From a virus, in the IMG/VR virus record IMGVR_UViG_3300025141_012845, positions 1 to 64,000 of that record: a DNA stretch of 64,000 bases; one strand, 5' to 3'. Positions 1-64,000 of this stretch are shown here, in pieces. The position numbers and the translations under genes were made by a program. Each line of letters opens with the position of its first letter. Position 1 is the stretch's first letter. The notes beneath the pieces are model-generated. The model saw only the letters and a list, made by a program, of their open reading frames with translations. It made no database searches and was not told where the DNA came from.

Positions 1-3000
1 GTTGCAGTATCTAGAGTGGCTGCTAAATCGGTTCCATCAAACGTAAGATTGGCTTCACCATTTAAAGCATCCGAAGAACTAAATGTAACTATTCTATTAT
101 CTGATCCGTTTGCAACAGCAGACACCGCTCCACCACTTCCAGCTGCTTCCCACCCTGGAACTGCTCCGTCCAAAGTAAGTACGTGATTATCACTACCTAC
201 AGCAATGCGTGCCAAAACTCCGCTGGCATTTCGATAATACATATCACCAGACGCGTCAGATCCTAACGCAAATCCACCATTTGGAATATCTAAATCACCA
301 GCGATTGTTGTGAGAGAGTCCGCTCCGTTACCGATAGTAACATCGACCTCATCTTCTGCGCTGCCGTCCTCTACTATAAGTCCAGGCTTAAATTCACCGT
401 CATGTGTCGCAACACCCACGCTTATTTTACCACCTTCAGCGCCATTAGACGCATCTGATACGTAACCTTGAATTTTTCCAAAAAGAACCTGATCTTGATT
501 ATCATCGTCTCCGTAAAACTCAATTACACCAATTACATCATCGTCTGCCCCGGCAGCGCCCTTATCTTTAACAAATCGAAGACGTGCTCCGTTTGCATCG
601 TTTGTAGTATTTTTAATCACAACGAGAGGGTCTTCAGAGTTTGCCGATGCCATTGTTATTGTATCGGTGTCGATTGTCACCGCAGTTGAGGCATCAATAT
701 CGACTGTAGGAGCGGTTACGTTAATAACTGAATCCGCGTCGATTCCCAATTCTCCGTCTGCTTGTTGTTGAACAAAACACGCTGAATCACCAAACATAAG
801 TTTAGTCGTACCGACGCCAGAATCATCAGAAAGCAGGAGGCCGGTATCGTGGACATGTGTTAAGGTTACCTCTCCGTTGACACCGAAAGAGCAAACTGCA
901 CCGTCACTAGAAAAAGTCAGATTATCACCAACATTGATATCGCCGTCTGCACTATAAATAACCGCTTTGCTGTTCACAACTGTACCAGCAGAACAACCAT
1001 CAAGCAGGTTTAATTCAGCAGGGGTTGAGGATACTGCCGTAGTACTAGCGGCTGACAACACGGGAAGGTAATATGTTCCAGCAGACATCGCTGGCAAATT
1101 AATTGTTGCATCTGCAGTCGGGTTCACAACACCGAGTACTGTTTCGTGAGCATCTGGAACTGTTCCTTCGAAAGTAAAAGAACTTGTAATTGCAATGGTG
1201 GTGCTGTTAACAGTAGTTGTAGCACCCTGAACAGTCAAATCTCCAGTAACTGTCAAGTTATCATTGACTGTGGTCTCGGAAGTGGAGTGTCCGATAGAAA
1301 TCGGCACGCCGGTTGTGGCGGTACCAATAGTAATTCCATTTGAAGTATTGGAGTTATCAATATTCAGAGTACTAGTAGAGTCTAACGAAATATTACTTCC
1401 ATCTACGACAAGGGTTCCATCGATATCAGTATTATCCAAATTGGTTACGCCATCTACATCAATATCGCCAGGAACGGTAACAACAGACTGTCCGCCTGCA
1501 CCAATAGTTACGTCTAGTTCGCCATCAGCGTCCCCATCTTGAATTATAAGCCCAGCAGTTGATGTTCCATCGTTTTCTGCAACAGAAATGGTAAATTTAC
1601 CACCTTCTTGACCATTAGTATGGACCTTGACTTGAGACTTGATCTCCGAGAACAATACCTGATCTTGACTAGCATCGTCCGCATAAAATTCAATAACACC
1701 TGCAACATCGTTTGCTGCACCAGCAGCGCCCTTATCTTTAACAAATCGAAGACGTGCTCCGTTTGCATCACCTGTAGTGTTTTTGATAGTGACAAGTGGG
1801 TCGGTTGAATTTGCAGAACTGAAAACAGCGGTATCGGTGTTGATATTTAACTGTCCACTGGCAGCAATTGTTAAATCAGATCCATCGCCTTCAATCTTCT
1901 CTCCGTCATCGCCAAAAGTAAGACCAATATCTGCAGGGATGTTAATATCACCACCCGATCCAACTCCGACATGAATGTCGGTACCGTCGCCATACAAATA
2001 CTCTTGAGTTGCGCCGAGCATAAGTTTTTTATTATTGGCTAATAGTAATGATTCCTCGCCACCATCCATTCTAAATACTTCGTTCCCACCAGCATCAGTG
2101 AACTTGATATCTCCATCAGCTGCACCATTATAGACTACTGCATCGCCAGAACTATTAGTGAATTTTAAATACTGTGTGCCGCCATCTTTTAAACTAACGT
2201 CTGCACCGTCGGCATCAAGAATAATGTCTGCTGCTGAATCAATAGTTAGGTTTCCGCCATCCGCGACTGAAATTGCTCCTGTGTCGGCGGCATCGTCTCC
2301 TTGATCCGCCTTGAGAGTCAAAGTGGCTGTGCCCGCTTCCGCTGCAGTAACTGTAATTCCGGAACCGCTTAAAAATAAACTACCTGTAAACTGTAAACCT
2401 GAATCGCTACTAAACTTAGCGTACTGAGTACCATTATCTTTGATGAGAATCGAATCGGCTGAAGCGTCGAGAATGATATCTGTGTTTGAATCTAAAGTTA
2501 GATCTCCAGTGGAGTTAATCGTAATCGGGGTCGCTGCGATGGTGAGCCCTGTTGTACCGTCGTGAGTCAAGGTTGCATCAGCACCATCACCCAAGGAAAG
2601 AATTGCTGAGTCCGATGTAAGAAGCAGATCATCGCCTACGCGCAGATCGGTTGTGATTTGGGCGTTGCCGGCAACATCAAGAGTATAGGAAGGTGAAGTG
2701 TCGCCAACACCAACCTTCTGACCCTTCATCGTAAATGTTGTATTGGTTCCTGTAGAATCTTGCATAACAAGATCGACTCTGTTGTTTCCTGCTCCATTTT
2801 GAATTTGGAAGTTTGCTGAGTTCGCGACATTGTTGTCGATTTCAAGAATCAAATCGCCAGAAGAGCCCTCAATTTCTAAAGTACTTGACGGAGAAGATGC
2901 TCCAATCCCGACACGATTATTGCTTGCATCGATAACAAGAGTGTTAGAATCAAAGTTTAGGCCATTAGGAGTGGCTGCAGTTGCGGCATTAATAGTTAAG

Positions 3001-3791
3001 GTGTCGCCAGATGCATCTCCGAAAGTCATTGCATTTGCTGTAACCTTAAAATCTTCTACATGCGCGTCCAAAGTTCCACTAACAATTAAGTTGCCTGTAA
3101 ATCGACCACTACCACTAACATCTAAGTCATAAGCAGGGCTTGTAGTTCCAATACCGACGTAACTGCCAGCGTCTAATAAGATATCTTTACCAGAAATTAG
3201 CTTGAGATCATCTAACGAGGCCGATATGAACATCGCGTTGCTAGACTGTTGAATTACGCCATATTGGGTTCCACCATCTTTGTAGATGACATCGGCACCG
3301 TCGGCGTCAAGAATAATATCGCCAGCAACATCTAAAGTTAAGTCACCAGCCGCAACGTCTATCTCCAATGAACTGCCCATCGCTAAAGTGGCCTTTGTCG
3401 TTCCCCCATCTTTCAGGACAACATCTCCGCCATCAGCATCAAGAACAATATCGCCAGCAACGTCGATGGTTAGATCACCACCATCTGCAACAGAGATTGT
3501 CGCTGCATCTGCTGCGTCATCGCCCTGATCGGCTTTTAAGGTTAAAGTAGCAGCACCCGCTTCGGCACCAACAAGAGTAATTCCTGAGCCAGTTAATTCA
3601 ATACTTCCTGTGAACTGGTGAACGTCATCTGAATCATTACCAAAACTCGTCGAACCCAAATAATCTGTCTGTGAAACAGTGATCGTGTTGAACTCATATG
3701 CCTTTATTGTCCCGGAAACTTCTAAACTTCCAGTGATCATAACGGTCGATCCGCTCTTTGGTTTTATCTTGTTTACGTATAGGGTACTCAT
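1..3791 (-). CDS. Long tail fibre / receptor-binding protein, 3'-truncated by the window edge (>1260 aa); absent from the ORF track
   Basis: ATG at 3791 with SD AAGGAAGG upstream. Manual translation begins MSTLYVNKIKPKSGSTVMITGSLEVSGTIKAYEFNTITVSQTDYLGSTSFGNDSDDVHQFTGS. Segments I translated stay in this frame to the edge (...ALNGEANLTFDGTDLAATLDTA). Contains fibre-type repeats VGIGTTSP..LDVxG, DIxLDADG and EANLTFDG. Confidence 0.85.
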   Translation of the reverse strand, partial: MSTLYVNKIKPKSGSTVMITGSLEVSGTIKAYEFNTITVSQTDYLGSTSFGNDSDDVHQFTGSIELTGSGITLVGAEAGAATLTLKADQGDDAADAATISVADGGDLTIDVAGDIVLDADGGDVVLKDGGTTKATLAMGSSLEIDVAAGDLTLDVAGDIILDADGADVIYKDGGTQYGVIQQSSNAMFISASLDDLKLISGKDILLDAGSYVGIGTTSPAYDLDVSGSGRFTGNLIVSGTLDAHVEDFKVTANAMTFGDASGDTLTINAATAATPNGLNFDSNTLVIDASNNRVGIGASSPSSTLEIEGSSGDLILEIDNNVANSANFQIQNGAGNNRVDLVMQDSTGTNTTFTMKGQKVGVGDTSPSYTLDVAGNAQITTDLRVGDDLLLTSDSAILSLGDGADATLTHDGTTGLTIAATPITINSTGDLTLDSNTDIILDASADSILIKDNGTQYAKFSSDSGLQFTGSLFLSGSGITVTAAEAGTATLTLKADQGDDAADTGAISVADGGNLTIDSAADIILDADGADVSLKDGGTQYLKFTNSSGDAVVYNGAADGDIKFTDAGGNEVFRMDGGEESLLLANNKKLMLGATQEYLYGDGTDIHVGVGSGGDINIPADIGLTFGDDGEKIEGDGSDLTIAASGQLNINTDTAVFSSANSTDPLVTIKNTTGDANGARLRFVKDKGAAGAANDVAGVIEFYADDASQDQVLFSEIKSQVKVHTNGQEGGKFTISVAENDGTSTAGLIIQDGDADGELDVTIGAGGQSVVTVPGDIDVDGVTNLDNTDIDGTLVVDGSNISLDSTSTLNIDNSNTSNGITIGTATTGVPISIGHSTSETTVNDNLTVTGDLTVQGATTTVNSTTIAITSSFTFEGTVPDAHETVLGVVNPTADATINLPAMSAGTYYLPVLSAASTTAVSSTPAELNLLDGCSAGTVVNSKAVIYSADGDINVGDNLTFSSDGAVCSFGVNGEVTLTHVHDTGLLLSDDSGVGTTKLMFGDSACFVQQQADGELGIDADSVINVTAPTVDIDASTAVTIDTDTITMASANSEDPLVVIKNTTNDANGARLRFVKDKGAAGADDDVIGVIEFYGDDDNQDQVLFGKIQGYVSDASNGAEGGKISVGVATHDGEFKPGLIVEDGSAEDEVDVTIGNGADSLTTIAGDLDIPNGGFALGSDASGDMYYRNASGVLARIAVGSDNHVLTLDGAVPGWEAAGSGGAVSAVANGSDNRIVTFSSSDALNGEANLTFDGTDLAATLDTA
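553..599. repeat. 47-nt exact direct repeat, copy 1, within a duplicated ~85-aa fibre module
   Basis: gcagcgcccttatctttaacaaatcgaagacgtgctccgtttgcatc is identical at 553-599 and 1723-1769; the 1170-nt offset is in frame; encodes DANGARLRFVKDKGAA. Confidence 0.95.
1723..1769. repeat. 47-nt exact direct repeat, copy 2
   Basis: Identical to 553-599. Confidence 0.95.
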
Positions 3792-3802
3792 ATTATCCTT
3801 CC

Positions 3803-3827
3803 TTAAATAGTTTCATACATAATTATC
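3803..3827 (-). promoter_or_regulatory. Putative late-promoter motif, two copies (AACTATTTAA and GATAATTATG)
   Basis: The TAHTTA-core motif recurs on the coding strand in intergenic gaps upstream of structural genes. Confidence 0.5.
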
Positions 3828-3857
3828 TTTAAACATCCGAAATGTCTATAATTTTTA

Positions 3858-4289
3858 TTAAAAATCGGTATCATCAATATCTATAATTTTTACGTGAGAA
3901 TCGTCGCCAATCGTTATTTCTTGATCGTCATCAATTGTTATCGGACCATATAAAACAGAATTATAGTTTGCTGGTATCGTTATTGTGGTTATAGTTTGGG
4001 CGTTAGCCACCCCCATTGTATACACAATCCCAGCGGAAACAACAACACTACCAGTGGGGAAAGATGTGTCTCCGGCTGCATCAATGGTGACTGCACCGCC
4101 ATCTGCAACAGAGATGGATGCTGTATCAGATGCATCGTCGCCCTGATCGGCTTTTAGCGTTATAGTGGCGGCTGCCCCTTCTGCGCCTAAAACGACCAGA
4201 CTTTCCCCTTCTTGAAATTCTAAACTACCCGAAATCTGAACCTTAGTTCCGCTTTGTGGAAAAATTTCATTTACATATAGTTTACTCAT
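3858..4289 (-). CDS. Small tail-fibre-related protein (143 aa)
   Basis: N-terminus (MSKLYVNEIFPQSG) and the LKADQGDDA module are paralogous to the 3791 fibre; the C-terminal LYGPITI domain is shared with 4324..4611. Confidence 0.75.
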   Translation of the reverse strand: MSKLYVNEIFPQSGTKVQISGSLEFQEGESLVVLGAEGAAATITLKADQGDDASDTASISVADGGAVTIDAAGDTSFPTGSVVVSAGIVYTMGVANAQTITTITIPANYNSVLYGPITIDDDQEITIGDDSHVKIIDIDDTDF

Positions 4290-4304
4290 AGCTACACTTC
4301 CTTA

Positions 4305-4314
4305 CATAAGTATC
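4305..4314 (-). promoter_or_regulatory. Putative late-promoter motif GATACTTATG
   Basis: Variant of the recurrent TAHTTA motif about 15 nt upstream of ATG 4289. Confidence 0.4.
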
Positions 4315-4323
4315 ATCAAACAC

Positions 4324-4611
4324 TTATAATGACCCCGTCATTGATAAAATGTCTCTAACTATTAGAATAGATCCAGACCCAATATGTAATTCTCCTGCGC
4401 CCTGAATCGTAATTGGTCCGTATAGAAGCCCATTATGACTATCCGGTATCATTGCTTTTGCGGTTATGGTGTTTGGATTTATATGTACCATACCCGCTAT
4501 TGCGCCTGATACTTGCAATGTATCGACATTGGACGCACCATCTGTAAAGCCCGATCTCAGAGATATAAATTGGTCTAATTTACCTTTAGTATAATTTCCA
4601 ATAGTACTCAT
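4324..4611 (-). CDS. Small tail-associated protein with a YGPITI domain (95 aa)
   Basis: Start moved to ATG 4611 (SD GAGG upstream); NxxTITxxxxIPxxxNxxLYGPITI is shared with 3858..4289. Confidence 0.7.
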   Translation of the reverse strand: MSTIGNYTKGKLDQFISLRSGFTDGASNVDTLQVSGAIAGMVHINPNTITAKAMIPDSHNGLLYGPITIQGAGELHIGSGSILIVRDILSMTGSL

Positions 4612-4645
4612 CAAAACCCTCACAACAGCACAAATTGTGCTAATT

Positions 4646-4655
4646 GTAATTAGTT
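4646..4655 (-). promoter_or_regulatory. Putative late-promoter motif AACTAATTAC
   Basis: The same 10-mer occurs at 35185-35194; caveat: this copy overlaps the upstream stop codon. Confidence 0.4.
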
Positions 4656-5024
4656 GAACAAGTCACATGTTGAAAAAATATGAAATATTATTTTTTGCCG
4701 ATCTGATAGGCCAATGGTATAACCTTCCCAATATACCATACGAGGCGCTGTGCAACCACATCCGGGTATTTCGTGTGGAGGGTCTGAGTAATATGGCTTG
4801 CGAAACTCAAAACCGACCAAATTACAAAGATCTGCTTCAAAAATCTTATATAAAGGTAGGCCCTCCATATCTCCGGAGTATAATGGGCGAGCGGAAACCT
4901 CGCAAAAACTATCACAGCCGTAACATTGTTCAGTTGCTAACGGGCCTATATTAAAACTTGTTTTATATGCCTCTGAAGTAAATTCAAAACCAGGAAAAGC
5001 AAAAAATAGGAGCAAAAGCAACAT
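4650..5024 (-). CDS. Small Cys-rich protein with a hydrophobic N-terminus, possibly exported (124 aa)
   Basis: ATG 5024 overlaps the upstream stop (TAATG); leader MLLLLLFFAF; 7 Cys including CYGCDSFC and CGC. Confidence 0.6.
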   Translation of the reverse strand: MLLLLLFFAFPGFEFTSEAYKTSFNIGPLATEQCYGCDSFCEVSARPLYSGDMEGLPLYKIFEADLCNLVGFEFRKPYYSDPPHEIPGCGCTAPRMVYWEGYTIGLSDRQKIIFHIFSTCDLFN

Positions 5025-5452
5025 TATTTTACAACGTAAAAGACCCCAACTGTTGTCACAACTCCTAAAAGCACGCCTCCAGCAAACCACCAGTGAGTAT
5101 GATTATTTGGCGCGTCTAATAAAAGTTCCTGCATTTGCCCAATCTGTTTATCTTTTATTCCCAGCATCTGATTATACTGGTCTTGACACTGGTCTAGTTC
5201 AGCAGACAAATTCTCCAACTGAAGGTTGCATTGCGCCTTTAATTGGTCTTCTAAAATTTCAAGATTTAGTTTATGTTGCGCAATAAGCGCCTCTCGTTGC
5301 GCAATTGCATCTGCAACTGCTGTAGAATTGTACAACACTCCCGAATATGGTGCTGACTGGTTTTTCTGCAATGGTGTGATCTTTGGAAGGTCATCAGCGA
5401 TCAACTGCAAAGGCATCATTATTAATAATATTGTTGATATAAGCCTAGTCAT
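5024..5452 (-). CDS. Signal-peptide, coiled-coil, C-terminal TM protein; spanin-like candidate (142 aa)
   Basis: Start MTRLISTILLIMMPLQLIA at 5452 overlaps the upstream stop; heptad-rich middle; C-terminal WWFAGGVLLGVVTTVGVFYVV. Confidence 0.6.
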   Translation of the reverse strand: MTRLISTILLIMMPLQLIADDLPKITPLQKNQSAPYSGVLYNSTAVADAIAQREALIAQHKLNLEILEDQLKAQCNLQLENLSAELDQCQDQYNQMLGIKDKQIGQMQELLLDAPNNHTHWWFAGGVLLGVVTTVGVFYVVK

Positions 5453-5852
5453 TGTCAATTTCAAACCCAAAAGTGTCTTTAAGCATCTCTGCTAATTTTT
5501 GCGGATCATCGCCAGAGTCTTCCACAATCTGTTTTACTCGTTTTTTCTTATCAGAGGAAATCACTTCTCTTCTTTCCGCATGCTCCTGCTCTAATTGACG
5601 CATAATTTCTTGATATTTCTTAAGGCTCTCATCCCTCTTTTTTAAAACCTCTGCATGCGATTTATTAATTGCGTCAACTTCCGCTTTGTGAGATTGTTTT
5701 GTAATCTCCAGTATTTTCTTAGCATTTCTCGCTTTTTTACTAAAAACTAAATAAAGAACGAGAGTATAAGCGGCAAGGGCTAGAATCTTCCAATGATTCT
5801 TAGCCCATATGACCGCCTTCTTCAAAAAAAGTTTTGTTGCTAACCAACTCAC
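5445..5852 (-). CDS. N-terminal TM plus coiled-coil protein; i-spanin (Rz)-like candidate (135 aa)
   Basis: GTG at 5852 overlaps the holin-like stop (GTGA); TM segment ILALAAYTLVLYLVF followed by a charged helical region. Confidence 0.55.
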   Translation of the reverse strand: MSWLATKLFLKKAVIWAKNHWKILALAAYTLVLYLVFSKKARNAKKILEITKQSHKAEVDAINKSHAEVLKKRDESLKKYQEIMRQLEQEHAERREVISSDKKKRVKQIVEDSGDDPQKLAEMLKDTFGFEIDND

Positions 5853-6052
5853 CTTCTTTGTCCATGTTTCCAAGAGGTTGCGATATCGGCAATACCCTGT
5901 ATTCCGATGTATGCTAAAGAAATCGCCACCCAATCGTCGGAAGTTAACTTCTCAGACGCCAAAAACGCCGTTGCAACCACCCAAACACTAAGTTTTCGGG
6001 AAACCCACCTTTCCATAAATTTATCTATTCTTGCTTTCATTGCTTCGCTCAT
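5849..6052 (-). CDS. Holin-like small membrane protein (67 aa)
   Basis: SRK motif before two short hydrophobic segments, basic C-terminus, strong SD GGAGG. Confidence 0.55.
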   Translation of the reverse strand: MSEAMKARIDKFMERWVSRKLSVWVVATAFLASEKLTSDDWVAISLAYIGIQGIADIATSWKHGQRR

Positions 6053-6064
6053 TTTAATCCTCCA

Positions 6065-6310
6065 TTAATGCCTTGAACTTAAATTATCTAAAAAGAACTC
6101 GTATTCTTCAAACGCCTCGTCAAGCTTTTGAAGAGCATATTCTTCTTCAGTGTTTGAAGAATCGATATCACTGATTATCTCTCGAAATTCAGTTGTTAAT
6201 TCAACTATTCTTTCCACCTTATCAAGATATGTAAAAAACGCACCAAGTTTGTCGCCTTCTACGTTGTTAGTTAGTATTTCTCTATACTCTGATAATAAAA
6301 TCTCGCTCAT
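6065..6310 (-). CDS. Acidic helical hypothetical protein (81 aa)
   Basis: Start moved to ATG 6310 (MSEILLSEY), which has SD AGGAGG and avoids overlap with the upstream gene. Confidence 0.7.
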   Translation of the reverse strand: MSEILLSEYREILTNNVEGDKLGAFFTYLDKVERIVELTTEFREIISDIDSSNTEEEYALQKLDEAFEEYEFFLDNLSSRH

Positions 6311-6323
6311 ATTTTTCCCTCCT

Positions 6324-9300
6324 TTATTGGCTAATATAAGCATAACCATCTTTTCTGTCGATTTCGATGGTTGTGTCAACACAATCTTTTAATGAATCTA
6401 AGTGCGAAATAAGAAGCACCGTCTTAAATTGTGTCTTGATCATGTCTGTTAAAATTCTTATGAAACCTTCCATGTTTTCTTCATCTAACGCTGTACCTGG
6501 TTCGTCTAGAATAAACATATCTGGCTTTGGCAAATTTGAAACGCCCAAAAGAGCAAGTCGTATTGCCATCGCAGAAATTGTTTTCTCTGCACCGGAGCCT
6601 AATTCAATGGGTCGTGCATCAAAACGTGGATGCTTGATGTAAATTTCAAGCTTCTTGTCGTTTGCTTCAAAGAAAACTTCAAAATTAACAATATTTGTAA
6701 GAATCTTCGCAATCTCTTCGTTAATGATTGGCAACTTTTTCTTAATAATATCGTAAGGAATACCATTTGGATGCATACACCTCATAAAAAGGTCGTATGC
6801 AGAGATATCTTCACGTAATTGTCTTAATTCTTCCTGTTGACCCTTCAAGTTTTCCAGTCTTTGTTCTAGTGAACCGTTTGATTTGTACAATTCTAGCATA
6901 CTTTCTTCACAATTTTGAAGAGTATCTTTCTTTTTCTTGATATTTTTTTTGATATCTTTCTTACTGTTCACAAGAAGTTCAAGGTTTTCAATCACTTCTC
7001 TGTTTTTTTCGTATTCCAAAACTTTTTCATTAAGCTTGTCGACTTCTAACTGAACTGTGATTATCTGACTGTTGTTCTTCTCTACATGCAGAGACAGATC
7101 AGAGACTTCTGTTGTTTTCTCAGCCTCTTTGCCTACAATCTGATTATACTTTTCAATATAGTCTTCAATCTTATTGGGATCGAGTTTCACTATTTCTCCT
7201 TCGATCTTCTCTGAATTCTGATTGAGTCTATCGATGGCATCCTGCACCAGATTAACATCATTTTGAGCCACGTAAGCGTCTTTGATAAACTTACAATGAG
7301 AAAATTCAGATCCACATGGCACTTCTTCCAATAACTTAACTTTCTTGTTTAGATTAGTTAAATTGTTATTCTTAATGTTTAACTCATTGACGATAGAATC
7401 AAGCTTTTTCTTGTTCTCTGCAATAATGCTTCTCTTTTCTGTCAAGTCAGTAATGTCAAAAGAGGACTTAAAGTCAACAACCTTTTCAAGGAACGCATTG
7501 TTATCTTTAATTTTGTCCTCATTGCTTTGATTTTCCTTAATAAGATCTTGCATCCTGCCTGCTTTAGTTTGCAAATCTTTTCTTAGACTTTCAATATTAA
7601 CAACCCCTGCTGGCATAGAGTTTATTTTTAAGTCTATTTGCTTCACCTCTTCTTCTAGAGAAAGAAGCCCCTGCTTAACTGACTCGCACACCTTTTTCTG
7701 CTCTCTTGTCAGTTTTTGATTAGACTCCATCTCCTCTTCGACTTCGCTAATTTCTTCATCAAAATCTTTCTCTTCAAGACGCCTGACCGCAGCCTTTAAG
7801 TCAGCTGTTTCTTCTTTAGCCATCTTGAACTTCTTATCGAAGATCACAAGATCGATAAACTTAGCAAGAATCTCTTTACGCTTTGTTGAACCCTCTTTGA
7901 TAAACGATAAAGAATCAAGCTGAGAGGCCATTGATGTAAGCAAGAAGTCATCAATTGTGCCAAAAACCTTACGAATGTTCTTGTCTGTATCGTTCCGACT
8001 CAATCCATTAAGGCTTTCTGCATCTTCAGTCACTTTACAATGCCTGTTGAACTCTATGTCTGTCTTCGCCTCAATTGTCGTCTCTCCGTGCAGACTCTTT
8101 TCGTACTTTTCTGACCTTCTTTCAATCGTATATTCTTTTTTGCCGATAGCAATTTTTAGTTTACCATTGCAAAAATCTTTGTTTTGATTGATGACATGTA
8201 GATTTTTCCTATTATTTTTAGAAGTCGTGTTGTAAAGCGTATATAAAAGTCCATCAACAATACTTGACTTTCCTGAATAATTCTTGCCAAAAACTCCGAC
8301 AATACCGTTAAGATTTTCAAAATCAATTTTATTTTCCTCCCCGTAGTTAAAAAGATTATCCCACTCCATTGAAACAATATTCCAATTAACATTTCTTTGA
8401 ACTTCTTCTTCTTGTTCAACAATGCTGTTATATTTTCTATTGTACTCAAATACTTTTTCCAAAACATCTTCACTTGGCCGGTAATCTTTGAGATATTCTT
8501 TAATAAATTTCTCCTGAATTCCGACATCTCGAAGATCTTCTTTCAAAAAGTTCTTAGTTAGTTCTTCGACACTTCCCCTTTCGCCTGCTGCCTTGTTTAA
8601 GAAGGTGGTTGTCTCGGGATTTAACGTCGCTCTTGCAACATCCAGTGCTTTTTTAATAACATTTAACGGTAAATTGTTGTTAGCGCGGATTCGAAGTCTT
8701 GCATTCTCTGGAACTTGTAGGTTACGTGGTAACTTTCCTTTCGGCGTTAAGTCGATTGTCATGAAAGGCTTCGGATTTGGGACGGAAATGGCCCTTACAG
8801 CGTAGTTTTCCTTATCTTGTATATCCCACAGCAAAAAGCCCTTATCGTTCGTCTCACCGTGATTCTGTTGGACTGTGGACCCACAATAGCGAACTCTCCC
8901 ATCATCATCAAGTATTTGATTTGTTTTATGAATATCTCCAAGCAGTGCATAGTCGTGACCATCAAAGATACTGATGTCATTGTCACCAAACTCCATCACC
9001 CAATTCTGGTCTGTTCTGCAACCATGAATGGATCCGTGATGTATCGCAATGTTGACCTTGTCCTTGTCTGACGGCTCTACCCAATTCTCCTCATCGAATA
9101 TAGAAAGAACGTTCAAACTAAACTTATCATTTAGGTGTGTTTCTCCAGACTTCTTAAGAAAGTGTAAATTTGGATGTGCCAACGCCTCAACAATTGGAGT
9201 AATAGCATCTTGACGATTGCTGTTCTTAAGATTTCCGTCATGATTACCGGGGATTATATACAATGGCGCAATATCTGCGAGACTCTTTAAGAACCATTGA

Positions 9301-9479
9301 GCCAAGTCAAAATATTCAGGACTCAACTGCGTCTTTGTATGCGCTAAATCGCCACAATGGACGATGCAATCAACCTTTTCTTCTCGTAAAATGTCATATA
9401 TCTTATTAAACACTTCACGATATTCCTGGTGATACTTTAAATTACGAATGTGTGTATCTGCTAAGTGAGCAAATTTCAA
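6324..9479 (-). CDS. Fused Mre11/SbcD nuclease and Rad50/SbcC ATPase (T4 gp47-gp46-like recombination nuclease)
   Basis: Metallophosphoesterase motifs DTH, GDL, GNHD, HHG, LGDIH; Walker A GKNYSGKS; long coiled coil; signature-like GSGAEK; Walker B FILDEP; H-loop ISH; TTG start with SD GAGG. Confidence 0.95.
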   Translation of the reverse strand: MKFAHLADTHIRNLKYHQEYREVFNKIYDILREEKVDCIVHCGDLAHTKTQLSPEYFDLAQWFLKSLADIAPLYIIPGNHDGNLKNSNRQDAITPIVEALAHPNLHFLKKSGETHLNDKFSLNVLSIFDEENWVEPSDKDKVNIAIHHGSIHGCRTDQNWVMEFGDNDISIFDGHDYALLGDIHKTNQILDDDGRVRYCGSTVQQNHGETNDKGFLLWDIQDKENYAVRAISVPNPKPFMTIDLTPKGKLPRNLQVPENARLRIRANNNLPLNVIKKALDVARATLNPETTTFLNKAAGERGSVEELTKNFLKEDLRDVGIQEKFIKEYLKDYRPSEDVLEKVFEYNRKYNSIVEQEEEVQRNVNWNIVSMEWDNLFNYGEENKIDFENLNGIVGVFGKNYSGKSSIVDGLLYTLYNTTSKNNRKNLHVINQNKDFCNGKLKIAIGKKEYTIERRSEKYEKSLHGETTIEAKTDIEFNRHCKVTEDAESLNGLSRNDTDKNIRKVFGTIDDFLLTSMASQLDSLSFIKEGSTKRKEILAKFIDLVIFDKKFKMAKEETADLKAAVRRLEEKDFDEEISEVEEEMESNQKLTREQKKVCESVKQGLLSLEEEVKQIDLKINSMPAGVVNIESLRKDLQTKAGRMQDLIKENQSNEDKIKDNNAFLEKVVDFKSSFDITDLTEKRSIIAENKKKLDSIVNELNIKNNNLTNLNKKVKLLEEVPCGSEFSHCKFIKDAYVAQNDVNLVQDAIDRLNQNSEKIEGEIVKLDPNKIEDYIEKYNQIVGKEAEKTTEVSDLSLHVEKNNSQIITVQLEVDKLNEKVLEYEKNREVIENLELLVNSKKDIKKNIKKKKDTLQNCEESMLELYKSNGSLEQRLENLKGQQEELRQLREDISAYDLFMRCMHPNGIPYDIIKKKLPIINEEIAKILTNIVNFEVFFEANDKKLEIYIKHPRFDARPIELGSGAEKTISAMAIRLALLGVSNLPKPDMFILDEPGTALDEENMEGFIRILTDMIKTQFKTVLLISHLDSLKDCVDTTIEIDRKDGYAYISQ

Positions 9480-9491
9480 ATTATACCTCTT

Positions 9492-10427
9492 TTATACTTC
9501 TATGGAGTTTAGAGAGTGCTCAACCATAAAAGTGTCTGGATTCATAAATTGAGCACTCTCTTTACGTTCTTGGAATTCTTGCTTTGTCATCTCGCCAACA
9601 TCTTCATAACCAGACGTGTCGATCTTGTAGACCTCCACTCCGTACAAAAGAAGGTTTGAGATTACTTTCATACTTTTCTTCTCTGCATCTTTATCCAAAG
9701 CAACGAAGATTGCAGTGTCGTTTTTAGCAATCTTCTGAAATAATTTACTGTTCTCTCTCAAAGTTGACCCGAGCAAAGGAATAGAATTCGGACCAGCCTT
9801 TATCGCATCAAAAATGCCCTCAACCAACACCAAGTCAGAATCCCAATCAATGAATAGTTCATTAAAAACAACATCTTTTGTGGTCGAAGGGTTCAGATAT
9901 TTTCTCCAATCATTTGTGTAACTTCTAGCAACAAAATAATTTAACCCTCCCTGCTCATTAAATGAGGGGATCAAGATGCGACCTTCAAAGGGGCCTCTGA
10001 CACAATAACCAATCTTCCACCTAATAACATCGTCTCTTGTAATGCCTCGATTTTCAAGATAATTCATTGCTTTTATCGAGGATAGCGGCTGACTCTTACC
10101 TGTTAATGTAACAAATTCTTCTGGTAATGTCAAGTGCTCTTGTTTTTCATCTTTAGTTTCTTTAAAAAGTTCGTCAAAGTTCAGAACCTCTTCTCTCCCA
10201 CTCATAGAATCCCATTCACGAAGCTGTGAGTAGTTGCCGAATCTTCTCACAACTCTTCTAAGCGACCTACCATGCGTATCACATATCCAACACTTATAAC
10301 AATCTTTGTCGACATTAACAGAAAACTTCTGTTTATGGTGATTGCAGTAAGGGCAATAAAAAAGAATCTCGTTATTTGAGGCGAAGGCTTTACCTAATAT
10401 CTGTTTTAGGAATTTAACTTTTTCCAT
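9492..10427 (-). CDS. DnaG-type DNA primase (T4 gp61-like)
   Basis: Zn finger CPYC..H..CWIC; YLENRGI; KYLNP; TOPRIM motifs LVEGIFDAI and LDKD; DVGE. Confidence 0.9.
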   Translation of the reverse strand: MEKVKFLKQILGKAFASNNEILFYCPYCNHHKQKFSVNVDKDCYKCWICDTHGRSLRRVVRRFGNYSQLREWDSMSGREEVLNFDELFKETKDEKQEHLTLPEEFVTLTGKSQPLSSIKAMNYLENRGITRDDVIRWKIGYCVRGPFEGRILIPSFNEQGGLNYFVARSYTNDWRKYLNPSTTKDVVFNELFIDWDSDLVLVEGIFDAIKAGPNSIPLLGSTLRENSKLFQKIAKNDTAIFVALDKDAEKKSMKVISNLLLYGVEVYKIDTSGYEDVGEMTKQEFQERKESAQFMNPDTFMVEHSLNSIEV

Positions 10428-10936
10428 CCTGCTCTCGCGATGATAAGAGAATCTGCCATATCATAGTATTTTGGTTTTGGATTTCCATACTTTGTATATT
10501 CTACCTCAAAAGACTCCTCATTGTCAAGTAAAAAATTTAAAACTATTTGTTTTGCCTTTTTGCCTCTCTCAACTTTTATTCCGCAAGATTTCCTTGCTGT
10601 TGCTGCTCCGATATATTCCGGTTCTATTTCAAAGTCTCTCTTACAGATATATGATACTATACCATTAAATTTAGCAAGTGTCAACAAAGTTTTTGCAGAT
10701 GATAATCCTGGCCTGAACGCCATTAAAGACTGTTCAATAAAGATCGACTTAAACTTGAGTCTCTTAACATCGTACAATCTAGCCAGCATTTGCTTGACCC
10801 TCTCTGCTTTACTATGCAACGTCGGGAAATGATTTTTATTTCTCAAGTCCCACGCTTCACAATAAAGAACCTTTCCATCATTATCGAGAACAGTTGCTCC
10901 AACAATGCTGGTGCTGATGTCTAATCCAAGTATCAT
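10406..10936 (-). CDS. RuvC-like Holliday junction resolvase
   Basis: ILGLDISTSIVG, IFIEQ and DMADS acidic catalytic pattern of the RNase H fold. Confidence 0.85.
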   Translation of the reverse strand: MILGLDISTSIVGATVLDNDGKVLYCEAWDLRNKNHFPTLHSKAERVKQMLARLYDVKRLKFKSIFIEQSLMAFRPGLSSAKTLLTLAKFNGIVSYICKRDFEIEPEYIGAATARKSCGIKVERGKKAKQIVLNFLLDNEESFEVEYTKYGNPKPKYYDMADSLIIARAGWKKLNS

Positions 10937-12336
10937 ATATCGAGTTTTAATTTAAAAGTGTAATCTCTTTCTTCGGTCTTCTTAACTGGCGTTGCAACTT
11001 TTGCAATTCCAAGAAGGTTCTTATTTTCATCGTAAATGCCGATTTTTGAAATATAAGTCTCTTTCTTGAAACTTGCCGTATGACAATTATACGAGCTACT
11101 GACAATATTTTTAATAGAAATTTTATTATATTGGTGATAAAAAAGACTTCCCGTGTCAGCAAGCATGCTTGATCCTGAAAATATTACGTTGGTAGAATTA
11201 TCTCCTCCTACAATGATGGACCCCGTCGCGTTTCCATCTATATAACTTGGATTATTCGAATGGTTCAACCTTCCTCTTTCAGCATGAGCCATCATTGTCA
11301 AGACAGGGGTATAATTCGTTCCCTCAAAGCCAAGCCAATAACTTGAAGAAACTAGTGCAGATTGATAAGCGACAGAGCCCGAACCATCAAGTGGTATCCC
11401 CGTTCCCCAATATTCCCACCTTGGCAGGACAGCAGAACCTCCTGTGTAGGTAAGTTTATTGGCGCTGTCATCGTGAATACTTATATCCCAACTGCCCGTT
11501 AATAAAATAATTCCTTCATTATAAAGAACTACACCGGCTACACTGCCGCTTCCACCGCTTCCAGTTGGCCCAACCTGAATCAATTCGCCATTTTGATTTA
11601 TATCTGTACATTGACCAATCAAGGTTCCGCTCAAATAAAATTTTAAATCGACGGTGCCTTTCTCGATTCTACTTCCATAGTACATGGAAGGGATGTTTAT
11701 AAAATTTATGGCTTGTGCTGCTTTATTCCACTCTCCTGACGCGGAAAATGCATAGTGGCGACTGATAGGTTTATAGTGATTGAGCGTATTTTTTAAAGCG
11801 TGTATATAAGAACCTGAAACAGTTGTTGCCTTTTGCTTTTGACTAAGCGGATCAAAAATAATAATTTGTTTACTTTCTGACTTGTTGTTTGCATTTGGAA
11901 AATCTGCAGGATAATATCTTCTGGCAATAGATGCTGACAAAGGATAACTGAAACTGGCTGTTAATATATCTCCGGGATCCGCTTCGTTTACAGAGGCTGT
12001 TGACATTGTCTTAAAGGCTATAGAATCTCCCGTCAAGTGTACAAATGGATGAATCATTGCCTTTACACCGACCTCTGTTGAATAGTTGTAGGTGTGCAAA
12101 TGTTCGGGCCTGTCGACATTTAGTTCGTATAAACTGATATCTCCAACAGGAGTGTGTGTGACATTTCCACTGTGATTGAATGCTACTCCGTCGTTTGTTG
12201 GAGGTAATAAACTACCTGTATCAAAGGGGGCATTATTGTAAAAAACACTGCCGCTATAAATTATTAAATTTGTTTTTGGGCGCGTTTTTATTCTATTGTA
12301 AAAAACATCATTTCTTCCGAATCTGTATAAAGGCAT
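10933..12336 (-). CDS. Baseplate/tail structural protein (467 aa), paralogue of 12352..13488
   Basis: Shared GxxxYxxGIxxL, SxNPxY and C-terminal YISKIGIYDENKNLLGIAKVATPVKK..KLDI motifs; position in the structural module. Confidence 0.7.
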   Translation of the reverse strand: MPLYRFGRNDVFYNRIKTRPKTNLIIYSGSVFYNNAPFDTGSLLPPTNDGVAFNHSGNVTHTPVGDISLYELNVDRPEHLHTYNYSTEVGVKAMIHPFVHLTGDSIAFKTMSTASVNEADPGDILTASFSYPLSASIARRYYPADFPNANNKSESKQIIIFDPLSQKQKATTVSGSYIHALKNTLNHYKPISRHYAFSASGEWNKAAQAINFINIPSMYYGSRIEKGTVDLKFYLSGTLIGQCTDINQNGELIQVGPTGSGGSGSVAGVVLYNEGIILLTGSWDISIHDDSANKLTYTGGSAVLPRWEYWGTGIPLDGSGSVAYQSALVSSSYWLGFEGTNYTPVLTMMAHAERGRLNHSNNPSYIDGNATGSIIVGGDNSTNVIFSGSSMLADTGSLFYHQYNKISIKNIVSSSYNCHTASFKKETYISKIGIYDENKNLLGIAKVATPVKKTEERDYTFKLKLDI

Positions 12337-12351
12337 CTTCCAACAACCATC

Positions 12352-13488
12352 TTAAAAGTCCAGTCTAACACGCAAAGTAAGTTCGCTTTCAGGAGTTTTT
12401 TTGATGGGCTCGGACAGTTTTGCCACTGCCATAAGTTCGTTTTCTGCAGAATACAACCCAACCGTTGTTACATATGAAACTGGTTGATCCAAGCTGGACT
12501 CTTTAACTCTGATTTTGCTCCCGGAAACATACGTTGGGTTAGAACTGTAATTAAACTCATTGTGTCTCATTCTACAAAAGTGAACTGTAGAGTTTAACTC
12601 TGTTGTATTATTAAAATCTAAGTTCTTCCATCTGTTTCGAAGACCGTCACAACTTCTTTGAATTGTTGAACCAGTAAGAGTGTCATGTGCAGTTTGGGTT
12701 CCGGTCTCAAATTGATCACGAAGAATATCTACAGAGGCGGAAAGAATTCCTCTTCCATTCCAACCATCAGCATCACCTGAGTTTATCATGAACGCTGAAG
12801 CGGAAAGAACTGCGATTCCTGCTTGATAGAACAATAGCCCAACTGGGAATGTTATATCTCCTGTGGTGATATTGTCTGCTCCGCTTAGAGGAGTTCCCAT
12901 ACTGTTACTCGCACTTAAAATTGCATACTCTCCGGCAGGCGAATCAGTGAAATAATCAGTAAGTCCGTTTGTGTCCGCAAGCTTAATTGTTTTTTCAAAG
13001 GGTTGAGTAGATGTTGCATTCACACCAACCTCAAGACTAAAAGATCCCTTTTTAACTTCATCTTTAGTCAACAATCTTGAGAAGTTAACAAAATAAACTT
13101 CTCTCATATTAATCGATTGTCCAGGAATTTTAAATTCTTTGATTGATCCAGTGATATCGTGACCCATCAATACTTGCGCCATTTGATTATAAAGGTTAAT
13201 CTTTTTAGCATTTTGCGAATTGCCAGAAGCCGAAAGCGCAGATCTTGAACCATATCCGACAGTTAAGTCATAAATATGATTAGCAGAAGAACTTAAATAA
13301 GGATAGTCATACACAGACTCAAACATTCCGTGAGAGTATGTTTTAATATGCGGTTCGCTGCCAAGAGCGGTTGCTGCAGTTCCGTATGTTCCTGAAACAA
13401 TCGATCCCGTAAGCGGGATTGCTTCATGAAGAAGCGTTTTAGTTGTTACCTTATCTGAAGGGTGGAGATCTTTGAATGTGTTAGCCAT
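12352..13488 (-). CDS. Baseplate/tail structural protein (378 aa)
   Basis: C-terminal YVTTVGLYSAENELMAVAKLSEPIKK..RLDF resembles the end of gpH/DUF3751-type fibre-attachment domains. Confidence 0.7.
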   Translation of the reverse strand: MANTFKDLHPSDKVTTKTLLHEAIPLTGSIVSGTYGTAATALGSEPHIKTYSHGMFESVYDYPYLSSSANHIYDLTVGYGSRSALSASGNSQNAKKINLYNQMAQVLMGHDITGSIKEFKIPGQSINMREVYFVNFSRLLTKDEVKKGSFSLEVGVNATSTQPFEKTIKLADTNGLTDYFTDSPAGEYAILSASNSMGTPLSGADNITTGDITFPVGLLFYQAGIAVLSASAFMINSGDADGWNGRGILSASVDILRDQFETGTQTAHDTLTGSTIQRSCDGLRNRWKNLDFNNTTELNSTVHFCRMRHNEFNYSSNPTYVSGSKIRVKESSLDQPVSYVTTVGLYSAENELMAVAKLSEPIKKTPESELTLRVRLDF

Positions 13489-13499
13489 TATTTTTACCT

Positions 13500-14489
13500 T
13501 TATACCATTTTAACGAATCTAACAGGAATGTCAATTCTTGCGCCCGTTGTTTGTCCCGTTACTCTTACAACAGTGTCAATGTACTTTACAGATTGAACAG
13601 TCGAACTAGCATCCGAAGAGCGAGTCCAATTGCCTGACGCTCCAAGTTTATCAAACAGGAAGTCACTTTGTTGAAGATCTATAGAGGACAATATCTTAAA
13701 TTCAAGTTTTGTACCGCGTGGCCCTTTGATAACAGACTCGCTCTTATCAGCAGAACTTGTATCCGTCGTCAGGTCTCCTATTAAAGTTCCTGTTGAGGTA
13801 GAGCCTGCTGAAATATAATAGTGGTGAATGTTGTCGTCGTCAAGAAAACTAAACGGCACTACTTGTGGGTTGTCTGAAGATTTAGTTGCAACTTTGCCAA
13901 GTCTAGCATCGATTTCAATCTTATACTGATTCTCATACAAATCAAAAGACTTAAGTGGGACTGTTGGATCAATCTCGTTTGTGTCCAGTCCCTGATCAAT
14001 TCGTATAATTGAACCTCCGTTTCCGGTGGTTCCTCTGAGAACTCCATTAGAGTTTGCAAATAATCCGGGGTTACTAGACAATGTTTCTTTTTCTGAAGTG
14101 TCTGCGTCAACAAGAACAACAAACTTGTTGTCACCGCCGCCAACCAATGCTTGATTGCTTGTGCTGTTGCGGGCGTTGTCTGAATGCGCTGTCTCGTTCA
14201 GTCGTAAAACTGGGAGATATAGTAAATCGGGATTCTTGATCATTAACAACTTATGCTTCATCATTGATGTGTTATTTGTGAAAGCTTCTAATATTGGGGT
14301 CTGCAAAAGATCTAGATCGTAATATGCGCTTCCATTCGCATGATCCTTATTATAAAGTTCATAATTAATCTCATCGTCTCCCAATGAAAACTTTGCAATA
14401 TTAAAACTTCCCTCAGCCATTCTCTTTCTTCCGAAGTCGGTTAAAACAGCGTCTAAGATGATATCGCCAGAATTGTCTAAGAATCCCAT
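13500..14489 (-). CDS. Baseplate/tail structural protein (329 aa)
   Basis: N-terminal DAVLTDFGRKRMAEGSFNIAKFSLGDDEINY resembles the start of gpH/DUF3751-type domains; SD AGGAG. Confidence 0.7.
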   Translation of the reverse strand: MGFLDNSGDIILDAVLTDFGRKRMAEGSFNIAKFSLGDDEINYELYNKDHANGSAYYDLDLLQTPILEAFTNNTSMMKHKLLMIKNPDLLYLPVLRLNETAHSDNARNSTSNQALVGGGDNKFVVLVDADTSEKETLSSNPGLFANSNGVLRGTTGNGGSIIRIDQGLDTNEIDPTVPLKSFDLYENQYKIEIDARLGKVATKSSDNPQVVPFSFLDDDNIHHYYISAGSTSTGTLIGDLTTDTSSADKSESVIKGPRGTKLEFKILSSIDLQQSDFLFDKLGASGNWTRSSDASSTVQSVKYIDTVVRVTGQTTGARIDIPVRFVKMV

Positions 14490-14515
14490 ATTTTTTTTCT
14501 CCTAATTCTTTGTTT

Positions 14516-14525
14516 ATAAATAGTT
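14516..14525 (-). promoter_or_regulatory. Putative late-promoter motif AACTATTTAT
   Basis: Recurrent motif about 26 nt upstream of ATG 14489. Confidence 0.5.
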
Positions 14526-14567
14526 TTGTTTAGTAAAATAGCTCATTTCCTAAAATTTATTACTCTA

Positions 14568-17500
14568 TCAGCACTCTTCCTCATCAGGATCTTGAGTAGT
14601 TGTTATATCAGTTCCCGTCAAATCAGGTGGTATAATTTTGCTGGTCATTGGGTCTTCTACTATCTCCGCCATACTCTCCCAAATGATGTCTTCCTCTGGT
14701 GTTTTGTTATGATTGTGGCTAAATCTAAGAATGAAATCCATCTTTCTGCCAGTTGATTTAGACGTCAGTCTAACCTTAAACTTCCTAAAAGTATCGTCTC
14801 TGAATAAAGACTCTTCTGTTAGCCCGATTGGGACATTGTAAGAGTCGGGTGCTCTTCCGCGAGTAACGTGTCCAGTAGAGGTCCTTTTCTTTCCTTGTGG
14901 GCCATATGCCCAATTATCAAAAACACCAGCAGTGTTTTCGTCCAACACTGATTGTTCATATGTGGGCCTAACCTGTAAGAGTTTTCTCATTGGCTTGGTA
15001 AAAGTTTCTTTTGGATCCTGAAATTCAAATATTTTGGTTGCCAAATACACCGCTCCGGAGTTGTTTACTAACTCAATTTCATATATGCTAGTCGGATTAG
15101 ACATATTGCCTCTGCTATCTTTGGCTCTAAAAATATAATAATATTTCTTATTTGGAACAATGTTCTCAAAGTGCCCAATCGAAGACGCACCATCTAAAGG
15201 AATCTCTTTATAATAGTTTCCGTCTACAGAGTTATCATAAGTCGCCTTTCCGAAATCCATATAACTTGTAGGCTTGTATCCTAGTCTGAAAACCTCATAT
15301 GAAACTGGGATGTCGTCTGTTTTATATATTAGAGGAAAGTTGTTTTGTATTAAAACTCCAATTTTGGCTTTTAGTTGTAGTACAGGGTTTCCAATACTGG
15401 ATGCTTGTGCATATTTTTGTTCAATAAGGGTCTTTTCTTTAGTGGATATGTTCATGCTACTAAGTTCTTCATCAAAATCAAGAATCTTTGCATTAATATA
15501 TTGATGAATATATTGTGGAACTGGGTCTTCTTCAGGGCGTTGCGTAGAACTGAAAATATTTATAGGCTTTTGTTTAGAGGTCAGTGAACCCTCTCTGAGG
15601 TTGAAGAGAAATTGCCTATCATTATTCTTAAACGGAATAGGCTCAACCTCTGGCGGTGTCGGATTGAGATCGACAACCTTTATAAATGGTGTTTCAAAAT
15701 AGGGTAGTTCAACAATTAAAGGATCGGGAACCGACTCAACTTCTACTCTCAAAGAAAAAGGTCCTGGTTTTGGTGGTACGCCAGGTCCATCTCCTGGACT
15801 AAAGCCTCCTCCTCCAAGACTTACGCCTCTCATTTTATAAGCATATCTTGTGCCAACAATCAACTGTAGTGCCGTAACTACATATTTGTACCCTACTCCG
15901 TACTTGACTTGCGAATCAACATAGTTGAAAACTTCTTTGCTGCCACTATTAAGAAATAAAATTCTTTTTTTGACCTTCTGTTCATCATCGCTGACACCTT
16001 CTCTGATTTTCTCTATAACATATCCTATTGTTTCGCTGTGGGCTAGTTTTCCGTCTAATATTTCTGAAAAACTTCTAGTTTTAGAATATAAAGGTTGTAA
16101 CCCGTGCATTATCCAATCTCTTATGTGCTCATTTTGATCAGCACCAGATGGGCCAACAGGAGTTGCTACTCCATCGACTCCGTGTATAAACTTTAAAAAC
16201 GGCATATAATGTTCTTCGCTATAATCTTTAAAGAAGGTTGTATAATTTGCGTCAGGGGCATCAGATCCCTCACTATTTGAGCTTCCTTCGTCTAATAAAA
16301 GATCTTTAGGCCTTCTCAAAGAAGGGTCATTAACATCTAAAATGGTTGGGTTTGCTGGGTCTTCAATTTCTTGTCCTGGGAAGTTCCCAACAAGAATAGT
16401 CTTCGGCAGATAGTAGTTATACAAAAACCCGCCACATACAAACAGGTTTCTTGCGAATCTTGTTAAATTAAGAGTGTCGCGAGCCACATACTTTGCTTCT
16501 TCTAACTCATCAGGCATTAAACCATCTGTCATCACCAGTGGTGTCACCGTCCAATCATCATGAACTTGTTTTATATACTGTGAAGATTCATTTAAAGATC
16601 TAAAATAGGATGGCCTATCTGGCTTTTCCTGCTTGGCCTCCATAATTCTCTTTACTATTGAATATTCTGGTGAATATTCCAAATCCTTAACCTTTGTAAC
16701 ATCTATTTCGATGAGTTGTTTGCTCAGTCCTGCTACGCCCACTTCTGCTACACCTGGTACTGTATATTCTCTAGACCCTCCGAAAAATAATGGTTTTAGA
16801 CTTCCTGCGTAGGCTGGCTCAGTGTAGAAACTAATTTTATTATAGAAGGGGTACATTGTTATGTTTGCAGGGTTGTCCTCCATTACCCGGATACTTTCAT
16901 CTAGTAAGATGGTGTTCTTAAAGTGATCAAGAGGGGTAATTCCGCCTGACCAAAATGGGTGGTCGGCAGCAGTACCTGATACATACTTTGCCCACTTTTG
17001 GTGGTAATTTTCAGTTTTCGCTTCGCCAGCCTTTAAAAACTTTATTCCAGACCCGGCGTAACCCTCACCCATTGGCACGGCTTCATACGAAAACTGATCT
17101 ACAAAAACATCAAGTTTGCCAGCTAGTGTAACAAATTGGTGATAGTTTTTTTCAGTTGGAAGAAACTCGGGGTTGTCAAAAGTTATCTTATCGAAGGTGT
17201 TGACTTCCATTGAAATCGCATGATGATCAGGCAGAGTGTGTTCTGGTATATAATCTGGCTTTATAGCCTCCTCGTATGATTCGAGCTTGTTTTGAAAAAT
17301 TGGAGAAGTGTGAAAGCCTATAACGTCTTCCGGATGAGAATCTGGTCTTATATACCTCGATACATAATCGTAATATTCTCTTTCTAGTTTTTCATCTTTA
17401 GCGATTATCTCAGAGGCTTTTTGGAAGACCCCTTTGATCTGTACAAGATGCTCCGGAAGGGTTTGATTGTTTGGATATCTTATTTCAAGTATCTCTCTTA

Positions 17501-18194
17501 TAGGCTTTCCCTTTGTATAAGGAGAGGACTGTGGCGAATTGTAGAATCTACTAATCCTCCAGACACTGTTTACATCTGCAACCAAATCATTCTGCTTTTT
17601 CTGAACCACCGGAGTGAGTGGACTTTGTCCATAGTAGATGTCTCCAAGATACCAAGAATTCTTGTGATGTATGAGTTGGTAGTTAAAATACTGTCCATAA
17701 AAAGCGCGGTCAATATAATCGTCAATCGGACCCATTGAGCCGTCTGTGGAAAACGCCTTCCCGATGTCGCTCATAAGAGCAATTCTTTCAAATCCGTAGC
17801 CTTTAGCCTTAAAATCATTAATGCTTTTTAAAAACTTTATTTGCCCGCCATGGTCGGTAACTTCGTTCGCCCAGATTCTACCAAGAAATAATCTAACAAA
17901 ATCCGATAAAGGTTCTGGTCCCAGCGTCCCCCACGAATCAGTTAAGGCTCTTTGCCAAACAAGATGTCCTCCAACTTCTGATTTATAAAACTTTGCTATG
18001 TCTAAGATACCGGATATGTATGGTGAATACGTATCTTTATTTCCAAAAACAGAAGCCTCTCTATTAAAAATATGATATTTTCCCTGTAAGATAGGCCCAT
18101 AGTTGGATAGAAAACCGAAATCACCGCCTTTGGTAGTTTGGCCAACCGCAGGGTTAGGATTAAATAATCTTTTTTTATCTATAATATTAGCCAT
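14568..18194 (-). CDS. Large hypothetical, probably virion, protein (1208 aa) with FN3-like C-terminal motifs
   Basis: Long ORF in the structural module; YVDSQVKYGVGYKYVV and IVPNKKYYYIFRAKD..GNMSNP resemble fibronectin type III strands. Confidence 0.6.
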   Translation of the reverse strand: MANIIDKKRLFNPNPAVGQTTKGGDFGFLSNYGPILQGKYHIFNREASVFGNKDTYSPYISGILDIAKFYKSEVGGHLVWQRALTDSWGTLGPEPLSDFVRLFLGRIWANEVTDHGGQIKFLKSINDFKAKGYGFERIALMSDIGKAFSTDGSMGPIDDYIDRAFYGQYFNYQLIHHKNSWYLGDIYYGQSPLTPVVQKKQNDLVADVNSVWRISRFYNSPQSSPYTKGKPIREILEIRYPNNQTLPEHLVQIKGVFQKASEIIAKDEKLEREYYDYVSRYIRPDSHPEDVIGFHTSPIFQNKLESYEEAIKPDYIPEHTLPDHHAISMEVNTFDKITFDNPEFLPTEKNYHQFVTLAGKLDVFVDQFSYEAVPMGEGYAGSGIKFLKAGEAKTENYHQKWAKYVSGTAADHPFWSGGITPLDHFKNTILLDESIRVMEDNPANITMYPFYNKISFYTEPAYAGSLKPLFFGGSREYTVPGVAEVGVAGLSKQLIEIDVTKVKDLEYSPEYSIVKRIMEAKQEKPDRPSYFRSLNESSQYIKQVHDDWTVTPLVMTDGLMPDELEEAKYVARDTLNLTRFARNLFVCGGFLYNYYLPKTILVGNFPGQEIEDPANPTILDVNDPSLRRPKDLLLDEGSSNSEGSDAPDANYTTFFKDYSEEHYMPFLKFIHGVDGVATPVGPSGADQNEHIRDWIMHGLQPLYSKTRSFSEILDGKLAHSETIGYVIEKIREGVSDDEQKVKKRILFLNSGSKEVFNYVDSQVKYGVGYKYVVTALQLIVGTRYAYKMRGVSLGGGGFSPGDGPGVPPKPGPFSLRVEVESVPDPLIVELPYFETPFIKVVDLNPTPPEVEPIPFKNNDRQFLFNLREGSLTSKQKPINIFSSTQRPEEDPVPQYIHQYINAKILDFDEELSSMNISTKEKTLIEQKYAQASSIGNPVLQLKAKIGVLIQNNFPLIYKTDDIPVSYEVFRLGYKPTSYMDFGKATYDNSVDGNYYKEIPLDGASSIGHFENIVPNKKYYYIFRAKDSRGNMSNPTSIYEIELVNNSGAVYLATKIFEFQDPKETFTKPMRKLLQVRPTYEQSVLDENTAGVFDNWAYGPQGKKRTSTGHVTRGRAPDSYNVPIGLTEESLFRDDTFRKFKVRLTSKSTGRKMDFILRFSHNHNKTPEEDIIWESMAEIVEDPMTSKIIPPDLTGTDITTTQDPDEEEC

Positions 18195-18204
18195 TTATTA
18201 GTCC

Positions 18205-21201
18205 TTAATAAGAAGTGGTAGTCATTGTTGCTGCGCCCTGCGTTGCTCCTGCCGTTGTCGTTGGCGTTCCAGAAGGAGTCAAAAGAAAGTACTGATTATA
18301 TACAGGATAGTCAAGCTGATTTATGCTAGGCCTGCCCATCTTTTTATTAGTCTCCTTTATAATCCTGCACAGATAAGTATTTGTATCATTTAATATACTA
18401 TCAGTTAAGGGCTCAAAAATAGGCCGTTTTATTTGAGCCCCTTCTGTTCCTTGTTCATAGCCAGTCATAACCTCAACTTTATATAAATTTATAAAATTTT
18501 GATAAAACCAGCCAAAGTTTCCTTGATCCCCTGAATAATTCAAGATATTAGTGCCACTCTCTGTAGAGTTTGCAATTATTAAAGCCTTGGTTTGTGGCGG
18601 TAAAGTGTTTAAAGTTGTATCATCCGGTGGGCAATGGGTTGCGATGCGTATTCCGCTAGATCGATTTCGAAGATCATAGTATGTCCTCTCAGTATAGCGA
18701 TTGATTTTTTCAGTTGCATTGCTTATGGTTGCTATATCTTTTATCTTATCTGCCACAATACTATACTTTTCTTTCTTGTCGTTTAATCTCAAAACGTTTC
18801 CAGCATCGAGTCCTTTAATTGGTGCTTTTTCATCAACTTCTGAAATTAGATTGTCAGTTTTCTTTGATTTCTTTCTTTTTGGATAGAAATTAAAAGAGGA
18901 ATCATTCGACGCGGTTTTCTTTGAAGACCTTATTTTCTCTAAAGAGTTATAATCTGAAATCTTCGCAACAATCTTATTTTGTTCCCTTAATTCACTTGTG
19001 TCCTTTGGGATGTGAGAACAATCTACTTCGTCTTTTTTCCCAAAGGAAACCTTTAAAGGGCTAAAATATTGATTACTGGGAGATGCGGCAATCTCTATCT
19101 CATCAACAATTGCGCTTGTTGGTAACTCCCTGAAATATTTGTTAAATTCGTTACCTCTTCTTTCTTTAAATTTAGTTTTAGACACCGATGCTAATGATAG
19201 CCTTCCAGATTCAAAGAAATCAAAGACCCTTTGTCCGCAATTCTCTTCTGAATTGGCATTGTATATGGTCTCAAACGTCTTATCAATCCTTAGAAGACGA
19301 GCACTACCTTGCGCAAATGTTTCGTTTGCTGGTCTAACCGTATTTTTTAAGCTCTTGTTTGTAGGTCCCGACCTTAATGAATCATAATCTTTTTCGAGGA
19401 TATGAATGTTATCTCCCACAATTGATAAAAATTCGTTAATTAACGATGGAGAACTTTTTCTCGGATGGATCATTCTATAGAGATCTTGCCATGGAAGATT
19501 CCTTCTATTAGAGTGTGTTAGAAATGAAACATGTTTTACATATTCTTTTAACGCAGAGGTTATATTGGCTTTCATTTTGTTTTCAAACTCAATCACGAAA
19601 TCTTCATCAAACTTTTTTGCTACTTGATTATATCTTTTCTGCGAGGCTCTTAAATAATAATCTTTAAAAACACCATGCAAATTTTGAACTTTATGCAGTG
19701 TCTCTTTCAACATGTCAACTGTTGGGTCCAGCATTTCTAGTGAAACAGTGTAAGAAAAAGTACCCTGCAGGTCTCCAGCACTTGAAATGTCAATTCCGCT
19801 AAAATATCGCACACCAATAGGATTAAACACACCGAAGACAGTCTCACTTATACTGCCCTTTTCTACTAAAGTGTCTGGTATGTTTGGCCCTATTTTATCT
19901 TTTCTTTTGAGTGTTCTCTCATAGTATGTTCGCGGGATCAGCCTACCTCCCTCGTTTTCGCTTTGAGTCTCTGCAACAACTTGAGGAGACGATCTTTCGA
20001 AGCCCTCTCTTTTTTTCACAACCTTTAGACTAGAAATGTTAATTTTGTTTGAGATACTCTGTAGGCTTTGGGGATCTTTTAAGATCGCCGGATAAGCACA
20101 ATTGTTCTTTAAATATGTCAAGGTATCCAATCCAAATAAGAATCTAGCCTTCTCATCAGAATCTCTAGAGATAAAGATATCAGTAAAATATGGAATCTTC
20201 TCTCGTTTTGAACTTATAAACCCGCTGGGTGTTTTATAACTTGTTTCACCGACCGTATCCTTTAAAGACCTGGTATCTATAACTTCTCTTACCGGCAAGG
20301 TCTGTTCTACAAATGGAAGCTCTGCTTCTAACAAAAGCCCACTAGACGTTATATAACGCCCATCTTGTGTTCGCTCAACAATATCTGTTGGAAGATTATT
20401 TTGAGTTGTATAGTATTTTTTACTCGTAACAATTTTACCTCCCTGCAGGATATTCTTTTTTAATAAAAAATCTACTTCTGGTACATCGTTTTCTTTATCG
20501 CGTCGAGAACTAAAAGGCACCAGGAACATTGTTAAATTAGTATCAACAGGGAGATCTTTAAATGTAGCCGAGATTGGTATTAAATATTTAGAACCGCCAG
20601 CACTATCCTGAAAACGAGGTAAGTCATCAACTGAATTTACTATAGATGGATCTATTTTAGCGATCAAGACTCTTCTTTTCTCAGGATTATATGCAAGCCT
20701 GTGTACGTGAGGCGGAGCGCCTTCGGCTCCATACAAGTCTTGACAATTTGGATAACACTCACTTTTTGCTGATTTTATATTATATTCTTGTACTTTATGC
20801 ACATGGTTTATCATTGGCTCCGAAGGGTGATATGCTTTTTGAGTCATACCAGTACCTTTATAGTCCAACATATATTCATGTCTGTGTCCTGCATTTTCAG
20901 TTGTCACACCATACATGATGTTCGAATCCTTATCTCCTCTGTTTATCCATAAATCTTTTATAAGCATATGTCTTGGCAAAGACAGTGAGTTATTTATAAA
21001 TTGCGGTTGTGTGCTCAATGCTATAAAAAAGTTCGCAGAACTTATGTCTCTTAAGTTTCTTGCAAAGTTTGCTGCTGGTAATCTTGAGAATGCTTTTGGT
21101 ATACTGACCTCAGCATCAAACTCAATTTGAAGATCCATTTTTCTTTCAGATGAATCTTTTAGATAGAACCTAAAATTTACTAGACGTGGTAACATTAGCA
21201 A
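18205..21201 (-). CDS. Large hypothetical, probably virion, protein (998 aa) with an HxH cluster
   Basis: Long ORF; GHRHE, NHVHK and PPHVH with CYPNC; Thr-rich C-terminal tail. Confidence 0.65.
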   Translation of the reverse strand: MLMLPRLVNFRFYLKDSSERKMDLQIEFDAEVSIPKAFSRLPAANFARNLRDISSANFFIALSTQPQFINNSLSLPRHMLIKDLWINRGDKDSNIMYGVTTENAGHRHEYMLDYKGTGMTQKAYHPSEPMINHVHKVQEYNIKSAKSECYPNCQDLYGAEGAPPHVHRLAYNPEKRRVLIAKIDPSIVNSVDDLPRFQDSAGGSKYLIPISATFKDLPVDTNLTMFLVPFSSRRDKENDVPEVDFLLKKNILQGGKIVTSKKYYTTQNNLPTDIVERTQDGRYITSSGLLLEAELPFVEQTLPVREVIDTRSLKDTVGETSYKTPSGFISSKREKIPYFTDIFISRDSDEKARFLFGLDTLTYLKNNCAYPAILKDPQSLQSISNKINISSLKVVKKREGFERSSPQVVAETQSENEGGRLIPRTYYERTLKRKDKIGPNIPDTLVEKGSISETVFGVFNPIGVRYFSGIDISSAGDLQGTFSYTVSLEMLDPTVDMLKETLHKVQNLHGVFKDYYLRASQKRYNQVAKKFDEDFVIEFENKMKANITSALKEYVKHVSFLTHSNRRNLPWQDLYRMIHPRKSSPSLINEFLSIVGDNIHILEKDYDSLRSGPTNKSLKNTVRPANETFAQGSARLLRIDKTFETIYNANSEENCGQRVFDFFESGRLSLASVSKTKFKERRGNEFNKYFRELPTSAIVDEIEIAASPSNQYFSPLKVSFGKKDEVDCSHIPKDTSELREQNKIVAKISDYNSLEKIRSSKKTASNDSSFNFYPKRKKSKKTDNLISEVDEKAPIKGLDAGNVLRLNDKKEKYSIVADKIKDIATISNATEKINRYTERTYYDLRNRSSGIRIATHCPPDDTTLNTLPPQTKALIIANSTESGTNILNYSGDQGNFGWFYQNFINLYKVEVMTGYEQGTEGAQIKRPIFEPLTDSILNDTNTYLCRIIKETNKKMGRPSINQLDYPVYNQYFLLTPSGTPTTTAGATQGAATMTTTSY

Positions 21202-22271
21202 GGCTCCTCAGTGTCGTCTGATGTTGCATATATATCTTTTGATTTTACATTTGGTAGTTTCGTATCACAAGCAATTATCCTGTCATTTAATCTATTTCTT
21301 TTCTTGTCGAAACTTTCCGCAAGATCCGATGCACAAATTATATCTTCAGTTATTTCCTCATCCACATAAATGTCAACCCAGTACTCAACATGTTCTGGTG
21401 TGATTTCGCTATGGATGTTTGGATCATAAAAAGCCAACGGTTTATACCCTTTACTTATAAGGTAGGTTTCTGGTGCTGCAGCATCTCCTGTGTTTACTGT
21501 GAGATTTACATGCTCTTCAATTAAAAATTCAATATCGAAATTCTCTCTTAAAAAGTCAACATTCTCTTCCAGAACTTCCACAAGCATATAATCGTTCTTA
21601 ACCTGCATTACTGAGCCGTCTTGATATGGGCCTCCTGGTGGAGTGTGCCCTTGTGAGAAAAAATCAGCCATCGCTTCCGCAGCGTTTTCTGCTCCGTCCA
21701 AATCAATCTCATTATAATCAAGGCCATAATTGATGCTATCAACATCTTTTTCCATATAGTTTTTAGTCAACTCGCCTGTGTTGGGATTGATATAGGTTAC
21801 ATAGGATTGGTTCTCTATCGTCGTGGTAAGTTGTGGTATTCTAACTATATGTTTTCTGTTGTTCGCAGAATATTCATAATAGTCATAAGAAGAGAGAAGG
21901 CTATTATTATAATATGTTACCTTCCAAGAAGGGTGATACTGAGAAGATACCGCAGAGTTTCCCATTGGTTCTGGTAAATACTCATCCCTTATTATGATTT
22001 TTTGTTGAGGATTGTAATAATTTACCTGCTTTGTCCTTTGTTCTTCAAGTCCTCTAAAGTTGTGTTGCGACTTTATTCTTGGTATCTCTTCTATTCTGTT
22101 CTCGCTTTCATTTTGTTTTTCAAGGACGCCGCCTGATTCGGAATCATATGTGATATCATCATCAAAAAAAGCATAGTAAACCGGTTTAAACTTCCCCAAA
22201 GACAGCAGTCTCTTGCCGTCCTGTGTCAGTTTGACATCTAATACTTCTTCTTTTCTATTAAAAAATTCCAT
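21195..22271 (-). CDS. Baseplate/tail structural protein (358 aa), N-terminus paralogous to 13500..14489
   Basis: DVKLTQDGKRLLSLGKFKPVYYAFFDDDITY aligns with DAVLTDFGRKRMAEGSFNIAKFSLGDDEINY. Confidence 0.65.
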   Translation of the reverse strand: MEFFNRKEEVLDVKLTQDGKRLLSLGKFKPVYYAFFDDDITYDSESGGVLEKQNESENRIEEIPRIKSQHNFRGLEEQRTKQVNYYNPQQKIIIRDEYLPEPMGNSAVSSQYHPSWKVTYYNNSLLSSYDYYEYSANNRKHIVRIPQLTTTIENQSYVTYINPNTGELTKNYMEKDVDSINYGLDYNEIDLDGAENAAEAMADFFSQGHTPPGGPYQDGSVMQVKNDYMLVEVLEENVDFLRENFDIEFLIEEHVNLTVNTGDAAAPETYLISKGYKPLAFYDPNIHSEITPEHVEYWVDIYVDEEITEDIICASDLAESFDKKRNRLNDRIIACDTKLPNVKSKDIYATSDDTEEPC

Positions 22272-22279
22272 TTCTACCA

Positions 22280-22288
22280 GTAATTATC
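22280..22288 (-). promoter_or_regulatory. Putative late-promoter motif GATAATTAC
   Basis: Recurrent motif just upstream of ATG 22271. Confidence 0.4.
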
Positions 22289-22327
22289 CCAATTTGCTAA
22301 ATTTCAGCCCATAAAGGCTCCCTGTAA

Positions 22328-25300
22328 TCATTCTGATTCAGATGGCGGCATTTCTGTTTGCATCGCAACATAGGTTGTTGGTGCAGATTTGCTTGTTCCG
22401 TTTGAATCTGAATCTCCTGACTGTTTCGTTTGCATCCCCATATAAGTTGTTGGTGCAGACTTGCTTGTCCCCTTTCCTTGTTCTGTTTGCATTCCCATGT
22501 AGGTTGTTGGTGCAGACGCCTCACTGGTTCCATCTCCAGGATCCTGCATTGAAAACTTAAGACTACTTTGAAGGGTCTTACTAGTAAACTCTGCTTCTGC
22601 ATCCAGTTTCGCCAACTCGACAAGCGAAAAGAAGTCATAAGGCCAATTATAACTATAAGTAGGAATTTTGGACTCACCACCAATCTGAAGCTTAAACCCA
22701 AATCTGTCGTCATCAGTTGAGTCTGCTGTCGTAGCGAAATAGTTAAAGTTCGCTCTTTGTTTTACCTTAAATACCATCCATTGTGTTTCGGGTGGAAGTT
22801 CTTCGCCAGAAAAGAACTCGTTTTTAGCCATGACGTGCGAAATCACAACTTCTTCTTTTTCAGCAGTTGTCGATATTTTTGGCGTAAGGTTTTGCCAGAT
22901 ATCGGATAAGTCATCCCTGTCTAATCTATGAGTAAATTCAAATATATACGCAACGAATGGCTTCACATTCTTGTTGTTTAAAAAGTCTAGGTGTGGAGGG
23001 AAAACATATTTCTGCATCGACTCAACCATATTAGTGATTGATTCTCCAGGAATCTTGTTCTTGCTCTGCAGAATTCCAACTTGCTGTTTAGTTGCGACTC
23101 CCAAAACATAGTCAATTTGAGACTTTAAGACTGGGAAGAACCTTCTTTTCCTCTTCTTTTCTATAAATGGGATCGCTACTATCGCTTCAGATATTAATTT
23201 TTCATCAGCAACCTCTCCAACTCGCTTCTGTTCAGGACTAAACCCGCATACGTCAATTAAAGAACCAGTTGTTGGCTGAACGCCTATGGCATTTAGATCT
23301 GCTCCGGTAGATGGAAAGCTTTCTTTTATTCTCATGAAGATCCCTTCTTGCCCAGTTGGAGCGGAGCCATACGCTCCCCAAATTGATTTTGTTGCGACAG
23401 AACTTGTTAAAACATTAAACGGTGCTCCAGTGTTCGATGGATCGTACGCAACTTGTGCATCATATAAAGTTCCAACATTTGAAGAGGACACATTAATTGT
23501 CGGACATTCAAATTTAGGACTTATAACCCAAACATCGTTTGCTGAACTAATTGAATCTTTAATTTTATCTGCTACAAATTTACCATCTGCGGCCTTTTCA
23601 ACGCCATATTCAATCTCTTTCAATCTTGTTTTACCAAAGAGGTTTATTGAGGAAGAAACCCTCATTTGAGACAAGCCTGCTGCTGCACTAAGCTCTTTTG
23701 ACCTTTGAAGAACGTTTGTCATATATGTATAACTGGATGTAAACAGGGTTTCCACTTTAGCCCCGGCTAGTATTTCATCTAAAGTAAAGGTCTTGCTCTC
23801 ATTATCCAAAAGGAAGTCTTTCTTATGTGGGCTGAAGGCTAGTCTAGCAATTGCTGCTCCATAAAAATATGGAGGAGTGTACGGAGCGAATGAAGGGTCG
23901 ATGTTATTAAACTCCATGTTCATAGTTACCTGCCCTGCTGGAACAGCGTGAACAGGCATTGTTTTTACAGGGGGTCCATAAATAGCACCCCTATAGTTTG
24001 CAAAATATCGGTCGCCACCAGCAGAAACACCAAAATCTTTTGCCACGCCTGCAGCAGAATTATAATCTACTTTAAATTGTACATGTGATGGTCCCTCTGA
24101 TAGTACAAAATTATCCGTTTTATAAAGCTCAACATCCATATAATAAGTTGTTCCTGAAACCATTGGTTTAAACTTGCTTTCTGGAGCGGACGTAAAAGAT
24201 TTAAACTTTTGATTTTGAAGAAAGAAGTTAGGCACTTCTGCTAAGAAGTTGTGCATCGCAAGTGAATATTGTGGCTTACTTTTACCATTCCAATCAAAGA
24301 AGATGTGTTGTTGAGATCCTGAGTGTGGATATAGAAGGCTTATTCTATAATCCGGGAATCCACTGTCTGAGGCTCCTGAAACAGGTATATATCTTTGTGG
24401 CTCAACCAGTGCTTCAAAAGGCATTCTATAATCAAAGATACCCCCTCCTCCAGCAGTATCAACTTGGGGGTCTCCTGCAAAACTAAAAAATGAGAAATGT
24501 TCTCCGTCAACTCCATGCTCTGGAGGGGTTGAGGCCGTAACATTAACAGAGCCCGTACACACCGGCCAGTCCACAGCAATCCCCGATTTTACAGTGTTAT
24601 ACATGATTCCTGGTGCAAAGAATGGCTGTAATAAAGATTGTAGTTTCTCTGCTTGTTGTGCATCTGGTGTAAGACTGGTTATTTTAGAACCGCCGATGAA
24701 AGGTCCGAACGACTGAGATAAAAGTCCTCCAAGTTGCACAGTTCTCAAAACGGGATAAAACCCCTGATATGGTAACAGTTTTTTAACACCGTTGCATTTA
24801 AGAGTCAGCCTAGAAAGTCTTGCATTATCAAGATCTTCCGAAACTTCTGCGAAATGTTTCATAAAGTCAGAATGTGAATAAGTTGTAAAGAAGTCCTCAT
24901 TATAGGATCCCGTACCAGCCGCATCTGCACTTGCAGATACCTTCGCTCCCTCAAGTGTTAGAAAGCGATTATTGAACGAGAATCCGTTGTCAACGTAGTA
25001 GTCCATATGTTCAGAAATCCTAAACTCTGGTATGACTGTGTGATCTTGTCCCATTCCTTTTATATCCTGAGCGTAATCGTCATATGAATCATACCAAGGA
25101 TTTTTACCGGCAAATTCACTAGTTCTATAGAAATTATAGTTAAGATTCCAAGATCTATTGTATTCCATTCCCCAAAGTTTAGTTGTGCCAGCATCACTAG
25201 ACCAATTAACAAAATTTGGATAGATAAACTGCTGAGATGCCGTCGGGGCTGTTGCCGTAAGATAACCAGCGCCTCGACTTGGTACAGTATCTGAGGTACC

Positions 25301-28300
25301 TAATGCCGCAGACACATGAAGGATCCCTCTAAATCTTTTATTTCCACCTGGATCGCTAAGTTGAGAGAATGCGTCTTTTACAATCGTAAACTCTGTAGGG
25401 GCCATCAACTCCCCATTGATCCCGTTATAAGTTGATAACTTTGATGTTGAGGTAGAACCAGAAACATAGTACCCATCTAAAGGCCATACACTTAAAGCGG
25501 GCGGCTGTACAATGGAGGCGTCAAGAACGCCGCCTAGTGAAGAAGAATATGCTCCAACATTTAGAACTTGTAATTTATCTGTAGTATTCTTTGCTGTCCC
25601 CGAAGTTCTCTTTCTGTCTGTGACACCGTCTCTCCAGAAAGTTCTTTGATCGCCCAATCGAGAAGAGTCTATTTGCGCCTGCGTCTCTGTATATGAAATT
25701 CTTCCTCTTGCTTTTGCCAAGAATGCGTTTTCCTCTCTAGGGTAAACCGTTTCAGAGTATGTTAACTTGCTGAGTTGTAGTTGGTTTGATGGGCTTTGTA
25801 TTACCGACTTAAAAGAATCATATTGAGTCTTTTTAGCCTTTGCTACTTGATCCAGTCCAAGTTTATAATCTAAAGTATCATCTGGCATAAACTCTAACTC
25901 ATTTCCAAATGACTGATCTATTTCTACAGGCTCCTCGCCTGGGATCTCAACTTCAAACTCAACTGGCTTGTATTTATTCGTTACGGAGGTAACCGTAAAG
26001 CTTCTTATATCTCTTTTCAAACGTGGATCATTTGAGTAATTGGTAAGTTCTGGCTTGTTAGGTAAGGCATCTGTTTCTATAATATCAAGAACGTTGTTTT
26101 TTCTTTGATATCTTACAATAGGGTGACTGTCTTTAATGTTTAATTTCCAACTCGCGCCTTGATATGGGCCGCTTCTATGCTTCATCAAGATGTTAAACCG
26201 ATTTCCCACTGCAAAAGAGCCAGCAGAGATTACATCTGAATTTCTGTAATCGACAGAAGAACTTAATGTATTGCTCGCGGTTAAAACGGTATCAACCACA
26301 AGAGTGTTGAGACCAACAGCATCTGAAAATAAATTACCATATTTTGGAAACTTTCCTTCGGAAAAATCGATTGCAGGTTCAAAACCTCCTGCGCCAGAAA
26401 CCATGCCGTCATAAGACTTATTAGTCGATGTAAACTCAATTAACTTGTGATTGCTTTTAATCGAGGAAGTTACCCAAGCATATTGCAACTCAGTTCGTGG
26501 AATAGCATGATTAACAAAGTAGTTATTAAATACGGAAGCAGTAATATTTCCAGCAGTAGAGTTTTCTATTCTTCTAATAACGTTTCTGTGTGTCTTATGG
26601 TAAGAGGCTGTAGTTTCATAGTCTGACGCCCCAACTGTTCCGTATTCACCATCAACGCCGAAACGGCCTGAACGTCTTGAGAGGACCTGTCTTAAGCCGT
26701 CATTGTTGGTATGAAAATCTGTCTTAACAGAGATATTCATCGGGCCATTGGTATCTGTGGATGCTTGGCTTCCAGAACTGTTCAGAACATTATGGTTTCT
26801 GAATGTGTGAACATTGTAGACTGAAAGCTCTTCTGCTGCTGTATCAAGATATCCTCTCGAACTTACTTCAAAACCTCCTGGTGCGGAGAACCTCTCAACT
26901 ATTACCTTATTCTGAGTTGAACGAACTGGAATTGAGAAGTCAAGAGACCCTGTAAAATAGGGTACTTCTGCGGTTGAGGAAGAAATATTGCTTGCATTCA
27001 AAGAGAGCCATTTATTGTTTAATCTTCTTCCTGAAGTTTGCGCAAGTTCATATACATTCTGATAATTACCTATGTTTGTTCCTGGAGAATCCGAAGAAGC
27101 GGTTGTCATTTGTATATTTTCAATGTTTATTGGAGATTTTGTTCCTTTATTAAAGAATGATCTCGGCAAGTTATAGTTTATTGCACCATCTAAATCTGAA
27201 TCTGCGGGGAAAATTGAGATATTTGCTTTATCGCCGCCAGCATAAGTAGACTCTAGATGTGATGCAGATCCTGAAATTCTAAAAAACTCTGGTCTCGTTA
27301 ATATTGTATCGTTAACGGAGTCTCCAACAGGCTCTTTTCTGTGTGGTCTTCCGCCAACAAATCTTTCTGTGAAAACGCTCTGTAATGGTTTTTCATATCC
27401 GATATCGTAATCTTGGTGAATGTTTGTTATTTCAACGCCAGAACTATTTGTGTAAAAGGCTGCTATACCTTCTAGAAACTTATTACTCTTAACATTAGTT
27501 GCCTTACTTATAACTTCCGGAAATAATCTGACCTTCGGGTTTTTTGTTGTTGGCTTCTCAAAACCTTTCAGTGTTACGGAACCCGAGACGACTAATATTC
27601 TAGTACTTGGCTTGCTATCTGAATCAAGACCTCCGAAAATGGTGGCCGGATTTAGCGCGTCGGTTTGTCCTCCTGTATCTGAAGGTTGATTATGGCCCCC
27701 TTTGATTATAACTCCCGGCGACATTTTTAAGTCTACACTGAAATTGTCACCAGCCCCATTGAACACTCCAAGAGTTGATGCGTTACTGAACTTCGCCGCT
27801 AGGAAATCGGAGCGTTTAGAATCTACGGTGCTGTTTCCGCTGGTGTTGCTTTCATCGCTATCGCCAGGATCATGTCTTGAGTGCCAACCGTGTCCATCTG
27901 CGTCTCCTGTGTCCTTATTGTTGTCTGGACCGGCGTTTCCTTCCCGGTCCTCATTGAATCCAGGAGGTTTAACACCTTCGTCGGTCCACTGTTTTCTCTT
28001 ACTTAAAAAATCATCCCTATCAATCTTAGCTTCTATGTCTGGTGGTAACGCGTCGGCAACAGTTCGAGTTGCCTCTGCATTAGGCACACCATCAAGTCCA
28101 ATTACGGTGGGTCGACCAGGTTGATGTTTCTTTGAGATTCTGCTTCTCTGCTCTATCGTTGGATACTTATTCCAATATTTATTTCTTTCTAAGACATGAC
28201 TCTCAACAACTGTTCTCAACCTATCAGAGTGGTCTGCAGAAGCAGGAAACAACTGTTGAAGCATCTCTCCGAGCGAACTATCGAGCCATCTATAATAGGT

Positions 28301-31300
28301 TACATACTTGTCCAAGTCTGGGGTGTTCTTAACTCTTTGGAAAAACAACTCTCTTAGTTTCTCCATATGCTTATAGTTCATTCGGTATCTGTTAACATTC
28401 TCACCAATTAAATTGTTAAAGCCCTTTATGGTTGCAAAGAAGTTTAACATCTCCTCAGAAATACTTTGATACATACTCTTTTCAATTGCAACATAATAGT
28501 TTGTTGGTCTAGTCTCTCTGGTGAAAGTTACATCATCTTGCGTCAGAACATTGACCATGTCTGCGCTGTTGATCATTTCTGGTCCCTTCTGCTCGAAAGA
28601 ATTCAAATATACAATATCATGCGAAGATGTTGAATTTGTTGGGAATTTATCTCCACGAGCGGTGTGTTGATGCTCGATTACGTTCTCTATCCACCCATAC
28701 CTGCCTGGAACAGGCATTGTTTCCACTTTCCCATCACTATCAAAAGTTGTATTAGCCGAACCAGACGATGCGTCTGCCACAAAAAACTGTCCCGATGCAT
28801 TAGAGCCCGTTATTTGATTAAAGTTCCAATTAAGAGCCAGTGTCTTAATTTGTGGAACTCTCCTAAATTGGCCCTGTGCGATAGACTCATTTAAGTAAGT
28901 TTGCATATCAGCATCTGCATTTTCAAACAAATAGGCGCTTTCATATGGATATAATGTTCCATAATTTGAAACATCTTTTGCATGTGCATCAATGACATCA
29001 TTATTAATATAATCCATCCATGCTCTAACGGATGACACTTTAACATCAGAACTTTGTTGTATGCTACCTGTAAAATTCTCTCTATGTGCTCCTGCAAAAA
29101 TCTTTTTTGGAGAACTTAAAAAGTTGTCTCCTGCTTGATGTGTCATAGTTCCACTTACAAAGAACTTGTGTTGTGCAACGTTAGAAACCATATTCACTCC
29201 GTAGAATTCTACATCATAGTGATTCACAGCAGTCCCCCCATCTGAACTGCCGCTCACAGTATCAGAAAACAGGTGGGTATTCGGCTTGATTCTTACCGCT
29301 AAATTCCATTTTAAGTTATCATAAAGGTTGTGTATCAAACTGCTTGTTAGTTCTGGAATAAACCCTGCTCCTCTTGAGCCTGTTAACATAAAGAATCCGT
29401 TAGCCGAATTTGCTTTATCCCTAACGGTGAAGACTTGGAAGTCAACATAGTCAGTGTTGGCACTCGTTGTCCAAGAATGATCAGTTCCGACTCTTGGTCG
29501 ATGTGCTCCAAAGATCGAGGATGTTACGTCAGAATAGTCGTGGTATCTTGTTCCTCTTATATCATATTGTTTAGGTAAAACGATCTCACATTCAAATGTT
29601 TGCCCCAATCCGTTTTCTGGGAAGGTATTGCTTGGTGTTGATGCCTCTAGAGATCCAGTGATATATCCTATCGATTGCGGTATGGAACTTGTGTGTTGAT
29701 ATATTACTGCTCCGTGATTGTCTGCTCTACTAAAGTCTATACACTTCTTAGCAACCGATCTTTGGACGAATCTATCTTTTAATTCAAAATCTAAATTATT
29801 TGCATAGAGATTAATTTTAATCAATTCGTCATCTACGCCAAAACATCTAATTAAATTTCTGAAGGCATTCTCTGTTCCCTTTGCTTTATAGATCGAAGAC
29901 AAGTTATTATAAATGTTCTTGTAAATAAGGTTTTTAACATCGTGAAGATCTTCACTAAACAATCTATCTTCATCTCTCTGTAAGAAGTTCTCTAAAACAT
30001 CTGCATCTGCAAATATTTCAGATGTAACAAACCCTCTATGTTCTAATAATTTATCAGCGAAAGGAACCGGCTTGAATATATTACCGCTAACGCTGCTTGT
30101 CACATAACTATTTGATTTTATATCAGTTAAAGATTTAATCTGCAATGATAGGGTGTCGAAATAACTTGCCATTATTTGAGTTAATTTTAATAATTGCTCG
30201 CCACCGTCGCTATCCTCTGATGTTATCCACTCAGGAAAACTATAGTAAATCGAACCAGCATTTCTTTTATCATACTCTCGACCGACATATTTCTTTTCAT
30301 TTACCAGCGAATCTACGTCTGGGTGGTAAGAATATATGATTGGATCTTTAAATTCTGTTAAAGATGCGCTCGACTCCACAATGGCCGATCCTGTATTTCT
30401 TGAGTTTGCGGAATAACCTGTCCACTCTCCATTTGAAAGACGGCCAGCATAATCTAAAACAACTGCATCTGTCGCAGTAACTCCCGTTATACCTTCATTA
30501 AACTTGAAATACACGCCCAATTGTGTGTTTGCTTCGTCAATATTGGTGCCAGCACCTACAGGCTGCCTCATATATCTGCCTATCAATTCTGTTGGCCTCT
30601 CTACTTTCCAGAACCTAAACTCGTCAATAGAGCCTGAGAGCTTTCCATAGCCTCTCATCTTTTGCATGTCTTCGCCATTTGCATAAGTTAACGATTGAGC
30701 GGCGTTCGTACCAGAAACAGAAGCAACCAGAGACCCTACGGTAGCGACCATTGCTCCACTAACATAGTCAACAGTAGAACCGGTTACTACGGTGTCATCG
30801 CATTCGCCATCGACAAAAAGCTTAATTTCTAAACTCGCTGAATTTGCTTGCTCGGATAGTGCCTTTGGGTGATGAACTTTACCTAAAGATCCCGTAGTTT
30901 TTACAGTAATCGCAAAATGGTGCCAGTCATCATCAGAAATAAGAGCCTTAGTTGCTGTATCTCCAATGGGAACATAATACGCTCCATTGGTACCAGACAT
31001 ATAGGTTATTCGAAACGGCTGTGTATCGTCATCTTCTGAAAATTCGACTCTCATTCTCGCATAATCTATACTGGAACTTATGCTGCTAGTTGTATAACAA
31101 TCAAATATGACCTCGTTTGTCGCTACATGGCTACCCTCTTTAACGAAATTAATCTTTTTCAACCAGAACTCTACAGTATTTCCTTCTATGCCGCCAATTT
31201 TAAGATTTGATTCTCTATTTTTGGAAAGATCAAATAAATTTGCTCCGCGAGAACCAGACATACGCTTTTCAATGTCTGGAAATGAGTCTTTTATCGAATC

Positions 31301-31756
31301 ATTATCGGGATCTGGGTTCGGCCCTCCTTTAAAAAAGATATATTCTTTTGTACTTGATAAAACGTACTCATAAGCAGTAGAGATGGTTGCGGCTGCAGAT
31401 CCCCATGACCCTGGTGTAATAATTCCATAACCATTTGTTCGAGGATACCAGTTTTCAAATATATGCAAATCAAGATAAGAAGAACTATTCATCCATGCGC
31501 TTTTTTCATATCTTGACCCATCATAAGGATATGTCTTAAACACTCTCTCGATTGAGGCTACATAATATTCTTCTGCAGATCCAAATTTAACAAACTCTTC
31601 AGGGTTGGTGTAGTCAAGCTCTGGTTGAAATCTTGTCTTCTCGTCCAGAGATTCGTTAACAAACCTCTCAGATTCCGCAGTTTTGCCAATCTCATCTAAA
31701 GTCTTTGATGTTAAAACTTTCTTAGGGGGTTCATTAAAAAGATCCTTAATACTCAT
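22328..31756 (-). CDS. Giant baseplate wedge protein (gp7/P2 gpI-like core) with LamG/ConA-like domains (3142 aa)
   Basis: IYKAKGTENAFRNLIRCFG wedge-type KGT motif; LamG hallmarks TVEFWLK, DDDWHHFAIT, LFVDG, SGSIDEFRFW, YFKFNEG; two genes downstream of gp6. Confidence 0.7.
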   Translation of the reverse strand: MSIKDLFNEPPKKVLTSKTLDEIGKTAESERFVNESLDEKTRFQPELDYTNPEEFVKFGSAEEYYVASIERVFKTYPYDGSRYEKSAWMNSSSYLDLHIFENWYPRTNGYGIITPGSWGSAAATISTAYEYVLSSTKEYIFFKGGPNPDPDNDSIKDSFPDIEKRMSGSRGANLFDLSKNRESNLKIGGIEGNTVEFWLKKINFVKEGSHVATNEVIFDCYTTSSISSSIDYARMRVEFSEDDDTQPFRITYMSGTNGAYYVPIGDTATKALISDDDWHHFAITVKTTGSLGKVHHPKALSEQANSASLEIKLFVDGECDDTVVTGSTVDYVSGAMVATVGSLVASVSGTNAAQSLTYANGEDMQKMRGYGKLSGSIDEFRFWKVERPTELIGRYMRQPVGAGTNIDEANTQLGVYFKFNEGITGVTATDAVVLDYAGRLSNGEWTGYSANSRNTGSAIVESSASLTEFKDPIIYSYHPDVDSLVNEKKYVGREYDKRNAGSIYYSFPEWITSEDSDGGEQLLKLTQIMASYFDTLSLQIKSLTDIKSNSYVTSSVSGNIFKPVPFADKLLEHRGFVTSEIFADADVLENFLQRDEDRLFSEDLHDVKNLIYKNIYNNLSSIYKAKGTENAFRNLIRCFGVDDELIKINLYANNLDFELKDRFVQRSVAKKCIDFSRADNHGAVIYQHTSSIPQSIGYITGSLEASTPSNTFPENGLGQTFECEIVLPKQYDIRGTRYHDYSDVTSSIFGAHRPRVGTDHSWTTSANTDYVDFQVFTVRDKANSANGFFMLTGSRGAGFIPELTSSLIHNLYDNLKWNLAVRIKPNTHLFSDTVSGSSDGGTAVNHYDVEFYGVNMVSNVAQHKFFVSGTMTHQAGDNFLSSPKKIFAGAHRENFTGSIQQSSDVKVSSVRAWMDYINNDVIDAHAKDVSNYGTLYPYESAYLFENADADMQTYLNESIAQGQFRRVPQIKTLALNWNFNQITGSNASGQFFVADASSGSANTTFDSDGKVETMPVPGRYGWIENVIEHQHTARGDKFPTNSTSSHDIVYLNSFEQKGPEMINSADMVNVLTQDDVTFTRETRPTNYYVAIEKSMYQSISEEMLNFFATIKGFNNLIGENVNRYRMNYKHMEKLRELFFQRVKNTPDLDKYVTYYRWLDSSLGEMLQQLFPASADHSDRLRTVVESHVLERNKYWNKYPTIEQRSRISKKHQPGRPTVIGLDGVPNAEATRTVADALPPDIEAKIDRDDFLSKRKQWTDEGVKPPGFNEDREGNAGPDNNKDTGDADGHGWHSRHDPGDSDESNTSGNSTVDSKRSDFLAAKFSNASTLGVFNGAGDNFSVDLKMSPGVIIKGGHNQPSDTGGQTDALNPATIFGGLDSDSKPSTRILVVSGSVTLKGFEKPTTKNPKVRLFPEVISKATNVKSNKFLEGIAAFYTNSSGVEITNIHQDYDIGYEKPLQSVFTERFVGGRPHRKEPVGDSVNDTILTRPEFFRISGSASHLESTYAGGDKANISIFPADSDLDGAINYNLPRSFFNKGTKSPINIENIQMTTASSDSPGTNIGNYQNVYELAQTSGRRLNNKWLSLNASNISSSTAEVPYFTGSLDFSIPVRSTQNKVIVERFSAPGGFEVSSRGYLDTAAEELSVYNVHTFRNHNVLNSSGSQASTDTNGPMNISVKTDFHTNNDGLRQVLSRRSGRFGVDGEYGTVGASDYETTASYHKTHRNVIRRIENSTAGNITASVFNNYFVNHAIPRTELQYAWVTSSIKSNHKLIEFTSTNKSYDGMVSGAGGFEPAIDFSEGKFPKYGNLFSDAVGLNTLVVDTVLTASNTLSSSVDYRNSDVISAGSFAVGNRFNILMKHRSGPYQGASWKLNIKDSHPIVRYQRKNNVLDIIETDALPNKPELTNYSNDPRLKRDIRSFTVTSVTNKYKPVEFEVEIPGEEPVEIDQSFGNELEFMPDDTLDYKLGLDQVAKAKKTQYDSFKSVIQSPSNQLQLSKLTYSETVYPREENAFLAKARGRISYTETQAQIDSSRLGDQRTFWRDGVTDRKRTSGTAKNTTDKLQVLNVGAYSSSLGGVLDASIVQPPALSVWPLDGYYVSGSTSTSKLSTYNGINGELMAPTEFTIVKDAFSQLSDPGGNKRFRGILHVSAALGTSDTVPSRGAGYLTATAPTASQQFIYPNFVNWSSDAGTTKLWGMEYNRSWNLNYNFYRTSEFAGKNPWYDSYDDYAQDIKGMGQDHTVIPEFRISEHMDYYVDNGFSFNNRFLTLEGAKVSASADAAGTGSYNEDFFTTYSHSDFMKHFAEVSEDLDNARLSRLTLKCNGVKKLLPYQGFYPVLRTVQLGGLLSQSFGPFIGGSKITSLTPDAQQAEKLQSLLQPFFAPGIMYNTVKSGIAVDWPVCTGSVNVTASTPPEHGVDGEHFSFFSFAGDPQVDTAGGGGIFDYRMPFEALVEPQRYIPVSGASDSGFPDYRISLLYPHSGSQQHIFFDWNGKSKPQYSLAMHNFLAEVPNFFLQNQKFKSFTSAPESKFKPMVSGTTYYMDVELYKTDNFVLSEGPSHVQFKVDYNSAAGVAKDFGVSAGGDRYFANYRGAIYGPPVKTMPVHAVPAGQVTMNMEFNNIDPSFAPYTPPYFYGAAIARLAFSPHKKDFLLDNESKTFTLDEILAGAKVETLFTSSYTYMTNVLQRSKELSAAAGLSQMRVSSSINLFGKTRLKEIEYGVEKAADGKFVADKIKDSISSANDVWVISPKFECPTINVSSSNVGTLYDAQVAYDPSNTGAPFNVLTSSVATKSIWGAYGSAPTGQEGIFMRIKESFPSTGADLNAIGVQPTTGSLIDVCGFSPEQKRVGEVADEKLISEAIVAIPFIEKKRKRRFFPVLKSQIDYVLGVATKQQVGILQSKNKIPGESITNMVESMQKYVFPPHLDFLNNKNVKPFVAYIFEFTHRLDRDDLSDIWQNLTPKISTTAEKEEVVISHVMAKNEFFSGEELPPETQWMVFKVKQRANFNYFATTADSTDDDRFGFKLQIGGESKIPTYSYNWPYDFFSLVELAKLDAEAEFTSKTLQSSLKFSMQDPGDGTSEASAPTTYMGMQTEQGKGTSKSAPTTYMGMQTKQSGDSDSNGTSKSAPTTYVAMQTEMPPSESE
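22356..22516 (-). repeat. Three coding repeats SAPTTY[MV][GA]MQT at the C-terminus of the 3142-aa protein
   Basis: gtttgcat...gttgttggtgcaga units at about 22356, 22428 and 22485; spacings of 72 and 57 nt are both in frame. Confidence 0.9.
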
Positions 31757-31761
31757 AGCGT

Positions 31762-33351
31762 TTACTCAACCCTAAATTTAAAAGTCTCTGGTTGCTCTAG
31801 ATATTTGCCGTTTACAAAGTAGACAAATTTGACTCCATAAGCATATCCCGACTCAAGAAGAGTCATATCCAGATCAAAATAACTACCAGATACATCAAAT
31901 GAAAGTCTCGTATAATCAGATGCTGAACCAGTTGCTCCTGGTGAACTGCCCGTGCCGTATTCAATCACGTCCACTGCATCTGTAACTCTAAGAATTTTAT
32001 AGTATGCATCCTCTACGATTAAGTTTTCTACGTCTCTTGAGGCTACTTTATAAATGTTTGGATTCCAGTTTCTATCTCTAGTGTAAACTCTGAATCTTAC
32101 GTTTTCTTGGTCTGCGTAAGAATCTTTTAAGTTTGTGATTTTTGTCGTATAACGAGGTGTGTTGGCAATATTAAGACTATCGAGCGTTGTTGGCGAAATT
32201 GTTCCGGTATGAAATTGTGTTCCAACTCCTGCTGCTGCATCTGCGTCTCCTTTCCACCAAACATCAAACAACCTCGTTAAGGCGTCGTCTTGACCTGATG
32301 CCGCTGCGGTCAATGCAAAAGATGCCGTATATATACCCGTTTCTATGTAACCTCCTGTGACAACTTGATTATTTGCACTGCTAACGTTATGGAGGTCTGA
32401 AACAAGCTGTAGTGCAGAGCCCGTCGGACTGGAATTGTCGAGTGATCCGGAGTAAAGACTCACGTAAATTGCACCTGTGCCGACGTCGGGAATGTTTTGC
32501 AACTGACCCCTGACGACGTTGTACAAGTATATCGTATTAAGGTTGTCTTCTCCAGAAGAAAGAGAACTGCTATAAAAGAAGTTTCCTCTATCATCTTTAT
32601 CTGTCGAGTCCCAACGTGCCTCAATACAGGGCCTTTTAAAAAAGAATTCTGTTCCTCTCGCAAAGAATTTCTTGGTATAATATGATTTTTGAGCACCAGC
32701 AGTGTTGTGTAGTAACTCGCTCGTATTTGCTCCTGTAGAGCTTGAAAAATACGATTCTTGAGAGGATGTAAGATAAATCGCCAAACCGTAATTTGACTTT
32801 GTTCCAGCCATCCACTCCTCAACCAGGCCAGTAATGTCCACACTCAAATCCTCATGTCCTCTATCAAAAGTTGCAACATATACAGGACTATCGTGGAAGT
32901 TTCCACCAATCGTGCCCCATGTCGTGCCCTCTGATGCGTATATCCAGTTAGTGCCTACTCCATCATTAGTTAAGTCGGAATAGCCTTCCATATCTAAACC
33001 ATGTCCCTCCTCCCAAGCTTGAGAAACTGCAGATATGACGAGTGTGTAACTTCTAGGAAGAGTGAAAGCATGCTTCGCATTATATAAATTAAGATAAAAC
33101 TGTACACTTCCAGTTGCCGGGATTGTACCGGCTGTTCTATCGGAAGAGATTGTACTTGTGGGGAACTTATACAACGCTCTCGATAGTTCTGGAGAATATC
33201 CAGTGGAACCTGATGCTTGTCCGTATATAGAGAATACCTCTGTAACGTCAGATTCACCCATATTTGAGCCTGTTCCTCTTGTGACTAGGTTTGACTCAAA
33301 TGCGTTAGTAATCGTCGTGTCAGCGTCCGATATGTACCTTTTAATGCCCAT
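31762..33351 (-). CDS. Structural protein with a DNRLRE-like N-terminal beta-sandwich domain (529 aa)
   Basis: DADTTI, RALYKF, WEEG, NW..W..GG, VDITGLVEEW and NYGL pattern; immediately downstream of gp6. Confidence 0.6.
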   Translation of the reverse strand: MGIKRYISDADTTITNAFESNLVTRGTGSNMGESDVTEVFSIYGQASGSTGYSPELSRALYKFPTSTISSDRTAGTIPATGSVQFYLNLYNAKHAFTLPRSYTLVISAVSQAWEEGHGLDMEGYSDLTNDGVGTNWIYASEGTTWGTIGGNFHDSPVYVATFDRGHEDLSVDITGLVEEWMAGTKSNYGLAIYLTSSQESYFSSSTGANTSELLHNTAGAQKSYYTKKFFARGTEFFFKRPCIEARWDSTDKDDRGNFFYSSSLSSGEDNLNTIYLYNVVRGQLQNIPDVGTGAIYVSLYSGSLDNSSPTGSALQLVSDLHNVSSANNQVVTGGYIETGIYTASFALTAAASGQDDALTRLFDVWWKGDADAAAGVGTQFHTGTISPTTLDSLNIANTPRYTTKITNLKDSYADQENVRFRVYTRDRNWNPNIYKVASRDVENLIVEDAYYKILRVTDAVDVIEYGTGSSPGATGSASDYTRLSFDVSGSYFDLDMTLLESGYAYGVKFVYFVNGKYLEQPETFKFRVE

Positions 33352-35151
33352 TTATCGTACAGATCCTTTAATGTCTTTAAACGGATTTTTGATCTCAATG
33401 ACAAAATCGTTTGGTATCATCAGAGAGCGTCCGTCAGATGTGATAGAATTCTCTACATCTAAAAATACATCAGAGTATCCGGTGCCCGATGCTAAAGAGA
33501 TTATGACATCAAAAGTATCTACAACTCCAGGAACAGCATTAAGTGTTTGATATATTTCAGAAACCGAAAGGGGCTCTCCTATATTATAGTGTCCTCTTTC
33601 GGTGTATAATTCGTTTAAAGCGCTAACGCAGGCATTTAATATAGTATATTGATTAGAGCCCTTCTCTCCAAAAACAACAAATTCTACTTTGAGGTTGAGT
33701 ATTTTTGCATCCAATATATCGATAGTATCGTTAATCATTTTATACTGATTTATCCAAGTCTTAAGATTTTCTTTTACCGTATTTGGAGTTTTTAATAACT
33801 TGCCATTAAAGTTTTCAGAAACAACATACATATTTAAGTTTCTTTTAAAAGAGTCTATGTCCTTCATTATCATGGCACGTTTTATTGCACCATATTGAGC
33901 CGGCATTCCATATGCTATGGATATATAATCCTGCTGTGTAACCGCTCTGTTTTGGCTTGCGAAATGCGCACGTATCATAACTTTAAGTTCATCCATGTTC
34001 GGAACTGTTCCGCCGCCGCCTGAAGCCTCTTCGTTTGTAACCTCAAGACTGTTTATCACAGTGTCTTTCTCTGTAGGGCTTAAACTTTGAGGAGTGTTAA
34101 ATTCAAAAGTTGGCCTCATAACATTGTTAACCGTTCCGACAGCGACACCATCAGATCCTGCAGCATTTTTTCTATAAGTCACGCTCATCGTTGTATTAAC
34201 TGGTGCAACGCCGAATTTATCATTCTGTATAAGTTTTGCTGGATCGAATGAAGTATTTGAAACGTAGTCTTTGCCGTGCAGGTCTAAAGCAATTTCAGTT
34301 GGGTCTGCGACAAATTTGTTATCTGGGTTAATATCTGATCCGTGACCAAACTGTAGCACCGTGTTCTGTAAATCTTTACTAACTGTATACCTTCTTGCGG
34401 CAATTACTGGTTTAAGAAGAGTCGGGGCATATTTTTTATCTGCATTTTCGTTTCTAATCTCTGCATAAATAACATTTTGAGATAAGTTCTCAACTTCGTA
34501 GTATTCGTTGCCCTCTGCGTCAAAAACTGAAATAACATCTGTCAGGTCCCTGTCCTCTATCACGATCCTTCTAAATTTAACATAGTTGCCAACATCTATG
34601 TTTTTTATGGCAAATTCGCCAGAAACCGCTCTTCCGCTTGCACGGATGGCATAATATGTGGGGGTTGTTCCAGCCGCGTTTGTTGAATGCACTATTACGT
34701 CTGTGTCATCGTCTGAAAAGTTGACGTCGTCTGTTAATGTAAATTGAGTTCCATTTTCAGAAGTAAACGTAGATCCTCTTTTGAGAACTGGAAGATAGTT
34801 TTCATCAGGGCCTTGACTATTTGAATTCGCTGGACAAGTGATGAAGAAGTCTAATTTTATTGTTGAAGAAGCGTTATGGGTAAACTTATACCCCATAGAT
34901 CTAGCGTGCTTTAAGACGTTATCAAATTCATTTGCTGTATCTAAAAAAGACTCATTTACCTGATAATCTAGATAAAACGAAAGCATATCGCCTATGTAAG
35001 AGACCGAATCCAACATCATCGCCCCAAATGACGCATCGTTAAAATCCCTAAAGGTATCAGCATAATATCTCTTAGCGTGATCTATGAGATCTCTCTTAAT
35101 ACTGTCAAAATCTCTGCTTGTATATTTTATTGGTGTTTTGTTTTTGGCCAT
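33352..35151 (-). CDS. Baseplate wedge subunit, T4 gp6 / baseplate-J-like
   Basis: KYTSRDFDSIK, YIGDMLSFYLD, LQFGHG, RAVTQQDY, AVPGV. Confidence 0.92.
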   Translation of the reverse strand: MAKNKTPIKYTSRDFDSIKRDLIDHAKRYYADTFRDFNDASFGAMMLDSVSYIGDMLSFYLDYQVNESFLDTANEFDNVLKHARSMGYKFTHNASSTIKLDFFITCPANSNSQGPDENYLPVLKRGSTFTSENGTQFTLTDDVNFSDDDTDVIVHSTNAAGTTPTYYAIRASGRAVSGEFAIKNIDVGNYVKFRRIVIEDRDLTDVISVFDAEGNEYYEVENLSQNVIYAEIRNENADKKYAPTLLKPVIAARRYTVSKDLQNTVLQFGHGSDINPDNKFVADPTEIALDLHGKDYVSNTSFDPAKLIQNDKFGVAPVNTTMSVTYRKNAAGSDGVAVGTVNNVMRPTFEFNTPQSLSPTEKDTVINSLEVTNEEASGGGGTVPNMDELKVMIRAHFASQNRAVTQQDYISIAYGMPAQYGAIKRAMIMKDIDSFKRNLNMYVVSENFNGKLLKTPNTVKENLKTWINQYKMINDTIDILDAKILNLKVEFVVFGEKGSNQYTILNACVSALNELYTERGHYNIGEPLSVSEIYQTLNAVPGVVDTFDVIISLASGTGYSDVFLDVENSITSDGRSLMIPNDFVIEIKNPFKDIKGSVR

Positions 35152-35184
35152 TCTTATTTTTCCGTTATCACTTGTAAAATCAAA

Positions 35185-35194
35185 GTAATTAGTT
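35185..35194 (-). promoter_or_regulatory. Putative late-promoter motif AACTAATTAC
   Basis: Recurrent motif upstream of the gp6-like gene. Confidence 0.45.
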
Positions 35195-35197
35195 TTA

Positions 35198-35587
35198 TTA
35201 AGCAGTTATCTCTAAAATTTCAAGGGAACTAAAAGGCAGTATTTTGTATATTATTCTCATGCCTAAAACATGCGAATCTAAATTTGCATTTTGGTGCATT
35301 TCGTCTCTTCCAAAAACGACATCCATTATCTCAACATGCGGTAAATAAGTGGCCACCTGAAGATCTATAGACTCTTTTATCGCTTCTTCCAAATAAACAT
35401 CGTCTTGTTCAAACAAGAATTTTCTTATTCCGACGCCAAAAAACGGGTCCATCACACGTTCACCAGGTTGAGTTAAAATCAAGTTTTTCAAATTTTGCTT
35501 CGTAGTTTCAGCCACCGTCTTGTTCAACAAATACGCTCCATCTGATACGTCTGTTACAAGAGGCAACTTTGGTGATATGCCGGCCAT
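35198..35587 (-). CDS. Baseplate wedge / sheath initiator, gp25/GPW family
   Basis: NLKNLILTQPGERVMDPFFGVGIRKFLFE hallmark; SD GGGAG. Confidence 0.95.
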   Translation of the reverse strand: MAGISPKLPLVTDVSDGAYLLNKTVAETTKQNLKNLILTQPGERVMDPFFGVGIRKFLFEQDDVYLEEAIKESIDLQVATYLPHVEIMDVVFGRDEMHQNANLDSHVLGMRIIYKILPFSSLEILEITA

Positions 35588-35645
35588 TTTTTCAGTCTCC
35601 CATTATTACTATTTATTTAGCCTTTTAAAATTTGATGACAAAAGA

Positions 35646-38600
35646 TTAATTAAAATCGCTATCGTCTAGTTCTGTCTTGCCATATGGATATTTATTTATG
35701 TACTCAATCATCGTATCTAAATAAGCTTGTGCGTTTGACATTATCTTTTCTTCGAACTCAGGCACCTCTTCAAAGTTCTCTTTAAATTTCCCCATTGTTG
35801 AAAGAAGCATGATTGCTGCGCCAGTTTTAAGTTCCAATATATTTTCTATAAGATTTTTATACTCTTCAGTCTCTCTCAAGCCCTCTATAAGACTTTCATA
35901 AGTCTCTCTTCCCCAGCCTCTGAATAAAAATGGATTATTGGCCATCTCTACATTAGATACATCTCCTATAAACAGAGGGTAGTGATCTAACGCTTTCATT
36001 ATACCTCCTGGTGGGGATTGCATCTCGAACGATGCAAGAGGGAGTGTTCTAATTTTTGCACTTTCACCAGAAGCAGACGAAGGTTGCCATAATTTTTCAT
36101 TAATCTTTTCCTGCATTGCCTCGCCAGACTGGTTAATGCCTTGAGATTCAGGCTGATTATAATAGGATGGCTCTTTTAATACAAAGTTATAACTTTTTAC
36201 TGCCTCCAAGCCTTTAAGCAAGACTTTCGATGCGTCTGCAGCGGATGCATCTACTCCAATCGGTAGAATTTGTCCGTTATCGAATTCGGGCAACATCGGG
36301 TCCATTACAAATTTTTTGTATAACATCTCATCGTCTGATAAGTATGTGTCGTTGACGATCTGTGCGTCGGAAAGTACGTAACTAATTCTAACCCCAAAGT
36401 CAACATCACTTAGAAAGTCATCCATAAGTACTGGTGATGGGTTATCTGTGCCCTCATCTAACAACTCCACTGACTTTTGTTCCAAAAGATCTTGATCTTC
36501 TTTTCTTATTTCGTAAATTTTATGTATTTTTACAGGCTGTGTTTCTACAATAACTATTTCGCTGTCGTTGTCCCAAACGTAGTCGCCACCTACTTTTGCA
36601 AAATACTTAGTCTTCTTTTTGTCTGCGGTTGTAGAGGCTTCAGGCCATTTTATTCCAGCTTTTTTCATACCCTCCACTGTCAAACCAGGCAATTCTGGAG
36701 TAATATATTGGGATTCGTCGGGACTTTTCTTTGTTATCAAACTCACTTTCTCTCCCGGTACAACCCTAACTATAGAAGGTACTTTTATTGTTGATGTAAC
36801 GACTTTATAACTGGGCTTTACAGATTTAACTCCGCAATCTTCATTGAAGTATAGTTCAAGACTCGGATGATTAATATCCATAAACTTAAAACTCTTGGTC
36901 TCTCCTATATCTATTTTTGCCCAGTGAGATAAAATGGCATTGTTCAACGTCCACTTTCCCCCGTTGCCTACTACAGTGTCCAAAACATATCCTGACACTG
37001 TCATATCTCCTTCCCGTTGAATCCAGGGGCCATATGGGTATGTTTCCCCTGGAAAGTACCAAGGATCCGAACCCGTGCTCAATTGGTGGAACGTAGTTAA
37101 GAGTCCATACATTAGCCCATTGTGGTAATCGCTGTCATTACGCCAATTTGTAGCATTAATCCTCCAAAAACCAACATCAACGGAATTGGCAGATTCATTG
37201 TCACCGGTGGCAGTGCCCCAATGGGGATCGTTTCTGCAGTCTCCAATTGGCAAAACATCTCCAGAGGGTAGATACCTATCCTCTGGTCCCGCGTCTGTGC
37301 CAACCACCCCCATCCATTCATCTCCATCGCCCTTATAAACCTCCTGCACTGATATCCTTAACATCTCCGAATCGTCAGTCATAAGTCCTCGGGACATCAC
37401 CGTCTTCGGGTTAAAGACAGACGGGGTGGAGTACGCTGCGTTGGTAACCACTTTTCCAGTTGCTGGATTTATTGGTTTGTGGTTCCACTCGTAAATTCCT
37501 CCCTCATCCACTTCTGTATCAAGTGCGAAATCATAGGGGGATTTTCCCACTTGTGGGCCATCAAGATAGGCAGACAATTTACCTGCATGCTCTCCCGTTT
37601 CAGAATCATAAACAAAAGGGGCTGCATAGAAAAAAGGTCTTGGATTTGAATCGCTCTTTTTTCCATCAATAGCATTTGTTATAGTAAATTCTTGAGTAGA
37701 ATACCATGCGACTGGTTGTAAGGTATCTATAGATCCTGCTTCGGAACCCTCACCTTGATTGGCTTGCATTGATGGGTAAAAATTATAAAAGTCAAAGGTA
37801 TTTTTGAAAAAAGTCTCCCACTCGGATTCATTAAATGTTCCGCCCTTTTCTTCCACTGCTTGTAAGAGTTTGGAAATTATAATTCTCTTGAACTCTGGAA
37901 ATCCAACTATGACCTTTTCTGTGTCCGGAATGGTCATGTTCTCTTCTTCCTTTAAAGAATGGGGCTTCCCATAAATCGAATCTCCTTCAGGGAAAGATGT
38001 GTAATAAACGGGAAAATCACCATAAAGCCAAGCGGTTGGAACTTTAGCGTATGTCTCAAAAATAAAACGTCCTGGCTGACCCTCATCTCCGAGCAACTGT
38101 TCATATGTATCAAGTATGCTGCTCTCCACTTCATCGCCAATTTCGAACCACTGATTAGACCAGCCGCCAAGTACTTCGTCTCCCGCTTCAGGAGCCTTGA
38201 GGTGCCACCACTGTCCTTTATCTTTTACCTTATCTGCGTCAACGTTGTTTGTCCAAAGTCTCGAAATTCTAGTTTTAATATTAAAGTTTTCTTGAAGAAT
38301 TTCAGTAGCATCGTCAGCATCAAACGCGGTAAAGTCTCCCGGATTATAAAGCCTAGTGTTTCTCGAAGGAGCATCCATGACCAGAAGACCTTTTGTGCTA
38401 TTGTATATCTTTAATAACGAATTAGGGGCAGAGACTGCGCCTTCGGGTGGTGCTGGTAAGCCGAGCGCTTTAGCTATTTTTTTATCAATGCCCTCTAATA
38501 AAGTTTTTCTTATGGTGTCAATGTTAATTCTTTCGCTGATCGCATATTTTTCAAATATCTTTTTATTAAATTTAGAAATTTGATCGTCCTCTTGGAAGAC

Positions 38601-41600
38601 AGTCTTTAAAAACTCGTTCATTAATTGAGATTCACTAAAGATATCCTCCAAACTTACTTGACTAGAAAAAGACGGAGCATAAACAATCATTTCCAAAATT
38701 AAGAAGGCTATAACACAATAAATAAGAGCCTCCTGAACTGAATCTCCTATTGCAGATGGATTTGAATCTGGATCAGCAAAATCTGTTTTCTGGAGATATA
38801 CACTAACCGCTTCTTGACTTATTTTTTTAAGTTGTTCAATAGGGAATATTCCTGAATTTTCTAAATCGAGTGTTTGATACTGTTTAAGATTCTCAAAACT
38901 TCCTTCTAATAATTTTACAATTTCGTTTAAGCCTGAGTGCTTCATTGCCGTCCACAATCTTGCCATTGACGTGATATCTAGAAAGGACTCAATTGATTCT
39001 TTTTGATAGTATGTACCAGGTAAAACATCCGGGCTCTTATCTGTTACAGAAAGGGCTGCTGCACTATTTTGGAAATCCACATAAAGTCGATCACTCAGTT
39101 GGTTTCTTAAAAGAACGTATTCAGCGCACTTATTTTCGTCTACCCACTGTACTATACCACCTGGGAAATCTGCTCCGACCACCATCTCTATATCAGAATA
39201 GACACCCCCTTTGTTTTCATCGCTTTGAAAGTTGGTGCCTTCTGGATCATATATACCTTCAGAAACCCAAGAATTGTTACCTCTCTGATCTAACCATTGA
39301 ATATTGAACATATTAATTTGATGTTCTGGTTTTCTACCCCAATTGTCTGAAGATAATTGAGTAAACTGCATTGTATAATCTTCATAGCGGTAAGCAGGAA
39401 CGGGATCGATAATTTGCAAGGACAGTGTGATTTTAATATCTTCTAAAACAGATTCTTCGATGTTCAATCCTTTTGTTTCCAATATTAATTTCGAACCAAT
39501 TGAGGTTGCTCTAATATACTTTCCTAAATCAAAGTCTGTGTACGCAAAATGACCAATCTCCTTTAACAAAGGCAAAGATACAGGATTTCCATTAATGTCT
39601 GTGTCGGTCGCGTCATTGGGTTCAAGATCCCCTCCAGAGTGGGCAATTGCCTCTGCTATTCTTCTGGAAAAATACTGTTCTGTTGGGAGTCCAGGTCCCT
39701 GCGGTATCGGAAACGGCTGATTCGGGTAAGTCGCGTAAGCCATTACATGTAGTTGGTTTTGATCTAAAGGCTCAAGACCAATGTCGTCAGGACTCTTCAC
39801 GGGTATCCATTTTATTTCATAAGTTTTGTTACTGGCCTCCCCTGTTATTTCTGGAGGCAAGATAATTCGGATGTTAAAATCCGTTCCTCCATAGGTGGCG
39901 ATATCGTATCTTTCATTCAAAACTTCAGTGTCAGGGTGTCCAAAAGGAGCAGCAAGGTCAATCTCCACAAAAGGATTGCTTGGAGGTATAAACGTAACAT
40001 CGTAAATGTCCAATTTTGAAGTAATCGCGCCATCGAGCGTAATTAAAGCCTGCTGGCTTGGATCCTGCGGTATTTCCTCCCCATTCTCTAAAATCCATTT
40101 TTCTTCAAAATATTGATTAATTATTCCCAAATAATTGCTCAAATCCAAAGAAACGGCACTTTCAAGAGGCAACAATATTGCATTAGTTGCCATATTTCCA
40201 GCAAACTTTAAAAACGGTGTTTCTGAAATGGCACTATTCATAAGACTGTTTGTTTCAGATTTTAAAGATTTTAAAGGATCGGTTGCTGCTTCGACAGCAC
40301 CCATCAAATCTTGTTGTTGAAGCAATCTATCTTTTGCCACCTGTAATGTAATTTGGTCTTCTGAATATCCTTGTCTTTGAAGAGCGGCTCGTATTTTTGT
40401 TTCTCTTAGAGATTGTTCCATATCATCGCATAAATCTTCGAGACAAGGAGGGTCTTCTAAGAACTCACACACTGATGTGTCTAAAACGCCATCAATATCT
40501 ATAAAAAGTTGTCGAATACCTTCAATGCCGGGATATTCTTGATATAATTCATTAAATCTAAGTCTATTAAAGATATCAACGTCTTGCATTAACTTCGAAG
40601 TCGCTGTTCCTTGAAAAAGTTGGCAAAGTTCTCCCGGAGTGAAGACTGAAAAAAGACTTGCTAAGTAATCTTCTGGTCTTTCTAGATAAGGGAACAACTG
40701 CTCCGCAGAGGAAGTGTCTAATCCTAAAGTTTTAACGTCGATATCTCCGGCTTGTTGAGGTCCCGAATTGCCACAATTCTCAAGCCAAGCTAATATCTGG
40801 CTTACAACTTGTTCTGTTATAAACTTTTCCGCCTCTTTGACGAGAGTTTCAAAAAGTTTCTTTTCAAGTTGTTTAAGTATTTTACCTAAATAAGGAAGTT
40901 TGTCCGGTAATCGAAAGTTAATATCGCATTTGGGAAACGCTGGTATCTTGTCCCTTTCAAATCTAGCTTCTTCCGATCCATTAAGATAATCCCACGCCCA
41001 TTTAAAAACTTGTATTATGGTATTAACCAATTCAATCGCGCCATAAACAAGGGCCTCACACAAAAAGAGTTTCTCGTTAAAATCAAAATTTCGACGATGA
41101 TTTGAATAAAAAGATGTACCAGATATTTCATCTATCCTTCTTGAGGTCCAGTTTCCAAACAATAATTCCATTTTATTATAGAGTGCTCCACCATCGACAA
41201 CTTGGACCGATTCTCCAAACGCGCTAATTTTAACCTGATAAGATCTAAACGCTCTCATGAAGTTTACAAAAGTCTGCTCCGGTGTTTTTCCTTTATAAAA
41301 GCCAACATCGTCTAATCCAATTTCTTCTGCGGCTTTTGTGATTAACGCCTCAAACCCATCAAATGGGGAAAACGCTTTCTCCAGTAATTCGTCACACAGC
41401 ATTTCCACAAGGTCTTGCAAAGAATAATCCAAATACATGCACGCCAACATCTCTTTCGCGATTGTTTGTATGTCGGTCTTATTCAAAACTAACATAAAGA
41501 GGTCTGTTATAGAGTCAACCTCTCCTATCTCTCTTGGTCTGCGTGGTAAAGCAGAAAACAGTTGGTCACCTATCTCATCTGAGGCTTTCTTATTCGTTTT

Positions 41601-43931
41601 AGCGAGAACCTTTTTAACGTCGATTCTTTTATACCACTCATCATCGCTGTTCAACTCATTTATCGTCATCGGCCTCGTTGAAGATTCTGCTCTTGCTTTA
41701 TGTATATTTATTATTTGTTCATCCGATAAAACTTTCTTAAGTCGCCAGTTTAAGGGCAGTGTCTTAACAACTGCTGCTTCAGTTCCCGGATTCATAACCA
41801 TATAGCGAGAAGAGTAAGCATATTTTTTGACAAACACATCTGCCGTCAACTTATCGTCCTTGTTTACTGGAGAAGAGGCTGATCTACCAGATGCTGATTT
41901 TACTCTTTGTGCTAAAGTAGAGTTGGATTCAGCGCTCTGAAAGGCTCCCGGTTTTGGGAAGCCACATGCGGCAGTGATCCTATCTATAACTCCAGGCTCA
42001 CTGGCAATCTGGTTAATGCTATACAGGAAAAAGAATGTTCTTAGATAATTGACTTTAAACTTATTCATTTGAAACGGGTCAAATCCGGGGATGTCGCCAA
42101 GAATAGCACCAGCCGGCACTACTGTGTTCTCATCTGCCAGTGGTCTAGATCCTAACCCTTCCAGTTTAGCAGGTAAAACAAGAAATTCTGGATTGAAATG
42201 AACTGTCTTCTCTTCCGCTGTAGAGTCCTCACTGTCGTGCATAGTCAAGAAAATCTTATCCTGAATTGATAAAAAAGAAGGATTGAGGAAGTTCAGATAG
42301 TGATTTACCTGTTGATGTATATCAAAAGGAAAAAGGTTGGAAAACATCATCGACTTCATAAGTTCCGCATGATATTCTATCTTATAATCTTTTAATTCGA
42401 CTCGCAAACTTGCTATTTTTGCTCTTTGTTTATTTAATTCAACCTGTGATTGAACATTTTTAAGAATCTCGACTCTTTGTTTGATGTCCTTTTCTCTATA
42501 GGCGATTTCTTCTTGAAGGGCCTTCATTGTAATTGATTCAGTTCGAACGTATCGTAGTTGAGGTATTGGGGCGTGATTAGCACTGAAGTCGAAACTTTCC
42601 TGGAGGGGTTCTTGTGTGAGTTCAAAACCGAAAATTATCTTCTTATTGACATTTTTATACAAATCTCCCAAGCCCAAATCTTCTGGATTCTTAAAGGTTC
42701 CTTTAAAGGACTCCTCATTTAACTTAAAGAACCTATCCATCTTAGTCTTAAAGGCGATAACCTTGTTCGCCTCTTCTTTTAAATCAAGCACAACTCCTTG
42801 AGGAAAATTATAAACCCCTTCTGTACCAAGTAGATCAGGTTGTCCTCCGCCTGCATGAGGGACACCAGCGGCTGCTGGAATATCATCATAATATTCGTAC
42901 TCTGATTTTTTAAGTTCCTTGTCAAAATCTAACAAAAGGGCTTGAAGTTCCCCCATAGAGTTTACAAAAGACTGATAACTGTCAAAGGCTATTTCTCTAT
43001 ATTGAACACCTCTTTGTTCAGGTGGAGGTGGTATGGGCGCTGGTTTGTTCTTTTTCAGAAAATCGGTTATCAGTTCCTCATATACTATCCAGTCAACAAT
43101 TCTGTCTGGAGGGACCAGAAAATAGTCCTGCGTGACCGGATCATAATACAGCCCCTCAGCAGATGGTGAAAATCCCACTGCTACAGATGCCGCAATCGCC
43201 CCCACTTCTTCTAAAGTTGGCAAGGGAATAGATTCTTCAATAGCTTGATCTAACGCATTGTACATGCTGGTTATTGTTGACTGCGTAAATTGTACAACCG
43301 GCTTATTAATTACAGAAAGTATCGGACCACTTTCATTTTTTAATGATTCTCTAATCGAGAATTTGGCTGCAAACATCTCAGCATTTTTCAAGTCAGGATG
43401 CATATATCTGCTTTCTTCAGGAGAAACAGCGTCAAGTGATTCGATAAACTGTTTTAAAAATGTAACTTTGAATGCAAATATTCTTTTATCCACATAGTCA
43501 CCAGCAGACGGTCTTAAATGAAATGTTGGGTCTGTAATAGAGACAACTCTTGCCGCATCTCTTGAAACATTCCTCGACGCTTGAGAGTAGTTTCGAAACG
43601 GGTTCATACCAATATCGAACCCAAAAGGAGTTGCGGAAGTGTTCACCGTGTCGCCTATAACTTCTAGCCCGGTAATATCTGGAGGAACTGAAACTCCGCC
43701 TATTTTATTTGCAATCTCTATCATTTCTTTAGGAACCGATGCCGGGTCTCTTCCGAAATATTTAGACACCCACACAAAAGCGTAAGTTGCCATTTCTTTT
43801 TTATTCTGCCATGTCCAGAACGCTGGATCTGTATCAATCTCATATTCAGATTGATAGTGGAGAGTTATTGAATAGTTTCCGTTCCCATCGATATATGGGG
43901 TATTAATTGGTTTATTTCTCCAATCTGCCAT
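35646..43931 (-). CDS. Giant hypothetical protein in the baseplate module (2761 aa)
   Basis: Uninterrupted ORF between the spike and gp25 genes; acidic; helical Cys-containing centre; no family recognised. Confidence 0.7.
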   Translation of the reverse strand: MADWRNKPINTPYIDGNGNYSITLHYQSEYEIDTDPAFWTWQNKKEMATYAFVWVSKYFGRDPASVPKEMIEIANKIGGVSVPPDITGLEVIGDTVNTSATPFGFDIGMNPFRNYSQASRNVSRDAARVVSITDPTFHLRPSAGDYVDKRIFAFKVTFLKQFIESLDAVSPEESRYMHPDLKNAEMFAAKFSIRESLKNESGPILSVINKPVVQFTQSTITSMYNALDQAIEESIPLPTLEEVGAIAASVAVGFSPSAEGLYYDPVTQDYFLVPPDRIVDWIVYEELITDFLKKNKPAPIPPPPEQRGVQYREIAFDSYQSFVNSMGELQALLLDFDKELKKSEYEYYDDIPAAAGVPHAGGGQPDLLGTEGVYNFPQGVVLDLKEEANKVIAFKTKMDRFFKLNEESFKGTFKNPEDLGLGDLYKNVNKKIIFGFELTQEPLQESFDFSANHAPIPQLRYVRTESITMKALQEEIAYREKDIKQRVEILKNVQSQVELNKQRAKIASLRVELKDYKIEYHAELMKSMMFSNLFPFDIHQQVNHYLNFLNPSFLSIQDKIFLTMHDSEDSTAEEKTVHFNPEFLVLPAKLEGLGSRPLADENTVVPAGAILGDIPGFDPFQMNKFKVNYLRTFFFLYSINQIASEPGVIDRITAACGFPKPGAFQSAESNSTLAQRVKSASGRSASSPVNKDDKLTADVFVKKYAYSSRYMVMNPGTEAAVVKTLPLNWRLKKVLSDEQIINIHKARAESSTRPMTINELNSDDEWYKRIDVKKVLAKTNKKASDEIGDQLFSALPRRPREIGEVDSITDLFMLVLNKTDIQTIAKEMLACMYLDYSLQDLVEMLCDELLEKAFSPFDGFEALITKAAEEIGLDDVGFYKGKTPEQTFVNFMRAFRSYQVKISAFGESVQVVDGGALYNKMELLFGNWTSRRIDEISGTSFYSNHRRNFDFNEKLFLCEALVYGAIELVNTIIQVFKWAWDYLNGSEEARFERDKIPAFPKCDINFRLPDKLPYLGKILKQLEKKLFETLVKEAEKFITEQVVSQILAWLENCGNSGPQQAGDIDVKTLGLDTSSAEQLFPYLERPEDYLASLFSVFTPGELCQLFQGTATSKLMQDVDIFNRLRFNELYQEYPGIEGIRQLFIDIDGVLDTSVCEFLEDPPCLEDLCDDMEQSLRETKIRAALQRQGYSEDQITLQVAKDRLLQQQDLMGAVEAATDPLKSLKSETNSLMNSAISETPFLKFAGNMATNAILLPLESAVSLDLSNYLGIINQYFEEKWILENGEEIPQDPSQQALITLDGAITSKLDIYDVTFIPPSNPFVEIDLAAPFGHPDTEVLNERYDIATYGGTDFNIRIILPPEITGEASNKTYEIKWIPVKSPDDIGLEPLDQNQLHVMAYATYPNQPFPIPQGPGLPTEQYFSRRIAEAIAHSGGDLEPNDATDTDINGNPVSLPLLKEIGHFAYTDFDLGKYIRATSIGSKLILETKGLNIEESVLEDIKITLSLQIIDPVPAYRYEDYTMQFTQLSSDNWGRKPEHQINMFNIQWLDQRGNNSWVSEGIYDPEGTNFQSDENKGGVYSDIEMVVGADFPGGIVQWVDENKCAEYVLLRNQLSDRLYVDFQNSAAALSVTDKSPDVLPGTYYQKESIESFLDITSMARLWTAMKHSGLNEIVKLLEGSFENLKQYQTLDLENSGIFPIEQLKKISQEAVSVYLQKTDFADPDSNPSAIGDSVQEALIYCVIAFLILEMIVYAPSFSSQVSLEDIFSESQLMNEFLKTVFQEDDQISKFNKKIFEKYAISERINIDTIRKTLLEGIDKKIAKALGLPAPPEGAVSAPNSLLKIYNSTKGLLVMDAPSRNTRLYNPGDFTAFDADDATEILQENFNIKTRISRLWTNNVDADKVKDKGQWWHLKAPEAGDEVLGGWSNQWFEIGDEVESSILDTYEQLLGDEGQPGRFIFETYAKVPTAWLYGDFPVYYTSFPEGDSIYGKPHSLKEEENMTIPDTEKVIVGFPEFKRIIISKLLQAVEEKGGTFNESEWETFFKNTFDFYNFYPSMQANQGEGSEAGSIDTLQPVAWYSTQEFTITNAIDGKKSDSNPRPFFYAAPFVYDSETGEHAGKLSAYLDGPQVGKSPYDFALDTEVDEGGIYEWNHKPINPATGKVVTNAAYSTPSVFNPKTVMSRGLMTDDSEMLRISVQEVYKGDGDEWMGVVGTDAGPEDRYLPSGDVLPIGDCRNDPHWGTATGDNESANSVDVGFWRINATNWRNDSDYHNGLMYGLLTTFHQLSTGSDPWYFPGETYPYGPWIQREGDMTVSGYVLDTVVGNGGKWTLNNAILSHWAKIDIGETKSFKFMDINHPSLELYFNEDCGVKSVKPSYKVVTSTIKVPSIVRVVPGEKVSLITKKSPDESQYITPELPGLTVEGMKKAGIKWPEASTTADKKKTKYFAKVGGDYVWDNDSEIVIVETQPVKIHKIYEIRKEDQDLLEQKSVELLDEGTDNPSPVLMDDFLSDVDFGVRISYVLSDAQIVNDTYLSDDEMLYKKFVMDPMLPEFDNGQILPIGVDASAADASKVLLKGLEAVKSYNFVLKEPSYYNQPESQGINQSGEAMQEKINEKLWQPSSASGESAKIRTLPLASFEMQSPPGGIMKALDHYPLFIGDVSNVEMANNPFLFRGWGRETYESLIEGLRETEEYKNLIENILELKTGAAIMLLSTMGKFKENFEEVPEFEEKIMSNAQAYLDTMIEYINKYPYGKTELDDSDFN

Positions 43932-43939
43932 TTTGCCCC

Positions 43940-44887
43940 TTAGTTCGTGTTATTATTCTTACTTAATATAAAGTCAAAACACTTTGGCGTAAACATGTTT
44001 GATTTATACATAATAAGGTTTGTTTTTGTATTAACAGTGGACATCACAGTGTCAGATGCCATATTAAATAATTCTTGCGGTATTGTCGTTATAATTTTGT
44101 TAGTTTGTGGATTTATGAAGGCAATGGAAGGACTTGTTACTCCGCCCACACCAGCAAACGGATGCGTATGGCTTAAAATTGCATTATTAAGCATACTTTG
44201 ATCCAAATTTGTTTGCATTTGTGCTCTCACAAAAGAAGCAAAGGTCTCAACGATTGCGTTTACGTACTCTACAAGACTTTCGAGTGCGTCAACTAGATTA
44301 TCTCCAAGAACAAGAGGTTGTAAGTTAGCATCGTCGTTTCCGGCTATTAAATCGATTCCTGCCCTGCTTTTTATCTTTGCTCCTTTGGAATTAAACCCAT
44401 CTGTTGAGGTTACAAGCTTGATCCCCTCTCTGCCGACTACCCTCACAACATCGGCTTTAATTCCAATACCCGCTCTAGCAAGCGGTTTGCCGGTTGTTCC
44501 ATCGCAAAGATTAAAGTTCTCATCAATGTCTGTTTTTTGGCTGATATAGATTCTTGCAGCGTCCGCTTTAAAGTTTGGGTCACACCAGTGATTTGGTGTT
44601 GCATTTACCATTTGCTGCTTTCCAACAACCAAATCAATTGCTCCTGCACTAAAGTCTCCTCTTCCTCCAAATCCAGACGAACGATTACCGGGCCTGTCTT
44701 TTGTTAAAATTATCCAGGCATCGTGTCCGTTATTCAAGGTTTTCTCCCAAGAAGCTTTAATATGGTTTGGTTGATATTCCGTCTCCGACTGGATGATAAG
44801 TTTATCATCTTCAGACATTGCTGATCTGTCTTTTTGAGTTTTAGAATCTAAACTACCTAAATTGACGGCTTTAATCTCGTCTGCCAT
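43940..44887 (-). CDS. Baseplate central spike (gp5 C-terminal / gpV-like)
   Basis: Beta-repeat-like IxxxADxVRVVGRxGIKL, QPLVLGDNLVDAL and terminal HTHP..TSP motif typical of spikes. Confidence 0.7.
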   Translation of the reverse strand: MADEIKAVNLGSLDSKTQKDRSAMSEDDKLIIQSETEYQPNHIKASWEKTLNNGHDAWIILTKDRPGNRSSGFGGRGDFSAGAIDLVVGKQQMVNATPNHWCDPNFKADAARIYISQKTDIDENFNLCDGTTGKPLARAGIGIKADVVRVVGREGIKLVTSTDGFNSKGAKIKSRAGIDLIAGNDDANLQPLVLGDNLVDALESLVEYVNAIVETFASFVRAQMQTNLDQSMLNNAILSHTHPFAGVGGVTSPSIAFINPQTNKIITTIPQELFNMASDTVMSTVNTKTNLIMYKSNMFTPKCFDFILSKNNNTN

Positions 44888-44913
44888 TTTTTTCTTTAAC
44901 CTCTATAACTTGT

Positions 44914-44923
44914 TATAAATATC
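44914..44923 (-). promoter_or_regulatory. Putative late-promoter motif GATATTTATA
   Basis: Recurrent motif about 26 nt upstream of ATG 44887; overlaps the dyad TATAAC-TT-GTTATA. Confidence 0.5.
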
Positions 44924-44948
44924 TTAAAATCTCAAATTTGCAACAAAC

Positions 44949-46352
44949 TCAAGCATTTAAGTTTTCTGGTAAAGAAGTTGTTACGGCTCCTGTTCTTATT
45001 GCATCCTTTAATAGATCGTAAGATTCTTGAGGAAGATAGCCCCTTGCTCTACATATACAATAATAATGTGTGGCTAAACCATCTTTATAGGATTTTAAAA
45101 ACTTGCCCCTTGAAATCAAGCCAGTGGGCCTATCCGCCATATCCCTATCATAACCCCAAACAAATCTTTCAGATGTCACGTTTAGCATTAAATCTATCGA
45201 AGGATATTTCTTCTGTAATTCTAAAAGTAGAGAATACGCCGCTTCATGCTGCTGCATTGGGGGATTTCGATATTCTTTATATCTGTTAAACTCGACTTGA
45301 AAAACGTTTTCATCATCTATTTCTCTGCAAACAGGGGCTCCATTGAAAACTTCAGCACTGTCCTCGCCAGAACACCTTCTTACTCTGTTTATTATTTCGA
45401 TACCAACCGATCTTCCATCGACGCCATAATTTGTTTTTGGTTTTCCACCCGAATGAAAAGTAACTCTAGTTTTGGGATCTTCATGTTGCACTATTGTTCC
45501 ATCTGTTCCGATACTGAAATGTACTGATAACTTCTTTCCGTCAAGAACTCTTCTCAACTCTTCTCGACCACCACTTTTTAAATCGGGAGTTTTCTTTGCG
45601 TAAGTTTCGCTTTCTGTTAAAACAACAGTATCTATTTCTTGAATACTTACAGGTTTTCCCCCATTTGAGTTTGTAACGGAGGCACTCCTATCTACAGCGT
45701 GCTTAAATGGCTCTCCAATTTCGACTTCTAGACCACTCGGTGTCGACATCTTTTCTCCAACTTTCGGCGCTTGAGGTAATTCCGTTTGATTTTCTGGTGG
45801 TTTTGTGGCTGCTTGTGAAGACTTTGCTAAATGAGAGTTGTTGTACGTATCTTGCCAAAGATTTCTTGGAGTTGGAACAATTCCAATAAAGTGGACAGTG
45901 TCATCTACCATCGTAACTTTTATAACTGTTTTTGGCTTTAAGCGTCCAGCAACAGCCTCCTCAAGAATATTATCTACTCTTGGATGTCTAGCGATCTCAT
46001 CCCAAGAGGAAATAGGATCGTGACCGCTTTCATCGGTTGGATGAAAGATGTCGTCAGTTATTGGAATATATTTAGGAGGGTCAGGCATTCCTTTATATCT
46101 TGGTACTCGGATATAGGCAGATAGATGTCTCTGATTAGATTCTGAATCTACAAATATTTTTGAAGCCAAAACCACTGCATTAAAGGTTGTTTTTGCCGCC
46201 TTACTATAACTCACAGAATATGACTCGGCGGAATCGTTTATAACTTTTACAGGATCTGTATCGCCATATCTGCTATATACTCCTCCATACTCATCGTCAT
46301 AAATCCTTGGATTCAGAGCCTCTGCTGGTGGATCTACATACAGTTGTGCCAT
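44949..46352 (-). CDS. Baseplate hub/gp5-N-like protein with a C-terminal Amidase_2 (N-acetylmuramoyl-L-alanine amidase-like) domain
   Basis: SVHFSIGTDGTIVQ, FHSG and SVGIEI amidase motifs; Zn-ligand His positions appear substituted; adjacent to the spike gene. Confidence 0.7.
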   Translation of the reverse strand: MAQLYVDPPAEALNPRIYDDEYGGVYSRYGDTDPVKVINDSAESYSVSYSKAAKTTFNAVVLASKIFVDSESNQRHLSAYIRVPRYKGMPDPPKYIPITDDIFHPTDESGHDPISSWDEIARHPRVDNILEEAVAGRLKPKTVIKVTMVDDTVHFIGIVPTPRNLWQDTYNNSHLAKSSQAATKPPENQTELPQAPKVGEKMSTPSGLEVEIGEPFKHAVDRSASVTNSNGGKPVSIQEIDTVVLTESETYAKKTPDLKSGGREELRRVLDGKKLSVHFSIGTDGTIVQHEDPKTRVTFHSGGKPKTNYGVDGRSVGIEIINRVRRCSGEDSAEVFNGAPVCREIDDENVFQVEFNRYKEYRNPPMQQHEAAYSLLLELQKKYPSIDLMLNVTSERFVWGYDRDMADRPTGLISRGKFLKSYKDGLATHYYCICRARGYLPQESYDLLKDAIRTGAVTTSLPENLNA

Positions 46353-46636
46353 TATTCTTCACCTTGAATAAGGTCGAATAATTCTTCTTTATCGCTTGAG
46401 GTCAGTCCCTGCTCTTTAGTCTCCCTCTTTTGCAGCAAAGCCGCAATCTTAACTAATTGTTCGTTCGACCTTTGAAGAGTCTCTACATACTTTGCTGCAA
46501 TTGGGCCTACCTCTTTATGCTGTAAGTCGTTTTTAGATAATAAAATCATAACGTCCTCTAAAAGAGATTTAGTAACTTCTCTATCGTTATTGATGTTATT
46601 GATTGCATCCTCTAAATAGCGATCAAGATCTTTCAT
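46352..46636 (-). CDS. Helical hypothetical protein (94 aa)
   Basis: SD GAGG; stop overlaps the next start (TAATG). Confidence 0.75.
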   Translation of the reverse strand: MKDLDRYLEDAINNINNDREVTKSLLEDVMILLSKNDLQHKEVGPIAAKYVETLQRSNEQLVKIAALLQKRETKEQGLTSSDKEELFDLIQGEE

Positions 46637-46660
46637 AATTGTACCTCTTTGATTTCGTTA

Positions 46661-46670
46661 ATAATTAGAA
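46661..46670 (-). promoter_or_regulatory. Putative late-promoter motif TTCTAATTAT
   Basis: TAHTTA core at the head of the structural operon, just downstream of the sigma gene. Confidence 0.35.
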
Positions 46671-46675
46671 TAAGT

Positions 46676-47380
46676 CTATATTTTTCCTTCGTTCCAGTCG
46701 GACTTAAAGTTTCTATACCTTGCTCTTAATTTGTTGAGACTACTAACAACTTGCTTCGTATTTAAGCCCGTTAATTCTCTGAGATAGAGATAAACTGCCT
46801 TCTTGTTAAAGATTTCAATGTCTTCCGAACTATTAAAAAGAACGTCCACTGCTTGAAGAACCTTTCTTTCATTTTGCTTAAGAGTCTCCTCATGCCAAGA
46901 CGACATCTCATCTTTTAAAAACTTCCAAAACTCTTTATATTCTCTATTGGAGACATATCCCTCATCCTCCATACACAAGTGTCTTTGATGTGACGCCTTA
47001 GAAACTGCATCAAACTGGATCTCTCTTCTCATTGCTGTGGAACACTTCTTAACCTTATGTATAAACCAGTTTTTAGTTATAACGCTGAAATATGAAAAGG
47101 CTTTCGATCCTTTGTCAGGGTCATATTTGTCCAATATTGTGGTGAGCCACATCTTACACTCTTCCATAAGAACATCTATATTTGGAAGACTAGAGAACTT
47201 GTATGTATAAACAATCTTATTCACCAATTCATTAAATGCTGGCTGTATGAGATCTATATATAGTTTTTGTTTCTCGTCTCTGTCGTCGGATCGTGCGTAC
47301 TTTACAATTGCATCTTCATGATCTTTTGTAAAATAATGTCTACTATTTTTCTTTCTTCTTCTAGTCTTCGGTTTCGTCAT
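46676..47380 (-). CDS. Phage sigma factor for late transcription, T4 gp55-like (sigma-70 region 2)
   Basis: HYF N-terminal motif and LDKYDPDKGSKAFSYFSVITKN region-2 signature; lies directly upstream of the structural genes. Confidence 0.8.
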   Translation of the reverse strand: MTKPKTRRRKKNSRHYFTKDHEDAIVKYARSDDRDEKQKLYIDLIQPAFNELVNKIVYTYKFSSLPNIDVLMEECKMWLTTILDKYDPDKGSKAFSYFSVITKNWFIHKVKKCSTAMRREIQFDAVSKASHQRHLCMEDEGYVSNREYKEFWKFLKDEMSSWHEETLKQNERKVLQAVDVLFNSSEDIEIFNKKAVYLYLRELTGLNTKQVVSSLNKLRARYRNFKSDWNEGKI

Positions 47381-47675
47381 CTATTTCATCCTCTAGTTCT
47401 AATTCTTTTGTTAAGTCAAGAATATTCTCGTATTGATCAAACTCCACCAAAAGCTCTTTTGAATGTCTAATAAGATTCTGTAAAGTCTCGTCGCCATAAA
47501 ATGTTTCGAGAGAGTGAACTCCTTCAAGATGAGATGAAAATTCATCAATATCTTCAAAAAGATCTCCCATAGTTTCCGAGACAAACAACAGGTCCCGAAT
47601 TATCTTTCTCAAATACCACAACAACAGTATATTCAGAGATATTGATACAACAGATATGATTATTATCGTAATCAT
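47361..47675 (-). CDS. Single-TM membrane protein (104 aa)
   Basis: N-terminal hydrophobic helix; acidic helical tail with YGDETL. Confidence 0.7.
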   Translation of the reverse strand: MITIIIISVVSISLNILLLWYLRKIIRDLLFVSETMGDLFEDIDEFSSHLEGVHSLETFYGDETLQNLIRHSKELLVEFDQYENILDLTKELELEDEIDDETED

Positions 47676-47929
47676 GTTTTATGTTCTTCCTTCATACGTT
47701 GTTTTTCTTTTTCGACTTCTTTTTTTGTAGATTTAATATATTCTTTAACAATAGATCCAGGCTTTTGTTTATTTTGCTTGGAGTCCGTTTTTGTTGTAAA
47801 TGTAGAGTACACCTTTTTAAGGCATCCCGTATTATTACAAAATTTGCATCTCTCTAAACGCTCGTTTATAGAATGCACTGCTGAAAATTCCTTTTCACAG
47901 TTCTTACAGTGATATTGATATATCGGCAT
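47672..47929 (-). CDS. FmdB-family zinc-ribbon protein
   Basis: MPIYQYHCKNC...CKFC. Confidence 0.85.
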   Translation of the reverse strand: MPIYQYHCKNCEKEFSAVHSINERLERCKFCNNTGCLKKVYSTFTTKTDSKQNKQKPGSIVKEYIKSTKKEVEKEKQRMKEEHKT

Positions 47930-48192
47930 CAGTCAGTTTCTAATGCCTGTTCTAAAACATCGGCGTCGTCGTGATCCAGTTTAACTGTTGGTGGATTTAA
48001 AACAACCAAATCGCCCTGATTGTCTACAAATTTAAAACCTTTCAAAACAGGTACAATATCACTCTGCTCTAAAAGAGATTTTTGCAGTGCCATCATGACG
48101 GCTCCTAAAGCCTGATCAGAAAGGTGCATCTCCTTTAACTGTTCTTTTTTTTCCTCACCAATGTTTAAAACATTAAATTCTTCGTTACTCAT
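47929..48192 (-). CDS. Hypothetical protein (87 aa)
   Basis: SD GGAG; translationally coupled to its neighbours. Confidence 0.75.
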   Translation of the reverse strand: MSNEEFNVLNIGEEKKEQLKEMHLSDQALGAVMMALQKSLLEQSDIVPVLKGFKFVDNQGDLVVLNPPTVKLDHDDADVLEQALETD

Positions 48193-48193
48193 T

Positions 48194-48565
48194 TTAATCT
48201 CCTTTTATAACTCTATAAGAATCGCTATCGTAATGCTCCGTAGAAAACTCAAACAATTCTGAATCTTCCAATGCGAGCATCTGATGTCGTAGACCCGGAT
48301 AGATATAAAAATTCTGCCCAGGTTCTAAAATAATTTCTTCTGCCAAATCTATGTCATCATAGTTTGAATACTTTACCAAAAGTTTACCAGACTGTAGATA
48401 GAACACTTCGTCCTTTATCTTATGATGATGCCAAGAGCATTTCTTGCCCTTTTCAAAGAACAAGAGTTTGCCGCAATATTCTTCCTTGTTGACAATCCAT
48501 AATTCATGCCCCCACCCTTTTTTAACAAATTTCATTTCCGGTGTCTTATTTGCTGAAGAAGTCAT
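48194..48565 (-). CDS. Cupin, sugar-phosphate isomerase-like (mannose-6-P isomerase / D-lyxose isomerase type)
   Basis: VKKGWGHE, CSWHHH..KDEVFY, HQM, EFST; the start may instead be ATG 48535. Confidence 0.8.
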   Translation of the reverse strand: MTSSANKTPEMKFVKKGWGHELWIVNKEEYCGKLLFFEKGKKCSWHHHKIKDEVFYLQSGKLLVKYSNYDDIDLAEEIILEPGQNFYIYPGLRHQMLALEDSELFEFSTEHYDSDSYRVIKGD

Positions 48566-48875
48566 CGGCGTTAACCCCCTTATCGTCTATAAAATAGTCT
48601 GATTCTACTTTGCCAAGATGTAGTTCATGAAACTTAACGCCCCATTCTTTTAACTGATTATATGTAAGTGTATAGAACAATGCATACGCAGCTTCTCTAT
48701 TGTTGTTGGTTCGGCCCATTCCTCTAGCAGTTAAAAATTTAATATGGTGTCCTTGTTCATATAGTTTATTGACCTCATCAATCCTATCTCGAATCGGTTC
48801 GGAGCCGGTATAATCATCACTTGACGATTCTCCAGATGTACAAATCGTACCATCTATATCAAACACATATATCAC
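48546..48875 (-). CDS. Minimal HAD phosphatase (capsule-biosynthesis phosphatase type)
   Basis: FDIDGT, TARG, K, IDDK. Confidence 0.85.
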   Translation of the reverse strand: MIYVFDIDGTICTSGESSSDDYTGSEPIRDRIDEVNKLYEQGHHIKFLTARGMGRTNNNREAAYALFYTLTYNQLKEWGVKFHELHLGKVESDYFIDDKGVNADDFFSK

Positions 48876-49264
48876 TTGTTATTCTCCAATATCTTTGTAG
48901 TTGAATACTCATCTATTCTATCAAAAAAAAGAACTTCTCCAGCATGTTCGGACCCAACAACCTTCTTGCCTCTCCAGTCGGAACCTACAATCATTATATC
49001 AGGAAAGTTATCTTTTATTAAGTTTTCTAATTGTTCTGCTGAATTAAACACTAAAACTTCGTCAACATATTTAATAGACTCTAAAATAAACTTTCTGTCT
49101 TCAGATCTATTAAACGGTCTTGATTCTCCCTTATCTTTTTTTACCTTACTATCGGAGTCGATCCCTATAACTAGTCTATCTCCCAATGATTTTGCATACT
49201 TAAATAATTCAATGTGTCCTCTATGTAAGATGTCAAAACATCCATTTGTCCAAATCGTTTTCAT
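48872..49264 (-). CDS. Heptose-1-phosphate nucleotidyltransferase-like (RfaE/HldE domain II)
   Basis: TNGCFDILHRGH, DSDSKV..KG..RP, GSDW, YSTT. Confidence 0.88.
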   Translation of the reverse strand: MKTIWTNGCFDILHRGHIELFKYAKSLGDRLVIGIDSDSKVKKDKGESRPFNRSEDRKFILESIKYVDEVLVFNSAEQLENLIKDNFPDIMIVGSDWRGKKVVGSEHAGEVLFFDRIDEYSTTKILENNK

Positions 49265-49992
49265 GTTGTACCAACTCCTCTTTTCTGAACAACAACACTA
49301 GCACACTGATTTGCGAACTCAATTGATTTTTCTATATCTCCAGTTTCAGTATATTTCACAGACAATGCTGAAACAAAGGTGTCCCCTGCTCCCGATGTGT
49401 CTTTAACCTCAACTTCTGAAACTGGGTATAGAACCTCATTGTACCGACAGCCCTTTGGACCCAAAGTTACAATTAGTTTTTTTATCATCTCCTCGCTGAG
49501 ACTGTCTTTTGTTCTTCTATATTCCTCTTCGTTTATCTTTATAAACCTTGCCTTTTCGCACCATGCGCCCAATCTTTTCTTGGTATCGAGAAACACTACA
49601 TCATGCTTACTTGTCACATACTCTATATCATCCTCAGATAAGAACCCCTTATTATAATCAGATATTACAACAGAATCGTACTTGCTAAACTTTATTAATT
49701 TAAGTTTTGAGCGCCCATACGATTCGTCTCCCTGATCAAGCCTCATAAACATGTGGTTTGACCTTAAATCGATAAATCTTGTTTTAGTTATATTCTGCCA
49801 ATTACTGTTTGTGTGTATGTTAGCATCAGCACCAAGCGCTTGAATGTTTCTTTGAACATTCATTGCCATTCCTGGATTCTCAACTGTACGAACTGGATTG
49901 AAAACAGGGACTGGTGCTTCTGGACAGAGCCTGGTGCAGCGACCATAATTAAACACGTCTTTACAACTTTCCCCTATTACAAGAATTTTCAT
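49261..49992 (-). CDS. Heptose-7-phosphate kinase-like, PfkB family (RfaE/HldE domain I)
   Basis: RLCPEAPVPV, ITKTR, SDYNKG, DTSGAGDTF. Confidence 0.88.
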   Translation of the reverse strand: MKILVIGESCKDVFNYGRCTRLCPEAPVPVFNPVRTVENPGMAMNVQRNIQALGADANIHTNSNWQNITKTRFIDLRSNHMFMRLDQGDESYGRSKLKLIKFSKYDSVVISDYNKGFLSEDDIEYVTSKHDVVFLDTKKRLGAWCEKARFIKINEEEYRRTKDSLSEEMIKKLIVTLGPKGCRYNEVLYPVSEVEVKDTSGAGDTFVSALSVKYTETGDIEKSIEFANQCASVVVQKRGVGTT

Positions 49993-49998
49993 TGCTGT

Positions 49999-51156
49999 TT
50001 AGCCTCTAACAATCTGGCAAATGTGCTCAATCTCACTCTCTGTTAGTTCTGGATAGTTTGGAAGGAAGAACCCGTTTCTATGGATTCTATTGCTAACTTC
50101 GTCTTCAAACTTGCCATATTCTTCGTACCAAAATGGATGTTGACCCAAATTACCTGCACTGAAGATTCTGGTTTCGACTCCGTTATCTACCAGCCTTGAT
50201 ACAATATCTTTTCGATGCTCTCCGCTTTCTGCTAGAGCCCCAAATGATATGGAAACAGGCTTGTGATCATACCAGTTCTGGTATTGGACATATCCTTCTA
50301 GATTCTTTGCATACGCAACGTGGTTCTCATATCTACGTGTTGCTGCCCAATTTGCTTTGGCTACCTGTCTGATTCCTATAAATGACTGCAGATCTGTTGC
50401 TCTTAGATTCAAGCCTGTAGTAAAGAATGTAAACGGCTTATGAAAATCATCTACTTCATATTTGTTCATAAGTCGATTATACTCGCTTTCTTCCAAATCC
50501 TTTCCCCAGCCATGGCTTCGCAACATCATGAGCATTTGATAAATTTCAAAGTCGTCCGTATTAACCATTCCCCCTTCAATGGTGGATAATTGGTGTCCAA
50601 AATAAAAAGAAAATGAAGACATATTACCAACTGTACCAACTTTTGCACCATCAGAATACTCGGCTCCCAATGCTGCACATCCATCCTCTAAGAGATAAAA
50701 GCCATACTTTTCTTGAAGCTCAAGCATTCGTTCTCTATAATGTGGCACGCCTAAAACCTGAACAAAGATTACTGCTGCAGGATTCTCCTTTTCACAAACT
50801 CTTTCTAGTTGATCTAAATCCATGCCGAATGTTTCTTTATCTGCTCCGACCATTATTGGTTGAAGTCCAAATTGCATTACTGGAGCAACAGTTGTTACCC
50901 ACCCAACCGATGGCACAACAACCTTATCATTCTTAAGTTTGCCAGCCTTTAACGCTGCGTAAACCATTAGGAGATTGGCGGAAGATCCAGAGTTACAGAA
51001 AACTGAATACTTTGTTCCGATGTAGTCTGCCCATTTTCTCTCAAACTGTTCCGTTAAGTTTCCTTTCGTCAATCTCGGATAACTTTTAAGCCAATTACAA
51101 AGGGCATCTATGTCATCTTCATTAATAGTTTCTTTCGCTAGTGGGTATTTTATCAT
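49999..51156 (-). CDS. PLP-dependent DegT/DnrJ-family enzyme, ColD-type NDP-4-keto-6-deoxyhexose 3-dehydratase
   Basis: NSGSSANLL, EDGC, RSHGW; SFSFYFGHQLSTIEGG has His at the Schiff-base Lys position. Confidence 0.8.
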   Translation of the reverse strand: MIKYPLAKETINEDDIDALCNWLKSYPRLTKGNLTEQFERKWADYIGTKYSVFCNSGSSANLLMVYAALKAGKLKNDKVVVPSVGWVTTVAPVMQFGLQPIMVGADKETFGMDLDQLERVCEKENPAAVIFVQVLGVPHYRERMLELQEKYGFYLLEDGCAALGAEYSDGAKVGTVGNMSSFSFYFGHQLSTIEGGMVNTDDFEIYQMLMMLRSHGWGKDLEESEYNRLMNKYEVDDFHKPFTFFTTGLNLRATDLQSFIGIRQVAKANWAATRRYENHVAYAKNLEGYVQYQNWYDHKPVSISFGALAESGEHRKDIVSRLVDNGVETRIFSAGNLGQHPFWYEEYGKFEDEVSNRIHRNGFFLPNYPELTESEIEHICQIVRG

Positions 51157-51179
51157 TTTATTTTTCCATTGGTTTAGTT

Positions 51180-52130
51180 TTATAGATTCTCAACAATCTT
51201 AATCGGTGCTCTTTCATAAAATTTCATGTTTTCTAGTTTTGGATTTGAATATCTAATCATTGATTCCTCTAGTGTTTCCTCTATAAGAAGAAACAATGAC
51301 TTTCCCAATTCGCGATACACTTCCTTGTCCAAATATTCATAACGATAGTTTTCTAAATGTTTCTTTTCTCTCTTTGAGGCATCATGGAAAAGTGATTTTT
51401 CATTATCCACTATGATTCCAAAGTCAATAGAAACTCTCACTCCTCCATCGTTTAAAACAGTTCTGTGTACACAAGCTTGATCGAACACACTAAGATACCC
51501 CATTCTAGCATATCCTATGAGTTTTTTATCCTTAAATTTTTTTAATCCGTCATCATAGTTCTTTAATGGCAAAAAGAAGTCATCGGTCAAACCTTGTGGC
51601 TCAAAAAATTCCACCGTTGTTGTGGGGTCTCCTGTCAGTGGAACTGCGATTATAGCGTCTCCAACATGAGAGGCCCATGCATCAGAATGTAGTTTAGTGG
51701 TAGCAAGAGGGCGATTATGATCTACGCTGTTCTTTGCTCCGGAAACCACCCTTATTGTGCAAGGTTGCAACGCAAGACAACTATCTAAAATTCCTGATTG
51801 TTGGAGTGCTTCAACAACGCTTTTTTGTAAAGCATTGTATTCTACAATATTGTCCCTTTTCGGGTGAAAAGCCCCATTTTTTGTCCTATTAGGCAAATTC
51901 AATATTTCTTCTTTATACCTGTCTAAAAAGTCATCGCAAAGGACAAATTCTTCCTCATAAAAACAACTCAAAGTTTTAAAAACATAATCAATTACACGAT
52001 CAACCATGTTTTTATATAAACTGGTGGGCAACTTCGTATCAAAGTATATTCCATAGTCCCTATCAGTCTGAGACACAGATCTCATTTCACTATACAGGTC
52101 TGATCTTCCTTTTACGACATCATCTGCCAT
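51180..52130 (-). CDS. Putative 2OG-Fe(II) oxygenase-like protein
   Basis: HxD (LHSDAW) ... H (CVHRT) ... RVSIDF pattern. Confidence 0.55.
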   Translation of the reverse strand: MADDVVKGRSDLYSEMRSVSQTDRDYGIYFDTKLPTSLYKNMVDRVIDYVFKTLSCFYEEEFVLCDDFLDRYKEEILNLPNRTKNGAFHPKRDNIVEYNALQKSVVEALQQSGILDSCLALQPCTIRVVSGAKNSVDHNRPLATTKLHSDAWASHVGDAIIAVPLTGDPTTTVEFFEPQGLTDDFFLPLKNYDDGLKKFKDKKLIGYARMGYLSVFDQACVHRTVLNDGGVRVSIDFGIIVDNEKSLFHDASKREKKHLENYRYEYLDKEVYRELGKSLFLLIEETLEESMIRYSNPKLENMKFYERAPIKIVENL

Positions 52131-52659
52131 TTTCGAACACCGTCTCTCTCATTGTCTTACCATTTTCATCTCTTTCTGATAAAGTGGGGTTCATAGTCGG
52201 CCAATGAATGTTTAAATCCGGATCGCTCCACCTTACAGTGATTTGATCATCTGGCCCGCTATACTTTTTAGACCATTTGTAGAAAAATACGCATTTTTCG
52301 GTTAAACAAACGTGGCCGTTCAAACACCCTGGTGGAACTAGAATCATTGTTGGTTTCTTTTCTGTAAGATGAAAAGTCTTGACTGACTTGAATGTTTGTG
52401 AGTCTTTCCTTACATCAACAACTGCTAAAAATATTTCTCCATGCATACAACAAATCAATTTATAAGTATCGTAATCACCATGAAGACCTCTTAACACATT
52501 TTTTCTAGAAACAGTAACTTTATCCTCAACAAACTTCGGAAATATCTCACAATCCTCATAGATCGACCAAATTTCACCTCTTTTATCTAGGAAAGGGTCT
52601 AGTTGTATTTCTATCAAACCATCGATGTCATGACTTTTAAGGTCTTTTACATATTTCAT
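52120..52659 (-). CDS. rmlC: dTDP-4-dehydrorhamnose 3,5-epimerase family
   Basis: DKRG, SRKNVLRGLH, VDVRKDS, VPPGCLNGH, WSDPDLNIHWP, LSERD; start set at ATG 52659 (ATGA overlap). Confidence 0.88.
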   Translation of the reverse strand: MKYVKDLKSHDIDGLIEIQLDPFLDKRGEIWSIYEDCEIFPKFVEDKVTVSRKNVLRGLHGDYDTYKLICCMHGEIFLAVVDVRKDSQTFKSVKTFHLTEKKPTMILVPPGCLNGHVCLTEKCVFFYKWSKKYSGPDDQITVRWSDPDLNIHWPTMNPTLSERDENGKTMRETVFENGR

Positions 52660-53612
52660 GGAATAAATTTGCACCGCATTTCGTCGTAATCTAACTCTTC
52701 CTTTGATAAGAAGAGGTATTTGTTGACTACACTTGTCAATCTATCTGGATCTTTAATGTACCCATCTTCATCATATGCCTCTGGATTGTGCTGCATAATG
52801 TTGTTACATTCCTCGTAGCCTAATCCGGCTTCATAAGCCTCCTTGTCATTTACAAACTCCGTCGCATCCCTATCATATAGAAGATTGTTCCACATGTTTG
52901 AGTGCTTTTCAGAGACGAAAGAGGCACACGCTGATGCACCGTCAAGGCTATGCAAATGTCTAACCTGTAGATCTTTCATTATCACCCATTTTTGTTTAAC
53001 GGAAGCAGCCACATAATTAAAGGTCGATTCACTACAAAATGCCGCAAATATATCAGGATGTATTTTGTTATATTTTTTATAGATCTCGTTACTAAAAAGG
53101 TGTACATGTTGATTTATTGATTTTCCAATTGGTACTACATAATCCTCATCTTTTACTTGAATTTCTGGAGTTTGATAAACAAACTTATCAGGATCAAGAA
53201 CGTGTAATGCTTCGTCCGTGTCTGTTTGAACTGCCACAATGCCATATGGACCTGACTTGAAACACTCGTATACAGAGCTTATCACATTAGTCTGATCCTC
53301 AAAACTGCACCCTGAATCAACATATAGATACCCTTCAAACTCTCCAAAATGCTTAACGCTTTCCTGTATTGCTTTGTTAAACGTGATGTTTACGGTATGT
53401 GGATCTGTGTGATAGCAGTATGAAATCTTATCTTTAAAAGTAGAATATACCTCTTTAAAACACTCTGGGCTGTTCAAACAGGAGGAGAATACGACTCTGT
53501 AGCCTTCAAAGTCTTGATTTAACAAACTGTTTATGGATTCTATGTACCAATCCGTATTGTCTCTCTTTATCCCACATGTATTATATACTACTAACATTTT
53601 TCTGTTTTCCAA
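52656..53612 (-). CDS. Putative GT-A-fold glycosyltransferase
   Basis: SINSLLNQ, TFNKAI and YLYVDSG resemble GT2 N-terminal elements; cluster context. Confidence 0.5.
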   Translation of the reverse strand: MENRKMLVVYNTCGIKRDNTDWYIESINSLLNQDFEGYRVVFSSCLNSPECFKEVYSTFKDKISYCYHTDPHTVNITFNKAIQESVKHFGEFEGYLYVDSGCSFEDQTNVISSVYECFKSGPYGIVAVQTDTDEALHVLDPDKFVYQTPEIQVKDEDYVVPIGKSINQHVHLFSNEIYKKYNKIHPDIFAAFCSESTFNYVAASVKQKWVIMKDLQVRHLHSLDGASACASFVSEKHSNMWNNLLYDRDATEFVNDKEAYEAGLGYEECNNIMQHNPEAYDEDGYIKDPDRLTSVVNKYLFLSKEELDYDEMRCKFIP

Positions 53613-53613
53613 T

Positions 53614-54126
53614 TTATTCTCCTATGTTTAGAGATAAGATTATCTCTTTTATTATTTTTGCTTGGATTAACTCACCTTTCAATCTGAAAGATTTTATTAT
53701 ACCATTATAGCTTACTTTGTCGATAATTTTAATAGCCGCATCATTAATTGTCATTAATTCCATTTCTCCGTAAGCCTCTACAGAATCTTCTTTAAATTTT
53801 TGAAGGATGCCCTTGCCTATTAGAGTTGGCAGTCTCACAACTACTCCCTTCTCGCAATGGCTAAGAAGGTATGCCTCAGCGATTTGTTTACAGTAATTGT
53901 ACCAGTTTTCTTTTTCAGAATATGTTGAAACAAAGATTATTTTTTTCTCTGCGTGTTCATCAACAAACTCAGCAAACTTCTCACACTCTATCTGTTGTGT
54001 TCTCTGATCCTTATCGTCAATATTCCAAGTGTGGTATATATAAGTTTCCTCCAAAGGGTCTACACTTTCTAATAAATCTCTAAGTGCGTTTCCTAACTGG
54101 CCTCGCCCGTTTATCAGTTTAAGCAC
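53614..54126 (-). CDS. Short SDR / RmlD-like NAD(P)-dependent reductase or epimerase (170 aa)
   Basis: NGRGQLG, FVST, YNYCK (YxxxK), VRLP. Confidence 0.65.
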   Translation of the reverse strand: MLKLINGRGQLGNALRDLLESVDPLEETYIYHTWNIDDKDQRTQQIECEKFAEFVDEHAEKKIIFVSTYSEKENWYNYCKQIAEAYLLSHCEKGVVVRLPTLIGKGILQKFKEDSVEAYGEMELMTINDAAIKIIDKVSYNGIIKSFRLKGELIQAKIIKEIILSLNIGE

Positions 54127-55346
54127 TAGACGAACTCCGGATGCTTTAATAACCTCTTTATATTTTGTTGTTGACCCAGAAGTTCTTTTTTAAAATCATC
54201 CACATTGTCCTTTGAACTTTCATACTGATTGTATAACTCCCAGCACATTTTATTGCTTTCGTGTGGTTTGCACAACTCTGTACATTTTGAAAACTTCTCA
54301 ACATTATCAATAACATTCATAACCGACCTTCTCTTCTCGACATTATTCCAAATATCTTTAAAAGAACTCTCCTTGAGGTCTCCGTAACTATATTGTTTAT
54401 AACCTCTATGATTGGTACAGACATAGACATGCCCGTCGGCACCAATACACGGTTGTATTTGAGACCCTAAACACTTCTTATAACTCCTGCCATAAAGGGC
54501 TGGATCATTTTCCAAATCCTGTAGTTTATACCCGTTAATCTGATACTTATCTCCAAGAATATTCTTTGCCTCAGCAAGCAGTGGTTCAACTTTATCGTTC
54601 CAGAACTTAATTTTGCGCTGAACGCCTGATTCTCGTTCTCTATTTACAATTTCTGGCTTGTATTGACAATAATCTACATCAAACTTAGAAAAGAACTTTG
54701 CAAAGTCAACTATCTCATGATATGTGTCAGGAGTTATAACAAAACCAACTCCAATGTTTATTTTCTTATCTTTTTGGTTATTTACTTCTACTAGTTTGGT
54801 CAAGTTTAAGGCCATTTTATCCCATGTTTGCCCCTTCTTAGCCCGTCTAACGTTGTTGTACGTTTCCGGCGTTCCTGCGTCCACTGAGAACCTTACCCAC
54901 GTCATATTATCAACTAATGTATCGAACAAGTCCCATTTGTCAAGAAGAGTCCCGTTTGTGAACATTCCCATTTTAATTGAGTTCTCTCCCAAATACTGAA
55001 TTGCCTCTTTTAAATGTGGATTCAATGTTGGTTCTCCGCCGCCTGTCCAATTTACGGCACGAACATCCATATCAACAAAATCCCTGCAAACACTCATAAG
55101 CATGTCCTTATTCATGATTGAACGGTCAAAGGTCTCAAGGTTCTTTGATTCTGGTAAGTGAATATAAGACGATATGCAGAAATAGCACCCGTGATTACAT
55201 GCATTACTTGGATCAATCTCAACCAAGACAGGAGGAGATGTCCCCTTTTCAAAAAATTCAATCACCCTATCTGCATTAGCAACAACTTTTGCTTGAGGGT
55301 TGAAAATGTTGGTTCCTTTTGAAAGTATTTTATCGAGACTCTTCAT
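54126..55346 (-). CDS. Radical SAM protein with a C-terminal SPASM/Twitch domain
   Basis: CNHGCYFC, TGGGEP, TNG, RFSVDA, C..IGADGHVYVC..GDL..FKDIW..C. Confidence 0.9.
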   Translation of the reverse strand: MKSLDKILSKGTNIFNPQAKVVANADRVIEFFEKGTSPPVLVEIDPSNACNHGCYFCISSYIHLPESKNLETFDRSIMNKDMLMSVCRDFVDMDVRAVNWTGGGEPTLNPHLKEAIQYLGENSIKMGMFTNGTLLDKWDLFDTLVDNMTWVRFSVDAGTPETYNNVRRAKKGQTWDKMALNLTKLVEVNNQKDKKINIGVGFVITPDTYHEIVDFAKFFSKFDVDYCQYKPEIVNRERESGVQRKIKFWNDKVEPLLAEAKNILGDKYQINGYKLQDLENDPALYGRSYKKCLGSQIQPCIGADGHVYVCTNHRGYKQYSYGDLKESSFKDIWNNVEKRRSVMNVIDNVEKFSKCTELCKPHESNKMCWELYNQYESSKDNVDDFKKELLGQQQNIKRLLKHPEFV

Positions 55347-56262
55347 TTTTCTTCCCTAACCACTCTAAAAAGAATTTAGTGGGATCTTCAAAATATACAC
55401 GAATAACATCATCAAAGTATTTTTTTGCAGCGCTCGCCCTATTCTCTAATTCTTCCAAAGGTAAGTTATAGACTTCCTTAAGCTTCTCTGCGACCTTGTC
55501 AGGTGTCATTTCAATATCACAAATCCTAAAAACAAAACTAGTATCGTAATAATCTTCTCCTACAAGATAATAGTCCAAGTCAGAGATTAGAATAGGGACT
55601 CGATTATAATAACAACTTTCCAAAAGTCTTACACTATCAATGCCTGATCCTCTCGGGCACAGCGATAAGCCATTTGCAAGCATTGTATCAATATAGTCTT
55701 CTTGAACTTTAGATCCTATTTCGGAAGGCCCAGCCCATGTTCTATTTACGTGCATTTCTTTTTCTAATTCCGGAGATGTATGGAGTGCATACACCATGAT
55801 TGCTCTGCATCCATGATTCATATATCCTCTAAACCCGAATTTTTTATTATCAGGAAACTCAAACTCCTCACTTCTGTTATTGACAATATCTAACAATAAG
55901 TGAGAAAAAGTTGGTCTAGCGAATAGTTTTTGTATGTTCGAATAAAGTTTTACTGGCCCCATTGTTGTAATAATAGAATTATGCAGCCATCCTGGAATAG
56001 GCATCCCTCCTTCTCCTTCTACATCACATATGTGCTTGTCTTCATTTCCTTCAAAGTACTTAAAAGTCTTAGAAGTATAGCGATTAAAGTGGTCATTAGG
56101 TATTTGACCCATGTAGAAGTAATCCGCTTCCTCTGGAGAGACTAACTCACAGTAGTCTTCGATACCTTTCTTGCTTAAAGGCACTGTATTGAAATATATC
56201 TCTGTGTCATCATGAACATGTTCACGAGCGTTCGGATAAACATATAGTTTTATTTTATTCAT
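55330..56262 (-). CDS. Exostosin-like (GT47) glycosyltransferase
   Basis: SPEEADYF, GFRG, LSLCPRGSGIDSVRLLESCYYNRVPILISD. Confidence 0.75.
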   Translation of the reverse strand: MNKIKLYVYPNAREHVHDDTEIYFNTVPLSKKGIEDYCELVSPEEADYFYMGQIPNDHFNRYTSKTFKYFEGNEDKHICDVEGEGGMPIPGWLHNSIITTMGPVKLYSNIQKLFARPTFSHLLLDIVNNRSEEFEFPDNKKFGFRGYMNHGCRAIMVYALHTSPELEKEMHVNRTWAGPSEIGSKVQEDYIDTMLANGLSLCPRGSGIDSVRLLESCYYNRVPILISDLDYYLVGEDYYDTSFVFRICDIEMTPDKVAEKLKEVYNLPLEELENRASAAKKYFDDVIRVYFEDPTKFFLEWLGKKNEESR

Positions 56263-56275
56263 GTGTGTTCCTCTT

Positions 56276-57118
56276 TTAAAAATTTATTTTTGGTTCTTTG
56301 TCCGGAAAAGACATTTTGTTTAGATTAACATCTTTTACTCTTTTCTTTAAGTCCTCGTAAGATATATCGTATTCTAAATCAAGATTGTTGGCGCATGCTG
56401 ATAAAAGAGCGCAGTAAACTTTATAATCGTAATCTTCATTGCTTAATTCACCCTCAAAAGGTGGGAAGGCTGTTATGCCGCAGTTTGTAAGTTCTTTGAT
56501 TTTTTCACACCCTTTTAGCCAAAAATAAAACGCCATATAGTGATCGATATATCTTGCCTTAAAGACAGAAGGGTATATAACACCACCTAATTTATCTTCT
56601 ATAAAATTGCGAGTTATAACTGGGAATCTCGCGCAAGCAACCTTAGTTATATCACTAAATCTAGAATAAAAATTAGTATAATTCTTATCTGGTTGAAAGT
56701 TTAGCGGAATATTAAACAATTTAGTTGCTAAAGATTCCACCCTTTGCCCGTCCTCCGTATATTGCTCTGGAATCATCAAGATAAAATCTCTTTCCTGTAC
56801 AATCATACGCAGAATGACATCATACTTAAATTGTTCCCCGTAAAGCATCCCGTCGGTGGCCGGATGAACAATTCTCCCCTTTGACATTTTATACATCTTG
56901 TTATAGCCAGCAACACTACCTACAGTCTCTTCTTCTTTAATCCACGTCACGCCTTCAATTTCAGGATCAAGTGGCGAATATACTAAAATCTCATAGGTAA
57001 ACTTTTTAGGGCCGCTATCCCATTTAATCTCCTGAATGGACTTTACTACTCTGTGGCAGAACTTTTCGTTTGGCCTTCTGTCATTTAAGGTAGGTAGTAA
57101 GAATGATACATCAACCAT
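56276..57118 (-). CDS. Divergent GT2-like glycosyltransferase
   Basis: VSFLLPT, YEILV, GYNKMYKMSKG, TDG, YID. Confidence 0.55.
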   Translation of the reverse strand: MVDVSFLLPTLNDRRPNEKFCHRVVKSIQEIKWDSGPKKFTYEILVYSPLDPEIEGVTWIKEEETVGSVAGYNKMYKMSKGRIVHPATDGMLYGEQFKYDVILRMIVQERDFILMIPEQYTEDGQRVESLATKLFNIPLNFQPDKNYTNFYSRFSDITKVACARFPVITRNFIEDKLGGVIYPSVFKARYIDHYMAFYFWLKGCEKIKELTNCGITAFPPFEGELSNEDYDYKVYCALLSACANNLDLEYDISYEDLKKRVKDVNLNKMSFPDKEPKINF

Positions 57119-58949
57119 CGTCTTTGTTAAAAATGCTAGGCATTGGAGGATTTTTTGAGATCTCTAATGCCTCTACCTCCATATTAGAATAGAATTCCTC
57201 TCTTGGCAAGTAGGGATACATATCTTCAATAGGAGTGCTCCATCCAACAATTTTAGGCTCATAAACGTGATATTCGTGACAGTTAACATCACAAACTATT
57301 GGGCCATCACTATCTAAAAACTCTCTGACCTGTTTTCTAACAACATCATAGTCTTCACCGCTATTAATAGACATTGTCTTAACCCCATACGCATCTACAA
57401 TCTTTAAGAAGTCCGGTGGGTTATAGCCCTTTGGCCCGCACGCTTCACTTCTACCTTCAAAGTTAACCTCTTGAAATGCTTTCGTAATTCCATAAATATG
57501 GTTATTTAAAACAATGGTCTTAAGATTCACATTATAGTTCAATAATGTCTGCAACTCTTGAATATTCATATTAAATCCGCCATCACCGATGACGCAAACA
57601 ACGTTCTGAGTTTCATCCGCTGCAAAACAAGAACCAAGTCCACCAGCAAAAGAGAATCCCATTGGAGAGTTTCCATTATTGGTAATATATCTTTGGCCTG
57701 TTTTCGTCTCAAATGCATGATTTAAAACAACAATATTGCCTCCACAGTCACCAATTAAGATATCGTTATCCTTCATCTCCTCTGAAAGTATTCTAGCGAA
57801 AGCATAAGGATGCACATATCTTTGAGTGTCATACATCTCTTTAATGACTGGATCATATTTTTCTTTCCATCCATTCACTCTATTGACCCATCCGGAAAAG
57901 TCTGGTAGACTTTGATTTCTTTCTCTGGCTCTATCCAAAAGCATGTTTATAAAAACTTTTGCATCAGAATAAATGCACTCATCAAACGGAAGTTGTTGAA
58001 GCTTCTTCTGGAGTGCTGGTTTGTCAACATCGACCATATACTTTTTAGCGCCTCTTGCAAAAGTCTCCGGTGTTCCTCCGGTGATTCTACCAGAAATTCT
58101 ACTACCGATTGCTAAAAGAAGGTCAGAGTTTTGAATTCCAAAATTACGGCCTGCTCCACCATATGTTCCAATTCTGCCACCATAGTATTCAAAGTCAGAA
58201 CAAATAATATCTAATGCATTCCAAGTTGGAAAACACGGAACTTTTAATTCTCTAGCCAGTTCCAGTATCTCTTTCTCTGCTCCCGCAAGTCGAACTCCTT
58301 GTCCGATCATCAAGCATGGACGCTCGCTACCAGCCAAATCATCAAGATATTTGTCAATTTGCTCGTTAATCTTTTCAGTATCAAAAGAGGTTTTTAACCC
58401 ACAATCGTATCCTAACAACCCTTCTGGTTCAATCTCTGCTTTAGCAACATCAATTGGAATATCAAGAAGTACAGGTCCGGGTCTACCGGTTGTCGCAACA
58501 TGAATAGCCTTTTCTAGTTCATAACGAATACTATCTGGATCATCAACAAGTTTAGCATATTTTGTTATTGGCTCCACAATACTGACAATATCAGTTTCCT
58601 GAAATCCAATCTGTCTAATAGACTTATCTGGCCTCATATATTGTGTTTTGATTTGTCCGGTAATAAAGACACAAGGAACTGAGTCATAAAAACAGTTTCC
58701 AATCGGCGTAACAAAGTTCATCCCGCCTGGTCCACTAGTTGCTATCGCAACGCCAAACTTCCCGGAAATCTTAGCATATCCTTCTGCGGCAAAACCTCCG
58801 GCTTGTTCATGCATAACCGCTACATACTTTGTTTTATCTGTGCGAGTAAACGCATCTATCAAATGTCCATTTGCTGCGCCATATACAACAAAAACATCTT
58901 TAATCCCTTGATCTCCGATATAATCTATTACGTAGTCTGCTAAATTCAT
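57111..58949 (-). CDS. ThDP-dependent acetolactate-synthase-like enzyme (YerE-type carboligase candidate)
   Basis: HEQAGGFAAEGY, TSGPG, GRPGPVLLDIP, GDGG...LNN ThDP-binding motif. Confidence 0.9.
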   Translation of the reverse strand: MNLADYVIDYIGDQGIKDVFVVYGAANGHLIDAFTRTDKTKYVAVMHEQAGGFAAEGYAKISGKFGVAIATSGPGGMNFVTPIGNCFYDSVPCVFITGQIKTQYMRPDKSIRQIGFQETDIVSIVEPITKYAKLVDDPDSIRYELEKAIHVATTGRPGPVLLDIPIDVAKAEIEPEGLLGYDCGLKTSFDTEKINEQIDKYLDDLAGSERPCLMIGQGVRLAGAEKEILELARELKVPCFPTWNALDIICSDFEYYGGRIGTYGGAGRNFGIQNSDLLLAIGSRISGRITGGTPETFARGAKKYMVDVDKPALQKKLQQLPFDECIYSDAKVFINMLLDRARERNQSLPDFSGWVNRVNGWKEKYDPVIKEMYDTQRYVHPYAFARILSEEMKDNDILIGDCGGNIVVLNHAFETKTGQRYITNNGNSPMGFSFAGGLGSCFAADETQNVVCVIGDGGFNMNIQELQTLLNYNVNLKTIVLNNHIYGITKAFQEVNFEGRSEACGPKGYNPPDFLKIVDAYGVKTMSINSGEDYDVVRKQVREFLDSDGPIVCDVNCHEYHVYEPKIVGWSTPIEDMYPYLPREEFYSNMEVEALEISKNPPMPSIFNKDDG

Positions 58950-58951
58950 TA

Positions 58952-59872
58952 CTAATCCTTACGAGTTACAGTGTTTGGTGTTAGACTATGATTCGTTGGA
59001 AAGCCCTGATCTGTTTCATACTTCCACTTTGAATCGCCTAACAACTTTTCAAGTTCTTCATCTTTGATTTCATAGAAATTTTCCTGTGCTGGAAAAACTC
59101 CAGTTCGGACTTCTTCCGCATATTGTTGCAGGGCCGACTGCATTGCTTTACCTGCTTCACAATATCGCTTTACGAACTTAGATTTAAATTCCCAAAACAG
59201 CCCCATAAGATCGTGGAAGATGACCAATTGTCCATCTACCTTATCTCCTGCTCCAATTCCATAAACAGGGATAGAAAGCTCGTTAGCAATAATACCAGCA
59301 GGTTCTCTTGGCATTGCTTCCAAAAGAAGAAATGAACACCCGGCCTCTTGCAGTTTCAAAGCCTGTTCTAAAATAACTTCTGTTTGCTTTGCTGTCTTGC
59401 CCTGTACTCTGTACCCTCCTAGTTTAGCACGAGTATGTGGTGTCAGGCCTAAGTGGCTCATAACTAAGATCCCGGCATCTGCTATTGATTTAATTCTGTC
59501 AACCATCGCGCCCTCAACCTTAACGCAATCCATTCCTGACCTTACAAATCTACCGGCATTTATAACTGCTTCTTCGTTTGATACTTGATATGACATGTAC
59601 GGCATGTCACCAATAAGAAAAGCGTTGTTTGTTCCTCTAGCGACTGCTTCGCAGTGAGAAATCATATTATCCATTGTGACTGGTATTGTTGTCTTGTGTC
59701 CTAATGTAGTCATGCCTAGCGAATCTCCAACCAAGATACAGTCGACACCTGCGCCATCTGAAATCCTTGATTGAGGATAGTCATAGGCGGTTGTCAACAC
59801 CGTTTTTCTTCCCTCTTCCTTTTGTCTTCTTAATTTTAATACTGTTACCTTATTCTTATCGTTTGCGGCCAT
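58952..59872 (-). CDS. panB: 3-methyl-2-oxobutanoate (ketopantoate) hydroxymethyltransferase
   Basis: TAYDY, ILVGDSLGM, DMPYMSY, VKVEG, HLGLTP, QGK, GIGAG..DGQ, HD. Confidence 0.93.
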   Translation of the reverse strand: MAANDKNKVTVLKLRRQKEEGRKTVLTTAYDYPQSRISDGAGVDCILVGDSLGMTTLGHKTTIPVTMDNMISHCEAVARGTNNAFLIGDMPYMSYQVSNEEAVINAGRFVRSGMDCVKVEGAMVDRIKSIADAGILVMSHLGLTPHTRAKLGGYRVQGKTAKQTEVILEQALKLQEAGCSFLLLEAMPREPAGIIANELSIPVYGIGAGDKVDGQLVIFHDLMGLFWEFKSKFVKRYCEAGKAMQSALQQYAEEVRTGVFPAQENFYEIKDEELEKLLGDSKWKYETDQGFPTNHSLTPNTVTRKD

Positions 59873-59890
59873 TTTTTTCTCCTTTTAATT

Positions 59891-61411
59891 TCAATCACCT
59901 AATGTTTTTCTTTTTAACTTAATCTTAGTTGTGTTTTCCATATTTTCTCTTGCTTTTGAGCCAAATTTCGTCTCCAAAAGGGATAAATAATCTCTATTGG
60001 TATGATACTTCATCCACGCTTTATCTCGAAATTCAAGAATCTGAGATGCTTTAAGATTTTCATTTGATAAATTAAGAGTTTCATATGAGTGCTGGCTATA
60101 TCCCTCATATCTGTTAGGTAAAGCGACACCGCTCTTCTTTGCATGTAGATGAAGGGGGCTGCCTGGATATGCCATTGCGCAATACATATTTGTCATCTCT
60201 GACAAATTGTCTAAAGCAAAATTTAACGTGTCATTCATAGATTCCATTGTGTCCATTGGTAGTCCAAAAATATAATTCGCACCGATATTGATACCGGCAG
60301 ATCTCATTGTTTGAAGTATATCATAGATCTTTACTTCTTTAAATCCATCTTTATGAATTTCTTTTCTTAAAGTTTGATTTGGGTTTTCAATTCCCAATCC
60401 AAGCCAGTTTACTCCAGCCTTTTTAAGCGCGTCTAAATACTTTGGCTTACAGGTGTCGATTCGAGAATATGCCCATATATTAAAATCATATCCTCTTTCC
60501 GCTATCATATCACATATCTTCATAAAGTGTCGAGGATTAAGAACAAACAATTCATCAGCAATCTTAATATTTTTTATATTGTTCTCGGCAAAATAATCAA
60601 ACTGCTTTATGATAAAGTTGGGATCCCAATATCTGAAGATGTTACTGTCTTCGCTTGAAATATCCTCGCCAGAATCTGTTCTATTGATTATATTAATCAT
60701 GCAGAATGAACAAGTAAAAGGGCACCCTAAACTTGTATAAAGTGCTGCAAAGGGAGCGTTGTCTGTATTGTTACTCCATGAATGCCAACCGGAGGTTCTA
60801 TATTTTGAAAAGTCCGGTAATAAGTTCCATGCCATTCCTGGTAAGTCTTCTTGGAGTCTTGATCTGGGAACTATGCCTTCAGGCTCATTTAAGACTGCGT
60901 TTCCATCTTCGTCTTTAAATCCCAGCCCTTTCACCTTTTTAAGAAGGCTCGAATCATCCAAGTTCTCTACACGCAACAAGTTACTAATCGTGTATACTCC
61001 CTCGTTTTGACAAACCATATCAATAGAAGGCTCTGTTAAGACTTCTTTTGGAACCGCCGCTACATGTGCGCCTACAAAGAGAATCTTAATTGTAGGATCT
61101 CGAAGTTTTACCATCTCCGCAGTCTCAACTGCTCCGCACATATTCTGACTTGATGCGCTTGGCTGTTGGCCATATACAACAAAGCAGACTATGCGGGCAT
61201 TGTATTCTTCAATAACCTTAGCAGATTCTTCTGTTGTTAACTGTTCTGCTTCGCAATCTAAGATTCTTGGTTCGAATCCTCTAGTGACACAATGATTGGC
61301 AAGCATCGCTGCCCAAATTGGAGGCTCAATAGCAGAATGATTTTTGCTTAACCCTTGATAGATCTTTTTTGATCCATTGGGATGTACAAAAAGCACATCT
61401 ATTTGTCTCAT
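59891..61411 (-). CDS. Cobalamin-binding radical SAM enzyme (class B methyltransferase-like)
   Basis: N-terminal B12-binding domain (PPIW, LDCEAE, VGAH, EG); GCPFTCSFC; ADELF; GIE; IFGLP; YPGS. Confidence 0.9.
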   Translation of the reverse strand: MRQIDVLFVHPNGSKKIYQGLSKNHSAIEPPIWAAMLANHCVTRGFEPRILDCEAEQLTTEESAKVIEEYNARIVCFVVYGQQPSASSQNMCGAVETAEMVKLRDPTIKILFVGAHVAAVPKEVLTEPSIDMVCQNEGVYTISNLLRVENLDDSSLLKKVKGLGFKDEDGNAVLNEPEGIVPRSRLQEDLPGMAWNLLPDFSKYRTSGWHSWSNNTDNAPFAALYTSLGCPFTCSFCMINIINRTDSGEDISSEDSNIFRYWDPNFIIKQFDYFAENNIKNIKIADELFVLNPRHFMKICDMIAERGYDFNIWAYSRIDTCKPKYLDALKKAGVNWLGLGIENPNQTLRKEIHKDGFKEVKIYDILQTMRSAGINIGANYIFGLPMDTMESMNDTLNFALDNLSEMTNMYCAMAYPGSPLHLHAKKSGVALPNRYEGYSQHSYETLNLSNENLKASQILEFRDKAWMKYHTNRDYLSLLETKFGSKARENMENTTKIKLKRKTLGD

Positions 61412-61429
61412 TATAAACCTCCAATAAAA

Positions 61430-62353
61430 TCAGTAGTTTGCATACCACGGCTCGTCAAGCATTTCATACACACTTACAAGCTGTTGTATTCCCTGATCTA
61501 AATCATATTGACATTCAAAGCCTTTATTGTAAAACTTCTCACTACTGACAACATAATCTCTAACATCTGGATCTTTCGTAAACTCAGCGCATAAGAGTTC
61601 TAGCGGTGTGTGTTCTGAGATCTTCCTTGCTAGGTCGTATTTGTTCATGTTTAAGGCGTCGTTTCCAACGTTATATGTCTCATTCTTACAATCATCCCAA
61701 TTGTCCAATGCAAATCTATACGCTCTGCAGACATCTTGAATATGCACGTAATTTCTCATAAATTCCTTTTCATATAAAACAAGGACGCGGTCTTTGACTG
61801 CCTTTAAAACAAAATTGTTCACAAGCAAATCAGTCCTCATTCTTGAGGAAGGTCCAAACACTGTTGCAAGTCTAAATGTAACATGATTTTCAATATTTTT
61901 AAATACTTTTTCTGCTTCAACTTTAGTTTCTCCATAAAGAGATACTGGATTTAAAGGAGACTCCTCTGTGCAGACTTCTCCCTTTGAAGTGCCATAGCCA
62001 GAGTTTGTGCAAGGATATATAACAAGTTGATCTTGTGATTTGTTCTCTGCGATAACCCTATTTGCTTTATAATTGATATTCCATGCTGCTTCAGGATCTC
62101 TCTTACACAAAGGAAACCCCACAAGCGCAGCCAATGGGATGATAGCATCAGATTTATTGACAAGTCTTAAAAGTTTGGGAGTTTCTCTAACGTCCCCTTT
62201 TACAAAATTAAAATTTGGATGTCCCGCATATCTCAATAAAGATAAATTATCATACATCAAATTATCATAAACTGTTACTTTGTTATCCTTAACAAGATGA
62301 TCGATAAGTTCACTGCCAATATAGCCTGCGCCACCTGTAATTAATATATTCAT
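61430..62353 (-). CDS. NAD-dependent epimerase/dehydratase (extended SDR)
   Basis: ITGGAGYIG, YGETK, RLATVFG, YVHIQDV. Confidence 0.92.
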   Translation of the reverse strand: MNILITGGAGYIGSELIDHLVKDNKVTVYDNLMYDNLSLLRYAGHPNFNFVKGDVRETPKLLRLVNKSDAIIPLAALVGFPLCKRDPEAAWNINYKANRVIAENKSQDQLVIYPCTNSGYGTSKGEVCTEESPLNPVSLYGETKVEAEKVFKNIENHVTFRLATVFGPSSRMRTDLLVNNFVLKAVKDRVLVLYEKEFMRNYVHIQDVCRAYRFALDNWDDCKNETYNVGNDALNMNKYDLARKISEHTPLELLCAEFTKDPDVRDYVVSSEKFYNKGFECQYDLDQGIQQLVSVYEMLDEPWYANY

Positions 62354-62354
62354 T

Positions 62355-62654
62355 CTACCACTCCAATTTTCCAGTTAAAACATCTTTAAGCATCACCCAG
62401 TCGCACGCTTTTGCCCACAATGGCCTTTTCCATGCTGCTGGCTTGTTCTTTTCAAAATACAGATGACCTGTCCATGCAAACGGATAAACCACAAAGGGCA
62501 CTAATGGCAAAAGAAGCCAAGTTTGACTTAATAATGCATACAACAGCACTGTAACTGTTGCCAATTGCCCAACTACATGCAGTCTTCTGCATATCTTGTT
62601 TTGATGTAAAGTCAAATAATGCTCATAATATTGTTTAAACGTAATGTTATTCAT
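62355..62654 (-). CDS. DUF962 / Mpo1-like membrane protein (99 aa)
   Basis: YL..HQN..CRRLHVVG, YPFAWTGH..FEKNKPA, CDW; start moved to ATG 62654. Confidence 0.8.
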   Translation of the reverse strand: MNNITFKQYYEHYLTLHQNKICRRLHVVGQLATVTVLLYALLSQTWLLLPLVPFVVYPFAWTGHLYFEKNKPAAWKRPLWAKACDWVMLKDVLTGKLEW

Positions 62655-63054
62655 CCCAGCTAATCTCCCAATCTTTGAATTCTGCTGCCAAGCAATCAAT
62701 TTTATAATCTTTTCGTCCTCCAGCAACTTCTTGAATCTTATTCTTTGCAGTGTTGCGAATACCGTTCAATCCGTGTGTTAACTCAAGATCATTACCTTCT
62801 GCAATTCCTTTCCTATAATTGGACTCATTGTGCCATATGTGAAGGTTCATTTGAGATAACACAACAATTGCTCTAATCACTTGTGCATCTATTTTAGCAG
62901 AATTTTCTTTTAATATTAAATTAATATCGTGAACAATGTCAGAAATCTCTTGTACATACTCAGATTTGTGCTCTGATATGAAAACTTCTTTCAATTGTGC
63001 TATCGATAATCTGTCTACAAGTTCGGATAAGGTTGGTAAATATTTTCTTTTCAT
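62647..63054 (-). CDS. Helical protein of the DUF4254/DUF6165 type found in glycosylation clusters
   Basis: ELVDRLSIAQLK, NLHIWHNE..R, N..R..KNKI. Confidence 0.6.
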   Translation of the reverse strand: MKRKYLPTLSELVDRLSIAQLKEVFISEHKSEYVQEISDIVHDINLILKENSAKIDAQVIRAIVVLSQMNLHIWHNESNYRKGIAEGNDLELTHGLNGIRNTAKNKIQEVAGGRKDYKIDCLAAEFKDWEISWDE

Positions 63055-64000
63055 TAGTTGCTCGCAATAAATTGATCAAAATATGGTTTATATTTTTGGA
63101 AGTTACTTCCGAAGAGGTGTGCATACTTGTAGAAGATTCTTGCTTCTTCTTTTCTTTGATCTAAATTGCGCTCCTGTTGAGAACGGCCTCCAGAAAGATA
63201 TAACCCAACTGTGTCTTCTACCTTGTTAAAACTATACCCGGCAGAAACTGCTCTCAACCACATATCCCAATCATCAGCAAAATTACATTCCTCATTATCA
63301 AAAAAACCACAAGCATCATGTATCTCCCTCTTCCACAGGGGCATTGGACCCGGCAAACATTTGATCATGTTTTCTCTTGAAAATGGATGTGTCGAGTGAT
63401 CAAATACTTTACCGTCTGAGGTATTGTTATTATACGTTTCATTTGGATTGTCAGTCAGCAAAACTTCTCCATAAACTAAACCTACATCGCTCTTCTCAAT
63501 ATCATCAAGAAGAATCTCTAAACAATCGTTACGTCTTCTATCATCAATGAATCCAAAAGTTAGATATTTTGCACTTGCCATTTGAATGCCAATGTTTATG
63601 CCCTCTGTTGGAAGCGCTCTATAATCTAGTCGATGATATACAATGTTATCATACTTCTCCATGTATTTTTCAACTATTTCTTTTTCTTTTCCTGGTGAAT
63701 CTGCATCGACAAAGATCAATTCACATTTGTCAAAAATAGTTTGGCTTGTTATGTCTTCTAAGAAGCCTTCTAGGAACTCCTCTCCCTTATAAAAGGTGCT
63801 TAATATCGATATCGAATATTCAGTTTCTTCTTTGGATTTCTCAGAGCTTCTTATAATTCCTTCAACCAACTTTCCAACTTCCTCTCTCTTCTCCGTCATG
63901 TAGTCGATCAACTCTTCACCTTTTAGACTGAACCAGGGCTCCTGTGTTGCTCCAATTAAGTTGTTTGCCACAACTGACATACCCATCATTCTAGCCTCGA
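63054..64000 (-). CDS. Glycosyltransferase, 5'-truncated: end of a GT-B-like domain fused to a GT2 domain
   Basis: Frame stays open to the edge (..EARMMGMSVV, resembling the GT-B EAxxxG motif); GT2 motifs ELIFVDADS, INIGI, IDD, DDWDMWLR. Confidence 0.8.
   Translation of the reverse strand, partial: EARMMGMSVVANNLIGATQEPWFSLKGEELIDYMTEKREEVGKLVEGIIRSSEKSKEETEYSISILSTFYKGEEFLEGFLEDITSQTIFDKCELIFVDADSPGKEKEIVEKYMEKYDNIVYHRLDYRALPTEGINIGIQMASAKYLTFGFIDDRRRNDCLEILLDDIEKSDVGLVYGEVLLTDNPNETYNNNTSDGKVFDHSTHPFSRENMIKCLPGPMPLWKREIHDACGFFDNEECNFADDWDMWLRAVSAGYSFNKVEDTVGLYLSGGRSQQERNLDQRKEEARIFYKYAHLFGSNFQKYKPYFDQFIASN

Follow-up and report, generated by a model that had tools for sequence, protein, structure and literature searches.

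The DNA analyzed here is a 64,000-nucleotide stretch (the window) of the uncultured marine phage IMGVR_UViG_3300025141_012845. This phage carries gp6- and gp25-like genes and, by structural genes other than the capsid gene and by replication genes, groups with the Far-T4 (RM378-like) phages, which have been described previously (PMC4360716); it has these genes in common with Rhodothermus phage RM378 and with uncultured contigs of marine and freshwater origin. The first-pass annotation of the window claimed that the tripeptide [ST][GAS][ST] is concentrated in a few proteins, and it proposed an O-glycosylation sequon. Expected counts for this tripeptide were taken from 2000 composition-preserving shuffles per protein; the strict form of the motif is Phi-[ST]-[GAS]-S, where Phi is hydrophobic. 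The genes concerned are as follows.

3..3791, minus strand: 1263-aa fiber protein, C-terminus past the window edge; enriched in the strict motif only (9 vs 1.9 expected, z 5.2).
3858..4289, minus strand: 143-aa small fiber-like protein; 4 sites vs 1.6 expected, not significant alone.
10933..12336, minus strand: p467, a conserved virion protein; 18 [ST][GAS][ST] sites, 9 of them strict.
12352..13488, minus strand: p378, a paralog of p467; 12 sites, 9 strict.
22328..31756, minus strand: p3142, a giant baseplate or fiber protein; 58 sites, 28 strict.
31762..33351, minus strand: p529, directly after the gp6-like wedge gene; 16 sites, 6 strict.

All four main proteins exceed expectation: p467 (467 aa) with 18 [ST][GAS][ST] sites vs 3.9 expected (z 7.4), p378 (378 aa) with 12 vs 4.2 (z 4.0), p529 (529 aa) with 16 vs 6.3 (z 4.1), and p3142 (3142 aa) with 58 vs 23.3 (z 7.5). 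The computed counts thus bear out those made by eye in the annotation, as does the expectation for the 467-aa protein, which had been put at about 4. The strict motif is found 61 times over five proteins (these four and the 1263-aa fiber) vs 9.1 expected (z 17), with 9 vs 0.8 in p467, 9 vs 0.7 in p378, 6 vs 1.1 in p529, and 28 vs 4.1 in p3142; in the outer baseplate and fiber proteins of this phage and its relatives, it is 5 to 12 times commoner than expected. The hydrophobic flank noted by eye is real, with 61% hydrophobic residues at position -1 vs 31% in the background. Only small residues occupy the middle place (G, A, S, occasionally C).

An artefact, whether from chance, composition, low-complexity tracts, tandem repeats, or a DNA-level signal, has next to no chance of explaining these numbers. 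Ser, Thr, and Gly are somewhat more frequent in the enriched proteins, but the excess is unchanged by shuffling within blocks of 30, 60, or 100 residues, so that neither global nor local composition can be its cause. An unbiased scan of all exact tripeptides returns the same words, with TGS ranked first (24 vs 2.8, z 13) and SGS also high (18 vs 4.0). The sites are dispersed and internal, and no internal repeats were found. Codons vary, as the annotation had claimed: the 104 sites are encoded by 88 distinct 9-mers, with TCN and AGY Ser codons at every place, which rules out a signal at the DNA level. Finally, the enrichment is reproduced in hundreds of orthologs.

The motif is selected at the protein level and confined to some proteins. 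The negative cases of the annotation are confirmed: no [ST][GAS][ST] at all occurs in Mre11-Rad50, the ThDP enzyme, or PanB, and gp6 (2 vs 2.6), the 1208-aa protein (5 vs 3.5), and the 2761-aa protein (11 vs 8.1) are near expectation. No strict motif occurs in gp6 or in the 1208-aa, 2761-aa, and 329-aa proteins, and equally conserved neighbors (gp6, p329, p176, the primase, and Mre11-Rad50) show no excess. Nontarget proteins show no avoidance of the motif (ratios of 0.85-1.26 across all genomes). When the enzymes of the window are taken alone, ∼5 sites are found vs ∼14.5 expected (summed), a difference to which we give no weight.

The annotation saw the motif across apparently unrelated folds. 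This is correct for families without detectable homology, but p467 and p378 are paralogs (hhalign 99.4% over 211 columns between p378 and the p467 family), the sole homology among the four main proteins found by hhalign and BLAST. The p467 family has >3500 homologs, with 519 cluster representatives at E<1e-30. p529 is not homologous to p467 or p378 by hhalign; in the ESM Atlas it falls into viral clusters only, one of which has CBM96 in 14% of members. p3142 shows neither internal repeats nor similarity to the other enriched proteins by BLASTP. The proposed recurrence in fiber genes stands, in the strict form of the motif, for the 1263-aa protein, not for the 143-aa protein taken alone, in which the N-terminus of the larger fiber is also present.

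Within the motif, the hydroxyls at places 1 and 3 are strongly coupled. Among Phi-X-G-Z words, S/T occupies both flanks in 22% of those in the enriched proteins; the figure is 2% in T4 and likewise 2% in structural proteins of this phage that are not enriched. At the third place, Ser is enriched 6.7x and Thr 1.8x (strict form, five proteins). In the enriched proteins, the classic turn words, Phi-[DN]-G-[ST] and Phi-[ST]-G-[DNK], occur about as often as expected (near 1x). Known sequons are also near 1x in the five proteins, including D-[ST]-[AILVMT] of Bacteroidota O-glycosylation (33 vs 31.3 expected) and N-x-[ST] of PglB/HMW1C N-glycosylation (68 vs 61.9); moreover, the Bacteroidota system acts on exported proteins, and assembly of the phage proteins is cytoplasmic.

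Glycan shields usually show positional turnover, and the annotation proposed to check for such turnover between orthologs, with density kept. The alignments show no turnover of sites: in each of the four families, 7 to 14 conserved columns account for the excess. The 116 members of the p467 family have a mean of 12.7 sites vs 3.9 expected, and 10 conserved columns hold 7.2 of these per sequence; the 75 p378 orthologs have 10.9 vs 4.0, with 5.5 per sequence in 7 conserved columns. Means are 15.6 vs 6.1 in the 77 p529 orthologs (10 conserved columns) and 29.1 vs 11.1 in the first 1400 residues of the 56 p3142 orthologs (14 conserved columns). Motifs in rare columns are at or below chance throughout (p467, 4.2 vs 3.9; p378, 3.0 vs 4.0; p529, 4.1 vs 6.1; p3142, 11.1 vs 11.1). 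At Gly-centered sites, orthologs without the motif carry DGK, DGN, NGN, SGN, or EGN, replacements which show that the constraint there is a turn. An invariant Gly between strands with NG/DG exchange is seen at sites 28 and 263 of p467, 113 of p378, and 80, 301, and 488 of p529; it is not seen where G, A, and S interchange, for example, at p467 sites 126, 134, and 420.

p467 was also modeled. Built with AF2 from 116 sequences, the model has pLDDT 80 and pTM 0.76 (an earlier model from 41 sequences had pLDDT 55). The annotation expected the motifs to lie in surface loops. In the model, 0/18 sites lie fully within a strand or helix (P about 0.01), and two, SGS28 and SGT236, are tight, two-residue hairpin turns; in this single modeled protein, 10/18 sites touch a strand end (background 39%, P 0.12). 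About half of the sites are in segments of pLDDT 50-70, outside the confident core. The fold has no Foldseek match in PDB at E <= 0.001, a wide VIA-align search gave Z below 5, and in BFVD p467 matches only uncharacterized phage proteins and ConA-like or LamG-labeled ones. In outer baseplate and fiber proteins of the Far-T4-type lineage, the motif thus appears to occupy fixed places between beta-strands, in loops and at the tips of hairpins.

These observations bring forward a purely structural explanation, in which [ST]-small-Ser would form lineage-specific tight hairpins or strand caps in beta-rich outer tail proteins by means of its small residues and of hydrogen bonds from side chain to main chain. 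It would have come down with the structural module of the Far-T4 phages. We consider this role a strong contender that falls short of an even chance, almost as likely as a role as acceptor. It accounts for an excess that lies wholly in conserved columns with rare columns at chance, for replacements that are classic turn sequences, for the two hairpin turns of the p467 model, and for the ever-small middle residue. Against it, classic turn words are not enriched in the same proteins, S/T at place 1 is strongly coupled to S/T at place 3, and Ser is preferred to Thr at the third place although Thr favors strands. The motif is common to four families with no detectable homology but missing from structural neighbors that are just as conserved, and about half of the p467 sites lie in the low-confidence segments. 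Known type I'/II' hairpin turns and Ser/Thr strand caps resemble the motif in its Gly-centered sites between strands and its DG/NG/GN replacements, but differ in the same lack of turn-word enrichment, in the coupled flanks and third-place Ser, and in that Ala or Ser replaces Gly at many sites.

The other end of the window and the contig beyond it carry genes for sugar metabolism and transfer.

48194..63054, minus strand: sugar-nucleotide island, with sugar genes plus radical SAM, ThDP, and PanB enzymes.
63054..64000, minus strand: C-terminal part of a 544-aa GT2 glycosyltransferase (Pfam GT2), the gene reaching contig position 64688.
Contig positions 64681-65943 and 65943-67202, beyond the window: two core GT4 genes, GT4a and GT4b (Pfam GT4).

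The island encodes a cupin, a HAD-IIIA phosphatase, an HldE-like nucleotidyltransferase and kinase, a DegT/RfbH-like PLP enzyme, an RmlC-like epimerase, a radical SAM-SPASM enzyme, the ThDP enzyme, PanB, a B12 radical SAM enzyme, and an SDR epimerase/dehydratase, as well as several unannotated soluble proteins. The HldE-like matches (rfaE_dom_I, E 8e-36; rfaE_dom_II, E 3e-35) are both below curated cutoffs, and no GmhA-type isomerase was found among the island proteins. Searches of the island proteins and the three glycosyltransferases against Pfam and NCBIfam gave GT2 and GT4 only, with no Glyco_transf_9/BAHT. Both GT4 proteins keep the EX7E motif. GT4b (52-64% identity) is present in 8/8 relatives that are ≥90% complete and in every record that is ≥66% complete, and GT4a adjoins it in relatives. 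We found no relative with a natural loss of the GT4 pair; the records without it are all fragments of ≤56% completeness. In PDB, GT4b is matched best by chlorovirus B736L (3OY2, full length, E 1e-9), its best curated matches are BshA and MshA, which are small-molecule transferases, and GtfA/GtfB are absent from the PDB sequence matches of the GT4 proteins. Between relatives, the island varies and the motif is constant.

We found 536 related IMG/VR stretches. Motif enrichment is strong in this Far-T4 group and in the cultured phages immuto, RM378, and Mel-JY01, each of which combines the GT4 pair, the p467/p378 C-terminal domain (in Rhodothermus phage RM378, that of p467), and motif-rich baseplate/fiber proteins. 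By contrast, 0/24 proteins of T4 and no ORFs of S-PM2 are enriched, and the 484-kb megaphage LR756508, with a GT4b-like gene and without GT4a, has 61 sites vs 60 expected; the motif is therefore not a generic feature of phage tails. Actinophage phiPsal1, whose transferases adjoin the capsid gene, has no such motif. In HTVC008M, two giant proteins are mildly enriched (z about 4.3) without a GT4b homolog.

Since the motif-rich phages all carry a soluble GT4 pair, the motif may be a site of sugar attachment. Going by the genomes compared, it appears to occur only in the lineage with the core GT4 pair and sugar-nucleotide genes, which we count as support. However, this link is confounded by shared ancestry, as the four motif-rich phage groups share the structural module. 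That common ancestry, the mild enrichment of HTVC008M without the pair, and the likeness of GT4b to BshA and MshA, which act on small molecules, all suit the structural explanation, under which the transferases would act elsewhere, on a small molecule, a host component, or another protein site. T4 is at odds with it, since its tail and fiber proteins are also beta-rich and show nothing.

Other targets for the transferases fit less well. The transferase genes adjoin the sugar island and a PD-(D/E)XK nuclease gene. DNA glycosylation is unlikely: a search for hydroxymethylases of the ThyA family found none in 5 genomes, and LC-MS of immuto DNA gave dA, dC, dT, and fdPreQ1 in a paper from which the word "glycosyl" is absent (PMC10516641). 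An exported polysaccharide is a poor alternative, as the island has no multipass membrane protein and no membrane flippase, polymerase, or ligase.

The motif could also serve as a recognition or acceptor site unrelated to sugar, for Ser phosphorylation, acylation, a radical-SAM-dependent change, or docking of a chaperone or partner subunit. Its specificity and coupling would suit such a site, binding could bring order to the low-confidence segments in which several conserved sites are found, and the radical SAM-SPASM enzyme of the island has weak matches that include peptide maturases. We regard this as improbable: the 75.7-kb contig showed neither a protein kinase nor an acyltransferase, the radical SAM enzyme has sugar genes around it and counts sugar-modifying enzymes such as DesII among its matches, and the motif stays constant while the island varies.

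On balance, we tentatively favor Phi-[ST]-[GAS]-S as a putative O-glycosylation acceptor motif, at somewhat less than an even chance. The O-glycosylation proposed by the annotation gains from the specificity of the motif, its recurrence in families without detectable homology, its lineage limits, its co-occurrence with GT4 genes, the poor fit of DNA or exported polysaccharide as targets, and the placement of the p467 sites in the model, and is weakened by positional conservation and turn-type replacements; the confounded GT4 link, HTVC008M, LR756508, the lack of avoidance, and the BshA/MshA likeness also count against it.

Known systems offer partial parallels. Aah and TibC (BAHT) are soluble cytoplasmic heptosyltransferases that hyperglycosylate the surface beta-rich adhesins AIDA-I and TibA at many sites, modifying Ser, not Thr, beside small residues, e.g., QNSGG and NTSAA (PMC3835316, PMC4358343). 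The Ser that they modify opens a short loop linking two beta-strands. Their donor is ADP-heptose, and the island here has a split HldE-like kinase and nucleotidyltransferase, with matches below cutoffs. No GT9/BAHT-type enzyme was detected here, where the conserved enzymes are GT4, and the putative acceptors are phage tail proteins, unlike the BAHT beta-helix with its 19-residue repeats. In chloroviruses and mycobacteriophages, virus-encoded soluble transferases decorate the virus's own particle; the phage here carries soluble transferases of its own and may do likewise. Chlorovirus capsid glycans are N-linked at atypical sites. Mycobacteriophage sites, in the capsid and tail tube, lie in Ser/Thr-rich C-terminal tails, and the transferases are next to the capsid gene; the candidate sites here are dispersed, conserved, internal loop positions, and the transferases are beside the sugar island. 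GtfA/GtfB are encoded by two adjacent GT4-type genes and act in the cytoplasm on serine-rich repeat adhesins, adding O-GlcNAc to Ser in S-x-S-x contexts such as SAS. Their acceptors are long low-complexity repeats, unlike the single, dispersed sites here, and GtfB is noncatalytic, whereas both GT4 proteins here keep EX7E.

If the motif is an acceptor site, hydrophobic-[Ser/Thr]-[Gly/Ala/Ser]-Ser-hydrophobic sites would receive an O-linked sugar in the cytoplasm from the phage's own soluble glycosyltransferases. The conserved GT4 pair would start the glycan, and the variable island would supply further sugars, here possibly an NDP-heptose-type and a branched sugar; the end product would be a sugar-decorated tail periphery. 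We infer that the transferases act on these proteins, that they read the motif, and which Ser is modified. This fuller scheme, in which Far-T4-type phages, an abundant uncultured group of marine and fresh waters, O-glycosylate their own baseplate and fiber proteins in the host cytoplasm, with the GT4 pair reading Phi-[ST]-[GAS]-S at strand ends and hairpin tips and the islands extending the glycan, is possible, and we hold it with more doubt than the acceptor motif itself.

To our knowledge, particle glycosylation has been established for only a few groups of tailed phages. If true, the scheme would give T4-like phages their first known case of virion glycosylation directed by a sequon. Should the motif have a structural role only, it would still mark one class of tail proteins sharply and in a lineage-specific way, and so help in annotation. 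If it is an acceptor site, a very abundant group of ocean phages would be sugar-coated where they contact the host, with a bearing on host recognition, stability, and visibility to defenses or grazers; exposed and modified virion proteins could be predicted by a simple sequence rule, and the commonness of large sugar-gene islands in marine phage genomes would be explained.

The tripeptide [ST][GAS][ST] occurs in clear excess in four virion proteins of 467, 378, 529, and 3142 residues (p467, p378, p529, and p3142), as the first-pass annotation had estimated by eye: we found 18 copies versus 3.9 expected from shuffled sequences in p467, 12 versus 4.2 in p378, 16 versus 6.3 in p529, and 58 versus 23.3 in p3142, with z values of 4.0 to 7.5 across the four. 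The excess was unaltered when shuffling was confined to blocks of 30, 60, or 100 residues; thus, regional composition is not the cause, and we regard an artefact as extremely improbable. Codon usage at the sites varies freely, also in line with that annotation. In a scan of all exact tripeptides, TGS was the most over-represented word (24 versus 2.8 expected). Val or Leu precedes the motif at three times background, and Ser fills the third place in 85 of 104 sites. A stricter pattern, Phi-[ST]-[GAS]-S, where Phi is a hydrophobic residue, separates the proteins almost completely: there are 9 sites in p467, 9 in p378, 6 in p529, 28 in p3142, and 9 in a 1263-aa fibre (pooled, 61 versus 9.1 expected) and none in gp6 or the 329-aa, 1208-aa, and 2761-aa proteins. 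The Thr-ending version of this pattern is enriched only 1.8-fold in the same five proteins.

Two explanations have to be weighed, a motif that is an acceptor for O-glycosylation and one that is purely structural. The preference for Ser in the third place argues for an acceptor and against a structural role, and so do two further results. First, classic turn words are at expectation in these proteins, as are the sequons D[ST][AILVMT] and N-x-[ST]. Second, the hydroxyls at the two ends of the motif are coupled: X and Z are both Ser/Thr in 22% of Phi-X-G-Z words in the enriched proteins, versus 2% in the non-enriched structural proteins of the same genome and 2% in T4.

Motif enrichment is a property of whole protein families, beyond the contig studied. 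The mean number of [ST][GAS][ST] sites is 12.7 versus 3.9 expected among 116 diverse members of the p467 family, 10.9 versus 4.0 among 75 p378 orthologues, 15.6 versus 6.1 among 77 p529 orthologues, and 29.1 versus 11.1 in the first 1400 residues of 56 p3142 orthologues. In the equally conserved neighbours gp6, the 329-aa and 176-aa proteins, primase, and Mre11-Rad50, the motif is at or below expectation. The prediction that sites would turn over between orthologues clearly failed: each family has 7 to 14 conserved columns that account for the excess, and motifs in rare alignment columns are at chance level or below in all four families. One class of sites is Gly centred, and orthologues that lack the motif there have words typical of tight turns instead (DGK, DGN, NGN, SGN, or EGN); in a second class, TGS, TAS, SAS, SSS, and TSS are interchanged among orthologues, and the final Ser is nearly fixed. 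The strictly conserved positions, the turn-like replacements, and the invariably small middle residue all favor a purely structural motif, which we rank second but only slightly less likely than an acceptor.

An AlphaFold2 model of p467 built from 116 sequences was usable (pLDDT 80, pTM 0.76). None of the 18 sites falls wholly within a helix or strand (P about 0.01), and roughly half are in model segments of middling confidence. Two sites, SGS28 and SGT236, are predicted to form two-residue beta-hairpin turns; 10 adjoin the end of a strand, a proportion not significantly above background. The model has no match among solved folds, and the predicted viral structures that it does match are uncharacterised or labelled ConA-like or laminin-G.

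The genes concerned lie on a 75.7-kb viral contig, of which the window is bases 1 to 64000; all window genes are on the minus strand. The main features are as follows.

Window 6324-9479, minus strand: fused Mre11-Rad50, 1051 aa, always after the primase gene
Window 10933-13488, minus strand: p378 and p467, with a common C-terminal domain of ~40 residues
Window 48194-62726, minus strand: sugar island, beside the structural block
Contig 64681-67202, outside the window: pair of GT4 glycosyltransferase genes (GT4a and GT4b), core genes throughout the phage group (46-64% identity)
Contig 69313-70632: PIN-PhoH fusion protein
Contig 71045-71815, plus strand: trypsin-like serine peptidase, the sole plus-strand gene seen
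Contig 71966-72598: ClpP-like protease, probably the start of the head module

A 250-aa protein at contig 68333-69085 has a weak, below-cut-off match to the anthrax lethal factor metalloprotease domain family (E 1.6e-4), which probably reflects nothing beyond a zinc-peptidase motif. In the direction of transcription, gp25-like and gp6-like baseplate genes in the window are followed by p529, p3142, the 358-, 998-, 1208-, and 329-aa proteins, the paralogues p378 and p467, a 176-aa protein, primase, the fused Mre11-Rad50, and the fibre genes. Relatives, which are uncultured marine phages of ~160 to 205 kb, keep the same gene order, and their Mre11-Rad50 fusions are 51 to 65% identical to this one (30% in Mel-JY01). 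The closest cultured phages, all distant, are Microcystis phage Mel-JY01, Rhodothermus phage RM378, and Flavobacterium phage immuto; on this basis, the contig is assigned to the Far-T4 phages (PMC4360716). p467 and p378 are homologous over 211 columns (hhalign), and copies of their C-terminal domain also occur in five proteins of Mel-JY01, two of immuto, and one of RM378. Separately, the 1263-aa fibre and a 143-aa protein (window 3-4289) have a common N-terminal region (34% over 172 residues), and fibre residues 462 to 522 match residues 13 to 74 of the smaller protein at 58%; this second segment points to internal duplication or module exchange.

The excess is not generic to phages. In T4, enrichment is absent from all 24 of the head, tail, baseplate, and fibre proteins scored (z of -1.7 to 2.5), and the strict-motif total of these proteins is at expectation.

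Table. Genome-wide strict-motif ratio, GT4 genes, and enriched ORFs.
Contig studied: GT4 pair, yes; 4.0x; 5 strongly enriched ORFs
immuto: GT4 pair, yes; 3.0x; 8 strongly enriched ORFs
RM378: GT4 pair, yes; 2.8x; 4 strongly enriched ORFs
Mel-JY01: GT4 pair, yes; 2.6x; 5 strongly enriched ORFs
S-PM2: GT4 pair, no; 1.6x; 0 strongly enriched ORFs
HTVC008M: GT4 pair, no; 2.0x; 2 mildly enriched ORFs (z about 4.3)
LR756508 (484 kb, uncultured megaphage): GT4b-like only; 1.0x (61 vs 60); 0 strongly enriched ORFs

The enriched immuto proteins are those after the wedge gene plus annotated tail fibres and spikes. Two entries favor a structural role. In Pelagibacter phage HTVC008M, an unrelated marine T4-like phage that lacks the GT4 pair and any GT4b homologue, giant structural proteins at 33435-36485 and 37918-43923 show a mild excess of the strict motif (6 versus 1.4 and 10 versus 2.9). 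The megaphage with a GT4b-like gene alone shows no enrichment, but its ORFs of at least 200 aa (table 11) account for no more than ~295 of its 484 kb; it may use an alternative genetic code and is therefore a slightly weaker negative control. Motif, structural module, and transferases are also inherited together; thus, their co-occurrence is not independent evidence.

The sugar island encodes an SDR enzyme and a set of proteins whose matches all fall below equivalog cut-offs: a kinase (rfaE_dom_I, E 8e-36) and a nucleotidyltransferase (rfaE_dom_II, E 3e-35), both HldE-like and in separate genes; a HAD-IIIA phosphatase; an RmlC-like epimerase; a DegT/RfbH-like PLP enzyme; a ThDP enzyme of acetolactate-synthase type immediately beside PanB; and two radical SAM enzymes (B12 radical SAM and radical SAM-SPASM). 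The island appears to be a pathway for an unusual nucleotide sugar. It contains no multi-pass membrane protein and is therefore unlike an export pathway.

A GT2 gene and the two GT4 genes lie at or just past the window end. GT4b belongs to the core gene set of the phage group, being present in 36 of 50 records, including all 8 that are ≥90% complete and every record ≥66% complete, at 52 to 64% identity; its best solved relative is the chlorovirus glycosyltransferase B736L (3OY2). GT4a adjoins it, and both keep the EX7E motif. The pair also occurs in immuto, RM378, and Mel-JY01, the three cultured phages with the p467/p378 C-terminal domain. A PD-(D/E)XK nuclease gene adjoins it in the contig studied and in immuto, and the gene upstream in RM378 is annotated as DNA-polymerase-I-like. 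No ThyA-family hydroxymethylase was found in five genomes, and LC-MS of immuto DNA revealed only dA, dC, dT, and fdPreQ1 (PMC10516641); DNA is therefore an unlikely target of the glycosyltransferases.

The core pair of soluble transferases has no other obvious substrate, and the motif recurs in unrelated families, only in outer tail proteins; both points argue for an acceptor, and the latter argues against a purely structural motif. Another modification or a docking role is improbable, and explanations of any other kind share the remaining tenth. Our first choice, held at somewhat less than even confidence, is that the motif may be an acceptor for O-glycosylation in these outer tail proteins, where it would be modified by the phage's own core transferase pair.

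Follow-up and report, generated by a model that had tools for sequence, protein, structure and literature searches.

A phage gene cluster pairing an orphan PanB-family protein with a YerE-like carboligase, and its proposed role in branched deoxysugar synthesis

Gene content of the locus

The window, i.e., the whole 64,000-nucleotide stretch of DNA analyzed here, is part of a 75.7-kb contig that carries genes for a baseplate wedge protein, a late sigma factor, PhoH and a Clp-like protease, and is therefore read as a fragment of a marine T4-like phage genome. The genes considered here all lie on the minus strand (Table 1). ORFs and family searches bear out the initial annotation of an intact panB 2 nt from an ALS-like gene amid glycosyltransferases: the start codon of the ThDP enzyme follows the panB stop codon by 2 nt, a GT2 gene and two GT4 genes lie upstream of the pair, and an ORF with a GT-A fold (280 residues) is located just downstream, overlapping the 3′ end of the ThDP gene by 8 nt.

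Table 1 Features of the locus, with positions in the window and the basis of each assignment
Feature	Position	Strand	Basis
Cupin	48194-48565	-	Pfam Cupin_2
109-aa ORF	48546-48875	-	Within the sugar-activation gene group
Small nucleotidyltransferase	48872-49264	-	Pfam CTP_transf_like
PfkB kinase	49261-49992	-	Pfam PfkB
Sugar-activation group (the four genes above)	48194-49992	-	Pfam PfkB, CTP_transf_like, Cupin_2
ColD-type PLP/PMP 3-dehydratase, 385 aa, DegT family, His188 for Lys	49999-51156	-	ColD structures
316-aa ORF	51180-52130	-	No Pfam or PHROG match
RmlC-fold 3- or 3,5-epimerase, 184 aa	52120-52674	-	C. jejuni epimerase PDB matches
318-aa ORF, GT2-like as a lead only	52656-53612	-	Atlas feature matches; no Pfam match
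170-aa ORF, in few relatives	53614-54126	-	No Pfam or PHROG match
Radical SAM/SPASM enzyme, 406 aa	54126-55346	-	Pfam Radical_SAM and SPASM
310-aa ORF, possible glycosyltransferase	55330-56262	-	RXYLT1_C 19.6 bits, weak, below cut-off
GT-A fold glycosyltransferase, 280 aa	56276-57118	-	Predicted ESM Atlas model; no Pfam match
YerE-like ThDP-dependent carboligase, 612 aa	57111-58949	-	Three TPP domains, PDB match, tree
PanB-family hydroxymethyltransferase, 306 aa, phage clade, ~40-aa C-terminal extension	58952-59872	-	PF02548 and NCBIfam panB
B12-binding radical SAM enzyme, 506 aa; probable C-methyltransferase or rearranging enzyme	59891-61411	-	Pfam B12-binding and Radical_SAM
SDR, 307 aa; candidate NDP-heptose C4-dehydrogenase (Cj1427-like) or reductase	61430-62353	-	PDB match 6VO6
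Mpo1-like protein	62355-62726	-	Pfam Mpo1-like, 100 bits
DUF7783-like protein	62647-63054	-	DUF7783, 22 bits, below its cut-off
GT2 glycosyltransferase, 544 aa	63054-64000 (continues to contig position 64688)	-	Followed by two GT4 genes

The ESM Atlas model of the GT-A fold protein compares with GT2 families at TM scores of 0.63–0.71, and the Atlas feature matches of the 318-residue ORF are viral clusters that are partly Glycos_transf_2. The 310-residue ORF is conserved among related loci, and the Mpo1-like and DUF7783-like proteins are conserved cluster members with 48–87% identity across relatives. In nearly all relatives, whether or not they carry PanB, the gene for the B12-binding radical SAM enzyme adjoins that of the type-A ThDP enzyme; elsewhere, a YerE-like ThDP enzyme naturally fused to a radical SAM/SPASM domain is known (P0153).

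The PanB-family protein and its YerE-like neighbor

The PanB-family protein matches Pfam Pantoate_transf (PF02548) with 328 bits and scores 280 bits with NCBIfam panB (TIGR00222), above the equivalog cut-off of 207.55; the cellular PanBs sampled that exceed this cut-off score 268–451 bits. It shares the fold family and the metal-binding and catalytic residues of cellular PanBs (E. coli 1M3U, M. tuberculosis 1OY0): alignment to 1M3U shows that the Mg2+ ligands and catalytic residues D45, S46, D84, K112, E114, H136 and E181 (E. coli numbering) remain intact, and the same residues are conserved in 43 distinct viral sequences. Unlike cellular PanBs, to which it is 38–44% identical, the protein belongs to a separate viral clade (100% support), has a C-terminal extension and a YerE-like neighbor within glycan clusters, and carries replacements in the substrate pocket. 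At the positions of E. coli Q142, I212, L213 and V214, all 43 viral-clade sequences read H, L, V and I, respectively, whereas Q142, L213 and V214 are each present in 61 of 61 cellular PanBs, with V or I at position 212. The fixed viral replacements, at Q142, I200, I212, L213 and V214 among others, thus include several (Q142H, L213V, V214I and others) at sites that are invariant across the 61 cellular proteins. Positions 212 and 214 have been found by mutagenesis to shape substrate scope, and E. coli KPHMT is a class II aldolase toward many 2-oxo acids (PMC7610986). Since the pocket changes are fixed, the substrate of the viral PanB may not be 2-oxoisovalerate.

The ThDP enzyme contains the Pfam TPP_enzyme_N, M and C domains, a catalytic Glu (MHEQAGG) and a GDG-X26-NN motif (GDGGF...VLNN). 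Although named acetolactate synthase by JGI, it falls far below the cut-off of every NCBIfam ALS equivalog model (374 bits with TIGR00118, cut-off 538), and its best PDB match is the YerE-like JanthE (8RPH, 327 bits), followed by 5AHK (281 bits), whose PDB entry bears the name 'acetolactate synthase II' and which is presumably Pseudomonas protegens YerE; plant ALS reaches 228 bits. The phylogeny that the initial annotation had proposed for deciding between the YerE clade and IlvB places the enzyme in a YerE-like clade with a support of 100 (SH-like in FastTree, SH-aLRT in IQ-TREE). This clade excludes all 13 ALS-context proteins and includes the Yersinia vastinensis ddh-context YerE/YerF-like genes, with an identity to the Yersinia homolog of only ~31–32%. 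An anabolic ALS (IlvB/IlvG/IlvI) was considered and is ruled out by the sub-cut-off scores, the tree, and the lack of ilvH/N, ilvC and ilvD in the five viral records searched (see below). By sequence, the enzyme is classified as a member of the YerE-like clade of ketone-accepting carboligases and not as IlvB, and we predict that it joins a 2-oxo acid to a ketone by carboligation, which would yield a tertiary alcohol.

A survey of panB/ALS-like adjacency in glycan clusters, also put forward in the initial annotation, was carried out in IMG/VR, where 163 PanB-like stretches were found and the best 80 inspected. In all of these 80, a YerE-like ThDP gene lies directly beside panB on the same strand, an adjacency far beyond chance; panB is downstream of the ThDP gene in 57. 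The same best 80 of the 163 stretches fall into two gene orders and contain ThDP enzymes of three lineages, which are only ~35% identical to each other, whereas their PanBs share 68–87% identity. Of 80 cellular loci of the YerE-like or ALS kind, by comparison, not one has panB nearby, and a search for PanB-ThDP fusion proteins found none. Type-B cassettes of other phages encode a 4,6-dehydratase, a His-type E1-like 3-dehydrase, the ThDP enzyme, PanB and an RmlD-like SDR; the panB gene is flanked there by those of the ThDP enzyme and the reductase. In PanB-less relatives, a class I/II aminotransferase gene adjoins the ThDP gene, and its product is possibly an alternative donor-supplying enzyme. 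No cultured phages with the cluster were found.

The pair is also separated from the pathways after which its members are named. The absence of panC, panE, ilvC, ilvD and ilvH, initially noted for the window, extends to the entire 75.7-kb contig and to four related viral records, and panC, panD and panE are lacking around viral PanB. Because the contig is a fragment, the question whether such genes occur elsewhere in the genome was addressed with a complete relative: one of the four records (186 kb, CheckV 100% complete) likewise contains none of the five genes. These observations support the view that PanB stands apart from pantothenate synthesis, neither panC nor panE having been found in the five viral records, and that its linkage to the ThDP gene is strict.

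Enzymes of the acceptor sugar

The best solved relatives of the DegT-family enzyme are ColD structures (2GMS and 3GR9, 180–184 bits; E1, 133 bits), and its His188 aligns with ColD His188, replacing the PLP-binding Lys, as the initial annotation had recognized for 3-dehydratases; His occupies the aligned column in 46 of 46 viral 3-dehydratase homologs. The best PDB match of the SDR is 6VO6 (280 bits; next best 84 bits), which we take to be the C4-dehydrogenase Cj1427. The epimerase best matches the C. jejuni GDP-4-keto-heptose 3- and 3,5-epimerases (120 bits; dTDP RmlC, 82 bits). For the PfkB kinase, the sole notable PDB match is the heptose-7-phosphate kinase 4E84, with 48 bits over residues 2–59 and no stretch individually significant, and the nucleotidyltransferase matches TagD (83 bits) and the LPS-core protein 3GLV.

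Family searches revealed no evident 4,6-dehydratase in the window and no clear one on the contig, nor is there a separate YerF-like branch reductase on the contig, where the sole SDR is the Cj1427-like protein; two relatives (L003 and L004) carry an additional SDR, and in type-B loci the RmlD-like SDR lies beside PanB. The gene neighborhood of YerE-type enzymes, with genes for a 3-deoxy-4-keto NDP-sugar, is accordingly represented by the His188 enzyme in the operon and a candidate C4-dehydrogenase, not by a 4,6-dehydratase. Because of the SDR, epimerase and kinase matches and the lack of an evident 4,6-dehydratase, the acceptor is more likely a 3-deoxy-4-keto heptose than the 4-keto-3,6-dideoxyhexose that had been assumed initially.

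The GDP-heptose modification system of C. jejuni comprises the C4-dehydrogenase Cj1427, Cj1430-type epimerases and, in HS:5, a PLP-dependent C3-dehydratase, and Cj1427 together with the C3-dehydratase produces GDP-4-keto-3-deoxy-heptose in vitro (PMC10680097). By analogy, a product of this type would be a suitable acceptor ketone. The SDR and epimerase of the window match the C. jejuni enzymes best, and its 3-dehydratase is of the same PLP-dependent kind, with ColD as best match. The systems differ in the fate of the 4-keto group, which C. jejuni reduces without attaching a carbon branch, and in the kinase and nucleotidyltransferase, which in the phage are closer to the HldA/HldC route than to HddA/HddC.

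Proposed pathway and alternatives

We consider it probable (roughly 0.6) that the window encodes a portion of a phage nucleotide-sugar pathway toward a C4-branched deoxysugar, in which PanB would make a 4-hydroxy-2-oxo acid and the carboligase would graft it onto C4 of a 3-deoxy-4-keto NDP-sugar. We infer the sequence of reactions, the acid that serves as donor, the sugar that accepts it and the target of the glycan as follows. The starting NDP-sugar would probably be a heptose, with activation by the PfkB kinase and the small nucleotidyltransferase; the Cj1427-like SDR would oxidize it at C4, and the ColD-type His188 enzyme would remove the 3-hydroxyl group to give the 3-deoxy-4-keto NDP-sugar. 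In parallel, the phage PanB would take a small 2-oxo acid of host metabolism and hydroxymethylate it with methylene-THF or possibly, acting as an aldolase, join it to an aldehyde, to form a 4-hydroxy-2-oxo acid, either ketopantoate or a less substituted analog. The YerE-like enzyme would decarboxylate this product and add the acyl-anion equivalent to the C4 ketone, leaving a tertiary alcohol that bears a hydroxylated acyl branch. Tailoring of the sugar would be the task of the epimerase, of both radical SAM enzymes and possibly of the SDR, and its transfer that of the many glycosyltransferases. Several points count against this explanation: a neopentyl-type donor such as ketopantoate would be sterically demanding for ketone-directed carboligation; the viral PanB has fixed pocket changes; the contig lacks a clear 4,6-dehydratase and a separate YerF-like reductase; and neither a cultured phage with the cluster nor a PanB-ThDP fusion protein was found.

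A related scheme, in which an aldolase supplies a YerE-like enzyme, has been described for acyl-branched sugars, i.e., erwiniose (ErwI/ErwJ/ErwE/ErwF), caryophyllose (MMAR_2331/2332) and gastriose (MygI/MyGE/MygF) (Steitz et al. 2022, PMC9306805). Of the branched-sugar route outlined in the initial annotation, the enzyme families and the gene linkage stand, while the acceptor is revised and the novelty is smaller than assumed, since an aldolase-made 2-oxo acid for a YerE-like enzyme is already published. The phage cluster resembles these systems in that an enzyme encoded next to the ThDP gene forms a hydroxylated 2-oxo acid (proposed here for PanB), in that the genes next to the YerE-like one include a His-type 3-dehydratase and further genes for deoxy-keto sugars, with glycosyltransferases nearby, and in that PanB products are 4-hydroxy-2-oxo acids, the donor class accepted by ErwE. 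It differs with respect to the donor enzyme, a methylene-THF-dependent PanB-family hydroxymethyltransferase instead of an HpaI/BphI-type pyruvate aldolase: Pfam searches of the window detected no pyruvate aldolase of the HpaI, BphI or citrate-lyase type beside the ThDP gene, and PanB occupies that position. Further differences are that the cluster is phage-borne, that the 3-dehydratase in the window is ColD-like and not of the E1/E3 kind, that the acceptor may be a heptose, and that B12-dependent and SPASM radical SAM enzymes are added.

The yersiniose A pathway of Yersinia pseudotuberculosis (DdhA-D, YerE, YerF), to which the initial annotation referred, agrees with the phage system in the ThDP clade, which contains the Yersinia vastinensis ddh-context homolog, and in the proposed addition to C4 of a 3-deoxy-4-keto NDP-sugar. 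However, YerE takes pyruvate and requires no donor-forming enzyme. A full yersiniose-type set, with 4,6-dehydratase, E1-like 3-dehydrase, ThDP enzyme and SDR, is present in type-B phages together with PanB, but the window has no clear 4,6-dehydratase, E3 reductase or YerF-like reductase.

The two enzymes could also act in reverse order. The ThDP enzyme would first use a common 2-oxo acid to attach an acetyl or other unit to the 4-keto sugar, and PanB would then enolize and hydroxymethylate either the new α-hydroxy-ketone branch or, at C3 or C5, the 4-keto sugar itself, so that its substrate would be an NDP-sugar and not a free 2-oxo acid. The clade-specific pocket replacements and the conserved C-terminal extension of ~40 residues could fit a larger substrate, panB follows the ThDP gene in the majority of loci (57 of the best 80 of 163), and an α-hydroxy ketone can chelate Mg2+ much like a 2-oxo acid. 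On the other hand, PanB retains S46, K112, D45, D84 and E114, which bind the carboxylate of the 2-oxo acid and the metal, and we know of no PanB-family enzyme that acts on a non-acid substrate. Moreover, the 68–87% identity of the PanBs is hard to reconcile with different NDP-sugars, given that the ThDP lineage, the 3-dehydratase (ColD-like or E1-like) and the sugar route vary; this conservation favors a small common substrate, and we regard the reversed order as unlikely.

Rather improbable, in our judgment, is the formation of a free small molecule, in which ketopantoate from PanB would be decarboxylated by the ThDP enzyme to an aldehyde or acyloin and used as a non-sugar substituent (e.g., an acyl or alkyl glycan decoration) or for a purpose unrelated to glycans. 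Decarboxylation and homocoupling are side reactions of YerE-like enzymes (PMC12188165), and several cluster enzymes, i.e., the Mpo1-like, DUF7783-like and two radical SAM proteins, have no assigned role; yet the ThDP enzyme falls inside a sugar-associated clade, and each viral cluster pairs its gene with a His-type 3-dehydratase, the source of the 3-deoxy-4-keto acceptor that YerE-type enzymes use. Least credible is an auxiliary metabolic role in infection, with PanB raising host pantothenate/CoA and the ThDP enzyme raising branched-chain amino acid or 2-oxoisovalerate supply: this is how pipelines label the pair, as had been anticipated, given the panB equivalog score, the JGI name and a marine virome study (PMC8940887) in which viral 'pantoate transferase' counts as an auxiliary gene for vitamin B5, but the ThDP enzyme neither groups with ALS nor reaches the ALS cut-offs, the five viral records searched have no regulatory subunit, IlvC or IlvD, the complete relative has no panC or panE, the pocket-lining positions differ from those of all 61 sampled cellular PanBs, and PanB stands beside a YerE-like gene within glycan clusters in 80 of 80 loci (the best of 163).

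Extending the preferred pathway, with PanB as donor-forming enzyme, to the phage clade as a whole (at least 80 of the 163 IMG/VR stretches) gives a more tentative proposition, to which we would grant slightly less than an even chance: that these PanBs are not vitamin genes but re-tuned 2-oxo-acid hydroxymethyltransferases or aldolases feeding YerE-like carboligases, and that they contribute to a previously unknown family of C4-branched deoxy-hexoses and deoxy-heptoses, possibly with a quaternary branch carbon, which phages would install on virions or on the infected cell. It is the invariant pairing in glycan clusters among the best 80 of 163 loci that argues for a glycan role. If correct, a folate-dependent PanB replacing the pyruvate aldolase would constitute a new mode of donor formation for acyl-branched sugars, and a new sugar structure is predicted on this account; complete pathways to exotic branched sugars would be encoded by uncultured marine phages. 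The proposition would also correct a recurring annotation in viromics, where viral genes named 'pantoate transferase' or 'acetolactate synthase' enter the tally of auxiliary metabolic genes for cofactors and amino acids (PMC8940887; JGI names). Finally, both enzymes are attractive as biocatalysts, PanB with its altered pocket and the YerE-like enzymes as catalysts that may take hindered hydroxylated donors.

Organization of the cluster and assignment of the ThDP enzyme

All genes of the finding are encoded on the minus strand in a single, tightly packed operon (see table), in which the panB stop codon and the start of the ThDP enzyme gene are separated by only 2 nt, as read in the initial annotation. 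The DegT-family enzyme has ColD as its nearest relative (184 bits), and its His188 aligns with ColD His188, the residue changed in the H188N and H188K structures among the matches, which bears out its earlier assignment as a 3-dehydratase with His in place of Lys. The DUF7783-like protein ranks with the best-conserved cluster members, at 70–87% identity across relatives. Just downstream of the cupin gene, at 47672–48192, lie two small ORFs of 85 and 87 aa; in the related loci L003 and L004, the position downstream of the cupin gene is occupied by a second SDR of 283–288 aa, and no remnant of such an SDR was found at 47676–48193 or on the contig.

Features of the gene cluster in the window
Feature	Position	Strand
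GT2	63054 to beyond window end	-
DUF7783-like protein, 135 aa	62647-63054	-
Mpo1-like protein	62355-62726	-
SDR, 307 aa	61430-62353	-
B12-binding radical SAM enzyme	59891-61411	-
PanB	58952-59872	-
ThDP enzyme	57111-58949	-
GT-A-fold protein, 280 aa	56276-57118	-
310-aa ORF	55330-56262	-
Radical SAM/SPASM enzyme, 406 aa	54126-55346	-
170-aa ORF	53614-54126	-
318-aa ORF	52656-53612	-
RmlC-fold epimerase	52120-52674	-
316-aa ORF	51180-52130	-
DegT-family enzyme	49999-51156	-
PfkB kinase	49261-49992	-
Small nucleotidyltransferase	48872-49264	-
109-aa ORF	48546-48875	-
Cupin	48194-48565	-

The ThDP enzyme carries the catalytic Glu and the GDG-X26-NN motif, and scores below the NCBIfam cut-off for acetolactate synthase (ALS; 374 versus 538 bits). 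Among solved structures, the best match is 8RPH (327 bits), identified in two papers as JanthE, a YerE-like ketone-accepting carboligase, followed by 5AHK (281 bits); plant ALS scores 228 bits. For comparison, 150 cluster representatives and 80 named bacterial or archaeal loci were assembled, and the loci were sorted by gene context. In the ALS context, IlvH-sized and IlvC-sized ORFs come next, whereas many other cellular ThDP genes adjoin a 257-aa gene, a 360-aa gene and a ~440-aa DegT-family gene, which together make up the CDP-3,6-dideoxyhexose set; the arrangement in Yersinia vastinensis is that of yersiniose, with 329-, 257-, 381- and 437-aa genes, then the ThDP gene (571 aa) and then a 310-aa SDR. 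In trees built with FastTree (163 rows) and IQ-TREE (83 rows), all ALS-context proteins lie on one side of a branch with support of 100, and on the other side is a YerE-like clade comprising the Yersinia protein, a JanthE-like representative, the phage enzymes and the DegT-context bacterial proteins. The one exception is L089, a DegT-context locus with an IlvH-sized ORF after the ThDP gene, which groups with the ALS-context rows. The phylogeny suggested earlier for deciding between YerE and IlvB thus places the phage enzyme with YerE.

Natural fusions within the YerE-like clade join the ThDP enzyme to an N-terminal cupin-containing region of ~250 aa, to radical SAM/SPASM, or to GNAT or HAD phosphatase domains, all of them sugar-tailoring partners (representatives P0153, P0141, P0142, P0168, P0244, P0170 and P0193). 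Since a fusion with radical SAM/SPASM exists, the 406-aa enzyme of this family in the window may act on the same intermediate as the ThDP enzyme. No PanB-ThDP fusion was found among the longer relatives of the ThDP enzyme.

Pairing of PanB with YerE-like enzymes in viruses

A search started from the ThDP enzyme yielded 25 IMG/VR loci, 18 of which contain PanB, directly upstream of the ThDP gene in all but one; no other protein of the cluster is as conserved in these loci as PanB (67–86% identity). A search started from PanB gave 40 loci, and a profile search gave 163 viral PanB stretches, the best 80 of which were inspected. The initial annotation had proposed a survey of panB/ALS-like adjacency; in this set of the best 80 of 163, all at least 68% identical to the PanB of the window, a YerE-like ThDP gene is directly adjacent on the same strand in 80/80, with PanB preceding ThDP in 23 and following it in 57. 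The viral ThDP partners fall into three separate YerE-like lineages with a mutual identity of only ~35%, and a single clade (support 100) unites the viral PanBs to the exclusion of 62 cellular ones. At the 80 named bacterial and archaeal loci, no panB was found within 10 kb of the ThDP gene, and five of these genomes, searched whole, have a single ordinary panB each, located elsewhere. His occupies the ColD-188 column in each of the 46 DegT-family partners from viral loci.

That the ThDP enzyme is YerE-like, and that PanB is functionally linked to it as part of a deoxysugar pathway, is well supported by these comparisons, and this part of the earlier pathway proposal stands. What we infer is which acid serves as donor, which of the PanB and ThDP steps comes first, which sugar is the acceptor and what becomes of the glycan.

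A second phage arrangement, type B, is a yersiniose cassette with an inserted PanB, and compactly encodes a 4,6-dehydratase, a 445-aa DegT-family enzyme similar to the His-type 3-dehydrase E1, the ThDP enzyme, PanB and an RmlD-like SDR. Type-B loci L110, L127 and L140–L142 (e.g., L127:4081–12549) have the order ThDP, PanB, RmlD-like SDR, E1-like 3-dehydrase, 4,6-dehydratase. In some type-B loci, the cassette is followed by an MptE/Maf-like protein, NeuB and a CMP-transferase, so that these viral islands also encode a nonulosonic-acid pathway and a protein glycosyltransferase of the flagellin type. A sister relationship between the type-B ThDP lineage and an ErwE-type cluster was considered and dropped, since the ThDP gene of its nearest named relative, Symbiopectobacterium L059, adjoins NeuB and fatty-acid-type genes, not an aldolase and acetaldehyde dehydrogenase. 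In this locus (L059:5092–14937) NeuB directly follows the YerE-like ThDP gene, with KAS III, FabA-like, SDR and AMP-binding genes around them, and the donor for the ThDP enzyme may be a 3-deoxy-2-ulosonic acid, itself a 4-hydroxy-2-oxo acid.

Two viral loci without PanB have other enzymes next to the ThDP gene, a class I/II aminotransferase and a GHMP kinase in L018:2108–8813 and a GAPDH-like dehydrogenase in L017:208–3261, and these may be alternative donor suppliers. Three PanB-like matches occur in a high-GC proteobacterial genome; one extra copy among them (L212; G033:C1:961001–961783) adjoins a 2433-aa ORF and joined the viral clade in FastTree as a flagged long-branch join, and the ORF calls there are noisy.

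Candidate donor and acceptor

The PanB of the window exceeds the NCBIfam panB equivalog cut-off (280 versus 207 bits) and retains all metal-binding and catalytic residues of E. coli KPHMT, i.e., D45, S46, D84, K112, E114, H136 and E181. Comparison of 43 distinct viral with 61 distinct cellular PanB sequences revealed fixed replacements in the viral proteins, namely Q142H, I200Y, L213V and V214I (E. coli numbering) and D170Q and P231S (window numbering), at positions that are invariant or nearly so among the 61 cellular PanBs; moreover, E. coli I212, which is V or I in cellular PanBs, is fixed as L. The viral PanBs also share a conserved C-terminal extension of ~40 residues. In E. coli KPHMT, mutations at 202, 212 and 214 alter both nucleophile and electrophile scope, and the enzyme also works as a folate-independent class II aldolase (PMC7610986). 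With the active-site residues kept and scope-shaping positions replaced, the viral PanB is predicted to be catalytically competent, and it may prefer a substrate other than 2-oxoisovalerate. PanB identity remains at 68–87% across clusters that differ in ThDP lineage, 3-dehydratase type and sugar route, which we take as an argument that the substrate would be a small common metabolite rather than an NDP-sugar.

The products of PanB are 4-hydroxy-2-oxo acids. In the erwiniose, caryophyllose and gastriose clusters, the YerE-like enzyme has as its neighbour an aldolase producing a hydroxylated 2-oxo acid (Steitz et al., PMC9306805), and ErwE refuses pyruvate and takes 4-hydroxy-2-oxobutanoate, 4-hydroxy-2-oxopentanoate and 4-hydroxy-2-oxohexanoate (PMC9306805). 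The window fits this logic of a hydroxylated donor and a YerE-like enzyme, but differs in its donor-forming enzyme, PanB, in being phage-borne, and in its probable heptose acceptor. Our literature search returned nothing joining ketopantoate hydroxymethyltransferase with branched sugars, or tying YerE to phages in the branched-sugar sense.

With respect to the acceptor, a single solved structure, PDB 6VO6, stands out as a relative of the 307-aa SDR (280 bits; next 84 bits), and we take it to be Cj1427. The RmlC-fold protein is nearest to the C. jejuni GDP-4-keto-heptose 3- and 3,5-epimerases (120 bits; dTDP RmlC, 82), and the only notable PDB match of the PfkB protein is a heptose-7-phosphate kinase (48 bits over the first ~60 residues, no stretch being significant alone). 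Cj1427 together with the C. jejuni HS:5 PLP C3-dehydratase yields GDP-4-keto-3-deoxy-heptose in vitro (PMC10680097). These matches and the C. jejuni chemistry make a 3-deoxy-4-keto heptose the more likely product in the window, rather than the 3,6-dideoxy-4-keto hexose of the initial annotation; neither a clear 4,6-dehydratase nor a second SDR was found on the contig.

Pantothenate reading and phage context

A marine virome study reported a viral 'pantoate transferase' as its most abundant vitamin/cofactor auxiliary gene, read as a pantothenate/CoA boost (PMC8940887). The linkage of PanB to the ThDP enzyme argues against that reading for the viral PanB clade. The initial annotation had named the other ilv and pan genes, if present elsewhere in the genome, as a point against its proposal, and this was not borne out: models for panC, panE, ilvC, ilvD and ilvH gave no match in the contig, nor in any of four viral relatives, including a 186-kb record (100% complete by CheckV) in which the cluster is likewise present. 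Applied to 14 control genomes, the five models each recovered their gene in 9–14 of them (panC in 9, ilvC and ilvD in 14). The Tara, JGI and ENA metagenomes contain more than 120 clusters of ThDP-enzyme homologues with at least 70% identity, for which the JGI label is acetolactate synthase; this label and the virome reading are of the kind that the initial annotation had anticipated.

The record is a single 75.7-kb IMG/VR virus contig (CheckV completeness 26%) from an uncultured T4-like phage. It encodes a baseplate wedge protein, a late sigma factor, PhoH, a PD-(D/E)XK nuclease, a Clp-type protease and an amidase, and its structural proteins have only distant matches in cultured phages. No close homologues of PanB or the ThDP enzyme were found in GenBank phage records, where the matches are bacterial contigs filed as phage; panB of 'Microcystis phage MaAM05' is uninformative as a phage precedent, since it adjoins panC and sufBCDS in a bacterial-looking region. 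On a 473-kb contig of a Nitrospiraceae MAG (L029:8424–13633), a ThDP enzyme sharing 64% identity with that of the phage occurs without PanB and is flanked by B12 radical SAM genes, which is likely a sign that glycan clusters of phages and bacteria have recently undergone exchange.
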